64,000 nt of DNA from Mytilus californianus (lineage: Eukaryota): the NCBI RefSeq assembly GCF_021869535.1, contig NW_026262668.1, positions 27,838,001 to 27,902,000 of the forward strand. The letters are read 5' to 3'. The notes below the pieces were generated by a model that saw only the letters and a list, made by a program, of their open reading frames with translations, ran no database searches and was not told the DNA's origin. Both the position numbers and the translations under genes were made by a program. Shown one piece after another: positions 1 to 64,000 of this stretch; positions within the stretch are counted from its first letter, which is position 1; each line of letters opens with the position of its first letter.

Positions 1-119
1 AATATCGAGTATTTCCATACAGATACAAGCCATACCAATTCTAATCGTATATTTTGTGTTTAAAATGAGTATTAACTGATTTAAAGCATAAATAAATTAT
101 CGAAATGGATGGAAATTAC

Positions 120-1751
120 CTGACTGCTCGTTCTCTGTCGGATGCATCATGACCGCCTTCTGAACCTTTAACAACATCCATATAGCCAAAGGTTTCAAAA
201 AAGCCCTGTAAATATCAAAATAATACATGTACCAATACATTACTGCATTTTTATGTCCATATAATAAATATCCGTATTTATCAACTGAAGGAATAGAATC
301 TCTATCGCATAATGCCGAAAGGTTATTGAATTGCCACAATGTTTTGTTTTAAAAACATAATGAAGCATTTTGAGCTTGCTTTTCGGTATGATTATTTTTC
401 GCACTGGCTAAGTTTACTCTCAGAAAGCTATTTAACGCCATCAAATGGTATTTAAAAGTCTCTGTTAAATCTGTTCTCAATGTTTTAGATCTCCTTCCTG
501 TCTGTATTCTTTAAATACATGTATAGGTAATTTTTCTCTATTTTTGATCTGTTTGTCCATTATTCTCTATTCTTCATGTTTTAGCACCCTTTTATTCTCT
601 ATTCCTTATTTTTTTTGCCTATTTGCTCTATTTTTTATTGTTTGTTTGCACATTTTTCTCTAACCTTTGCCCATTATTCTGTTTGTAAACCCCATCCAGA
701 CCCTCCAAAACAGAGTAGTAAAAATTTATAAAGACTGCGGAGGTTGCATGCGACCTTTGATGTAGCATAATAACATAATTATATGAACCGAAGAAATTTG
801 CTTCATATCAAAATGTATATCATGTTACATATTTCAAAGTACATGAAGTTTCATTGTTATTTTTTTCCATTAATACACAGGGCTCTATTAGTTTGTATTC
901 CCTTGTAACGGTGTGAACATGCATATTTTCTACTGCAATCCTTAAAAACCCAAACTAACTAAAAGGACTTTAATAGATTAGCAAAATAATTTAATCATGC
1001 AAATTCACGAGGAGGAAAACCAAAGATTTGAAAACTTTTCTTAATTTATTAAATAAATGTTTGTTTAAAAGCTTGGTCATTTTTTGTTTTCTTGTCTTTC
1101 ATTTTTGCGACTGTCATACAAGTGGGAGGTTTAGCTAGCTATAAAACCAGGTTTAATCCACCATTTTCTACACAAGGAAATGCCTGTACGAAGTCAGGAA
1201 TATGACAGTTGTTTTCCATTCGTTTGATTTGTTTGAGCTTTTGATTTTGCCGTTTGATGAAGGACTTTCCGTTTTAAATTTTCCTTGGAGTTCGGTTATT
1301 TTTGTTATTTTACTTTTTGTGAGGTATTGTAAATATGCCTGCCTGTTTTTAAATTGGAGTGTCATTTTTTATAGTCGACTGCGTATTTGATTTATTACAA
1401 AATGCTAAAAAATTATTTTTGAGTTATTGATGGTAAAATAATAATAAAACAACTCTAAAATATAAAATGATTACTTACATCAACCTGGAAATCGTCTTGT
1501 CGCTTTGTTCTAGAGAGAGTATCGCTATCTTCTGTTAGCAGAAAGCCCGGCAAAATTGCAAAAACCAAACTTATCTTAAGAAACATGCTGGACAGCATGG
1601 TCATATATCAATGTCGCTAAGCCGATCGAATTTTTGTTATTTATATTCTCCAGTGACACAATATAAGTAGGTACCTTAAGTACTGTTCCGGTGTCGTAAA
1701 TACATTGTCGGCTAGAGTGTTTTCACATTTCAATTTTACCGAACCTACACC
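120..1751 (-). CDS. Three in-phase internal exons of an unidentified gene running off the left edge
   Basis: Exons 1751-1675 (phase 0-2), 1509-1479 (2-0, donor GTAAGT) and 205-120 (0-2) join without stops: GVGSVKLKCENTLADNVFTTPEQYLRTKRQDDFQVDGFFETFGYMDVVKGSEGGHDASDRERAVR. Family not recognised. Confidence 0.5.
1105..1320 (+). repeat. Abundant interspersed repeat of about 200 bp (family A)
   Basis: Further copies at 12506-12702 (+), 55590-55812 (-) and 60015-60207 (+); shared ccaagtcaggaatatgacagttgttttccattcgtttgat core. Confidence 0.85.
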
Positions 1752-2505
1752 CTAGGAAAATGAAGATCTGTACTAGATAATACTTAAAATGTACTTTAGG
1801 ATGTTATCTGTTATAATTATTACCCCTTAACACTATGTCAGAATAGCATGCTGCGCGTTTGAAGTGAGAGAACGAAATTACCTTGCGATTTCATAAATGA
1901 AAAAACATACAAAAAGTATAATGCGATTCAGGTGCAAATAACAAAAACAAATGAGATGAATTCTGAAATAAAACTTGAATTTCAAATTTTGAGTATCGAT
2001 TGTAGTCCAAAATAGTATTTTGAATTATCTTTAAAACAGAAAAAGATGAAAAGTTTTGTTGCTTCACATGCTTGTGTTTGCCGCTCCTTCGCCACACCAA
2101 TATTTATTTTTACTTTTGTATTTTGTGTTGCAGAATTAACATTAATACACTAAGATTATACTGGGTTTTTTTTTTTTTTTTTTAACGTAGTTTTTTTAGC
2201 CATATATCTTGGGTTTTTCAAAATAAGATTTTGAATTTTAGTTGTCTCAGTTCACAACTCGGATAAAACAATTTATCGGGAAATAAATTCATTGTTATGC
2301 AAACTAGTCTATTGACATCTATGAATTCCTGTTGTCACCAGTTTTCTCGAAATAACAATTTTGTCGTAGATTTAATCTTCTAACAGGATACTCATGAAGT
2401 ACTACTCACTAGACATCTTTATCCAAACTTTGAAAAAGGAGGAAGAGTTTAGATAAAAAAAAAACAAGTTGGTAACCTGATCAGCAGTTGTCGTATGTCG
2501 TTATA

Positions 2506-2645
2506 TAAATAACACATAGCTGAGAGGATGATAGAGCAGATTGTTATCCCGAGAAAACATTGTCAACCGAGGCGAAGACAAGGTTGACAAGGGTTTTTCG
2601 AGGGTACCAATCTGCTCTATCTCCCTCTCAGCTATGTGTTATTTA
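2506..2645. repeat. Fold-back (whole-length palindromic) element
   Basis: Arms of about 63 bp, TAAATAACACATAGCTGAGAGG... / ...CCTCTCAGCTATGTGTTATTTA; apex CCGAGGCGAAGACAAGG. Confidence 0.8.
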
Positions 2646-5117
2646 ATTATTATACTGATTGTTCTATCATTATTGTCTTTTATCAAATTTTAAATGGAAA
2701 ATACTTAGCTATGACGTCATGTATATAACGTTACAGTTATAAGAAAAACAACAAAAGTGAAGCAAGATTTATTTTTTTATTTTGACAGTCTATGAAAAAG
2801 TTCTGAGGCCAAAACGTAGATTGTAGCATTGTCTTTAAAACTATTGATGTAAATCCACTTCATTGTCCTTTAAATTATCGATTTTTGATTGGTCTGCATG
2901 ACAGGGTGACATTCAAAAAATTGTCTCCCGCTGAGCAATGGGATAGAGTAAATTACTCCCTCGTATTAGCAAATCAAAATCTGGCATTTTAACGTGAAGT
3001 ATAATAAATCTTAATATCTTTCGTTATTTTGAAAAATTGGATCTTTGATTGTTTCTGTCAAGTTTATTCACAACGTCCATAGACTCGGGTCGATTTAGAG
3101 CTTGAAATATTACATAGACACCAGTTTATTGTTGAGACTGTATGTTGCCCTCTAGATGTATTTTGATTATTTTTGTCTCATTGCTGTATATCCCAGATTT
3201 CATTCATGTTAAATGACCACGAGCTAACAAGTGTTATGTCTTACATGGGATTGTAATGAACTGTGACAGCATTTTCTTATTCTATTCTAAATATAAAGTT
3301 TTCGATTGACGCAATTTGAGCAAAAGTTACTTCCCTTTACGGTCGCCATATTGGAGGAATACGTGCACAATTTCCTTCATAAATCTGTAAAATTCAGTAA
3401 CTTGACTGTCATGCTGCAGCTAGTCTTTAGAAAAAGAGGTTTTCTCAACAATTTTAATTTGTTTTAGCCTTGTTCAATTCATCACTACGAATTAGTAAGG
3501 ATATCTTATCAGATTTGTTTGTACATGTTTCGATTTGGTTAGTCAAATAAAAAAATCAACCATTTACACCTCGGAAATGACGGCCAAGGGACGTAACACA
3601 AAATCAATTTAAATCATATCGAAACCGATCTTGAAATCCATTTGCCACTCAATGATCAAGTGCAGTCTTAAGTCATATTTGTTTACTAGTACTCTTACAT
3701 GAGATAAACATCATTTCGGATACTTATAAAGACGACGTACTCTTCTTCCTGTAGCTTACAGTGCGTAACCCGTTTAATCTGTTTACCTTTATCATAATGC
3801 ACTTAAAACTGAACGCATATTCTTCCCGCCTTCCTATTTTAAGATTTTTTTTCTTTTTTCGTATAGGATACACACATGTAATAATATAAAATACAAACAT
3901 TAAATTGTAACCATTGTAAAAGCATGCATATGTATTTTATACGATCCATGATGCGTCGGTTTATGCCCGTCAAGGTATTTTTTTTTTTTTTCTGGTGGTG
4001 GGATTTTTTTTTTTTTTTTTCTGGTCCGAAGTACAGTTACGAAGTACAATTTACCTTGATGAACTAAACATTCAAATGTTGTAACTTTACATTCGAAATT
4101 TTACAAGCAGGTTTTCTTTCAAGTATTCTTTAAAAAAAATATGGTGATTTGGCTAACAGGTTATAAAGAGGTGAATTCAATAGGGTAAAAATATCCTTTT
4201 TGGGCATAGAAACCGTAAAAATAACTATAAGGGTCGCGCTCTCATCCTTGATTAACCTCAAATCCTTAAACAAACTGACTAGGAAATTAATTAAAAAAAA
4301 TCACATTTAGGTCAAAGCGAAGTTTAGACCTATATGTGTTAACTTCTATGTCATTTGGTCTCTGGTGGAGTGTTGTCTCATTGGCAATTACTAATATATT
4401 GATACTGATACTGAGGAATATGATCCTTTGCAGTATAATGTATTGCACTCGAAAGTTTGTGCAAAACGATATAAGCTTATAAAAAATATATGTTTGAAAC
4501 CATATTCCTAAATATGCGACAGCAAGACCCAGACTATGGTGTTCATTTGGATGTGCAGGATGTATAAGGCACACAAGTCCGATCGCAATGGTTACTTTCA
4601 CTGCGGTGTTAATGTTGGAAGAGTGTTACGCTATTTACATACTAAATCTCCTCACAAGAAATGTATGTGGTTCATCGGTGACATTTTGCAAAGCAATTTT
4701 TGTTGTCCCTACCAAACATTTGCTCTTTTAAGCTATGTCAGTCCAAGATTCTCACCATCCATCCGGTTGACCCATTTTACATCACAGCAAGCAAACAGCT
4801 TGATTTACCCTATTGTTGGCTATCTTTAAATTTGGCTGGTAAATCTTGGGAGCGTTTCATGTAAATATTATCAAATAAATGGATAAGTGCGGTTGAAATA
4901 AAAAGTTTATCAAAATATCCAGAACCGATTCAAATGCACAAAAAAATAGAGAGATGAGAATGATAAATATTTTAATCATACAAACTTCGGTACAGCAGTC
5001 ACAAAACGACTATCAAAATAAATATTCTATATATAAATATTATATGAATATAAGCAGAAATCTCAAAATTAGATATTTAAAAACCACAAAGCTATGTAAC
5101 ATGTCAAATTTCTCTAT

Positions 5118-6125
5118 TCACGAGACGTTATGGATTGTCTGGTATGAACGGGATGATTTAAAATGCCTAGCTGAATTTGTCATAGAATTGCTAACTTTGA
5201 ATTTTGATGCTAATTTAACAAGCTTATGTAGCTGAGATTTGTTGTTCTGCATTTTACAGAAATTGTCAAAGGCACTGACTAATTTCTCTTTGTCATTTTC
5301 ATTTTCGTCTCCTGTCTTGTTTACTCGGTGATTGTGTTGAACTTGTGAGTTGAAGTATTCTTGCTCTTTGATGAATTCTTTAACCTTTTCTTGTAGAGTA
5401 GCTTTTTTCTCTGATGGTTCGCTATCGTTTTCAAACCTTACAGATTTTTGTCTTGCCAACTTTGGACGACGTGAGTCAGAACTTGCAGAATGTGAGTTAG
5501 ATTTGCCAGACTCTGTTCTTCTCATAGATATATATTCTGTATTAGATCTTCGCAAAGATGGTTTTTCAGGACGTGTTTTGTCTACTTCTATTATAACTGG
5601 TGGTAATTCGTCATTTCTTTCAGGGAATTCTGTAATATAAGTAAAATCACTTCTTTTGGTGCCTGAGGTTTTCTTTTTGACCTGACTACTCAACTGTGGG
5701 AACTTAGTATCATTTGTATCTGATTTTCTTCTGTATGACCCTAAACTATTTGGTAAAGGTTCGGATTGTGCCCTCTTTTGGTTTTCTAATACTTCATCCC
5801 TTATTTTATTCAGTGCATCTGAAAATGATCGACGATTTAGGATTTCTTTCCGCAGGTCGACAGGAAAATTATCCAGAAAACGTTTAGCTTTCAATATATA
5901 GTAGTCGGTAGCTTTTTGACCAAGATGATGCTTTTCCAGTTGTAAGTGTTTCAGGAATGAATTTTGTTTTAATTCGTATCTGGTAACCTCGTCTTCACAC
6001 TTGGAACCAAGTGATATGTGTTGTTTCGATAGTAAATTGGTTTTTCTTGGTGCCAATATTAATTCAATATTGATGCTATGGTCTTGCCATGAAAGGTCTC
6101 GTGTTTTCAGACAACATAACGACAT
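5118..6125 (-). CDS. Uncharacterised 335-aa Ser/Lys/Arg/Glu-rich, probably largely disordered protein
   Basis: Longest ORF in the window. Acceptor ttttttatctttttag lies 8 nt before the ATG and a G|GTAAGT donor at 6693 suggests a 5'-UTR intron. No recognisable domain. Confidence 0.75.
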   Translation of the reverse strand: MSLCCLKTRDLSWQDHSINIELILAPRKTNLLSKQHISLGSKCEDEVTRYELKQNSFLKHLQLEKHHLGQKATDYYILKAKRFLDNFPVDLRKEILNRRSFSDALNKIRDEVLENQKRAQSEPLPNSLGSYRRKSDTNDTKFPQLSSQVKKKTSGTKRSDFTYITEFPERNDELPPVIIEVDKTRPEKPSLRRSNTEYISMRRTESGKSNSHSASSDSRRPKLARQKSVRFENDSEPSEKKATLQEKVKEFIKEQEYFNSQVQHNHRVNKTGDENENDKEKLVSAFDNFCKMQNNKSQLHKLVKLASKFKVSNSMTNSARHFKSSRSYQTIHNVS

Positions 6126-9100
6126 GATCAGATCTAAAAAGATAAAAAAAAAACATTGATGAGAATTTAAAAGTCCTTGTCTGCCTGAAACGAACGAAGA
6201 AAAGTAAAGGAAGAAAAAAATCTAGGTGCAATCAAAACACATAATTCAAGAAAGACAGATAGAATCATTCCAAATGAGGAAGGACAAACAAACGATCTAC
6301 ACAAAAACTACACAGAAAACAAAATATTGAGCAACACGTACATCACAAAAAAACAATCATGAACTCGGGTTCTTCAGAAGGTTAGGAAACCAATGATATC
6401 TTTTGCATCAGAATATATGGGCCTGTTTATATGTAATACGGACATTTTTCGTAACGGTTAATGAAACCTACGATCTCACGTTTATTGACAGGGATTGTCA
6501 CCAAAGTGACAACATCCTTAAAATTAATTTGAATTTCGTTGAATTTATAGATTAGATATACAAACTTTATTAGTGTGCATTTCAAGCGGCGTTGAAATAG
6601 AAGTACTTTTTTTCTCTCTCAAATTTTTTTACAGATAGCACTTGTATTACAAACGAACTTAAACAGTCTTTGGTTTGGAGATTATCAACTTACCTTGACT
6701 TGTCCGTGTCAGTGTTACGAATCTTTATTTGAAATGTGTAATATTCGGTTATATTAAGTCAGATTAGAATTGCTGATCATTATTCAATGAACTAGTACCC
6801 GCAATGATACAAACAATTAGTACTGGGAATACGTATATGTATGAAAATAATAAGACGTTAATCCAACGACATACATGTAATAGCTAGCAAATTACAAAAC
6901 ATGGCTAATTTACCGTGATATCCTAAATCGACGGGATTTATTTAATTTTAAATGCATTCTGATAAAACATACATAATATAACATCACAATTACATTTCAA
7001 TACATCAGTAGTAGTATAATATAGCAGACAGCCTTTAGAGGCTTATGAAACACTAACAATATTCATACAAGCATATAAACATTCAAAGAAAAAATAAAAA
7101 CTATAAATTAATCTTTTTGAAATCTGAGGTTATTATAATTGGTTAAAACAGCTTATGTTTCTGGGTTGTTTTTTTGTTTTTTTTTGTTTTTTTTTTGGCA
7201 TTGTTCTATTATATCATTGCATAAGTGTAAAAATGTTTTAAAAAAAAGCAGAAATCTCATTTTAAGTAGAATTGTCTGTAATGTCTATGTATCCATATCC
7301 ATATATAGATATACTGGGAAATCATTATAAGCAGTTAATATACGGAATGGGATATTATTAAACTTTCTGAAGCAACCCGAATTTATGGGAGTATGAATCG
7401 AGTACGCGTTTAGTGTTGGGCGCTGTTTGAATGCGAGTTACATGATGTCGTTATGGTTTATTGTTTATAGATCTTTGTCTTATGATTTCCTCAATTTTTA
7501 TTTTCCTATAGATTTTCGATTTTTTAATTTTTTTTAAGTTAAACAGTCTATTCGGTACTTTATTTGTCTTCTCACAAGAGCCTATACATATTAAGTAGAT
7601 TTGTAACGTACCTTGACCTATAATGGTTTACTTTTATAAATTGTAACTTGGATGGAGAGTTGTCTCATTGGCACTCATACCACATCTTCCTATATCTTGT
7701 AACATAGAAATATAGCACTTCTCCCATAAAACAATTTTACACAAAAATGAACTTGACATATTAATAGAAACAAAACGCTGTAATACAAAAAGTTAAGAAA
7801 TTAAAAAGTATATTTAATAGGAATAGAAAGATGTAAATCGATTTACTTTGTACGTCACGAGTCATCAAAAGTTGAAAATTGGGTTAACAGAAACATTCAA
7901 TGATATGCCAAAAATATATTCATACATGTATTCCTTAAAATACAAGAATATAAAGATACATGTATTACTGAAGAAAACCATTGACGATATTCACTACCCG
8001 GGTCAGACACACGCGACTGGGTAAACTGTTTTTAACCATTGTCAAACCTCTCCCTTCAGATTCTGATCAATGAAACTGAAAAAAGGGATATTTGCCAATG
8101 AGACAATCTAAGCTATATGCTTGTATGCAACTACAGGTTACCGTACGACCTTCAACAATGAACACAACCCGTACCGTATAGTCAGCTATAAGAGGCCCCG
8201 ACTCTGCAAAACAATTCAAACGAGAAAACCAACAACTTGATTTATGACAAAACATTAGACGAAAAACATATATTTCCATTAAGTCAGGACGAAACTTTTC
8301 TGAAGAGGTCTTGTAAATACCTCGATTTGTCAGAACCGCTGGGGTGCAAATGAATGAACGATACAGTTAAAAGGAAAACGTAAGTGTAAAATGTACCTGT
8401 AAAGTCCCTTTCCATCGAAGCAAGATAGTTCTCAAATTCCTACTTGTTTTTTTTTCACTGTTGTGGAGTGAACGTAAATTAGATAAAACAAAACGACACA
8501 CAAAAAAAAATACCCACAAGGCAAGACCCATTGGTGGCCTTCGGCTGTTGTCTGCTCTATGGTCGGGTTGTTGTCTCTTTGACACATTCCCCATTTCCAT
8601 TCTCAATTTTATCTAATTTGGTTTTCAGACTTTCTGCACATAAAAAAGCTTCCATCAAAATATTTTCAAACTTCTAACCTAATAAGGTTTAAATACATAA
8701 CGTGCATACCAAACTAGATATTGAGTATGGATCTAATGAATTATACAAATATTACCCTATCAGACTATAATTTTTAATTGTTTTAATTGCTTTCTAATTC
8801 GTTAAGGAAATATTTAGACACATTAACAAAATATTAACATTTACCTTAGCATATACGAATCAAACGTTGTCCATTCTTAACTTTCCTCTTATTTTAACTT
8901 TTAATCGCTATGCCTCTCCAGTATACATTATAATCCTACTTGACACATATCTATCGATATTAAATACTAATTAAATTGAATCATAAGAAAAGATTAAATA
9001 ATAAGAAAAGATTATCATACAATTATTTGTTTAAAAATCTAAGCTCAGAACAAAAGTAGGTGTGAATGTGATTAAATTTTAGAAAGTAATAATCTTCTTT

Positions 9101-11094
9101 CAAAAATCTGCACCTTTTGGGGACTAGTAAAGTAGAAACAGTTGAGACAAGAACTAATATACGTACACTTGGAAGCTTCGAAGGTTACGTCACCCCATGG
9201 ATGACCCCATGGTCTACTTAAGATTTGATATTTTTGCACTTTCTTTTGACCATTTATAAATTCGTTTTGTCAATGAAAAATACAGTATTACCATTGCTTT
9301 CTATCAACTTATTTATTTAGTTGTCATCTTCTGTAGTACCATAATTGTCAATGTTCTTTGGAACTGATGTTTAGGTAACATACAATTTAGAAAATTGCCG
9401 TGTGCATGGGTCTCAATCTGAAAGGCATGGCTTTACTATAAACTGTAAATTAAGAGGAAACTTCAAAATCTAAAACCTGACATCACAAATTTTTCGCAGA
9501 CTTAATCTAATAATAATCAGAAGAAAATTAACGATACAGACATTGAAAATAACAATAAAACTGAAAATCCCCCTTAGTAAAAGTAGGGCAAAATTTACCC
9601 CCCCTTTTTTTCTTGACATAACAAACAAAACAGGCAAACAAAAAAGACTGGAGATATATCTGGAGAAGATAAAGACTAGGTTGCTCTTTTATATCGCCAT
9701 TTATCCTTCATGCTGGGTAGCGGGAGACATGAAAATGCGCCTCGTTCTTGAAATAATGATTTTATACTTATTATGCAACAGTTTTATTACTACATGGGGG
9801 ACTAAATTTATAATTTATCTATCACTGGAAGAATAACGGACCAAACTGATTTCCCAACATTTGCTTCTGAATTCATGAATGTGTTAACTAGGCCATTCGT
9901 TCGAAGACTTAAAAGAATATATATCAGGCTACAAAACTGAATATAATTCTAATTGAGGTATATTTGTGTTCTGTTTGTGAGCTTCCAGCTCAGTTTTCAT
10001 ATTGATATATCCATAAATCAAGAAAGAAAAAAAGTTGTTTCATCCAATATTAAGTACTCGACATCGTTCATGGGTTACCATGTAGAATATGTATACTGAT
10101 AAAACGTCTGACGTGTGCTTTTGATACATTAATTTTAATTAACAACAAGTCTGCTGGATTTATTTGCGTTACCCGCTTTTTATATTTACCTTTTTATGTG
10201 GATCGTTGATATATATTTCTTCAGATAGAATTTTCTTATACTTTGCAATAATGTAGATTTTTCCATGCTTTTTTAAATATACGATAAAAAGTATGTGCCA
10301 CCGTGCTATTTTTTCAAGCTATAAGTCGTGCATACATTATTCATGAAAAAAACACTTTTTGTGAATAAAAAGAAATCTATTACATAGAAGGTCGGTATTA
10401 TAATATGCTTTAAGAAAATAAAAATAAAAATGGTGTCACCGAATTTGTTTTCTTGCTACAAGCAAAAAATGAAATATCATCAAAATTCCTTTATATATTT
10501 TTTACTATAAGTGTTATCTCCCCTTAAATGGATAAGTTGAAAAATTGATTCAAACAAAAACAAATATTTGGTATTTGTAAAAACAGTCTAAATAATGCAA
10601 TGAATTACTTATTTTTCTTTATTCAAATAAACTGTCTTACACATTAATTGCCAATCTGTCTCAAAATTTGCAGATTCAAGCAAAGAACAAGACCGATTGT
10701 GTACTGCTATTTTACAATCCAAGATAGCGGTATACAGTTAATCTAACTTTATGGGATCTTGTTTACCACAAGTCTTAAATAAAAAAAAACAAAGATTATT
10801 TTGTTTAGAAGTTAATAAAAAGGTATATAATAGATCATATAAATGATGTTGTTAATGCTGTAAAGGGATGCTGAATATACAATGGAAAACAAAAAATGTT
10901 ATGTTTCGAAATACATAAGCAGCTATATTATAGATCATATAAGTTATATTGTTATTGCTGTGCAGGGGGAAAGTTTGCGTAGTGTTAAAAAAAGAAACCA
11001 AGGTGGCAATTAAAAATCATAAGTCGCAGAAAAACGGAAAATACCATGACAAAATACAAAACAGCGAAAAGACAAAAAACAGCATACAAATGAC

Positions 11095-11390
11095 AGATGA
11101 CAACTGATATGTTCCAATTGTCGTAACTACAATCCCGTCCCCTTTCCCCCGAATGTGACCTACCGAATTAGATTATCACCTGGTTTGTACTAACATGAGC
11201 AACACAACGGGTGCAACATGTGGAGCAGGATCTGCTTACCCTTCCGGAGTACCTGAGTTCACCACCAGTTTTTGGTGGGGTTCGTGTTGCTCAGTCTTTA
11301 GTCTTCTCTGTTGTGTTTTGTGTACTGTTGTTTTTCTGTTTGTCTTTGTCTTTTTTAGTAATGGCGTTGTCAGTTCGGTATCTTTCGCCT
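11095..11390 (+). repeat. Interspersed repeat (family B)
   Basis: Matches 27895-28130 (-) and part of 48585-48625; shared acatgtggagcaggatctgcttaccctt core. Explains the similar spurious ORFs MQHVEQDLLTL and MSHVEQDLLTL. Confidence 0.75.
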
Positions 11391-12486
11391 CTCTTATACA
11401 AAACGCTACACAAAAAAACTAAAAGCCCGCAAATATCACCTTGGATGATACGATTCATAGAATATACACAATGATTTAATCTTGCACACAGATTTTATCG
11501 TAGAATTCGCGAAATTAAAACTCCTGAATATAAACCACTTAACAGCAAAGTGTTTTTCGCGTTGCAAACTGTGTGTCGGTTGACAATAATATTGTATTCA
11601 TTCAATTTTAATTGCCATTTTTTCCATGGTCGCTTACCTCTGGGCCTGGTAGCCCAGGTCAGATATTATTATTAAGGCAGCTACACGAATTAAGATTTTT
11701 TTAAACAGATATTATACAAAGTCGAAAATATCAACCAAGTCTTTTACTAATTTATGTTATTGATTTTTTTTTTGGTGTTTTTTTTTTTTTTGCAGTGGCA
11801 GACAAAACCTGGAGACAATCACAAACAAAAAGTCAAAGAGCAGCAAGCATCATAAACCTCGTCAATATTTATCTATGTCATTTCTTAATGTTTTTCTATC
11901 ATTTGGAGAGCTCAGAATTAATGGCACATCTTCGATTGTTTCTGTAAAATTTATTCACAAATTTTATAGACTCGGGACAATTTAGAGCTTGAGATGTCGG
12001 AGCCATTTCTCTCTTGTTGAAGACTCTTTGTTGCCCTCTAGTTGTCATTTGGGTTTTTCGTAGTTTGGCTTTGCTGCCTCATTGATGTATGAGCCACATC
12101 TCCTTTAATATTCACAATATCATAGTCAAAATTAAAATTTACCAACCAGGTTTTTTTTTAATTTTACGATAGACAATTCGAATCTCTTTCAGAGGTTAAA
12201 ATCTATGCAAGTCAATGAACGTATTGACGTTCGATTAACATTTCTGCGCAGGATATGTTCAAAACCAAAATTTCATAATGACAAAGATCGAAAGTTACAC
12301 ACGAAGTTGAATAATAAAATGGACCGTGAAAAAAACGATCCGATATAAGCGCAACCAATCTGAGAATGAAGTCACCTCAGTTTTTGTTTTATAAAATTAT
12401 CCGTAATAGATAATGGTTAATGCCGAATTATAGACTGATGATACTTTTGGGAACTATCAATGAAAAAAACACTATATAAATTCCAT

Positions 12487-12733
12487 GCGTCCGACGCGCT
12501 TTTCTATGCGGCTGTCATACTGTGAGAGGTTTAGTTAGCTATAAAACCACCATTTTCTACATAAGGAAATGTCTGTACCAAGTAAGGAATATGACAGTTG
12601 TTTTCCATTCGTTTGATGTGTTTGAGCTTTTGGTTTTGTCATTTGATAAAGGACTTTCCGTTTGGAAATTTCCTTGAGTTCGGTATTTTTGTTATTTTAC
12701 TTTTTTCTGGATTTACATTTATCAGGAACGCTC
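12487..12733 (-). mobile_element. Hammerhead-bearing retrozyme fragment split by a roughly 200-bp interspersed repeat
   Basis: 5' half (CUGAUAA...) at 12707-12733, 3' half (GAAA-AGCGC-GUC-GGACGC) at 12487-12505; insert 12506-12702 flanked by TTTTCT. Confidence 0.6.
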
Positions 12734-13691
12734 AAAGCCGAATATTTGAAAGCCAACATAAAAACTGAAAGTGTTGAAGAACTATATGTGACGAAAAAGG
12801 ACCTAAAAATAATAGCCAAATCAAATTGCTGTATCTGAACACAAACATTAGACCGCCATCGGCCTTCAACTTCAACACAATAATATATCTAGGTTAGAAG
12901 CAGCGCCTTTTGTATTCTTTGTTTGAAGTTTAAAATAAAGATATGAGGTATAATTGCCGATAAGATAACTATTCACTGGAGATCATTTCTAAAGGACAAG
13001 GATATAAACAACTATAGGGCGCTGTACGGCCTTCAACAATGAGCAAAATCGTATAGGAAACTATAAAAGACCCCTGGTGAAATAATATATGAAACAATTT
13101 AAAATCTGCCTAATTTATACTAGGAACAATACATGAAAAGCAAATTTGGCAGACAGCAACAAACGACAACCACTGAATTACAGGCTCCTGATTTAGAGCA
13201 GGCACATAACGAACGGGCTTAGATAAAGATGTTTTAAGCGCCCAACCTTCCATGTAACCTACGACATTGGTGTAACAACACAACATAAAAACAAACTTCA
13301 AGTTTCTTTTGATTTTCTCAAGCTGTGAGGTAATTGCAAATCATAAAACGTTAAGTGACTCATTCTTGGTTTTTATATTTGAAATGAAATAAGGTTAACA
13401 ATAAACATGGTTATTTTCTTAACGATTTGCTGAGCAAAGAGAAAAGTTATCGAGAATTTTAATGTGTGCCAATAGATCTACAAATGGGGACAGTTTGTCG
13501 ATAATGAAATTTCATTAGTAGTGAGATGATTTCGATGAATTTAACATTTTGCTTATCTTTGCGAACTTGTTAACACCAATATGATTCAAGTAAGAACCTT
13601 GCTAGAGGAATGAAGAAATCTATAGCGACTTTTTACTTTAAAGTTTTTTAAATAAATTTTATGCTTAAAGTACATTTTATTTTTTTATTTT

Positions 13692-13878
13692 TTATCCGTT
13701 ATGCAGTCTATACCACGTCGTTGCATTAGGAACTAGACCAGAGTTGCAACCATCACTCGTGCAACAAAAATGGCAATTGAAAGCGGATGGATTTTTGACA
13801 ACTCCATATCTTTTACAATAGTCCTCATCTGCGGTTTCTACTATCCATTCTTTTCTACATATACGGTCTGTGACACAC
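13692..13878 (-). CDS. Gene 1 terminal exon, LU-like domain 4 C-half
   Basis: Phase-2 exon CVTDRICRKEW...CHFCCTSDGCNSGLVPNATTWYRLHNG-stop; AATAAA immediately downstream on the minus strand. Confidence 0.9.
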
Positions 13879-16800
13879 CTATGATAAAACAATTGAATTG
13901 CATGAAATGTTTGCTGGTCAAATTTTCCGTCAAAGTTCTTTTGTAGCAGAAATAACAAAAAAATGATAAAAAAAAATGTTGTCAGAAGTGTAATGGAGGT
14001 GAATGTTTATTTTTTGTTTTTTCTCTATTTTTGGAACTTCTGAGGAATATATTTGAATGATTTGCCTAGAAAAGACCAGATTTGTTACAAAATAGAAAAA
14101 TCTGAAAATGCAAGGATTAAAATATAACTGCTGCACCTTTTTTTATGATGTCGAGTTTTTTTTTTTTTTTTTTTTTTTTTGATTATTTGATTTCCCTTGC
14201 TGGTCGTTGAACGCAATGTAGTGGCGTCTGACTTAATGTTTTACAGTACAAACGATGTGTATTTGTGGTTGTTTATTCTCTGTCAGGTCAACAATTTGTA
14301 TTTGAATACGAACCTTTTGTAAACGTCTGCATTTCCATTTGAATCCTGAATGATATCTGTCATACAATACGGATACGCTCCATTACATTCTTTTAGCTGT
14401 GACGTAGAAACCTGTCGGCTGCTGCAGGGTATGCCATTTGACGTATCGCCACATTGGTGGCAAGAAATCTTAGCTGTAAACGATAACAAAACTTCAAGCA
14501 TGGCATTAAAGTCATGAAATATCTACTATTTTCATATCTATAGATAAATAGACAACGTATAACTATACAACTCGTGATTTTTACCTTTAATAATTCGCAT
14601 ACAATAATTATATATAGTTTTAAAAATAACAATTCTTTTGAATATTTTAAAAGGAGATGATTTAGATTGAAACCATTTTTTGATTTATCAGCAATGCAAA
14701 GTGATTTTGATGTTTGTTGTAAAATTTAGTTTTCTGTGTACATTAACGAGAAATGCTCACCTTTAGGAGTTGTCGATGTTGTGGGAACTGCTGTAATATA
14801 TTATGCAACAATTTTAAATACAACATTATCTAACAAAAGCACATATTTTTCTTGTGTTTATGCATAGATGTATAAACCGGTTTATGTAATGCATTTTTTT
14901 CTAATCTTTATAATATACAATGTGCCATTTCATGAAAATAACACTTTATAAATTTCATGCGTCCGTAATGATCCAAAAAAAGTTACATCAACATTTACTT
15001 TGGTCACAGTTTAGATCTTGAAGATAAAGAAAATGGCAGTCATGTAAAGTGGTAAAACAATAAATATTGAGACTTATTTTTTTCATGAAATGTGTTCTAT
15101 CTCACACAAAAGGTTACTGGGGGATAGAAATATGGTCATTTAATTCTTCTTCCGAACGGCATTAACACTCTTGCCAAAATGGGGCGATCGTTTGGCTGTG
15201 CAGGATGTACAAATACGCAGCCACGTCCGGTCAGAATGGGGACGTTAAATCCGATGCCTTGTGTAAAGAGAATGCCATGTTCTCTGTACGTTAAGAACCA
15301 TGTCAACAACTCTTTGAGGGGTCCGTAGGTGGCCTGTTGCAAGACAAATATTCTGTCCCTGTCTAATATACCCTTATTTTCCATTTTCAGTAAAAATTTC
15401 ACCGACCTTCATCCAGGACGGCCTCTATTACGGGACCTACCTATTGTATGTATTGTTATTTTGTTCTCGTCCTGAACATGCATGAAATATATGCCACTGG
15501 ACGTTAAGCAACCAACAATCAATCCACGAAATTGTACAAGGTAGACATTCCATATTTCCTTTCATGCATGTTTAATTAAATTTGAATTAAATAACACCTG
15601 AGTCCAGTTGTCAGATATCAACTGACCGACACTCGTGCATCTTAGTATGGAGAAGTATAAAGTCTATCAAAAGTAATTCAAGGCAAGTCTTACATTTTCC
15701 TTTTTTTCTGGTAAAATTAAGTAACACTTGTAATTACTTATCCAACATTACACGTGATTGATTTGATATTGGAGAAAACTAAGTAACTTACAACTGTTTT
15801 ACAACTTACGTATAGTATTTTAAAGTTCATCAGGTGAACAATGAAAATCAGTTACCGTGAACTACATTCCATGCTTCACTTAATTTATTAATAAGGTTAG
15901 ATCAGCTACTAGCACATGTTTTAAACAATATATTGGCTTTATACGTGCAATTTAAAAGAACTGTTTAACAATTATTCTATGTTGTAATTGAGAATAATTT
16001 AAGATGTATTCATAACGAATGTTGATAAAAGTTCCGAGAGGACCGATGGCGATAATTAAGTGTCTATTTTCGAAAACTTGTTACCTGTAGTGGAAAGTGT
16101 TGTGGAATTCGTAGTTGAAACCGTAGTAGGAGTTGTAGGAACTGAAAGTGTTGTGGAATTCGTAGTTGAAACCGTAGTAGGAGTTGTAGGAAATGAAAGT
16201 GTTGTGGAATTCGTAGTTGAAACCGTAGTAGGAGTTGTAGGAACTGAAAGAGATATTAGTGGTTATACATTTATAAAAGTTACTCAATCTGTATGTCTGT
16301 GAAGTGTTTTGTTGATAGATTATTGTTTGTTTATGTCTTTTTTTTTCATATTTTGGTTATGGTAATGCCAGTCCGTCTAAAACTCGTGATTATATGAGCT
16401 GCGTCGAATAGAAATCGACCTTATGCAAATGACTATCAATACATATGTTAACCTATTTCGGGTTGAAAAAATCTTTATGGGAAGTCCCTATATGTTTGAA
16501 AATTGAGCTGTTATAAGTAAATCAACAACACAGACCAAGATCTATCTTTTATTTCGTATTTGAATGATCCGAAATATATCAAAGTCTTATACATGTACAT
16601 GTATACGTGTATTGCTCCTTGATAGATTTCAATGTCCTAAAAGATGTACTTAGACGAAATTAATAAAATCTAGAATTTAAAATTGACACTATAAGCCAGA
16701 AGAGCATTAGTTAAGGAACAACAATAGCTAAAAATATTGATAGGTTATGGAGCTCTTTTTCGAGATATTTATTTTTTTTTAAATCGGACTTTTACCTTAT

Positions 16801-19800
16801 ATTTGCATTGGTATTATTGGAGTCTCTAATCGAAAGAAAAGAAATCTAGAATCTGCTTAAATTTTGGTAAATGACCTTTTATGAGCGATTGAAGTCTAAA
16901 ATAAAAAGACAAATGGGTATTATGGGGCAAAATATTTTACCCTGTATCGTAGGAAAAAAACAAGGAGTCCGAACATCTGACAAAAATTCCTAAACCTGAC
17001 CTAAGTATATCATTAACTGGAGGATATTGATATTTTCAAAAGCGTACACTAGAAATTCAACCAATGAAAGAAGTTTATTTTTATTTTAATGTACACAGAT
17101 TTTCATTTCATATATTGCTTTAGATTTCGAAACAGTGCATTTAAGAGAAGAGCAAAACGAGTATTTCAATAGGGAAAAGAGGCCAACGATATCAAGAGGA
17201 CAGTAAAACAGGGACTTATACAGAATCAAACTATTTCCGACCTATCCCGTTCGCTATATTTGAATCCCTTCATTCTTATGTTTTATTTACCTCCTGTCTT
17301 AGGATTTTTTCTATCATTTACGGGTTCCCCTTATTTTTAGTGTTACTTTTAAGATAGTATCTTTGGTCTTCTACGTGTTTACATCTTTTAAAACATATGA
17401 TTCAAAAATTTAATTGAATATTTTTTTACAATTATAAACAATATTGAAACCAAAATATGGTAAGCATCAGTTCGTAAATTAAAATCAAATATTCAAACTT
17501 AAGTTACATTCAGCTCATAACCATGCAATAAACAATAAAAATTTACAAATACACTTCCCTTGATAGAATTGAATTATATGCACTTTCCAAAAACGGTTCC
17601 AAAGATGTAAAAATGTAATTCAGTGATAATGTTATTGAATATTTCAGTTTCCACGACAGCATGATTTTGTATATTTGAAAGATGTTTAAAAAAGGCTATT
17701 ATTCAAAACTTTGTTTAGTAACGATATTGTAGGGTTAGGTGCTTCACATGATTTATTTTTTTGTTATACTTTCTTCTTCTACCTTTAGTTATTCCAATGA
17801 CGAGACACTTTGCCGATAGTTGACTTTGTGTATATCTTTGTATCGTTTAGTCCATAATTTGTTGTGGTAATGGCCGATCTGGGTAATGTTATGAATTTTT
17901 AATTTACTCAATTATCTAGACTAGTACTGAATTAGAGCTTGACATTTAACATTGACGCTTACCTACTGTTGAGAACCGTATTTTTACCTCTTAATGATCT
18001 TCGGCTTTATTTTTATTATAAGATTGATGCAGTATTGGCGTGTTCCTATTTACTTTTATTCAATGAATGTCGACTTTGTTAATGCTCGGACTTTATTGAG
18101 TATTGTGCGTCCCAAATATTTGCCTTGTAATTAACGCATGCTTTTTTTGTTGTTGTTATTTTACATGTTGTTTCAGTAGTATGGATAACCAACAACGATA
18201 CAGTAGTTTAACAACATAACAAAATATAACATCTAGTGGCTATCATTTGGTAATTACGATGAGCAGGGACTCAGATAATACGTCCAGCTCTAAATTACCC
18301 CTAGCATATAAACAAGAGAACCCAAGCACTTAAATCGCACATGAAGCGACGTTATATGTGCACACGTACATTTTTAGAAAAAATTGCAATATTTGTTAGT
18401 TAGTTTAAGGCAATAGGAACGCTAATTACATCTTAAAGTCAAGCTTGGAACGCAAATGACATTTTAAAGCAAAGCTTTGATAAAGCATTTGTGTGAGGTC
18501 ACGGTTCTTTATAAAGGTGCAACATCATGTGTGTTTCCTCAATAATTTGTCAAAATGACTCATATTTATTTCATTTTCACATTACTTAAATAAATAAAAC
18601 ATATGTATCAAATTGATTAATTATAATAAATTAATGTTAACGTGGTTTTATATTAATTATTAACCCGTTTGTTTACTAGGCTTCGTTGAAGACAAGAACT
18701 TCAAAATGGGAAAGTGGTTTCATAGGACAAAAAATATTGTAAAAAATATACATATCAAATGTTTAGCCGATTAAACACATAAAGTCTATAAATATCTAAT
18801 ACGAATGACCTCAAAATTGCGCCGATTGACATAATAAAAGTTGAAAAACAATCATAATTTATTATGTTGTTACTGACTGGCGTGAGGTTTTCTAACTCAA
18901 AAACATACGGAAAAAATCATATTTTATTTTATTTTTTTTATATTTCGTAGCTAATGCCCCTTTCATATGAGGAAGTATTAAGTCTATCAAAAGTTATCCA
19001 AGGCAAGTCTTACATTTTCCCTCTTTTCTGATAAAATTAAGTAACACTTGTAATTACTTATCCAACATTAAACGTGATAGATTTGATATTGAAGAAAACT
19101 AAGTGACTTACAACTTACGTAGTATTTTAAAGTTCATCAGATGAACAATGAAAATCAGTTACCGTGAACTACATTCCATGCTTCACTTAATTTAAGGTTA
19201 GATCAGTCTACTAGCACATGTTTTAAACAATATATTGGCTTTATTCGTGCAATTTTAAAAAAAAAACAGTCTAACAATTATTTTATGTTTTAATTGAGAA
19301 TAATTTACGATGTATTCATAACGAATGTTGATAAAAGTTCCGAGAGGACCGATGGCCCAAGACTACAATTAATGACCCCACTTTACGTTGTTCACGAATA
19401 AAGTTCCCTTTAATTAAAGTGTATTTTTTCTTTATTTTTTTCTTTCCTTTTCTCATACATTTCTTAGTTTTTATAAGGTGGAAATGAAAGAAGAGAGCTG
19501 AAATAATTTTTTGGATGTTTTATTTTAACTGATTTTGATATGAAAAGAGTGATTAGGCCAGGTGCAAAAAGGTAATATTTACAGTTTTCGGAACATCTCT
19601 TGACTTGTCCATAGGGGTATGGATGTGTATTGGCTAAATTTGTAAGATGTAAACGTTCAATTTTTCTGAAACTTTGATATATTTTAGGTCTTGTACTGTA
19701 CATTACACACACAAAAGATTTGACAAAAAAGCAGGTAATTTTTTTTTAATTAGACAAAACGTTATAAAGAACTAGTAGAGGAATTAATTGTGGTCTGTGG

Positions 19801-22800
19801 CCCGATGGCGATAATTAAGTGTCTATTTTCGAAAACTTGTTACCTGTAGTAGAAAGTGTTGTGGAATTCGTAGTTAAAACCGTAGTAGGAGTTGTAGGAA
19901 CTGAAAGAGATATTATACAATTATTGCCTTTGAATGAGGTCGATACGAGGTTATATCGACCTAAGAGAAGCATATTGACTGAGGACGAAGTCCGAGGTCG
20001 ATATGCTTCTCTTGGTCGATATAACACCATATTGACCTCAATCAAAGGCTACGGCTACAATATTTATATCATTAATCAACAACAGCAGGGACTCAGACAA
20101 TACATGTTGTTTCTGTAGTATGGATAACCAACAACGATACAGTAGTTTAACAACACAACAAAATATAATATCTAGTGGCTATCATTTGGTAATTATGATG
20201 AGCAGGGACTCAGATAATACGTCCAGCTCTAAATTACCCCTAGCATATCAACAAAAAAGACAACCCAAGCACTTAAATCGCACACGAAGCGACGTTATAT
20301 GTGCACACGTACATTTTTAGAAAGAATTGCAATATTTGTTAGTTAGTTTTAAGGCAATAAGAACGCTAATAACATCTTAAAGTCAAGCTTGGAACGCAAA
20401 TGACATTTTAAAGAAAAGCTTTGATAAAGCATTTGTGTGAGGTCACGGTTGTTTATAAAGGTGCACGTGGTTTCATAGGACAACAAATATTGTAAAATAT
20501 ATATATATATTTAGCCGATTAAACACATATAGCCTATAAATATTTAATACGTATGACCTCAAAATTATTGTGCTGATTGACATAATTAAAGTTGAAAAAC
20601 AATCATATGTTGTTACTGACTGCCGTGAAGTTTTCTATCACAAAAACATACGGGAAAACATTTGTTTTACATTCAATGACTGACAAAATCGAAACATGAC
20701 GTATACTTACATGTATTTGAAACTGAAGGAAGTGTACTTGAAGCAACAGGAAGTGAACTTGATACTACCGGAAGTGTTGCAGTACTTGGAACTACAGGGA
20801 GTGTTGTTGGTTGTATGAATAGTTTAATTTGGTCTGGTTTAGGATGAAGATTACATGGGGTGGTTGCATTGGATTCACAACAATAATGACAAAGAAGCTT
20901 ATTTCCTGTTTTGGAAGCATCAACACCGGTCATATTCCCTGTCAAACAGGCGTCGGTTTTTCTCGACTGTAACCATTTTCCTTTACACTGTTCTTGGGAT
21001 GCACATCTAAAAATACCATGTGTGTTACCTCCACTTGTATAAAGCTTTCATTATTTTAAGGGAAATAATCGTTATATATCAAGTGTTTTGTGTCTATTGG
21101 TTTCTGTCTCGTTGACTTAGACCCCACTTCTTCCTATATACATAAATTGTCTAAATTCATTATCTTTCAAAATTGGTATGCGGATGGTTCATATGTTTTC
21201 TGTAGTGGTTGTTGATTTTTCGATGTACTTTTTTATCTGGTGACGCTATTTTCTAATAAATAAATGAATGCATTTCAATTCTGAATGTATACTTTCGATG
21301 GTTTTTCAAATACTAATGAAAATTGATATTTTATCTTATTTATTTCATCGATAAGCCCAGTGTTTCGCTTTTTAACACGAGCCCCCATCACGATAGTTGG
21401 ACGCTGAAGTGGTAATCTAAGGTAGCAATACACAGTTAGAAGTTTAGTTTCGCATTATGGCCATGTGAATTTTTTAAATATGAAAGTTTTTGTACAATAA
21501 AATTGATTTTTAGATAGTTGAAGAATAATATAGCCTTCCAAGTGGGTTTATATGATCATTTAGATTGTTTTAGCATGTTTTATAGGCCATTTTTCTGTTT
21601 GACAGTCCGTATTTTCCTATCCGCACTGCCCTTGATCTAGAAATTATTGTACTGTTTTTCAACAAAGATTTGTTGCTCGATCTTTTCAATTCAATTTTAT
21701 GGAAAAACAAGCAGAAATGCATAAGATTTTTTGTTTACCTCTTGATAGATATAGGTCTATGGTTTCAGGAAAGGTATCACTCTAATTGATTGAAATTTTC
21801 CTTTTGACCAAATTTTTGAGACTTTTGTGGCATGTTCACTCCCCTTTTTTGCAATATTTTGTATCAAATAAATGCAGATTGTTGCCATGGTTACACCAAA
21901 AGAGATTATATTTCACCTTTTTAACTATTAAAAATGAAATCTATGGAAGATGCTCTTTCCAGAAATATACACATGCATAACACAAATAGAAAGCCTTATT
22001 TATTAGATAGGAAGGAAAAGAGGGTGGTTAAAAATTATGAGTGTCAATTTTAAGGTTTTTTCCTAACTGTGTATTGCTACCTAAGGTGCTCCGGAAGGAT
22101 TAGAAGATTTACATGTGAAACCCATCGTGTCACTCCTATAAAACACGTTGGCAAGTTATATCAAGTGATCATGTATCACGCAAAAGCCGATTGGCAATTG
22201 AATCTCGTCTTACCACGTATATGCTGTTTCATAAGTTTGAAGGGAAGTCCGAAGTTAACCGAAGTTGTGTTTTTAAAATATTTTTCACTTTGCACAAGGT
22301 TCTTGATATTTGTCATGATATATCAGATATGTAAAGTACCAAAAATTTATACTGAACCTTCTAAAATCCCTAGTTATAAGGTTCTGAGTCGTCGGATCTG
22401 TGTCATAAACCACATCATTGAGACAGAATCTTTCTGAAGGAGGACAATCTTGTACCTTATTCCCATTTTGTGGACCGGTTACAACACATTTATAGGCTGC
22501 AAAAATACAAAATAAACGATTGGTTACAGAATCGGTAAATGAACACATCAAAAATATCAGCCTTATAATTTTGTACTCAAGACGCGTGTTTTGGACAACA
22601 TTAAAAATTGGAACTCTATCAACTTTCTCAACTTGTTAGGCAAAATTAATCATGTGTATATCATCAACATCGAATACCAAACAACAATTATAAAATTTGT
22701 TTAAAGACCTTATAAAATACACACGAAATTTTGAAAATTTCCTTTTTCATATTTATAGTCAGTAAATGCTCAACTACACATGTAGTGGTCCTTCTGACTT

Positions 22801-25800
22801 TTGCTGTTACAACTGCAAACATGCACCTCGACGTAAATATTGTTACAAAACAGTATGTTGATAACGATATTGACTATTTCAGTAGTATCAAATATTCTTA
22901 AGATAACTTATGCTCCCTTTTAGTTCAGTGATGTCTCCATTGATTCTTTTTTCTACAAATCACACAAAATCACACAATCTTGTAAAATTTTATCATCCAG
23001 AAGTTTTGTTATTTGAGAAGTGGTCTTTCGATAAATCGGAATAAAACTACACCACTTGTAGTCGTTTTAATTTCTTTTTACATGATAAAAAATATAAAAA
23101 TACACAAATCGAATTTCAGTGCAAAAATTATTTATTAAAAGCCATTTGTTTTTTGCTTAATAATATCTATGTTATGGAGATAATAAATATAGTCAAGGGA
23201 TAGGTATTCCAACTGGAGCAAACTGTGTCCCATTTATTACACTGTCAGATTGAATTTTTTTTGTTACGAATCAAAGATTACAGCAAGATTAAGAAAGATC
23301 TAATGAAACAACTTTAATTAGATATTTTAACAATCTCTGCATATATTTAGACGATGTGTTCTCTGTAAACAATCCAGATTTTTCGTAATATAAAACAACT
23401 CACTCTTACTAAATCGACAAGGTATTTTTTCAACCTTGGCACTTAAATATTGCATGGCAATTGTCGTACTAAAATTTGTAATAAAGGAACAAAGTGTCCT
23501 CTTCTTTTGTTAATTGTCGTTTCCTTGGTTACGATGTTCCTTTTGTTCCCTCTAATGGAACGAACTTTTCTCATTTGGTTCGATATGCACATGTTTGCAG
23601 GGAGGTCTCAGATTTCTATGATCATACTACTTTCATTACTAGAAATGTACAACAGGGATATTGATGATCATAAATTGGTCAAAAACATCTAACTAAATTT
23701 AATCACATATCAACTTACAACTATCGATCTTAGTGTGTATTAGTGTGTACCAAATAAGTTAAGAACTTTGAGCTTGCTAAAAGTAGCTGCACACATTTTT
23801 TATACAGTAAGATATTGTTTTTTTGTATTTGTGATTTTTCTAATCAATTGAACAGTTGATTTTTTAGTCAAGTGCTTTCCCCCTTTTTGATGATTTAGAG
23901 TAAAAGGGAGACGTTTGAGATCCTAAGAAACACATGTTGATAGACATTTCTTAAGTAGGGCATGTTAGCGGTTGTCTTTTCTTATCTTTATTAAAAAAAT
24001 TTTCTTTATTTTTTTTCATTTGGGGATTTTTTTATTAAATGCTGGTCTTTTATAGCCTCTACGTTAATCCACAACTTTTTTTACCACGGCTGTTTAGAGA
24101 TTAACGTATTGTATAGACCTTATTCTAGTGTTGACGTCCATATATTGACCTCTAGATGTTTTTGAGGGTTTTGTTTTTCGCTTGATGTCTCAATGACGTA
24201 AACCCCACGTCCTCTTGGTAGAACTTTATTTGTCAGTATTATTGATTAACTTGCTATATACCTCTGTTTTGAGTTTGACCAAAGTTTGTTAAGTTTGTTG
24301 GTTTTTCCGTCATCGCATTGCAAGGTTTACCATTAGGTCCCTGACAACAGTATGTACACACGCCATTTTGAATACATTCAGTTCCGTTACCAGTGCCAAT
24401 CCAGTAATCCCAATAGCACTCTACTCTACTTGCACATCTTGAAAATATGCACGGGCATTATATTAACAAACTTTAAGTGAAAAGACCATAATTATATATC
24501 TTCTGTTAGTCTACTGATCGGGATGATGAAATGATAAAAGGGGGAGGGTTGAGATATCAAAACCTAGTTTAAACCCGCCACATTTCCTTGTGCCTGACCG
24601 AAGTATAACACTTCGCAAATAGTCGTATATTTAATCTTTATGTCTTTCGTTATTAAAAGAATTGAGTATTGATGGCAGGTCTTTGATTGTTGCTGTTTGA
24701 ATTTCATTCACAACTTTTACAGACTTGGGATGCATTAGAGCTTGCTATATATGTAAAAACCTGTCGATTGTTGATGTCTTTTGTTTGCATTTTATCGGTT
24801 CGTTGCTGTCTCATTGACGTATAACTCACATCTCCTTTTATTCTTATACTTTTTACCTCTATTTACATATAATACCTGTATGCAGGTCTTACCGTGTACA
24901 TTTATTTTTTAAGAAATGGATGCCCGTAACATATTTTAATTGCTCATTTTTAAAAGTTGAATGTTTGTGGACGTCGCATGGCGACATTTCCGTAGATTTT
25001 TACTCTTTGAAGTGAATACCCAGGGCCGTAGCGTAATGGAGGCAACTGAGGCAAATGCCTCACTTTTGAAGTGTCATTTTTTTTTTCAATTATGTATTTT
25101 ACATTATCAATATGCGAGTTTCGAGTTTCAAATTATCTACCGGCACACTACATACAGTGTGTCCAATCTGCAGCAGCGATTGTAGCTTTTACCATAGCGG
25201 TGACGGTAAAAAAATAAGTGTTCCGAATACAAATCAAAATAAAAAAATTGAAACACAAATCTTAATGTCGTTACAAAACTGGTTGAAGACGGGTTCTTTA
25301 AAGAGAAAAAAAAGAGGAAAAAGGTAACTCATGAGTATAAACACTCCCTATAAGTATGCTGGCTTATTCCTTTCCTTGGTTTATTTTTGAATCGATAACG
25401 CTATAGTTACCAATGTTTACACTATGATCAACTCACTGAACAACAAATGCTAATCGATAAAATAATTCATTGACCAAAAATATAATAATTAGTTATAATT
25501 AATTTAAACAAAATCATGAAGCACCTTTTCTATGGAAGTCTTTAATGTATAAGGCAATTCATGATTTTTATTTATCGGAGAATCGGAAAGTTTTGATTGA
25601 CCACACAGATTAACTTTAATATTGAAACTTGTTTTGTTACTTACTAGGCTAGCTATTAACAAAAAAACGCATTTCTGTTATATTTTTTTTTGTTTTTTAT
25701 TATGAATACATTGACCTCTCCCATAGTAATGCTGAAATAATCTTCTCCCGTTTCAGGCACCCGAACCCCCCTAAAAAAATTTTCGCTTCGCTCGGCTCAG

Positions 25801-28800
25801 TTGATTTGGACATGCGCTACGGCATTGATACCTCATCTGTTAATATATACTATGAACGTTTGAGTATGTTTCAATATATTTAGCAATGTCGAAAGACCTG
25901 CATAATGTCAAATTATAAAAATACTGATTGTTTAGTCTCTAAGAAAACTTGTAAGATATCCGTTGCTATCTTTGCAGTTTGGGTACTCGGTGCAATTTGG
26001 GTACCATGACGTTACATATGTCAGACAACTGAAAACAAGGACACAAATAAATAAAAGACATCTATAGGTTAGACAAGTGTCTCTTAAATTTGATAGTCCC
26101 GATTCTATGAACAGTTATAAATGAATTAAACAGAAGCTATATGTTAAAGATCTAATATCAATATTTGTCATATATTTAGTAGTAAATACAGTAGTTTTGA
26201 ATATTTGATAAATAGCCTGCTGTTTAATCGGTATCGCTCAACTTTGATGCGCACCCTTTATCACACCCTTTTATCGCATGTCTACCCTTTATCACACCCC
26301 TTTATCGCACCCCTGCTCGGATTTCTCGTTCTCGTTCTATACGGAGTCTCTCGGACAGTTCGTATATACTCTCCTGTTTAAATATATGATAAAGCGTATA
26401 AAATATGGCAAATTCGTATCACATGCCGTATCACCCTCGGCCAATATCATCCCTAGGGCCTAAAGGCCCTCGGGCTGATATTGATATCTCGGGATGATAC
26501 GGCATGTGATACGGATTTTGCCATGTATTATTCTGTATACACTATTAGCAACAATGTACTTGAATCTGCATTCAAAATAATAATCACTTAATTTTTTTTA
26601 AAACAATTTTCTTTCTTTCGTCAGGAAAACTACATCAGTGCAAGATGTGAATACCAAGATATATAATAAACCATCAAGGAGCTGTGTGCTATTCAATATG
26701 CTTCCTAATGTTTATCTATCATTTATCTTATTGTGAATACATTTTCTACATGTATCCTGATAAATTGATTAAATCAAAGATCTGCTAATAGAAGATGAAA
26801 AGTCAAGCAGCACGATCAATAATATTAGGACATGTAGGTGAAAAGATGAAAGGGATGTCTACAACACATACATCTTGTTTATGTATTTCTTTAAAGACAG
26901 CCATAGAAAAACAACAAAGTTAACTAGGAATAAGCATTGGATGAAACAGTATTGGGATTCTAATGGGCAGGTATGTCTTTATTGATTTACATGTACCTGT
27001 ATATACATACATGTATATACATATGATCATAAATTCCCTTACAATGTGAAACATTGAGATTTACTCCAAATACTTGGTGTGATTCGGGAAAGTTATAATT
27101 TTTCGGTACTTTATTTTTTCTATTTAATATCTCGTAATGTTGATATAATTTAAACGATTTTGTATAATCGAAAACATAATAATAATTCAGGAGAAAGCGA
27201 TTCACGCAATGAAATCTAAAAGATAAATTGTGTGAATTTAGAACGCGTTTTTAAACGGGATTTTAACCTAAATTATTAGTTTTACGTAAAAAATCTACTT
27301 GTTTTGTATATCTTAATATAAAATTCAAATTTTCAAAAAAAAAAACGTTTACCGCCATGAGCATTGAAATGTCATGGCGGGTCACATATGTGTTGGGGTA
27401 AAACTAGTTTTATTATACCCCAACTCTCCCTTTCTCCCTTTTTTAATCATGATCAATCATTGTGCACAAAAAAAAGATATATAAAAGAACTTTCAACAAA
27501 ATCATTTAAGAAAAGGCATTTAACGAAAAACAAAAGTAGAGTAGGCAACGAAAAACAAGTACAAACAAAATAATAGCAAACTGTATTAAACCGTATAAAA
27601 AATTATCGCAGTTACAGAAAGCAAGCTGAAACGACTAAAGCTGGTAATATGAAATACTACTATCCTTCATTTTTGTATGGATTGCTGTACTTTATAAATA
27701 ATCTCAACAGCAACATCATTAACAATATACGAAGACATGATTATGTGAAATTCTCAAGACTTACTGTATAAAATTTCAATGCAGAAAACCGTGAAGAGAA
27801 TCATTGTAGTCTCGCTTCAAACAATAAACTAGCAAATATATGCTTATTCAAAATACTAAAACCAGCGACCGAATGAATAAAAACAGTATAATTTCAATCA
27901 GAGGCGGCAGATATCAAAGGGATATTCAAACTCATAAGTCGATGACAAACTGACATCGTCATGGCCAAAAAACGAAAAAAAAACAAAAGACCAAAAGACA
28001 AATAACAGTATACAAAACACAACATAGAAGACTAAGGACTGAGCAACAAGAACCCCTACAAAAACAGAGGTTGATCTCAGGTACTTCAAAAGGGTAAGCA
28101 GATCCTGCTCCACATGTGACATCCGTCGTGTTTTCCCTATGAAATATGCTGACTAGTTAGTCTAGTTATATCGATTGATTAGGCATCACGCACTAGTGTT
28201 TTGTTAATTGACTCTTGTCTAACCCAAAAACTTCATCAAAAATATAAAAAAAAACATCGGTCATGTACATTTTCTAACCCTGAAAATTGACCAAATGTGA
28301 AATTTTGAAATTGAAACAAGTTTGGCATGATAATTTAACCATTTGGACTTTGGTTGATAGTTTTCCCATTGGCATTCATACCACATCTCCTAATTTAATA
28401 AAGGTCTCTTTTAAAGAGATCGTTGAATTTGACACACATGTCCTCTGTATATCAGTTTGGGAAAATCCATTTCTTTTATAAAAACTATATCGTGCCTTTA
28501 AATACCAGATGAAGGTTGTTCCGATGCGATGGGTTGCTTATACTTGGGAAATGCTGTGCTTTTAGTTGTTTTCTTCTATAAAACATAATTTACCTATGAA
28601 GAGTTTTTGTCCAATTACCATTATGATATATGATTTCATTGAGACAATAAGGTCTCTCCCCACTACACACAGTATAATCCATAGGAGAACAAGAAGCACT
28701 TTGATCTTCTGTACACACCAAACATTTAGTACCATTTACTGTAAAATAAGAAATAAAACAGACAGTGAGATAATTGTAACGGTAGGAGTTATTTCACAAG

Positions 28801-31800
28801 CTGAAAGAAATGTTAGTATATGTTATGATGAAATTATTCTTAACATTCCAATAGTATTACTTGAATCCTTGGCTTTCAAATATTCGGCTTTGAGCGTTCC
28901 TGATGAAGGTTAATCCAGAAAAGCGCTTCGGACGTATGAAATTTATAACGTGTTGTTTTCATTTTTTTGAAGTAATGATAAAGAGTTTCAGTTAAGAATT
29001 GCTTACATCCACTTCATTTGAACTTTGGTGGATAGTTGTCTAAATGGCAATCATACCACATCTCCTTATGTTTTTACTATATATATTCAAGCTTTAGTGC
29101 TTTCTGTTAGAAAATGTTTCCGGAAGATGGAACATATCATATTCCCACCAATTACTCCATTTAACTTCAAGTATATATGTTCTTGCAAGTTTTTTACCCT
29201 TTAGAATGTCGCGACTCCTTTGTAAAATTATGTGCAATATTTTTCACAAGTACAAGGAATAATATGCTGTTGGTCAATAATAAATAGACAATAAAATATA
29301 TAGCTGACCCGCTGCTGAAGTTGTTATGACTGTAGTTGGAGTTGTAGATGTTATAGTTGTAACTGTAGTTGGCATAGTTGGTAAAGTGGTAGGAATCGGC
29401 GTAGTTGTTGCCAACGTTGTATGGGTCGTTGTTGGTGTCGTTGTTGGTGTCGTTGTTGGTGTTGTTGTTGGTGTCGTTGTTGGTGTTGTAGTTGGTGTAG
29501 TTGTTGTTGTAGTTGGTGTCGTTGTTGTTGGAGTCGTTGTTGGCACAGGTGTTGTAGTGGTTGGTGTTGTTGTTGGCGGAGTAGGCTTAGATGTGGTTGT
29601 TGCTGTAGTTGTATGTTTTATTGTGTGCTGTGCTGAAGTGGAACCTGAACTTCCTATTGTCAAGTAGACCCAAATGAATATAAAATTCAAGCATTGCTTC
29701 ACGTGTTTTATGTAAAACAAGATATTTATAATTTAGAATACCGTCTAATCGACGACTATCTGTACTTTTAAAAATCAATCATCATCAACAGCTAAGTCAT
29801 CATCCCAGAATTATTCTACTTCTCGATCTTTGCTTCTTCCTTTTTTTTTTTTTGATTCATAGCTCGTATAATTTCCATTAAACTATTTTAGCACAGAGCA
29901 TCGCTACTTGATAACTGTTCGTTGTTACAAAAGTCAAAGTCCAAACAGATTAACAACTGTATCTTAAGTTATTTTTTAGATTTTAAATTATTGAAAATAA
30001 AATTGATGTAAGTATTAAGCCAATATTCAAATGTCCTAATACAATGTTGAATTGATAATCTTAAAGAAAAAGTTAACTCAAAGGAACATTAAAGTTAAAT
30101 AGATCGTATCATATAGTAAGAGCTCTACATCATCGTAAAGAATGTGATGTCCAATTTGACATGATATATCTTTATGGTTTGTTCCCCCTTTTCGGAAAAG
30201 TTTTGCACCGATACCTTTTTTATGTTTTCTGTGTCTCTTAAGCATATTTCTAATCAAGCAATTAAGTTTGACCCTCCATTACATCATTCCTGTTGCATTT
30301 ATAAACTGTGGTTAAAATAATATTTGGATAAGTTGAAAAGAGTAGGCCCGATAGGACCTCTTTTTGGCCCCAAAATATAGCATTTCAAAAATGTGTTAAA
30401 AATGTAAACTTTAAGCTATTAATTTGAAAGAAGAATACTTGAGTTACATAAATATTGGCTGTTTTTGACCTTACACTGCACATGCATCAGGTACTTGCAT
30501 CATTAATTCATGCAAAATTACTTAAATCTGCACAATTTTAGTATTTGTGCTAATTTTTAGACTGTTTTTGTCTAAAATGGAAGTGGCCGCACTTGTTTTC
30601 AGTCTTGATATTTAAATATATGTTGTATTTGATCATGATACATATATTATATAAAGGTTGAGACTGAACACGAATGCGGCCACTTCCAATTTAGACAAAA
30701 ACCATCTGAAAGTGACGTTTTGTGGCATAGTTGATAGATTTTTCATATTTAAGCTTGAATTTAGGCGTCTCTAATGACCAAATCAGTTCAAGTCTTTTAC
30801 AAAAACTAATTGAATCGACTGAAGAAGACACTTAAGTGTTTAAAAAATGTAAAAAATCTTTCATCAGATGTACTTCAAATTTTAGGCCGAAATAAGCCCT
30901 TAGCGGATCTTCTCCTTTCACTGAATCTTATAGAACAGACAAGTGTTAAAATAGAGAAGTTCAATCAGTTGTAAAACAAAAGTACATATATTTTGTCGGA
31001 ATGCTCTGGATAGTTTTATGATTGATGGACAATTACTAAATAGACTGGAAAACATGGCATTTTTTTTCAAAGGCAACCGATCTCAATACAGAAAAAAAAC
31101 ATATATTACAATCTTATTTGATACCAAAAATAAACAAATACATAAGTTTTACCTGTCTGCATGTATGATGGCATGTAGTTAGGGTTTATGTAAGTCTTTT
31201 CGTTGCAGAACCTGTCCTCGGGACAATGTGCAGTGCAACAATCATAGCACACAGTATTTACCGGCGGGGATGGAGATTTGCAGTCCGGATTCCTCAAAGA
31301 GCTGAGTGCAGCATTGTTCATACACACAGTTTCATTTGTTCCTCCTCTTTCATACGTTACGCCACCATTTGTGTATGTTTTCTTTAGAAAGCAGATGTCA
31401 TGTCTAACATCGAGCTGTAAATTATTATCTCTACAAATTGATCCTGTATTAAAAAAATTAAAAAATTTTACTTCGATCATATTATCTTTTTTCTATTTCC
31501 GTACAGTGATTTTGTATAATAATAATTCCCTGAATTTTCCCACCTTGTATTCCATTTAACGTTCACAGATTTGTACAAAAAAACAATTTATTGTTTTTAG
31601 TTATTGCTTGTTTACGCTATCAGTGATACTGAAGACAAAGTTATCAATGGACCAGTTAAGGAAATTTCTGACATTACATTTCGCAGTTTCATTGTCGTCT
31701 GGAACATGGAAAGTCCAAAACAAAACAAACATTACACTTAACATTTTGGGAAAGTATACTGACAATCACATTTCGGGCTTTTTGGACTGACCTTTTAATT

Positions 31801-34800
31801 ATTTTACCAAAAAAGGACTTAAATTATATTTTTTAAACGAGTTATACTGATACATGTGTACTTACTAGTTGATGGATGATTACAAACTGCGTGTGTTTCT
31901 CCTAAAATATGAAATATAATTAACAACATTTAAAATAAAAATCAATAAAATTATCAACCTGCTATGGAGGTTTAAAAGAAACAATGTTCGTGCGGTAAGT
32001 TTCATGTCTTCAATACTTGCCCTATATGCAGAATTATGTGTGAAAACGAATTTCGTGATTACCAGTGATTCAGAAAATCTTCTAAAGTACCAAGGATAAA
32101 AATTGAAACTATAATCACCAGTTACAATATATATGCAAACTTTACTGTACCAATGATATCGCTTTGTTCATATGACCCCTGTTGAAAAAAATCAAAAAAA
32201 TCAATAATTTTATATAGAATCCTGAAGTTTGATGGTGTTATTAACGTCATTAGAGTTGTCTGACCCGATGGGTTCGGAATTATAATATTGGCTTAATGCA
32301 AACTTGACCAATTATGTCTGAACTTTCATGCGACCCATGGGAGGCACATGTATGATAATGGGGTTCATGAAGCGTAATATTGTTGTTGAACTTCTCTTGA
32401 ACTTTTGAAATAGAATCATGAAAATCGATATATGATTAGATACCTAAATCATAATTAGCTTAAATTCTATTTTGATATTGAACATATGGTGTTGGCATTT
32501 AGTTATGGCCCTTTTGGGCATTGTCTCAGGGACTTCGAAAAAACGAAAAAAATGTGTCCTCGTACCCCTCCCACATTATCAAAGATTTTTTTTGTTTAAT
32601 CAAAACTGTGAAAATAATTTTGTTTTTGTCATCAGAATAAAAGAAATGACAAAATTGTATTTCGAGTAATCATTTAATATTACATGTAAAAAGTGAATTC
32701 ATATAAAGTAATTGGGATAACATATATGGGTTTTCAATATCTGTAGACATTTTCATAGTATTGTTGAATATTTTTAACCAACGAGAATTGCGAATAATAA
32801 ATTAAAAAATAACATCTTCCACTTTTAAATGAATGCTCTCCCCAATTTCTTGTGCTGGTATATGCATCGTATATTTTGTTTGTATTCTTATTTATTGCCT
32901 TACATTGATAAACTAAAAGGTGAATGTGTCTGAGAACACGAATGCCCCCGCTCAAGCTTGCTTTTCAATAGAAAATGGGACGGGCGGACGAAAAGACGGA
33001 AGGATGGAGAATCAAGGGTAACACTAACTGGCCCCTTCGCCTTGCGGCGGGGGCATAAAAACTGCAATTTTACATTCAACAATGTCACTTACATCGACAT
33101 GTTGAAAATACATTTTTGAAGTTGGCTGTCGCTCATACTTTACGAAAAATTCTTTGCCAAATATTGTAACTCAAAAATTAATGCGTACATTTATAATAAA
33201 TAGTGTTCATCATAAAACAAAAATGGAATATTTGTTAATGTGATTTCAAGACAATGCGATCTGAACTTAAATGAAAGTTTAAACAAATGCAATAGTTAAT
33301 TACATTATTCAGAAGAAACGAAACAAAAATAACAATTTCTAAATCTACAGTAGCCATTTCGTAAAATATATCAGTAATGACATCCTATACAAATTTAACA
33401 ACGGTGTATTACATAATATCCATAAAATATAATTCTTTAGGTTGGAGAAATGTTTTACGGCAATTTCAGCAGCAACATTAGAACTCTTTATAAGACAATG
33501 TTTATAGAATATTTTTGTATACCTAAGGGAAATAATCATGTCTTAAAGTGCTGAAAACATTTTACTTGAAATATCTATATAAACATGATAAAAGTTACTT
33601 CAATTTACCAGTACTGTTAGTTGTACATGAAATATGTGCCAATAACCAACAACGAATTTAATAAAACTTGCAATTGATCCGGTTGAATCGGTGTGTTTTG
33701 GATCTTACAAATGTATATATTTGTACTCACCTAAGAGTTGTATCAATACACCTACAATTATAAGAAAAAAATAAGGTTATGTCATATGAAATTGCATTTT
33801 TATTTCACTTATCTAAATATTCACAACCATATAATTGTATATAAAAACGGATATGCGGATGTGAATTGATTGCAGTACTTTTTTTTACTTAAAGGTTAAT
33901 ACAATTCAACATGAAATATAGTATTATACGAGCAAGAGGGGGGAAACAAGTAAAATACGCTATATGCGTTTTTCAGAATAGTCTAATACGCTTAGATAGA
34001 ATATGATTCATGAATAATGTTCTTCTTTGAAACCACCCCTCCTTTTCATTAGTCGGTGTAGAAAGTTTTTGAAAAGTTCTAATGAGAATAATTAAGCGCT
34101 AACATCTTTTATCACCGAGATACGTAAACACCTATGAATGCAATATTGGTGTGTTTAATTAAAAAATGAAGATCTGACAGTAGAAAAATAAAATCTTTAT
34201 TAGCTATAGATCCCATAGTGCCAGGTGATCTTTTCTCATCACTTGGCGTCCGTCGTCGTCGTCGTCCGTAAATTTTTACAAAAATCTTCTCCTCTGAAAC
34301 TATTTGGCCAAATTAACTAAACTTGGCCACAATCGTCGTTTGGGTATCTAGCGTAGGAAATGCAACTGATGACACCGCCTGCCAACCAATATGGCTGACA
34401 TAGCTAAAATTTAAAAAAAAATGCCAAAAGAACCAAAGATGTATAAATATTTAACAGCTATATGACAAAAGGAACCTTACAAATTGCCTTAACCATCTGG
34501 GTTTAACTCTGCAAGGAGAAGTAAGAACCTTAGATTCTTAAAATTTTCTAAATTCATCAATGGGAAATTCATAATGTATGTTATAAATCCTAAACGTCCG
34601 AAGCGCTTTTCTGTATTTTGATATATCAATTTGCCAAACTTAACAAATATGTTGTCGATATAAGGGACAGGATCTTGATAAAAATAATTTCTTAAAACTA
34701 TATGAATGTATTAAAACTAAGGTTGCCTATATTTTTCTTAGATGGTCTTGGATTTTCTGTTTAGGTTTAGACATTTTCACAGCGACATTCATATAATTCT

Positions 34801-35446
34801 TTGTTGTGCTTTACTATGTGTGATTTTTTTAAAATCCAACGACACTCTTCTTTTATTTCCGAGTTCAAGATGTAGGTAGCCTCAATGTGCAGGTGTTTTA
34901 TGTGTAGATAACTAAACGGGGATAGTTTAGGTGCATACATACCTAGTTTAACCCCATCACATGTCCTTCCTGTACCAACTTAGTTTATCTGGTCCTTTTG
35001 ATGTATATTTTGATGTACTGTTTTTATATTTTTTTGTTATTTATATTATTCTTTTTTAAATGTCTTAATTTAGAATTCAAGGATGGTCATTATGACCTCG
35101 TTTATAGTTACGATGTTTCATTTCTGATCTTTTAACAGAAGAACCTACTGGTTACACTTTGTACCATGTTTACCCATACGAATGTATTACCGATTAAATG
35201 GTTCATACATCTGTTACAGGACATGAATTTTGGATAACATGACAGATAATACTTTTATAACAGGCGATGCCTCCTCTTTCGATACACATCTATTAGTCTG
35301 TTTCCATATTTGCCTTTTAACTAGACTTTGCTAGTGGCATTTAAGTAAATTCGATATTATACTTTATGATAAACGCAAAGCTAAAATATTTACAAAACAA
35401 GTACAAACAAACCTGAAATCAAAAAGAAGGAAATATTCCAGTTCAT
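13692..35446 (-). CDS. Gene 1: secreted multi-domain Ly6/uPAR (three-finger)-like protein with mucin-like Thr/Pro linkers, 13 coding exons, 679 aa
   Basis: Exons: 35446-35413, 33751-33731, 31443-31153, 29653-29309, 28738-28594, 24437-24262, 22496-22358, 21006-20711, 19900-19844, 16243-16085, 14790-14761, 14473-14314, 13878-13692. All have AG/GT boundaries and compatible phases; the sum is 2040 nt with no internal stop and a terminal TAA. N-terminus MNWNISFFLISGVLIQLLG-SIC is signal-peptide-like. Four domains end in the C-x2-CC-x(4-10)-CN motif characteristic of LU domains. Additional small phase-1 exons could have been missed. Confidence 0.85.
14314..14473 (-). CDS. Gene 1 LU-like domain 4, N-half
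   Basis: 160-nt phase 1-2 exon KISCHQCGD...PC...EC...PYCMTDII...VYKR. Confidence 0.9.
14761..14790 (-). CDS. Gene 1 30-nt linker exon (AVPTTSTTPK)
   Basis: tatattacag|CAGTT...TAAAG|gtgagc; phase 1-1. Confidence 0.8.
15115..15524 (+). mobile_element. SINE with Nin/Deu-like central domain
   Basis: Homologous to 37011-37422 (opposite strand); GGACGTTAAATCCGATGCC core; (CAAT)n tail. Confidence 0.65.
16085..16243 (-). CDS. Gene 1 Thr-rich linker exon with three 51-nt (17-aa) repeats
   Basis: 159-nt phase 1-1 exon, (V/F)PTTPTTVSTTNSTTLS x3. Confidence 0.8.
19354..19802. mobile_element. 449-bp MITE, 20-bp imperfect TIR, 4-bp TSD CGAT
   Basis: GGCCCAAGACTACAATTAAT / ATTAATTGTGGTCTGTGGCC; empty site at 16044-16047 in the duplicated block. 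Confidence 0.85.
19844..19900 (-). CDS. Gene 1 short Thr-rich linker exon
   Basis: 57-nt phase 1-1 exon PTTPTTVLTTNSTTLSTT; duplicate of 16085-16243. Confidence 0.75.
19910..20070. repeat. Fold-back element
   Basis: GCCTTTGAATGAGGTCGATA... / ...TATTGACCTCAATCAAAGGC; apex GGAC-GAA-GTCC. Confidence 0.8.
20711..21006 (-). CDS. Gene 1 LU-like domain 3, C-half plus Ser/Thr/Pro linker
   Basis: 296-nt phase 2-1 exon CASQEQCKGKW...LCHYCCESNATTPCNLHP..., donor T|GTAAGT; paralog 47291-47517. Confidence 0.9.
21421..22081. mobile_element. 661-bp MITE, 19-bp perfect TIR, TAA TSD (PIF/Harbinger-like)
   Basis: GGTAGCAATACACAGTTAG / CTAACTGTGTATTGCTACC flanked by TAA on both sides. Confidence 0.75.
22358..22496 (-). 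CDS. Gene 1 LU-like domain 3, N-half
   Basis: 139-nt phase 1-2 exon AYKCVVTGPQ...FCLNDVVY...RDFRR; paralog 48248-48386. Confidence 0.88.
24262..24437 (-). CDS. Gene 1 LU-like domain 2, C-half
   Basis: 176-nt phase 2-1 exon CASRVECYWDYWIG...CTYCCQGPNGKPCN; absent from the ORF track; paralog 48695-48870. Confidence 0.88.
26397..26530. repeat. Fold-back element
   Basis: TGGCAAATTCGTATCACATGCCGTATCA / TGATACGGCATGTGATACGGATTTTGCCA; apex GGGCC-TAAA-GGCCC. Confidence 0.8.
28594..28738 (-). CDS. Gene 1 LU-like domain 2, N-half
   Basis: 145-nt phase 1-2 exon VNGTKCLVCTEDQSASC...YCLNEIIYHNGNWTKTLHR; paralog 52755-52899. Confidence 0.88.
28894..28935 (+). ncRNA. Minimal type I hammerhead ribozyme, core intact
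   Basis: GCGUUC-CUGAUGA-AGGUUAAUCCA-GAAA-AGCGCU-UC-GGACGU: stem I pairs, both core boxes intact, palindromic GCGC loop 3, UUC cleavage triplet. Stem II is short and atypical. Confidence 0.7.
29309..29653 (-). CDS. Gene 1 Thr/Pro-rich mucin-like linker exon (TTPT repeats)
   Basis: 345-nt phase 1-1 exon, gacaatag|GAAG...GCGG|gtcagc; ORF track 29274-29720. Confidence 0.88.
31153..31443 (-). CDS. Gene 1 LU-like domain 1 (9 Cys, single exon)
   Basis: 291-nt phase 1-1 exon, GSICRDNN...VCYDCCTAHCPEDRFCNEK; paralogous to 62236-62526. Confidence 0.9.
32910..33062 (+). mobile_element. Minimal HINE-like element
   Basis: ATGCCCCCGC / GCGGGGGCAT inverted pair, GGAC-type microsatellite remnant, A-rich flanks. 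Confidence 0.6.
33731..33751 (-). CDS. Gene 1 21-nt micro-exon (GVLIQLL, signal peptide part 2)
   Basis: ttataattgtag|GTGTATTGATACAACTCTTAG|gtgagt; phase 1-1; completes the hydrophobic core. Confidence 0.75.
34215..34420 (-). mobile_element. HINE-like fragment
   Basis: (GTC)n microsatellite followed by aaaatcttctcctctgaaacta..., the reverse complement of the HINE repeat type seen at 50.4-50.7 kb. Confidence 0.5.
35413..35446 (-). CDS. Gene 1 first coding exon (MNWNISFFLIS, signal peptide part 1)
   Basis: Acceptor tattatcag at 35471 implies an upstream non-coding exon. ATG at 35446, donor CAG|GTTTGT, phase 1. Confidence 0.7.
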
Positions 35447-36724
35447 TTCGGACTTTCTTTTATCTGTTCCCTGATAATATAGAAAGTTCGATAAGCATGT
35501 CTTTATTACGTAAGCAAGGCCTATATTTAATCATTGTCTAATGAATTGTTCTGGCTACGATTAACTGTGTATGCTATAAACCAAAATAAGCATCTTGAGA
35601 ATCGTCTTAAAATTTTAATCACGTATTGTTTTCCCACTAGCTTTGTTATACCAAATCGCTTGACCTTTTAATCGGTATGTCAATTGATGACTACAGATAT
35701 ATTACGCCTTATTCAATATTTCCAACAAATTTATTGTCGATCAGTACGCTCTAAAGAGTAGATGGACTTTTTTCTCCAGGATCTCCAGTTAGTTTCTCAA
35801 GGCAGGACTGCTGCACTATTAACCTCGTCAAGAAGATTCACAAATTATTTGAATTAAGGATCATCGTACTGGAACATCCGTCCCATGTTGATTGACATTT
35901 TTGGACAAACTGGTATGCATTCTATCTAACAATTCGAATGACTTTCCTTTGAACAATTCTAGTAAATTTTGACTTTTCAATTTCTCCCGAGTATACAAGA
36001 TTTAAGGCGCCTCTTCCCTAAGCAAAGTCTCGTAACTTTGAGAGTGCAAATGTTCTAACTGCTGCTTATTGGGACCACTACTAGCTATAACGTCTACAAA
36101 ACGCAAAATATATAATAAATATGCTTGTATAGAGTCTTATTGGTAAACTAAAACTACCAAAAAGGTGACAGCAATAAAACCAAGCACAGTCTAGACTATC
36201 TAAGATCAATTTGTCACATAAAGTCGTTAGTTGGCTTGCAACATTAGTTTGTGTCCAATACGATAATATAATTGAAAATTTACAGACAAGATATGCCATT
36301 CAAATCAAACTAGTAACTGCTATTTGGTGGATAGTATTTGTACCCTTTCGTCAAAACTGGTCTACTGGTAACGGTTATATAAATCTGCATAAGTAATAGG
36401 CATTTTTAGTCTACTGATGTTCAAACATGTAGATCTATTTTAAATGTATGAATGATTGATTGTATTTCTTTAATGTCATGTGTGAGGAATGTGGCACAAC
36501 CACTACACGCGGTATTGGATTATCCGTCTACATTCCGACCGAACGTGAATATTTATTTATATATCCCGCACGGCTCCTAACAGACGTTTCTCTTTACTGT
36601 CGGATAGAAGTCCATATGACCATAATTCTATATTCAAACCAATCTGTGGGTTCACTTTGTATACAAACAACCACAATATAAAAAAATGACGGAATTTTGG
36701 AAATATGACACAGTATTCTTTTCT

Positions 36725-36777
36725 TCAGACACGTTCTTCAGGATTACCCTCAGATGCATGATCTGGTACACTTGATA
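36725..36777 (-). CDS. Candidate terminal exon of gene 2 (VSSVPDHASEGNPEERV-stop)
   Basis: Strong polypyrimidine acceptor ttttcttttcttccaaacttacag; in frame with the phase-1 donor at 47291; AATAAA about 170 nt downstream. Not corroborated by homology. Confidence 0.4.
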
Positions 36778-37010
36778 CTGTAAGTTTGGAAGAAAAGAAA
36801 AATAAAACTTTTCTTTTTTGAACAGTTTTGAATGACTGCAATCCAAGATAGTAAGTGATTCTAAAATTCATAATAAGTTCATTTTCGGCCCAATTTAAAA
36901 ACTATACTAGTACATCATTTCACACAGTCATCGGTTCCATTTAAATACCAGTGAACCTATTTGATCATACTATAGAATGTATATAGCTTTACTTTGTTGT
37001 TTTAATTTAT

Positions 37011-37422
37011 GATTGATTGATTGATTGATTGTTGGTTGCTTAACGTCCAGTGGAAAATAGTTCATGTATGTTCAGGACAAGAACAAATTAACATTAGGTC
37101 CTGTAACAGAAGCTGTCCGGTATTAGGGTCGGGGAAATGTAGATTGCCACTAGAAAATGAGGGTATATCGGATAGGGACTGAAATTTTTCCCTTGCAACA
37201 GGCCACCTACGGACCCCTAAAAAGTTGTTACAAGGGTTCTTAACGTGCAGAAAGCGTGGTAATCTGTCTACAAGAGGCATCGGATTTAACGTCCGCATTC
37301 TGTTCGGACGTGGCTGCATACTTGTACATCCCGCACAGCCACACGGACGCCCCTCTTTGGCAAAGGTTTTACTGCCAGTCGGAATTAGACCTGTAGTGAG
37401 CATATTTCCCAGTCACCCTTGA
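37011..37422 (-). mobile_element. SINE with Nin/Deu-like central domain, second copy
   Basis: Reverse-complement match to 15115-15524 with a (CAAT)n tail. Confidence 0.65.
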
Positions 37423-38629
37423 TGGGTTTTAATTTATGAATTTGAAATATAACAAAAATAGACTATAAATCAAATAGATATACTTGTATATATTTTGGCA
37501 CACTTGAATTGGAAACATAAAAGACGATAAAATAGACGACAAATAAACCAAATAAGGTAAAAGGGAGTTAGTTATGACAAAAAGCAGGGGATACAGATAG
37601 AAAACGGAGACATGCAGACGAAATAGGCAACGACGAATTATAATGGAGAAAAGAACGAAACAATAGATTACGTTGGCGAAAATTGGTTTGAAGACATACA
37701 AAATGAATAACTGGTGACAAATACTCTGTTGTATAAGACAAACAGGCAAAAATGTACAAAACAAAGACATATGTGTCATTTGAAATGAATGATGAAATCA
37801 CTAACAAAAAACGGAGATAAGTAGTGGGAGACTTTTTTGGAAAAATTCGTAAAAGGGTATCGTACACATGAAAGACAAAATCAGTAAACATTAGCAATTT
37901 GAAATATGGTGTACATGAAGTTACAGTTTGAGATCTATATGAAATAAATTAACACGAATGAGTACATACAATATCGATGAAAAGTGTACAATATATACAC
38001 AGAGAAGACAGAATTAAGGAATTAATCGGTTATAGATACAACAAACGTGCAGTTTATGACGTTATGGAAAAAATCGGTTAGAGTTGAAAAATAAGAAACA
38101 TTTTTGCGATTCCAAACACTCCACAGATACAACATTGATGGACAAATCAGATGGAGAAGGACTGACAGTAAGAGACAAATAAAAGGCAAATAGGTTTATA
38201 AGAATTATAAGTTAAATAAAAACGAAAAACAAAATAAAGACATATGAAACAGGTGAACAACTTGCAATATATTTAGTAGCACAAAATCGATCTAATTTAT
38301 CTAAACTTTTAAAACGGATTTGAATTTTGGTGACAGGTACAATGTACAATTAGTACCACTGGCAGTTGTAAATTTGGAATACAAAGTCGATTTCTAAACA
38401 AATGAATCAGCAGTTTGAAACACGATAATGTAACTTCGTATACAGAATGGATGGACATTTAAAAACTTTTTAAATAGCAGTCTTAGAATTAGTCAAGACT
38501 GGTTCAAATTAGTTATTTTTTTATTATTGGGAAAATAGATGTTTGTCGTCGAGTTTCATTGAACATTCAGAATATAGGAAATAGACAATAAGGAAACAAT
38601 GCAAAACTCAAATGTTCTGGAAAGGATTA

Positions 38630-39280
38630 TTTTCTACTCCACTTGTGAAATGAAGACTGAAATCATCTCTTTTGTCGTAAAGTTTTGTTTTCAACCGACC
38701 CTTATTGTCAATTTCTAGATGTAAGTCGAGATATGAGACAGTCTTAACTGTATCTATTGTATCCTTTATCTCAAGTTCAATGGAATAGATGCGTTCAACA
38801 TAGTCACCAAGTATTGAAATATTTTGGTGAGAGAACATCTGATCTATATAGCGGAGAGTAAAGTTAAAGGATACTGCTAACTTCTTTTTTTTTCTTCCTA
38901 TGAAGTTTCTGTATGAATTCAGCCTCATATGAATAAAGGAACAAGTCGGCAAGAAGAGGGGCACGGTTTGTTCCCATGGGAATGCCGATTGTTTGTTGAA
39001 AAACACGTCCTCTAAATGTAACAAATATGTTGTCAATCAAGAAATCAAGCGTCTTGATAATGTCAGTTTCAGAGAATTTTTTATTTGAACCAGAGTGGTA
39101 TTTTACAAAGTAGGATTATCCCTCCCTAACACAAGATACTTGTATCTACGTTGGCCATTCTTTTTTTATGAAACAAATCAGGACCAACTCTTTCAATTTT
39201 TCTTTTGATTTGGAATGGGGAATACTTGTGTAAAGTGTAGAAAAGTCAAATGTTTTAATACTATTGCAAGATAGTTATCA
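38630..39280 (-). pseudogene. Penelope-like element reverse transcriptase fragment, frameshifted
   Basis: Hand translation gives TFDFSTLYTSIPH, FQQTIGIPMGTN.APLLADLFLYSYE, FTLRYIDQ and SYLDL...KLYDKRDDF. There is a frameshift in the A-run near 38890 and YIDD is mutated. Confidence 0.85.
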
Positions 39281-40736
39281 GTTGCCGTGAAAAGTAAGTA
39301 TAGGAGCTGGATACCATGCGGCTTTAATACTTCAAAGTTTTTGATTTTGTAAATGATCATTCCAGGTTTTTCAAAAATTTTGCATATGAAATATAGACAT
39401 TTAATCATACATGAGAACGGAAAAAATAAACGTTATTTTTATAAAAACCGTTTTTGAAAATACTAAATTATAGATTAGAACAGTGTAAGGCCTGTTGTAA
39501 CACAATTTGGATTCGAACAATACTCTAATTATTACATACAGACAAATGTGTACTTCATTAATAGACTTTACATTTTGTTATACAATCATATTTGACATTC
39601 GTACATGTACTACTTCAATTACGCTGATACATGTATATTGCATCAAAGTAATAACATTGTACAGACAAGGAAGATCGAACAATTATATATAAAAACTATG
39701 AAAGAAATAGAAAGGAGAGATTCCACCAGGTCTATTGCATCAAATTAATAACCTTGTACAGACAAGGAAGATCGAACAATATATAAAAACTATGAAAGAA
39801 ATAGAAAGGAGAGATTCCACCAGGTCTCCCCTCTCGTGGGTAGGCAGGAATTCATTCAACATCAGAATTCATACTCATCAACTGAGTCTTTCTGTTGTAT
39901 TGTTTATTATAGTTTTTAGAAGAATTCTTTGACTACTCTATCTATTGCTAGTATTCCATAATTATAAGCCTTATTCAATGTTGACTTTCGGCTTCATTTA
40001 GTGGTCACGACACCCTTTAATTTCGTTTTACTAAATGGAAAGAAACTAAATATACCACAGTTTCACGGATATCCGGGTGATAAAAAAAAAACGCATTCCT
40101 AATATAAATTCAACCGCCGTCAATCGAAATTCCTCTTCTTAATTCAGCACTTTTCGCAATTGTGTCAAGGATGGCAATGCCCCTGCAGCCAGATTATCAA
40201 ACAAAAATATCCACAAACATTCCAGTGCAATGCCAGAAAATGACAAACCTGCTCTAGATGATCTTCTCACGATGCTGTTTGATCAACCGTGAACGGGAGA
40301 GCTTTTTCACTCTCCTTTTCCTTTAAAATTACTTGAAAAACAAAAGATTTATTTATCGGGTTATTTCAACCTAGCCAAAAGTTGGTATACAATATATTTC
40401 TGTGGAACAAGCATGACGGGATTTTTTTTTGAAGAACATAGGAACATTAAAACCGCTTCCGAAAACCTACAAAATCTAAAAGTTTGAAAACACAATCACA
40501 ATATTTAATTGATAAAATTCCAACAACTCGAAACGATCAAGAAATAAACAAGGACAATGATAAACAATTTGAAGATTCCAGCTATAATTTGAGAACTGTC
40601 TTGGATTAAGCGACTGAAGACAGCATATCCCCTCGGTCTTTATGACAATATAATGGGGCAAGTCAACCTATCTTGGACTTCCTCAATGCTCCAAACCTTC
40701 GTACTTTATTTCGCCTTTTTAAATTTTTTGATTCGA

Positions 40737-40780
40737 GCGTCACTGATGAGTCTTCTGTAGACGAAACGAGCATCTCGCGT
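40737..40780 (+). ncRNA. Type I hammerhead ribozyme motif, core intact, stems I/III degenerate
   Basis: GCGUCA-CUGAUGA-GUCU(UCUGU)AGAC-GAAA-CGAGCAUC-UCGCGU. Confidence 0.65.
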
Positions 40781-40944
40781 ACAATATTTGAATCCTGGTA
40801 TCTATGAGTTTATTTACAACCACTGGGTCGATGCCACTGCTGGAGAAAGTTTATATCCAAGGGTATCACAAGCCCAGTAGTCAGCACTTCCGTGTTGACA
40901 TGAATTATCATTGATATGGTCACAATTATAAATCAACTGATTAA

Positions 40945-41580
40945 TTTTTTTTTATTGTCGTATAAACTTTACAGTTTGTGACCAACATGTATTAACACAA
41001 TAAACATATATACATACATATCAAACATACACAATAAAAAGCAGCATCAAAATTTATAAAAACAAACAAGCTTTTAAGAGTCCCCTGCCCTCAGTTCTAA
41101 TGACTTTTTCAAGAAGGATCCTAACTTATTTGTTTGTAAAGGCGTTGATGGATTTAGTAAATAATGATTTTTTTCTTCTTTATTTAAATTGTTAAAGTTA
41201 TTATTTTCAGTACATATGTGTTCAAAAAAGGCATTTCTTAGTGTTTTATTATAATCACAATAGAGTAAAAAATGTTTCTCATCGTCTAGTATTTTACGTT
41301 TATGACAAAGTCGTTCCTCTCTAGGGATTTTAAAATATCTTCCCTTTTCAATTAAGAGGGAGTGATCACTTAGTCTAAATTTAGTGATCAATCTCCTTAT
41401 CTGAAAATTAGATATATTAAGATAAGATTCTAGTTTGCAATCTTTTTTAAGTTTTTTATATATCAATGTTTTCAAATTTAGTTTCAATTAAATCTTCATA
41501 TCTATTTTTCATTTTTAACTTTATATCGTTTTTTTATCTTTTTTACATCTTTTATGTTCTTAATGTCTTTTATGTCCTTA
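40945..41580 (-). mobile_element. 5'-truncated LINE 3' end (ORF2 C-terminal Cys/His region)
   Basis: ORF 41074-41487 RRLITKFRLSDHSLLIEKGRY...ERLC...DEKHFLLYC; A-rich tail near 40950. Confidence 0.8.
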
Positions 41581-41736
41581 TTATAAAACTTTGAATTTTT
41601 CGAAATACTTAGGATCTTCTACCCCAAGGATAGATTTCATTAGCTGTATTTGAAAATAAAAAACTTTCGGAATTTTGGATCCTCAATGCTCTTTAACTTC
41701 GTACTTTATTTGGCCTTCTTCATTTTTTTTATTCGA

Positions 41737-41780
41737 GCGTCACTGATAAGTCTTATGGAGACGAAACGCGCGTCTGGCGT
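41737..41780 (+). ncRNA. Type I hammerhead ribozyme motif with core substitution CUGAUAA
   Basis: GCGUCA-CUGAUAA-GUCU(UAUGG)AGAC-GAAA-CGCGCGUC-UGGCGU; stems intact, GUC triplet. Confidence 0.65.
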
Positions 41781-41889
41781 ACAAAATTTGAATCCTGGTA
41801 TCTATGAGTTTATTTATTCGATGATTATGTTATAATCAACGAAATAAAGACGGGATTATGGTAATTTTAATAATTGATAAATTAGATGA

Positions 41890-42350
41890 GATCACATTTA
41901 GCGTGAATTGGGATTGTGGGTGATTTCAATCTCCTTCCAACTCTGAAAAAAAATGTCAAGGCACAAATATCTGAGTTTGTATCACTACCATTTCATACTA
42001 TAGACTGATCATGTTTGACTACTTTCCGAGACAAAGTTTTTACCATTGCGGACACGCATATCCAACACAAACATACTCGATTGCGATACACCAATCCATG
42101 GATGAAAAATGAAACACGCAGACTTGCACGGCGTAAAGACCGCACATTTAAAAAGGCAAACTATACAAAAAGTGCGAGAGAAACTCAGAGATGTAAACAA
42201 CTTAAAGCAGTATATATGTCATCGTAAGATCAGACGTGCTTACAGCAATACATCCAAAATTCATCAATCCTGCAGCAAAGCAGAACCCTAAACAGTGTTG
42301 GCCTTTTGTGAAGAATGGAAAACGGACGCCTCAGGCATGGATCCGAGACG
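41890..42350 (+). mobile_element. Degenerate CR1/L2-type LINE ORF2 fragment (endonuclease end and linker)
   Basis: WIVGDFNL motif near 41912; PWMKNETRRLARRKDRTFKKA linker motif. Confidence 0.65.
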
Positions 42351-42944
42351 GAACAAAGATGATATTGTTTTGGTTAACATGTTTCTTACTCAATATAACT
42401 GTGTACGCCTGTTCATATATTATATTTATTCAGGTTTATAAACATTTAGGCGGGTTTTCAAAGGTGTTGCTGACGAACCGATAAACAAATCAATTCTTGA
42501 TGTAAAATGAATTATCGTGAAAAGAACATTAAAATTGACGCCGAAATAACTTGCATTCATATTTTACATACATAATGTCCTTTTTTAAAATTGTCAACCT
42601 GGGTTTTTTTTTTTGCGATACTTTAAGATACTGCATCATTAAAACAAAATAACAAATGTTATCAAAAGAAATTTAGAATCTCATTTCAAAATGATATTCA
42701 AGATTTGATACGTTATCTGTAAAACGCCTGATTCATCCTTAATACTGTAACGTGACCGAGGGGAGGAACGACAACGAAAAAGACGGACGGACATAGCCAT
42801 CTATGTCACGACAATATATCCTGTGGTAAATTCCCAGTAACTAAATAATACGGTTTATATATATAAGTTTATTAACAAATGTACATTACTTCCGACTTAT
42901 TGACAAAGTTAGCTACAAAGTTTAAACATATAAACATGATAAAC

Positions 42945-44243
42945 TTAAATAAAATGCTCCGCTGGGCGCAGCTTGATACGACCGCAGAGGTCGAACCCTG
43001 AACAGTTGGGGCAAGTATGGACACAACATTCAAGCTTGATACAGCACTGAATTTGGATTGTGATTAAATATTTGACACAGCACAGGTTTCTGACACAGAA
43101 TGAATGTGGTCTAAGAACTTAAGAATTTTTAATTTACCTTTTCAAACCTTATCATTATTTTTTGCTTTTATATATAAATCAGAAATGACCAATTTAAAAT
43201 GGAAAATTTAAAAAAAAAAAAAATCCCCCCCCCAATTTTTTGATCCCCCTTATGATTCATCACCCCCAAACTCAATTCCCTTTGTGGTATGGTACTTGCA
43301 GTACAATTTCCGAGAGATCCATACACTTGAACACAAGTTATTGTCTGGAAACTAGAAAAATGCTTGTTTTTTTGCCCCTTTTTTGCCCCAAATTCCTAAA
43401 CGTTTAGGGCAATTACCCCCAAACTCAAACCCAGCTTTCCCTTTGTGATATGGAACCTTGTAGTACAATTTCATAAAGATGCATACACTTACACACAAGT
43501 TATTGTCCTGAAACTAGAAAAATTTGTTTTTTGCCCCTTTTTTTGCCCCTAATTCCTTAAATTTTCAAGCAATTACCCCCAAAATCAATCCACGCCTTCC
43601 CTTTGTGGTATGGTACCTTGCAGTACAATTTCAGAGAGATCCATACACTTGAACACAAGTTATTGTCATGAAACTAGAAAAATGCTTATTTTTGGCCCCT
43701 TTTTGGCCCCTTATTCCTAAACGTTTTGAGCATTTACCCCCAAACTCAATTCCAGCTTTCCCTTTGTGATATAGAACCTTGTAGTACAATTTCAGAAAGA
43801 TCCATACACTTACACACAAGTTATTGTCATGAAACTAGAAAAATGCTTGTTTTTTGCCCCTTTTTAGGCCCCTAATTCCTAATAGTTTGAAGCAATTACC
43901 CCCAAAATCAATCCCAGCATTCCCTGTGTGATATTGAACCTTTTGGTACAATGTCAGAGAGATCCATACACTAACACACAAGTTATGTCTGGAAGTTACA
44001 AAAATGCTTATTTTTGGCCCCTTTTTGGCCCCTAATTCCATAACTGTTGGTACCATAACCCCCAAAATCAATCCCAACCTTCCTTTTGTGGTATTAAACC
44101 TTTTGGTAAAATTTCATAGAGATCCATTCACTTAAACTAAAGTTAGATTGCGAAAACCAATGTGTCTTCGGCCGACGATGACGACGACTACAACGACGAC
44201 GACGACCGCAAAATTTTGCAAAATTTTTGCGGTCGTATAAAAA
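42945..44243 (+). mobile_element. Helentron-type non-autonomous element (HINE) with an internal 160-161 bp tandem array
   Basis: SubTIR TACGACCGC near 42977 and GCGGTCGTA near 44229; (GAC)n microsatellite; 3' hairpin GACCGCAAAA..TTTTGCGGTC; five and a half repeats at 43279-44160. Confidence 0.75.
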
Positions 44244-46548
44244 CAAGTCCTCCAGAATCTTTACTGATTCAAGACTTAAGGAATATACATCCTTTCAGTA
44301 TCACAGCTGATACACAATCTGCCAGTATCTTGACCAACTGACCTTTATCAGAAAGTTTAATTACTTTCACTCTTAGACAAAACAAATAGGCATAACTAAT
44401 TCTATTACCCTACACCCCAAGACATCGTTACTTGTCTTAATTACATCTGACAGTTCAACTGTAACTGCAGATAATAAAACTAGCCATTTGTCAAATTAGC
44501 CTTGCATCATTAATTTTCTCTCTGTACACAAATAAACAGTTATAAAGCCAAACTAACTAGGGGTCAATATTTACAAAACATTAAAATATTACAATACAGT
44601 TAAGATTAATCAAACAATTATTATTTTTTTTTTTTTTTTAGATTTAATATTTATTTCTGGCATTATTATTTTATTTTCGCTATTGTTGTTGCTTTAATAA
44701 TTACGTCACACTTGTACTTTTGTATTCCTTTTGTTTGTATGACTCTTCACGTGGCTCGGTACATGTGCATCCAGCTTTCAGACTTTGTGCGTTCCTAATA
44801 CTAGTGGGTCCAGCAATTTGATTCGGACACATGAGGATTTAATAGGGTATATGAACCGATGAAGTTATTTTAATTAAGATAATCTGTTTGATGTCACAAT
44901 AAGAAGCAATCAAATTAATATGTACTAGTATGACAAAATATTCATTACGTTCAAATATCAAACAGTACTGTACATAGTGTAACGAGTTACATCCTCAAAA
45001 ACAAAATACAACACAATACAAACGCATAAAACGACAGAGTGTAGATGTAGTACTGTGACTTCAAATAACTTTAACCCAGTTCTATGAATAATAGTTCAGG
45101 GGAAAATTACGAGCCACTTGGGTATACGACGGCATCATAAGAAACATAAAGTATAAATTAAAAACCTCACATAATGTGCATTTAATGACAAAGCGAGACT
45201 TGAAAAATCATTGACAAGAGTTCGAAGCATAATTCAAAGAGCAACGTGTAACTTCGAAATGCCTCTCTATGCGTGACATGTTGTGCATTTGCCCATCCCA
45301 TGTCAAACAAATGTAACTCAACTATCCCTCCTCCTTAATTTTATTTATTGGCATCTTGAGCGCTGGCCCAGCCAATGCTTACAGTGTGCTCACTTTGCAA
45401 TCTGAGAAAGACCATTTTCATAATAAACGTGTATTCAAAAAGAAGTGTTAAATGATAAACAAATGAATTGTTAACCAGACAAGAGGTTTCCTAGAAACCC
45501 GTTTTTTAGAGATTACTGACAACTCAGCTAATAATCTTTTGACAAGTAAAGAATAGGTAAAATCCGTTCTTACATGCTCAAATGAAATAAGTTACACATG
45601 TTGCCCTTTAAACGCATTTTTTGTCCGCAAAAGTATTCCGAGATAGCGATAGCACAAAACAAAAGAAAACGAGAGATTAAAAAAATAATTTAAGCTTGGT
45701 TTGGCTATTCACATAAATATCAAAAACTTCGTATTAAATCATAAACGGGAGGAAGCAATTTTCAACGACCTGCATTTATTTGAATAATATAGTGCTACTA
45801 TTATTGTAAATGAATGCACTGTAGATAATACTATGTATACTATGTAGTATCAACATTTGTGTTATCTATATTATACTCCAATATAGATCCTTAATAAAAT
45901 AAAACAAATTCAAGTTGACCCTATTTATTAGCTAAATGTCAGACCCTATCCAGACTGGATAACATTTGTACAGTGTCCACAAAAGGCAGCACAATATTGA
46001 TGTGAAATAGGGTTGGCACAAATGTTTGTTGAATTAAGTATTAAGCAATCTACGTTGGGTTTATCTTGACAAACGACTGAAACAAAAAGAAAAGGATACA
46101 ATTACTGTACTGAATGATTGGTGTATAATCATTTGATCTTACCGTCTGCATTTTAATTTGCATTGCCTCCATTTAGGACAATTAACATAAGGAAGGGAAT
46201 GACGTGAATAATATAGGAATTCTTTGATAATGATTTTCAGTTTGAATGCTTTTTCCTTTAAGTAATTAAACATAATATTTTTTGTTTGTGTGTATGCTTA
46301 TCCGGCTTCTGTTACATATGATACTGACGTTGCCTACTGTTGAAAACCGTACGCTAACCTCTAGATGGCGTTTCTACTTATTTTATTCTTAGAATGCTAT
46401 ATTATTACATATTCCCACATTTATTTTAATTTATTTTCAAATAAAAGATTATGAATCTTAACTTTTCCATTGATTTGTATTTTCTGTCCAAAATATTTAA
46501 TGTGGCGCGTATTGAAAATTGTTTGGATTAAGAATAAAGAAGAACGTT

Positions 46549-46585
46549 GTGCAGCGCAACGGGTGCACGTGTTCTGGTTACTAGT
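46549..46585 (+). mobile_element. Helitron-like 3' terminus
   Basis: GC-rich hairpin GTGCA-gcgcaacggg-TGCAC, 12 nt upstream of CTAG followed by T; 5' end not located. Confidence 0.4.
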
Positions 46586-47290
46586 ATCTTACATGTTGTT
46601 TCGTTATTTTGGATAAACATGAAAGAACAGTTGTAAACAACACCAAAAGATTAACACGTTGGGGTTAATATTTTATAATAACGATGAGAGAGGATTTAGC
46701 GAAGTAACAAGGTCTGCATTGAATGGGAAATCACGTACATTGGTACAAATAAATTCAGTGTTTGTTAGTTAAAGACAATAGGAATGAAAATTACATTTTC
46801 ACGTAATATAATGCTTTGTTAAGGAAATCGTGCGACATAATGGTTTTTCCTTACGAAGGTGCAACATATGTGTGTTTTTTCTCAATAATTGTTAACAAAG
46901 ACTCATCTTAATTTCATTTACAGTAAATTTGAATTAATATAACATATATGTAGCATTATCATAAAAACATATCAATAGTGACTTTATTTTAATAGATTAA
47001 TCCATTGTTTTCTATGTGTCGTTGATGAGAAGAACTTCAAAATGGATGATTGGTTTTCATATGATATAAAAATTAGGGAAAACACCATATTTCAAATGTT
47101 AAGGCTAGAAAAAACCACATATTTTATAAATAATTGATACGAATAACCTCAGTTTTGCACCGGTTGACCTAATTCTAAGTGAAAAACAATCCATTCTTGT
47201 CACTAATGTGAGATTTTCTAACACAAAAAATGCAGAAACCCTTTGTTTTTCCTTTAATGGAATCCAATATAAAAAACGGGGTATACGTAC

Positions 47291-50200
47291 CTGTACTTGA
47301 AACTACAGGAAGTGTTGTTGGCTGTATGAATAAGTTAATTTGGTCAGGTTTAGGATGTAGATTACATGGGGTCATTGTATTAGATTCACAGCAATAATGA
47401 CAAAGAATCTTATTTCCCGTCTTAGAAGCTTCAATACCGGTCATATTTCCCGTCAAGCAGGCGTTGGTTCTTCTCGACTGTAACCATTTTCCTTTACACT
47501 GCTCTTTTGATGCACATCTGAAAAAAATGTTTGTTACTTCGCCTTATCCATAAAATAATTGTTTATCGTGATACATCTAAGTTCGTAGACTCCTGTACAT
47601 TTAAATTACTCGGAAAATATTCAACCAGCAAATGCAGCAAGCAGATACATGTATCTTTTCGGGGTTTTTTTTTTTTGTGTCTGTGGGTTGCTTTCTCATT
47701 GGCTTGTACACTATTTCTGCTATACACATACATTTTAATATCTTTTTTTTTTCATTTGCTTTGCAGATGGATCTTGTGCTTTCTGTATTGAATATAGGTT
47801 TACTTTGTTGTGGCGTTGATCTATTTTCATTTTACAATTAAATTATTAACATATTTTTGACATTGTCTTTCCTATATATCTAGTTAAGAAACCCATATAC
47901 CAAATCGTTAGGTCAGTGATTCGACATTCACATGATTTGTATCATACATTTCTATAATGTTCCGTTGAGAATTTATAAAGAAACGTAAGGATCCAACCCA
48001 TTCCTTCAAAGCTGATTATAGATTTTGGGGGCACAATTATAGTCATTCTACTGACACGTTTAACGCATATACTGTTTCCTTTGTTTGAGAGGAAGTTCGA
48101 CCTTTACCAAAATGATGTTGTTTTATTATTTTGTATTGATGACAGGGTGTTTTTGACAATGCATGCATTATTTCTTTCGTAAGGTGCTTGATTTTGTTTT
48201 TAATTCCAGAAAAAATAACCGTTTATTAGCGAAAATTTATACAGAACCTTCTAAAATCCCTAGTGATTAGGTTCTGAGTTGTCGGATCTGTGTCATAAAC
48301 CACATCATTGAGACAGAATCTTTCTGAAGGAGGACAATCTTGTACCTTATTCCCATTTTGTGGACCGGTTACAACACATTTGTAGGCTGCAAAAATCGAA
48401 GAATTGAACATTTGGTGAATAAATCGGTAAACTGAGCAAAAATAAAAATATAGAAATCGATGATTTTTTTCAATCGTATAAATTAAATAAACCGTGTTAA
48501 TTTCCATCATCGAATAGCAAACAACAAATAAAAATTCTACGGACGCATTCACCTGTTGGTTCATCGTTATGGAATATTTGGTTCACAGATGACGACAGAT
48601 ATGTTCCAATTGTCGTAACTACATTGTGTTCAGTAGAAATCTATTAAAGTATTTTTAAGTGAACTTTTGTAATATATCATATTATATCATATACCTCTGT
48701 TTTGAGTTTGACCTAAGTTTATTAAGGTTGTTGGTTTTTCAGTCACTGCATTGCAAGGTTTGCCATGTGATTCCTGACAACAGTATGTACACACACCACT
48801 TTTAATACAGTCAGTGCTGTTACCAGTGCCAACCCAGTAGTCCCAATAACACTCAACCCTGCTTGCACACCTTATAAAATATACATATGTATTAACAAAC
48901 TTTGCGTAAAGGTTAATTTACTGATCGGGTTTAAGGGGAGGATTGATATCTCACAAAACAAGTTTAATCCCACCATTTTATATGCCTGTTCAAGGAATGG
49001 AATCTCGTCATTATTGGTTTGTCATATCTTAATGTTATACGTTATTAGCAGTGTCGGTGTTGATAGCAGATCTTTGATATCTTTCTATCAAATATATTCA
49101 CTACTTTAATAAATAAGATTAACAATCTGACATATTTTTAGGCACCTGCCTGTTGTTGAAGACAGTATGTTGTCCTCTCGGTGTCTTCCGATTATTTTTG
49201 TAGTTTCGATTGCTCTCATTAAATTATATCCTAGATCGTTTTTTAATCATATACTGTAACCTATATTTACATATTTGCAGCCTTTTATAACTGGTTAGGA
49301 ATATTAATCGACCTAATGAATACGAAATTCAGTCATTATTCGATACGCGTTTTTGAAAGAAATTTCGATAAAATTTCAGCGAGGTTATAAGTGAAAAAAG
49401 ATATTAATAAAAGAAGATGTGGAGTTAACAAAATTACTTGTAAATGGAATTTTGTTCATTTTGATTTTAGCAGCATCTAAAAAGTCTTCACCTACAAATG
49501 TTATGTCTTGTTAAGACTTTTAAGTTATTTTTAATATATTTTCTTTTTGTTAATTCGCCTCTCTTTTTCAGTAGTGATTGCAGTCAACCAAGTACTGTTC
49601 AGTAGGTTTTTTTAAGGCAATTCAGTATGGTATTGTTTTATACAGGTAAATAATGACTACTAAACAGTCTGAACTGATCTTAATTGACTGCCAGCTAGTT
49701 ATCTGAACAGTACTAAATTTACAGCATGGCATAAGTCTGAAAATTAACTGAAACACTAAACATTGCTTGATAATTTCTTCTTGAGTCATTTTAACAGCTG
49801 CTCAAATCAAAATGACCGTTTCAATTCAAAATTAATAAACCTTTGAGAGCACGCTCACATACCCCATGACCCCACATTGTCACTTGGCAAACAAAATATC
49901 ACCAGATTCCTACGTTCAAAGACTCATAACTCCTACAAAAGTCGAATGATAAAAAATTCATGTGGATATGCACATCTACACAGTATGTCCTAATTATTTA
50001 CAAAGTTTCATGAAATTCTGTTGTGTAGATTCAGAGGAGTTGCGATGACAAACTGTTGCAGTAGATTTGATTTGATTTTTGGTGTTTAACGCCACCTTTA
50101 AGCACCGCTTTTGGGCTATTTCGTGGCGGCCAGTTTTTATTGGTGGAGGAAGCCGGAGTGCCCGGGGAAAACCACCGACCTTCGATAGGAAAACTGACAA

Positions 50201-53200
50201 TCCTAGCCAAATAAGATTGGAGTCGAGTGCACCCGCACGAGCGGGGTTCGAACTCACAACCTCAGTGTTGACTGGCTAGTGATTACAGAAGTAACTACTT
50301 AAACCACTCGGCCACCGAGGCCCCTTGTTGCAGTAGAATATTTATGCCAAAATTCTATGTTCAAATAGGCATAACTTCTAGAAAAAAAAATTAAATCATA
50401 ATTTCCTGTCGATATGCACATTACAAAGGGTGTCCTAATTATCCTCAACGTTTCAAGCAATTCTGTCGTGTGGATTCAGAGGAGTTGAGATGACAAACTG
50501 TTGCAGAAGTACATTAAGGCCAAAATTCTAAGTTCAAAGGGCATAACTCCTGGAAAAAAATTTGAATCATAATTTCCTGTCGATATGCACATCTACATAG
50601 TATGTCCTTGTTATCTATAAAGTTTCATGAAATTTTGTTGTGTGGTTTCAGAGGAGTTGCGATGACAAGGACAGGACTGACGGACTGACGGACATACGGA
50701 CTTACGGGTCAAAAACTTTATACCCGACGGAACTTTGTTCCGTGGGGTATAATTAGTTTACTAGTGATAAGAAATCACATATACAAAAAAAACAAAATCC
50801 CTACCGTATACATTTATTATAAAACATACGTATAAATGTTCTTTCATCAACTGTGAGCATTATTATTTTTTTTTTAACTTGATGTGATCTACTACAGTCA
50901 TGTATTTGGAACTGAACATGTTGATGCATGTGAAATAATTGCGCTCTACTTTGTTTTACGATGGTCGTGCTTCATCTCAAAAGCAACGCCAAAACTATAC
51001 AAAAAGATGCGATCATGAGCAATTCCCAGAATAAACTGTACAGAATGTCAATGATGAAAAAAGAAGCAGTTTTGTATGGCTTCAATTTTAAAATTAACGA
51101 ATTGATGTTCATCCCAAAACACAAGACCCAATGAACTACAAAAGTATGGTTATAAACTTTATTGATAATTTGATAAAGTCAGAAAAAATAAGTTGATGGT
51201 CATATCTTAAACTTGTTAGTTTTTTTTTCTAATAGTATCATAAAGTCTGATGAAAAATAACCCTTTTTTCTTAATTTGCCTATAATTTGCCATTAGACGT
51301 TAAGCAACCATCAATCAATCATCAATCAATAATATCCTTGTAGTTAGAATCATACTCTTACAATACATTTCCATATTATAGCTGAATTTTTAATTTCTGC
51401 AACAGCTATAGTCCAACCAAGATTTATGGAAAGACCATTTTCAAATTTTTATTTGATGCATAATTGTCATAACTAATGTAACATTGATTTCAGGATCATA
51501 AATAACATGATCTAATTCTATGGGTGTTTATATCCTACCTGTTAATATATTGGAAAGGTTTTGTTGCTCCAAATATGTATACAATTTTAGCCACTTTACG
51601 ATAACCAATCAACAGTCATTTTATTAAATTCTAAAACTAAGTTCTTTCTCCTTATTCATGTTATTGCAAAGTAGGCATTGGTCTGACCTTTTACCAGGAT
51701 TAATACGGCAGGTATTGTTAGTTGAACAGGAGATGTTGACCCTTTCGAAACACCTCACTATTTTTGGGATTTAATATCGATGTCCATGTTGCAAAACCAT
51801 TAGTTTTTTTGTAGTGATTTGTGGACGTTTTTGTTGTCTGTTCATCCTTTTTTTGTGGGAAAAGTGTATCTGTCTTTCTTCAAATTATGGTTGTGGTATC
51901 ATCCCTTTGATATCTTTCCCTCTCTTAAACATGTTAAACATAATTTCTGAGATTGTAATTTGAAAGACTTTCACTTTGAAATTGCTTATTTCAGTTGTTT
52001 GTATTTTTGGGGTGTTCGATTTTTTTTTCTTTATGGGGTATTATTGACTTTTAACTTATTCCTAATTAATATACGTGATGAAACTTTGTCCGATGCTTGT
52101 AAATGTACCTAGAAAATTCTTATGATATATATATATATATCTATATATCACATCCAATCTTTTATAGTAATATTCTATAGCAAGCACAAAAATGTCGACA
52201 TTCACCTCAAAAGCTAACCAAACCTTCAAACAGAATTATTCAGAGGGGATATAGTTACGATACTGTTGTCGGGTCATTAAAGATGGCATATTTTGGTATT
52301 AATATTGATTCACTCATAGGGTCTTTGCATCGGAAATAAACACATTTATTCTAAAACCAGTTGTTGACATAATACGGGTTATGTTCTTATCATATATTTT
52401 ATGATGGTATGATACTAAACCCCTAATGGGAGGGATTGTGCTTGATTTTCATATGATGAAGACATACTCTTTCAATCAGTTTAATTGAGGTCTGGAGCTG
52501 GCATGTCAGTAACTGCTAGTAGTCCTTTGTTAATTTATGTATCATAGTCATTTTGCTTAGTTTCTTTTGTTACCTATTCTGACATCGGACTCGGACTTCT
52601 TTTAAAATGAGTTTTACGGTGCGGGTGCGGGATTTTCTCGCTGTGTTGAAGACCCATTGGTGGCCTTCGGCTGTTTTCTGCTCTTTGGTCGGGTTGTTCA
52701 ATATTGTCTCTTTGACACATTCCCCATTTCCATTCTCAATTTTATATTATTTACCTATGAAGAGTTTTTGTCCATTTACCATTACGATATATGATTTCAT
52801 TGAGACAATAAGGTCTCTCACCACTGCACACAGAATAATCCATAGAGGAACAAGAATTACTTTGATCTTCTGTACACACTAAACATGTGGTGCTATTTAC
52901 TATAAAATAAAAGAATGACAGTGAGATAATTTTAACGGGAGGGGTTATTTTACAATATAAAAGAAAGTGTTGCAAGTTATAATAAAATAATAACTTTATA
53001 TTCCAATATCAAAACTGAAAATTTTATGAAGAAATTAGCTGTCAAATTGACAGCAAACTGGGCGCTTTCATGCATGTTTGACCTGTCACCTTATGTGCCT
53101 ATTTCCTAATTTATCAAGGACCATAATTCATGAGCGGCAAAAAGGAAATCATCAATTTGAAATTGACCTTCATTTTGATATCAGAAGCAACGTATTAGAA

Positions 53201-56200
53201 TTTGAAAAGGATTGATTGAACGGTTCATAGATTATTACACAGAAACGACATATAGTAAATTTTAAAATCTGTCAAGGACCATAACTCTTGAACTGAAGAA
53301 GTGAAAATCTCCAATATTAAAGTTGACCTTCATTTGTAAACACTAATAATATATCAAAATTCGAAAAGGATTGGTTGAACGGATACTAAGTTATTGCAGG
53401 TAGCACGGTAGTATTTGCATTCCAGAATTTAGGTTGCTCTTTTGTGTACCCTACTTAGCTCAATGTATCTGAACAGTGTGATTGGACAAAAAATATAGTA
53501 TCAACTGAACATACTTTCCCAAACTGAGGGATGAATCAGGTGGGGAAAAATATGAAATAATTTTACATACAGGTGAAAATTAATTTTTGAGAATATTTTT
53601 TAATTTTGTATTCACTGCATGATAAAAGACCTAAAAGCACTAGTGGCCTTAGGTTTTTAAAAATATCAAAAAAAGTAAACGGTCATGATACATATTCAAA
53701 TTCATTTCTGAATAATATAATGAAAGTACTTCAGTTAACTGTTTATGTAGAATTTTTGGCAGTGTTAGAAAGTGGTGAAAATTCTAAAAAGGCTATCATT
53801 ATCCCTTATGGGCAAGGAAATACTACCGTGCCCCCTCAACTGGGATATATATGTTTACACTAAATCAATGGAGGTATTTTTTTTTACCTATTCAATTTGT
53901 AAGTTTATCAATAAAAAGCTGATTAAGGGCAACTAGAATAAAAACAGACCTTTAATCCCACCCCTTGGAGTGAAAATTGCTGATTCAGCAAATTTTGCCT
54001 GATCTGTGGGTAATAATGTAAAAATTTATCTAAAAAGTAGAACTTCATTATTTTTATGTAACTTGCAATACATTTTTAATCGCTTTAACTTTTCGCAGTG
54101 TCTGACACATGTGCAATAACTGGAATTTGAGACGCGACATATTTTAGTTGCCTGTGCGTCCTATTATTTTCACCGAAATGAATAAAGTGCATAATTTCTT
54201 ATTTTTTTCCACACAAGTACAGCTTTACTAGTTTTCTTCAGGTTTGATTTGTAGTTCTGTGGTAACATGACACCAGTATGAGCATTTCTGGAACCTGTAA
54301 GTGGTTAGAGGGTCCTTACTTATCCATTTAGCCCTCATATTTAGCTGAAATAAAGATAGCGAATGGGGTTTCTTTACATTGACAAGACATTTTATTTGGA
54401 CAAAGAATGTGATTATGATTGTATATCAGCAAGATTAAATAGTTTATTCATTTTCCATGCAAATGTCATTAATTTATTTGATTTTCTGACCCTGAAAAGC
54501 ACAATAAAGTTAAATTGATAATGAAAGGGGACATAATTTAACTTAATGCATACATGAGAAATAGACAAACAGTCAACTTAGAGATATATTCTAGTACATG
54601 TATTGTCAAAAAGATCTTTGAATAATAGTTATCTGCCATCTAAAGAGTCTTGTTATATTGCCTTCATAATCTTGAAATGCTTAAAGGAATGTAAGGCATG
54701 CTGTAAAATGTGGAATGGACTTTACTATCATTTTTCATGATTTGGTGCTTAAACTCTTTCTTTCAGTCAAATTAACTATAAATAGAGTTGGCAATCCAAT
54801 AATTCCTCCTGAATCACCATGGTTTACTTCTGTGTTGATTTGAAACAACATATATTTGGGTTTTGATCACTCCTTAAGTAAAAATTTTCAGGTGAAAAAA
54901 TAGTGAAAATCTGCCAGCTGGGGTAGGGGTATACTTTTTAATTTTTTTTGGGTAAGAAATAAGTGAAGACTAGTATTCTTTATTGTAATATGGTTCCTAG
55001 TAAGAAGTCTATACATCATAGGTGTCATGACTGATTTCAAGTTTGTAATGTCTTGGTTAAGGTAGCACGGTAGTATTTGCATTCCAGAATTTATGTTGCT
55101 CTTTTGTGTACCCTACTTAGATCAATGTATCTGAACAGTGTGATTGGACAAAAAATACAGTATCAACTGAACATACTTTCCCAAACTGAGGGATGAATCA
55201 GGTGTAGAAAAATTTGAAATAATTTTACATACAGGTGAAAATTAATTTTTGAGAATTTTTTTTTAATTTTGTATTCACTGCATGATAAAAGACCTAAAAG
55301 CACTAGTGACCTTTGGGTTTTAAAGATATCAAAAAAAGTAAACGGTCATGATACATATTCAAATTCATTTCTGAATAATATAATGAAAGTACTTCAGTTA
55401 ACTGTTTATGTAGAATTTTTGGCAGTGTTAGAAAGTGGTGAAAATTCTAAAAAGGCTATCATTATCCCTTATGGGCCAGGAAATACTACCGTGTCCCCTG
55501 CACGGAAACAAAGTACAGTGTCATTTTCCAATCTAAAAATGACCATAACTCCTGAACCGTAAAAGCTTAAATCTTCAACATAAAACTTGTCCTCCAGTTT
55601 TTCATTAGTAAAAAGTAAAATCACAAAAATACTGAACTCCGAGGAAAATTCAATCGGAAAGTCCCTAATCACATGGCAAAATCAAATGACAAAACACATC
55701 AAACGAATGGACAACAACTGTCATATTCCTGACTTGGTACAGGCATTTTCAAATGTAGAAAATGGTGGATTGAACCTGGTTTTATAGCGCTAAACCTCTC
55801 ACTTGTACGACAGTCTTATCAAATTTCGTTATATTTACAACGATGCGTGAACAAAACAGACATTATAAATAAAATAGTCAAAATATGGGTACAGCAGTCA
55901 TCACTGTGTTACAATATCAAAACAAACAATTATTTACAAAAAAAGCACAAAAGCATCTATCAAATTAAGACCCACATTCATTGCTTCGCGTGTCTGACGT
56001 CAGAAAATGTAAACGTCACATAAGAAAAAAGTTTGTCATTCAATGTCTATTCAAAACAATTTTATAATTTCACATGGGGAATGTTGGTATACAGGGTTAA
56101 AAAATCAAAAGTTATGTTAGAATTAATTTCAGAAATAGACCGAGATTTATAATTGTCCAGAAGTTCTTCAGAACCCTTAAGAATCCACATATGGTAAATA

Positions 56201-59200
56201 CCACTACGCGAGTAAAATAAATTTGTCGTTTGTCGTTCAAAGTATTTTCAAATTTATAATAGAACAATAACATAATGACATATAATAGAACAATAACATA
56301 ATGACGGGATCTTTTAAAGTACAGAGTCACGTTATAAGAACCACAGAAACACAAAAAGTCGCATATACAAAACACACCAGTAAAAATTAAAGATAATACA
56401 AACACATTGACGGGATGTATAAGTACCTAGCCACGTCAAATGGATATCACAGAAAACAAACCAAACAGTAAAAGTAATATTAATAATAGAACAAAGACAA
56501 ATGAAAGAACAATATTACACGTTGTTAAGATGATAAACAACGTCAGTATGCAGAATCTATACTTCAAGACCATCATGTATTGTTTGTGAAGTTGATACGG
56601 AATATTTATCAACAAGGTCTTGGTACCTTCCGATGAACTTTTTTAGAAAAAGGACGAGACGTTCTTTGACATACCCCTGGTTCATCAACTTTCTGCTCAG
56701 ACACTGGTGACGTTTTACAAAGTCTGAGTAAGAGCTGCAAGCTCTTGAATATCGAATAAGTTGGGAAATGTATATCCCATATGCAGGTGAAGTTGGTATA
56801 TTGCTACTAAGGTGGGGGAAATTTATAATTTTAAAATTAAAATTAAAATTAAAATTAAAGTAACACTTTTATATATTAAAAATTGAAAAGGATTGATGGA
56901 ACGCTTCATAAGTAATTGCACAGAAACGACATAAAGTGGTGTCATTTTCCAATATATCAAGGACAATAACTCCTGAACAGTAGAAGTAAAAATCGTCAAT
57001 ATTGAACTACACCTCAATTTTATCATAAGTAATAACAGATTTCAAATTTGAAAAGCAATGGTTGAACGATATGTAAAAAGATAATGTGTGATGATGTGAA
57101 TGGTTGTACACAATATACATGTATATGCACTTTAGTGTGCTATCTCATACAATTAGAAACTCTTTGACTCTTAAATGAATTCATATGAATTCTTTAAAAT
57201 TCTTTTATTTTCATCATTAGTTAATGACGAGTCACCGGAGGTTAAGATGTTCAAATTTAGTGGGGAGTTCTTTGGTAACCAGTTCTGCTTATTAGATAGT
57301 TTAATTCTTAATTTCGCATAATTAGGACATTCAAAAAAGAAGTGATATGAATCTTCACGCTAAGCACCACAGCGACAAGACGGATCTGAAATTATATTGA
57401 CTCTGTAAAGATCATAATTTAAAAAGAAGCTGAGTATCTAAGTTGGGTCAAAATGATGTTGAGTGTACGACTGCCAAATTCATAATGTTTAGGTACTTGG
57501 GCTTTTGAATTAAGGTTATTCCACAGTCGTATAGTTAAAGGTATGAAGGATTCTCGGGTCAATGAAAAAGGTATATTTCATATGGTTGAACATTTCATAA
57601 GTTGTTGCATGAAAACTGTTAGCAGCCGCTCGGTGTACTTCAATTAATTAATTAAATAATTTACCCATTATAATACCACAACCGCTTTGTAGTTATCTTT
57701 AATTTATTATAATTAGAATTATGTGCCATATTTCTTTAACTTAAAGGAATGATTTTTGGTTGGAGTGAAAACTGATCAATAATAAATTATAAAATAAAAT
57801 AAATATAGCTGACCCGCTGCTGTAGTTGTTGAAGTAGATGAGGTAATTGGTAAAGTTGTTGTAGTTGAAGTAGATAGGGTAAATGGTAAAGTTGTTTCAG
57901 TTGTTGGTGCCGTTCCTATTATCAAATATATTCAAATTTATATATAATTTATACATGGCTTAAGTGCTAAGTAAAATAAGACATTTAACACTTAAAATAT
58001 GTCTATCTGACGAATATCTATCATAAAAAAAATATCTACAAATCTCTAAGACCAGCGTAGTCGTACTACACATTTTTCTTGGCTAATATAACAAATGCAA
58101 AATATATATCTATATAAGTAATTCTCATTCGATTTTTGGTTTTGTGTAACTCTTGTAACTCTTGTTTCGAATTTTTTTATATATATATATTCTATCGCTT
58201 CTGGTTTTTCTAAGAAAATGCATTAAGAACTTTTGCATAGCTACTCCTGTAGTATTCAACATATTTTTAATGTTCTTTTCACATACACCTTTGACGAAAT
58301 GTTTTCAGATTTTTATTGTTGCCACTTATTATTTCATACATGTTGACATAAATGTCTTTTTATATATTTCATATGAAACAATCAAAAGACATTTTTTCCG
58401 CTAAAAATTTAGTTTTTTCAAAAACTTTTATCTCAAAAATTAAACACTTACGTACTTTTATCTTTCAATATTTTTTTAATGCATATAATTAAGAAATACT
58501 TCATTTAAGAAAAGACTTTCCTATGAATTTTTGCACAGAGCATCATTACTTGATAACTGTACATTTTTATAAAAGTTTTAACTCCAAAAAATAAGCGAAT
58601 GTATGAACAAATGATTTTATATTGAAAAGCCTGATTTAGGTTTATAATTTTTATATTTAATCAATGATTCAAACAGGATTAGACACAAGTGTTACCAAAT
58701 TATGCAGTCTTCTCCTGTATAAAATATGACAACAAAATTACAATAAATTGAGCATGCACCTAATACAGAAATTAAAAGTTCTAACATGAGTATAAGTAAA
58801 CCGTTGATTGATTGTAAGAAAATCTATATTATCGGTGATGGGAAGAGAAAGAGATGAAAAAGTAAAGGCAAATGGATAGTGAAACTTGTGAAGATGCATG
58901 CTGGAACCATTTTAGTTAAGTATTCAAGAAATTAGAAATCGCTTATACCTTTTGATATCTAAAGAAAAATAATGTAAAATGAGACAATTTTTCTTCTTAG
59001 TTCTTGTGATCGCATCTTGAGGTGACGAATGAATATTTGGAGCGCATAGAGAAGATACTCACCATTTCAAATCTGTTCGTACGTTGTTGTATCTTGAAAT
59101 GGTGAGTATCTTCTCTAGGCGCTCCACAAACACAGAGCGGAAATACTAAAGTATTTACTTTTAACAAATAGCGGTTTATAAAGGAAACGCCGCATCTTAA

Positions 59201-62200
59201 TTGCATCGTGACGTTATATAATTGTTGAGGCACATACAAACATTTGTTTTGCTAAAATAATGTTGAATCAGAATGACATTTAGCACGCACAGAATTCATA
59301 AATTTAAGTAGTGAATCTATATAACGATTAAAAAAGTCCAATTTATTCTATTCTCAAATTGTGGAAGGAAAACGGATGAATTAGTTGGTGAAAGTCTACA
59401 ACAAGGAATCGTTAACATGGTTAAGTCATCCTAATTCCTAATGGATAAATTGACAAGCTCTGTATACATGGAGGTGATAAAGAATGTATGAGGAAAAGTT
59501 TGACCTTGTTCTTTTCAATCGATTTATAAAAAGAGGATGGCAAAAGTTAAATATAAAAAGTGATCGTAATATACATCAGAAAAATGTTTCACAAATGAAT
59601 ACTGTATTTATATAATTATGTATCTATACAATTACATGACCATATTCTCTACTTAATTATTCCATTGAGACTTATGTCGACATAAGGGTTCATTTCCGGA
59701 ATTCATTTACAAATAAAGAAATGAAGTATGATTGCTCTTGATACAACTATTCACTGATGACAAAAGGAGAACATGTCAACAACTGCACCTCACCTTACGG
59801 AAATGATTAAACTCCTGTATCGTTTACACTATATTAGTCTCCCGCGGGGTAGCGCAATGTACAAATGACATCAAAAGGGAAAGCCAACGGCCTGATTTAA
59901 GCCTATAGAAATAAACCAAACCAATTACGATAAACGATCGACATACAACGAAAGTCATATGTAACGTAGCGAGATTAAGTATGTTTGTTAGCATTTAATC
60001 CTTCCCAAATATTGGCAGTGGTTTAACTATAAAACCAGGTTCAATGCACCATTTTCTACATAAGAAAATGCCTGTACCAAGTCAGGAATATGTCAGTTGT
60101 TATCCATTCGTTTGATATGTTTTAGCTTTTGATTTTGCCATTTGATTAGGGACTTTCCTTTTTGAATTTTCCTCGGAGTTCAATATTTTTTAGATTTTAC
60201 TTTTTAACAACACAACATTAAACAAACATGTAATAATCAGATGATAAGCACAAACACACACTAACAAAACGACTGTAGACCCAAATTACCGATCAAAGAG
60301 TATTCGCAGTTACTGAAAGCTAGTTAAAAGTCCAATTCAAATAACAAATAGATAATGTTTCACCATACCAATCAGTTCACCTCAAACGAATTAAGCTTTA
60401 AGACATAATACGCAGTATGAAAAAACCTGATCTAGTGCAATGCCAAAATATGGATATTGACAGAATTAAGAACCTGCTGATAACTGGTTACCAACTGTGT
60501 TGGATATGTTTTAAAATATTGAAAAATAAAATCAATGTTATTGCCGATTTTGTCCATATTCTAACTATAATGAAATTGATAACATTTAAATATTAATTAA
60601 TTAAAGAAATATTAAACTTGAATGGATCATATCTTATATTGCGACCTCTATAAAAAAAACATCATATAAAAATAAAAAGATGTGGTATAATTGCCAACGA
60701 GACCAACTTTCCACAAGAGACCAAATGACACAGAAACTAACAACTATAGGTCACCGTACGGCTTTCAACAACGAGCAAAACCCATACCGCATAGTCAGCT
60801 ATAAAAGGCCCCTAAATGACAAATGTAAAACAGTTCAAACGAGAAAACTAACGGCTTAATGTATGTACAAAATAATAAACGAAAACAAATATGATACAAT
60901 GAAACAACTGAAAACCACTGAATTGCACGCTCCTGACTTGTGATAGGCACATACAGAATTTGGCGGGTTAAACATGTTAGCGGGCGACCAACCCTCCCCC
61001 TAATCCTGGGACAGTGGTGCAACAGAACAATACAATAACTGTAGAAAACAATAAACAAACAACTAATAAGATAAACAGCAACAAACAACCACTCAATTAC
61101 AGGCTCCTGACTTGGGACAGGCACATATAGAATGTGGCGGGGTTAAACATGTTAGTGGGCGCCCAACCCTCCCCTAACCTGGGACAGTGGTGTAACAGTA
61201 CAACATAAGAACAAACTATAAAAATCGATTGAAAAACCATGGTCATAAAAATGAGAATGTGATGTCGAGTGTGAAACAATATTTCTTCATTGTATGTGTT
61301 CTACTCTTATAGGACAAGATCAAACATTGTTCATTTAAGTTGTTATTCTTAATTGTAAAAGTTGTGTCTTCAGTTAGACTATTTCACGGATACCCTTTTA
61401 CCTTTTCTTTGTCTCTTGTATTCTTTATGGGTCTTCTTAATCGAACATAAATGTTGATTACATCATTCCTGGCGCATTTATATTTACGAAATTTCGATTA
61501 CAATAATGTTTCACTTTACCTGATAGAAAAGACAAAAAAAATGAAAACAACACGTTATAAATTTCATGCGTCCGAAGCACTTTTCCGAATTTACCTTTAT
61601 CAGAAACGCTCAATGCCAAATATTTGAAAGCCAAGGATGTATAAGAACCGAAACAGTTGAAGAGCTATACGACCAAAAATGAGCTAAAAAATAGCCAAAT
61701 CAATCCAAGGTCAACTTTGCCTGAGGGAGTTGAAACCTTAGTTTCTAAATAATTTTAAAATTTATAAACGGACAATTTTAGAAAATGTTTGTTTTAAATC
61801 ATGTCAGTACCGAAGTACTGACTGCTGAGCTGATGATACCCTCGGGGACTGATAGTCCACCAGGAGAAGTATCGACCTAGTGCTGTAAAAAATGAAAACA
61901 ACACGTTATAAAATTCATGCGTCCGAAGCACTTTTCTTAATTTACCTTCACCAGGAACGCTCAATGCCAAGGATGTATAAGAACCGAAACAGTTGAAGAG
62001 CTATTCGACCAAAACACAACTGTTAAAATAGGGCAATTCAGTCAGTTGTTAAAACAAAAGTACATATCTTTTGTCGGAATTTTCTACATCATTTTATTAT
62101 GTTATTACTGAGCAGACTATCAACATATTACACCTCGGTTTCTTTTTCAAAGGCTACTGATTGCACTACAAAAATAATCGGTTAAAATCTTTACTTCCAA

Positions 62201-62526
62201 AATTTGATAATAATACATAAGTACATGATTAATACCTGTCTGCATGTATGATGGCATGTAGTTAGAATTTATAACATTCTTTTCGTTGCAAAACCGACTT
62301 TCGGGGCAATTTTCTCTACAACAATCATAGCACACAGTATTCACCGGCGGGGATGGTAATTTGCAGTCCGGATTCCTCGAAGAGCTGAGAGCAGCATTTT
62401 TCATACACGTAAGTTCGTTTGTTCCTCCTCGTTCATATGTTATGCCACCATTTGTGTATGTTTTCTTTAGAAAGCAGAAGTAATGTCTAACATCGAGATG
62501 TAAATTATTATCTCTACAAATTGATC
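47291..62526 (-). CDS. Gene 2 (5'-partial): tandem paralog with LU-like domains 1-3 and a shorter Thr linker
   Basis: Exons 62526-62236, 57915-57814, 52899-52755, 48870-48695, 48386-48248, 47517-47291. Same order and phases as gene 1 exons 3-8; four exons have identical lengths (291, 145, 176, 139 nt). All Cys conserved, no stops. Signal exons are expected beyond 64000. Confidence 0.85.
49845..50760 (+). mobile_element. HINE-like element with internal repeats and a nested SINE
   Basis: ATACCCC subTIR, (GGACTGAC)-type microsatellite, terminal stem-loop TATACCCGACGGAACTTTGTTCCGTGGGGTATA. Confidence 0.7.
50066..50325 (-). mobile_element. tRNA-derived SINE with V-domain-like core, nested in a HINE
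   Basis: A box TGGCCGAGTGG, B box GAGTTCGAACCC, GGTTTTCCCCGGGCACTCCGGCTTCCTCCACC core, (AAATC)n tail; 12-bp TSD TGTTGCAGTAGA at 50054-50065 and 50326-50337. Confidence 0.85.
53399..55498. mobile_element. Composite insertion: two direct copies of a 437-bp MITE flanking about 1.2 kb, with 4-bp TSD TGCA
   Basis: MITEs at 53399-53835 and 55061-55498 with TIR core GCACGGTAGTATTT; TGCA at 53395-53398 and 55499-55502; empty-site paralog at 56917-56920. Confidence 0.75.
56557..56826 (-). mobile_element. Penelope-like element RT C-terminal (thumb) fragment
   Basis: Open 90-codon frame INFPHLSSNIPTSPAYGIYISQLIRYSRACSSYSDF...; continues the KRDDF motif typical of these RTs. Confidence 0.75.
58990..59560 (-). 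mobile_element. Degenerate CR1-like LINE 3' fragment
   Basis: QLRCGVSFINRYLLKVN...CVCGAPREDTHHF zinc-knuckle-like terminus; upstream FPSTI.E.N.L motif with stops. Confidence 0.6.
61540..62010 (-). mobile_element. Retrozyme-like element: about 351-bp monomer bounded by two tandem hammerheads
   Basis: Direct repeats with hammerhead motifs at 61568-61611 (core CUGAUAA) and 61919-61962 (core CUGGUGA); period 351 bp; no ORF. Confidence 0.7.
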
Positions 62527-62794
62527 CTGAATTAAATAATGATAAATGTCATTTTACTTTGATAATATTATCTTCTTCAAATAAAGTGACTGTATCTTTT
62601 GTATGCTGTTATTCTTAATTCTCACGTTTCCTCAATATATATTTTTGTCTTTACATGTATAAGCTGTCAGTGACAAATCATATTTTCAACAATTATTGGA
62701 AAGTGTTAAATCGTCTCAAAACGTATTCTATGTTTATTGATAGTAGAATATCATGTTTTCTGAGTACGGTTGTCTATGGTATACCCATATGTAC

Positions 62795-63667
62795 GGACTC
62801 CCATTTAGGATCTCTCAAAAATATAATTTGAATTCCAGATCGCGAATAACAAAATCGTACTGACGGACTAAAATCGTTATAATGAATAGTATAATTATTT
62901 TTATCAAGGATTAAATCGTAACAAAGAATCTGCAGAACAAGTTTTTAAAGAGTTTTTTAATGCGTGATCACGGATTATATTCGTGATCATAACGGATTAT
63001 ATTCGTTATCACTAATTCAGAAAACGTGTTCAAAAATTTTTGAATTCGTTCCAGAGGATTTGATCTAAAAATACGTGATAACGATTTTTATAAATCCATA
63101 ATCATGATTTACAAAAATCTGTGATAATGAATTCCACAGAATCGTATTTCGGGTATAGTTGTTTTTTTATAATTTGTCAAAAAGTAGTTTATATCATGTT
63201 TTTTTTTCAGAAATAGAATGAAAAGTATAGGTCACAGGGCTTTTTCAAGGCTTATGAAAATGAAAATTTTAGGGTGTGTAGAATACAGTAACTAAATGAA
63301 GAGGGATGCTGGTTTTTATATCAAATATATTATATAGAGAGTATTTTTCATCCACTTGTATTTTCCCTGGCAAATGGGATATGTAAAATAAAAGCAGGGA
63401 CCACTCTGGCATCTGACTGGACTGCTTGGGGTTTATGTAATCCTGGTGGTTTGAAATAAAACATATTATTCATTAAACAATACAGACCTAGACCAATTGT
63501 TTGCTTCTTTTTTACACTCCAAGACACCCGATCTACATGAATCCGTGATCACGAATTGCAGCAATCTGTAAAATCTAATTTTACAGATTTGTTATAACGA
63601 ATTCGTTTCAACGTTTTCTAGTTTGTGATCTCGATTTGAATAATATTTTTAGAGGTCCTAAATGGGC
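62795..63667. mobile_element. TIR element with degenerate internal short repeats
   Basis: CCCATTTAGGATCTCTCAAAAATATAATTTGAAT versus ATTTGAATAATATTTTTAGAGGTCCTAAATGGG; internal GTGATCACG/ATTCGT repeats. Confidence 0.5.
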
Positions 63668-64000
63668 TACCGCAATTGTATTTTAAATTCATTCGTGATT
63701 TCAGATTCAATAAGTGGGAACAAATTTTCAAATTTGTGATCACTATTTCTCAATTTTTTAATAAATTATTATAAAAACCTATGATAACTAATTCTGCGGT
63801 TTGTTTTTTTTTCACGAATTTCATCCGTGGTAAGCATTTGTTTTAATTGAACGAATCACAATTTTTTATTCATCTATAATTCGAATTATATTGTTGGGAG
63901 GTCTAATTGGCTTCCGTATTAACACATGTAAAAGAGAGGCAAAAGATACCAAAGGGACACTCAAACTCATAAGTAGAAAATAAACTGACAACGCCATGGC

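Follow-up and report, generated by a model that had tools for sequence, protein, structure and literature searches.

Gene structure and predicted architecture of a bivalve protein with four three-finger domains on two mucin-like stalks

Introduction

Ly6/uPAR (LU) domains typically bind proteins, and their genes share a generic build in which two exons encode each domain, phase-1 introns flank it and a further intron interrupts it at the loop-2 tip (PMC6600238). CD177 and uPAR (PLAUR), with four and three LU domains respectively, follow this build (PMC6600238), and C4.4A is a further multi-LU, glycolipid-anchored protein (PMC6600238, PMC7053344, PMC4864438). CD177 and uPAR are held by a GPI anchor; their linkers are short, their domains pack tightly, and their N-terminal LU domain lacks the 7–8 disulfide. 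C4.4A carries two LU domains, a single Ser/Thr/Pro-rich region after them, and a GPI anchor. Human C4.4A (LYPD3) combines several LU domains with an O-glycosylated Ser/Thr/Pro-rich region, a combination also predicted for the mussel protein described here. The latter differs from C4.4A in having four LU domains, two stalks placed between domains and no anchor, and from CD177 and uPAR in its long stalks and its 10 or 12 cysteines per domain. Its intra-domain intron lies just before Cys6, compared to the loop-2 tip in CD177 and uPAR.

The locus occupies positions 35446..13692 on the minus strand of a 64,000-nt stretch of Mytilus californianus DNA (the window). It is a real, transcribed 14-exon Mytilus-type gene, and we consider it probable that its product is a soluble protein in which four three-finger domains are carried on two stalks and which would act as a multivalent extracellular binder or cross-linker. 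Within the LU superfamily, we class the protein as a variant that is conserved in bivalves and uncharacterised.

Gene structure

The first-pass annotation had assembled 13 exons into one stop-free frame of 679 aa. These exons do have AG/GT borders, matching phases and zero stops, and sum to 2040 nt, precisely 679 codons plus a stop. The set was nevertheless incomplete, as a 36-nt phase-1/1 exon (31901..31866, ETHAVCNHPST) that follows the 21-nt exon and precedes the D1 exon had been overlooked. With this exon 3, the model has 14 exons, all open and with consensus splice sites, and encodes 691 aa; the exon contributes the first Cys of D1, which thus contains 10 cysteines, not 9. The features, in the order of the gene, are as follows.

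35413..35446, minus strand: exon 1, ATG and start of the signal peptide (MNWNISFFLIS), with a phase-1 donor (sequence read; phase bookkeeping)
33731..33751, minus strand: exon 2, micro-exon of 21 nt for the hydrophobic signal-peptide core (GVLIQLL), phase 1-1 (conservation)
31866..31901, minus strand: exon 3, 36-nt micro-exon ETHAVCNHPST, phase 1-1 (conservation in paralogues)
31153..31443, minus strand: D1 exon, 96 codons, 9 Cys, end ...CYDCC...CN, divergent three-finger domain (AF2, PDB search)
29309..29653, minus strand: stalk 1 exon, Thr/Pro-rich, 114 codons, phase 1-1 (composition, repeats)
28594..28738, minus strand: D2 first half, 5 Cys, phase-1 acceptor and phase-2 donor (sub-threshold Pfam match, X1 loose end, P0003)
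24262..24437, minus strand: D2 second half, 7 Cys, CTYCC...CN, phase-2 acceptor and phase-1 donor (spliced joint, P0003)
22358..22496, minus strand: D3 first half (D3a), 3 Cys (X1 spliced joints at both ends)
20711..21006, minus strand: D3 second half (D3b), 7 Cys, CHYCC...CN, and start of stalk 2 (spliced joint, oyster match)
19844..19900, minus strand: ST_a, Ser/Thr cassette exon, 57 nt, phase 1-1 (X1 contig coverage)
16085..16243, minus strand: ST_c, Ser/Thr cassette exon, 159 nt as three 51-nt units, phase 1-1, putative inclusion (AG/GT borders, open frame)
14761..14790, minus strand: ST_d, Ser/Thr micro-exon, 30 nt, AVPTTSTTPK, phase 1-1, AG/GTGAGC borders (X1 loose end)
14314..14473, minus strand: D4 first half (D4a), 5 Cys (sub-threshold Pfam QVR match, oyster match)
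13692..13878, minus strand: D4 second half (D4b), 7 Cys, CHFCC...CN, short hydrophilic tail, TAA, then AATAAA signals (oyster match)

Exon 3 is kept in paralogue B, with its Cys, frame and AG/GTAAGT borders conserved. A third paralogue, copy C, has a 33-nt upstream counterpart (STKICHSPAS) that retains the Cys and splice sites; it is top-ranked in an unbiased scan upstream of copy C, and the same scan ranks exon 3 first in gene A. Exon 1 shows 81–86% conservation with the first exon and promoter region of paralogue B, and exon 2 is a short conserved stretch at a collinear position in the two paralogues, bordered by AG/GT in each. ST_c arose recently by duplication of ST_a together with the adjoining intron. 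The stop codon TAA (13694..13692) is directly followed by two AATAAA signals.

Phase-1 introns are found at every module boundary, as originally described. D2, D3 and D4 follow the two-exon build with phase-1 flanks, and each is cut by a phase-2 intron within an Arg codon (AG|A, AG|A and AG|G) directly before a Cys. The Arg codon is thus as described in all three domains, and the Cys is the sixth, as had been stated, in D2 and D4, but the fourth in D3, where a pair of cysteines has been lost. In the D2 model, this Arg is residue 49, at the base of strand D and 7–9 residues off the predicted loop-2 tip (residues 40–42). D1 is split otherwise, with a micro-exon of 11 codons followed by a single large exon.

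Transcription and splicing

The evidence for splicing comes from one public run, X1, which is labelled ‘RNA?’ and derives from another organism that is 98–99% identical. Five junctions touch the 6 kb compared; in the X1 contigs, two are exact spliced joints and three are loose ends reading into the neighbouring exon, all in agreement with the predicted exon borders. The exact joints connect the D3 halves (21006|22358, depth 170) and the D3 first half with the D2 second half (22496|24262, depth 185). The loose end at 24439 runs into the 3′ end of the D2 first-half exon, and that at 19900 into the 3′ end of the D3 second-half exon. The contig over ST_a reads upstream into D3b and downstream into the 30-nt exon at 14790; the 255-nt loose end at 19844 matches ST_d with 2 mismatches in 30 nt and has no other match within the window, and the contig continues through D3b, ST_a and ST_d for 225 nt more. 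The single transcript assembly analysed has ST_a spliced straight to 14790..14761, leaving out the 159-nt exon 16243..16085. This absence of ST_c could be due to alternative splicing, a haplotype difference or repeat collapse in assembly. A 6% sample of the reads from a raw RNA run with the source-species label covered none of the exons. Exons 1–3, the Thr-rich exon and the D4a–D4b junction are predicted from conservation. Chance assembly of the exons is excluded, because their translations are collinear with oyster and scallop proteins and five junctions are found in spliced contigs.

Expression seems restricted, being strong in X1 with none in the sampled X21 reads, which would fit a structural component of the shell organic matrix, the byssus or the extrapallial matrix, in which the LU domains would form stable disulfide knots spaced by the stalks. 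Like the predicted product, many proteins of bivalve matrices are secreted, repetitive and Cys-rich. However, acidic, Gly/Ala-rich, DOPA-type (Tyr/Lys-rich) and chitin-binding motifs are all absent, Pfam shows no matrix-type domain, and LU domains are usually protein binders (PMC6600238). We regard a matrix role as unlikely.

Three-finger domains

The three-finger fold combines three β-hairpin loops with a disulfide-rich core. The AlphaFold (AF2) model of D1, computed from the window's own exon, has a pLDDT of 87.4 and a pTM of 0.80. When it is searched against 48,161 PDB representatives, three-finger proteins take all of the first 38 places (best Z 5.9), and unrelated folds stay below Z 3. 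D2 was modelled with moderate confidence (pLDDT 72) on the M. coruscus copy, which is 94–98% identical to the window's exons, and its top 39 matches among the same representatives are again all three-finger proteins, followed by a drop to Z 3.1. The D2 model can be superposed onto CD59 with an rmsd of 2.4 Å over 69 residues (Z 7.9), resembles Lynx2 and Lypd6b, and aligns with CD177 and uPAR (Z 6.0–6.1) and with C4.4A (6iom, Z 5.2). Foldseek agrees on a three-finger fold for both models. Z scores of 5.9–7.9 are modest in absolute terms, and the argument for the fold is that the hit lists are so uniform. D3 and D4 can be aligned with D2 so that every cysteine is in register, and are expected to adopt the same fold; D1 aligns with a D2–4 profile in hhalign with an E value of 4e-5. 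The three-finger proposal of the first-pass annotation is thereby borne out, as is the Ly6/uPAR-type ending that it had noted, with all four domains finishing in CC-x(4–9)-CN. The domains contain 10 (including exon 3), 12, 10 and 12 cysteines, respectively. The basic LU pattern consists of ten plesiotypic cysteines, the last of which is followed by an invariant Asn; judged by sequence, it is expanded here by the CxxCC cysteine and, in D2 and D4, by a further Cys pair.

None of the LU-clan profiles in Pfam (UPAR_LY6, Toxin_TOLIP, QVR, Activin_recp) reaches its gathering score, and Pfam returned nothing for D1 or for the full-length oyster and scallop proteins. LU membership therefore rests on fold and cysteine pattern, not on sequence profiles. 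Sub-threshold LU-clan matches occur on three independent N-terminal half-domains, namely the D2 first half with UPAR_LY6 (E 1.6e-3, 19.3 bits against a cut-off of 24.8, profile positions 1–43 of 82), D4a with QVR, which is Ly6-like (E 0.019, 16.4 bits against 27.3, positions 1–49 of 86), and D3a with the N-terminal half of Toxin_TOLIP (14.2 bits against 21.2), as well as on the whole oyster D4 with UPAR_LY6 (16.3 bits).

The best structural neighbours of D1 include the ectodomains of ALK1, TβRI, BMPR-IB and ALK2, as well as Lypd6b (Z 5.5–5.9), with an rmsd of 2.7–3.1 Å over 65–73 residues for the type I receptor ectodomains and 4.6 Å over 74 residues for Lypd6b. Its language-model neighbours are TGF-β receptor II and activin-receptor domains. 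Compared to the TGF-β type I receptors and Lypd6b, the mussel protein is without a kinase, transmembrane segment or GPI anchor, at 15–18% identity. These neighbours, together with the likeness of D2 to Lynx2, Lypd6b and CD59, would accord with toxin- or prototoxin-like modulators acting on nicotinic receptors or TGF-β/Wnt-type ligands, such as a secreted decoy or ligand trap. However, similarity within this fold is no guide to the ligand, the identities are 12–29%, the scores for receptor ectodomains and toxin/Ly6 proteins are tied within one Z unit, and mucin stalks are unusual for signalling decoys, making such a role distinctly unlikely.

Stalks, secretion and predicted product

Stalk 1 (114 codons, 81% Ser/Thr/Pro) has a 12-nt tandem period, and stalk 2 is built from 51-nt units with 78–79% Ser/Thr/Pro; the corresponding PTS regions span about 115 and 80–130 aa. 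Both have the composition and tandem repeats of mucin-like glycoproteins, with predicted O-glycans. Two such stalks, and the RefSeq names ‘mucin-2-like’, ‘mucin-5AC’ and ‘integumentary mucin C.1-like’ given to relatives, might suggest a true gel-forming mucin homologous to MUC2/MUC5AC, but the names mirror Thr/Pro composition only and the PTS regions are short. Pfam identified no VWD, C8, TIL, CTCK or SEA domain, whether in the exons of the gene or in the full-length relatives, and the absence of VWD-C8-TIL assemblies and of a C-terminal cystine knot contradicts this homology, which we consider very improbable.

Beyond the last CN of D4, the protein ends in 16 hydrophilic residues (SGLVPNATTWYRLHNG), a tail conserved in oyster, Saccostrea and scallop. 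No hydrophobic anchor signal was found, as the maximum 15-aa Kyte–Doolittle mean outside the signal peptide is 1.23, and the orthologues likewise lack a C-terminal hydrophobic stretch. These features fit the soluble form without a hydrophobic C-terminal tail proposed at the outset, and the protein is predicted to be secreted.

We favour a soluble multivalent binder. The product would have about 640–690 aa, its size being set by the Ser/Thr cassette exons included, and would consist of a signal peptide, D1, a ~115-aa Thr/Pro-rich stalk, D2, D3, a cassette-built Ser/Thr-rich stalk and D4, with no anchor; the evidence supports this architecture. As the stalks are probably densely O-glycosylated, they would be stiff, extended and hydrated, and would keep four disulfide-locked protein-binding modules apart, while the phase-1/1 cassette exons would make stalk length adjustable. 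We infer that the protein may bind or cross-link partners in an extracellular layer, such as mucus, an epithelial coat or extrapallial fluid, and would be neither a receptor on the cell surface nor a small diffusible toxin. The roles in mucus, defence or adhesion put forward initially are candidate functions.

Relatives in other bivalves

The exon translations are collinear with oyster and scallop proteins, the larger ones matching at E values of 1e-14 to 4e-22. In oyster, D3b matches residues 329–401 (E 2e-18) and D4a residues 567–615 (E 2e-14), with D4b starting one residue past the latter (617–672, E 4e-22). The D2 halves are 94% and 98% identical to M. coruscus P0003, in which exactly one residue, the split Arg, separates the two matches. 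Further collinear relatives include scallop P0006, and oyster P0010, for which about ten Logan contigs of 2.07–2.28 kb, probably transcripts, encode the full-length protein.

Relatives of the same layout include Magallana gigas LOC105320250 (XP_011416608.3), C. angulata LOC128157077 and Argopecten irradians ‘mucin-2-like’ XP_069122097-100. The order of modules first described (signal peptide, D1, Thr-rich stalk, D2, D3, Ser/Thr-rich stalk, D4 and tail) recurs in the oyster and scallop proteins at 32–52% identity, including a PTS region equivalent to stalk 1. The oyster protein has an extra ShK module within stalk 2 and three more cysteines at the start of D1; the scallop protein has alternative stalk plus D4 blocks, and its isoforms differ by a 15-aa Ser/Thr cassette. 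By their sequences, these are orthologues or close family members, and the family is conserved in pteriomorph bivalves (mussels, oysters and scallops).

The gene had been described as hidden, which is correct for the Mytilus annotations, where it appears as 232-aa and 367-aa mis-models, but not for oyster and scallop RefSeq, which hold full-length models. The adjoining paralogue B, without D4 or a recognisable 3′ end, and the fragmentary Mytilus models would fit two wrongly joined genes or a decaying duplicate or pseudogene, but this is largely refuted by the open exons with consensus splice sites (14 of 14), the X1 contig spanning D3b, ST_a, ST_d and 225 nt, and the presence of D1–D4 on one chain in oyster and scallop, and is barely credible.

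Relatives are named only ‘uncharacterized’ or with the mucin names above, or, for oyster entries, ‘mucin-5AC isoform X2’ and ‘ShKT domain-containing protein’ (A0A8W8LCQ1), and no paper mentioning their accessions was found in the literature searched, consistent with the initial statement that no characterised family could be recognised. The conserved D1 motifs KKTYT, ERGGTN, NPDC and CYDCC are found only in bivalves (12 matches among 1.84 billion representatives). Assembly by exon shuffling, as originally suggested, fits the symmetric phase 1-1 borders of every module, the extra ShK module that the oyster orthologue carries in stalk 2, and the D4-type module that also ends other, differently built mollusc proteins.

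Gene structure

The window is AT-rich (~32% GC) with zero Ns. Its minus strand carries, from 35446 to 13692, a string of short open segments, each rich in either Cys or Ser/Thr, which make up gene A. The layout is signal peptide–D1–Thr stalk–D2–D3–Ser/Thr (S/T) stalk–D4, where D1–D4 are LU (Ly6/uPAR, three-finger) domains. The first-pass annotation gave 13 exons and 679 residues. The 13 exons hold, and their 2040 nt do amount to 679 codons plus a stop, but a 36-nt exon (E3) was missed, and its inclusion raises the totals to 14 exons and 691 codons. The analysis offers a corrected gene model for mussel annotation.

Exons of gene A (a and b, first and second halves of a domain; ST, S/T cassette)
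35446..35413, minus strand, E1, with ATG, MNWNISFFLIS
33751..33731, minus strand, E2, 21 nt
31901..31866, minus strand, E3, 36 nt
31443..31153, minus strand, D1 exon
29653..29309, minus strand, Thr stalk exon
28738..28594, minus strand, D2a
24437..24262, minus strand, D2b
22496..22358, minus strand, D3a
21006..20711, minus strand, D3b
19900..19844, minus strand, ST_a
16243..16085, minus strand, ST_c
14790..14761, minus strand, ST_d
14473..14314, minus strand, D4a
13878..13692, minus strand, D4b

The model was checked exon by exon for phases and junction codons only. All acceptors end in AG, all donors start with GT, and there are no internal stops. Both parts of the phase pattern described earlier were seen: phase 1 at all module boundaries, and a phase-2 intron within an Arg codon that splits D2 (AG/A), D3 (AG/A) and D4 (AG/G), with a Cys immediately after.

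A 335-aa ATG-initiated ORF on the minus strand (5118-6125), the longest in the window, has no Pfam family at threshold.

Exon E3 and the copies of D1

A tandem copy of gene A, paralogue B, lies upstream on the same strand. Its D1, D2a, D2b, D3a and D3b exons are 87-97% identical to those of gene A. Once the end of the D1 match and a single short repeat outside the collinear order are set aside, just three shared, collinear islands remain in the 5′ regions of the two genes. Exon 1 and the promoter region form the first, the 21-nt exon the second, and a 36-nt segment the third. In both genes this segment is bordered by AG and GTAAGT; its translation is ETHAVCNHPST in gene A and GTSASCSHSST in paralogue B. 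In a scan upstream of D1 for Cys-containing phase-1/1 exons, E3 ranked first in gene A; at a third copy of D1, the same scan ranked first a 33-nt exon (STKICHSPAS) with a GTAAGT donor. With E3 included, D1 has ten Cys, an even count. Conservation supports E1–E3.

Paralogue B occupies 47291-64000 and runs past the end of the window to ~27,907,940 on the contig (~5,940 in the extracted segment L007), with E1′, E2′, E3′, D1′, a Thr stalk, D2a′, D2b′, D3a′ and D3b′. D1′ is 83% identical to D1 in amino acid sequence, and the Thr stalk is far shorter (~35 aa, 57931..57779). D3b′ terminates at a phase-1 donor, GTACGT, at ~47291, and no S/T or D4-like exon was found in the 11 kb between it and gene A. 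Paralogue B may represent a variant with three domains or have been truncated.

The D1-type domains of the genome (1.65 Gb, 175 contigs) are confined to gene A, paralogue B and the third copy, which is divergent (47% identity) and lies on the minus strand of the same contig, 21.7 Mb from gene A (6147904-6148197; 1501-1794 in segment L004). Its 33-nt Cys micro-exon is ~1.06 kb upstream, and no D2–D4-like exons were seen within ~20 kb. It may belong to a shorter D1–stalk–LU type, like C. virginica LOC144624862.

Transcript evidence

A search of public sequencing data gave 18 runs from one organism with 6-8% of the sampled words each, and one raw RNA run labelled with the source species (X21). 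Read mapping spanned 18450-24449 of the window. Run X1 has two spliced joints that match the model exactly, 21006/22358 (D3a–D3b, depth 170) and 22496/24262 (D2b–D3a, depth 185), both with CT..AC ends, equivalent to GT..AG on the minus strand. Three loose ends of X1 contigs add further junctions. The end at 19900 continues into the last bases of D3b, and that at 24439 continues 28 nt into the end of D2a. The third, at 19844, extends for 255 nt; its first 30 nt have a single match in the window, at 14790..14761 (2 mismatches), which is a 30-nt AG/GT micro-exon. Five junctions are thereby confirmed to the base. Contigs of X1 differ from the window at ~1-2% of positions.

The same run joins ST_a straight to ST_d and skips ST_c. 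As ST_c arose by a recent duplication, the skip may reflect alternative splicing, a haplotype lacking the duplication, or collapse of the repeat during assembly.

Expression of gene A is seen in one run only, X1. In X21, of which 6% of the reads were sampled, exon coverage in 18450-24449 was zero, and coverage in runs X10 and X19 falls almost solely on intronic high-copy repeats. Since transcribed repeats may supply part of the 6-8% share, we claim no expression from the other 17 putative RNA runs. The intronic repeats (19250-20050 and 21250-22250) reach a summed contig depth of 1e4-2.5e5 in X10 and X19, and many of their reads run into unrelated sequence. They are probably transcribed transposable elements.

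Fold of the LU domains

LU, or three-finger, domains are known chiefly as single GPI-anchored or secreted modules, toxin scaffolds and receptor ectodomains. The sequence evidence for three-finger identity in gene A is weak. Pfam searches with every exon, with the full-length oyster and scallop relatives, and with D2 of the M. coruscus relative CAC5415493.1 gave nothing at threshold, and none found anything on D1. Three separate N-terminal half-domains match the first half of the profile in three LU-clan families, all below threshold, and the whole oyster D4 aligns with positions 3-81 of 82 of UPAR_LY6 (E 0.014). A PDB sequence search with the D2–D4 profile gave weak matches (E >= 0.08), seven of eight of them three-finger proteins.

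Two domains were modeled. D1 was built from the exon in the window and an alignment of 15 sequences (pLDDT 87.4, pTM 0.80), and D2 from residues 124-217 of the M. coruscus protein, as a proxy, with 26 aligned D2/D3/D4 modules (pLDDT 71.9, pTM 0.65). Among the top 50 Foldseek matches, three-finger proteins make up all of those for D2 and nearly all of those for D1, at E-values of 0.017 or weaker. A second aligner, independent of Foldseek, was run against 48,161 representative chains. For D1, the first 38 matches are all three-finger proteins, led by Lypd6b and ALK1 (Z 5.9) and then TbRI, BMPR-IB, ALK2 and Lynx2, and the rest fall below Z 3. For D2, the first 39 are all three-finger proteins and the next has Z 3.1; the best is CD59 (Z 7.9, rmsd of 2.4 Å over 69 of 78 residues), followed by Lypd6b, Lynx2, Prod1, GPIHBP1, CD177, uPAR, TEX101 and C4.4A. 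The absolute Z scores are modest, and the fold assignment is based on the uniformity of the match lists and the sharp drop after them.

D3 and D4 can be aligned to D2 with every cysteine matched, and D1 is related to the D2–D4 type in a profile-profile comparison (E 4e-5). A language model likewise places D1 near three-finger families, with scores below 0.9 that serve as a lead only. The three-finger fold proposed for the domains is supported by the models for D1 and D2, and alignment to D2 suggests it for D3 and D4. D1 is distinctive and invisible to Pfam.

Relatives in other molluscs

An exhaustive search of 1.84 billion representative proteins with the D1 profile returned 12 matches. They include two Mytilus database models: CAC5415493.1 (M. 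coruscus) is a fragment of 232 aa with 92-98% identity to gene A, and CAG2249630.1 (M. edulis) has 367 aa, contains two D1 domains and continues into intron sequence. Also among them are "mucin-2-like" isoforms of Argopecten irradians (608-738 aa) and the Magallana gigas LOC105320250 cluster (676-680 aa). About ten Logan contigs of 2.07-2.28 kb encode the full-length protein of this cluster and are probably transcripts. A word-index protein search with D1 found a single foreign genomic ORF and nothing else; a second, with the oyster protein as query, found relatives only in oyster, Saccostrea and Haliotis, all automatically named ("mucin-5AC", "integumentary mucin C.1-like", "ShKT domain-containing", "uncharacterized").

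Both Mytilus models appear to be wrongly built. The one from M. edulis has two D1 domains fused together and passes the donor of the Thr exon to continue in the intron ("SAAGQLY..."), and that of M. coruscus begins inside an intron and lacks most of the Thr exon.

The layout of gene A recurs in the oyster and scallop proteins, which have a conserved short tail past the last CN. BLASTP by exon is collinear, and in both domains compared the two halves are separated by exactly one residue, the split Arg. In the M. coruscus protein, D2a matches residues 125-171 and D2b residues 173-230; in the oyster protein, D4a matches residues 567-615 and D4b residues 617-672. As only the split Arg separates the latter pair, the D4a–D4b junction is supported as well.

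The first-pass annotation called the gene hidden and assigned it to no characterized family. It is hidden in Mytilus annotations, which hold fragments only, but RefSeq already contains its oyster and scallop orthologues, with uninformative names. The second point stands: the relatives carry automatic names only, no paper in the library searched mentions any of eleven of their accessions and gene identifiers, and a keyword search of the literature on mucus or three-finger proteins found no characterization.

The oyster orthologue P0010 has an ShK domain (residues 480-560; Pfam PF01549, E 7e-6, above the cut-off) inside the second mucin stalk; it is absent from the mussel and scallop proteins and exemplifies module insertion within the family.

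Stalks and comparison with known LU genes

Ser, Thr and Pro make up 81% of the first stalk and 78-79% of the cassettes of the second, which bear NxS/T sequons. ST_c consists of three 51-nt units and is a recent internal duplicate of the ST_a unit with its flanking intron. Recent segmental duplications within gene A (15646-16250 versus 18966-19907, and 18162-18926 versus 20101-20669; 92-99% identical) copied an S/T cassette exon with its flanking intron. They suggest that expansion of the second stalk is ongoing. The scallop isoforms differ by one 15-aa S/T cassette, which supports tuning of stalk length by cassettes.

LU genes typically have a signal-peptide exon and two exons per LU domain, with phase-1 introns on either side of each pair, and this build is retained for every added domain (PMC6600238, a 2019 review). 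D2–D4 share the two-exon domains and the phase-1 flanks. However, the internal intron of the generic build lies at the tip of loop 2, whereas in the D2 model residues 31-51 make up the loop-2 hairpin, residues 40-42 form its tip, and the intron falls at Arg49, just before Cys6. D1 is split in yet another way.

A 2026 survey of invertebrate LU proteins counts ~83 LU genes per mollusc genome, treats "LU-only" proteins as a standard architecture and leaves mucin-like linkers unmentioned (PMC13719153). The family of gene A may well escape it, since its pipeline relies on domain annotation. Such surveys, whether of invertebrate three-finger proteins or of mucins, probably overlook the family because no Pfam LU model reaches threshold.

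Probable secretion and possible function

The N-terminus of gene A (E1 and E2) is hydrophobic, and those of the oyster and scallop proteins are classic signal peptides. The absence of a hydrophobic C-terminal tail, noted at first reading, is evident here too: outside the signal, the 15-residue Kyte-Doolittle mean never exceeds 1.23 in the exon pieces or the orthologues, and AATAAA immediately follows the stop codon of gene A. GPI anchoring is rejected on the same hydropathy values. The architecture is one of four LU domains with two inter-domain mucin-type stalks and no anchor, a build conserved from mussels to oysters and scallops. It represents neither a new fold nor a new principle but an uncharacterized, bivalve-conserved architectural variant of the LU superfamily, and a clear example of phase-1 shuffling of modules (LU, PTS cassettes and ShK).

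From the general behaviour of LU domains and PTS regions, we infer that the product would be a secreted, heavily O-glycosylated, rod-like protein, in which two extended stalks display four disulfide-locked binding modules in mucus or a coat-like extracellular layer, and cassette exons may tune stalk length. The locus offers a defined candidate scaffold protein for bivalve mucus or extracellular coats, whose protein scaffolds are poorly known.

Other roles appear less probable. A structural protein of the shell, byssus or extrapallial matrix is unlikely, and a ligand trap or prototoxin-like modulator would be slightly more surprising. Homology to true gel-forming mucins is very improbable and is rejected, as the VWD and CTCK domains are both absent. 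An artefact or pseudogene is scarcely credible; pseudogene status was considered and rejected.

The D4-type module is always last, and a short tail that is conserved (CN-x-G-x-[LV]-P...) comes after it. The module also closes otherwise different PTS-rich proteins of molluscs, namely the oyster "mucin-5AC" and "integumentary mucin C.1-like" proteins and a 908-aa abalone protein. We tentatively raise the rather unlikely proposal that it is a terminal assembly or cross-linking module of a mollusc-specific secreted mucin-like class. If so, it would do the job of the cystine-knot and VWD domains of vertebrate gel-forming mucins, and proteins that end in it would be invisible to Pfam-based censuses of mucins and LU proteins. 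D4-type C-termini were observed in P0037, P0038, P0040 and P0043 from oysters and in P0044 from Haliotis rufescens (908 aa), the last of which has five additional LU-like repeats together with ShK-like modules.
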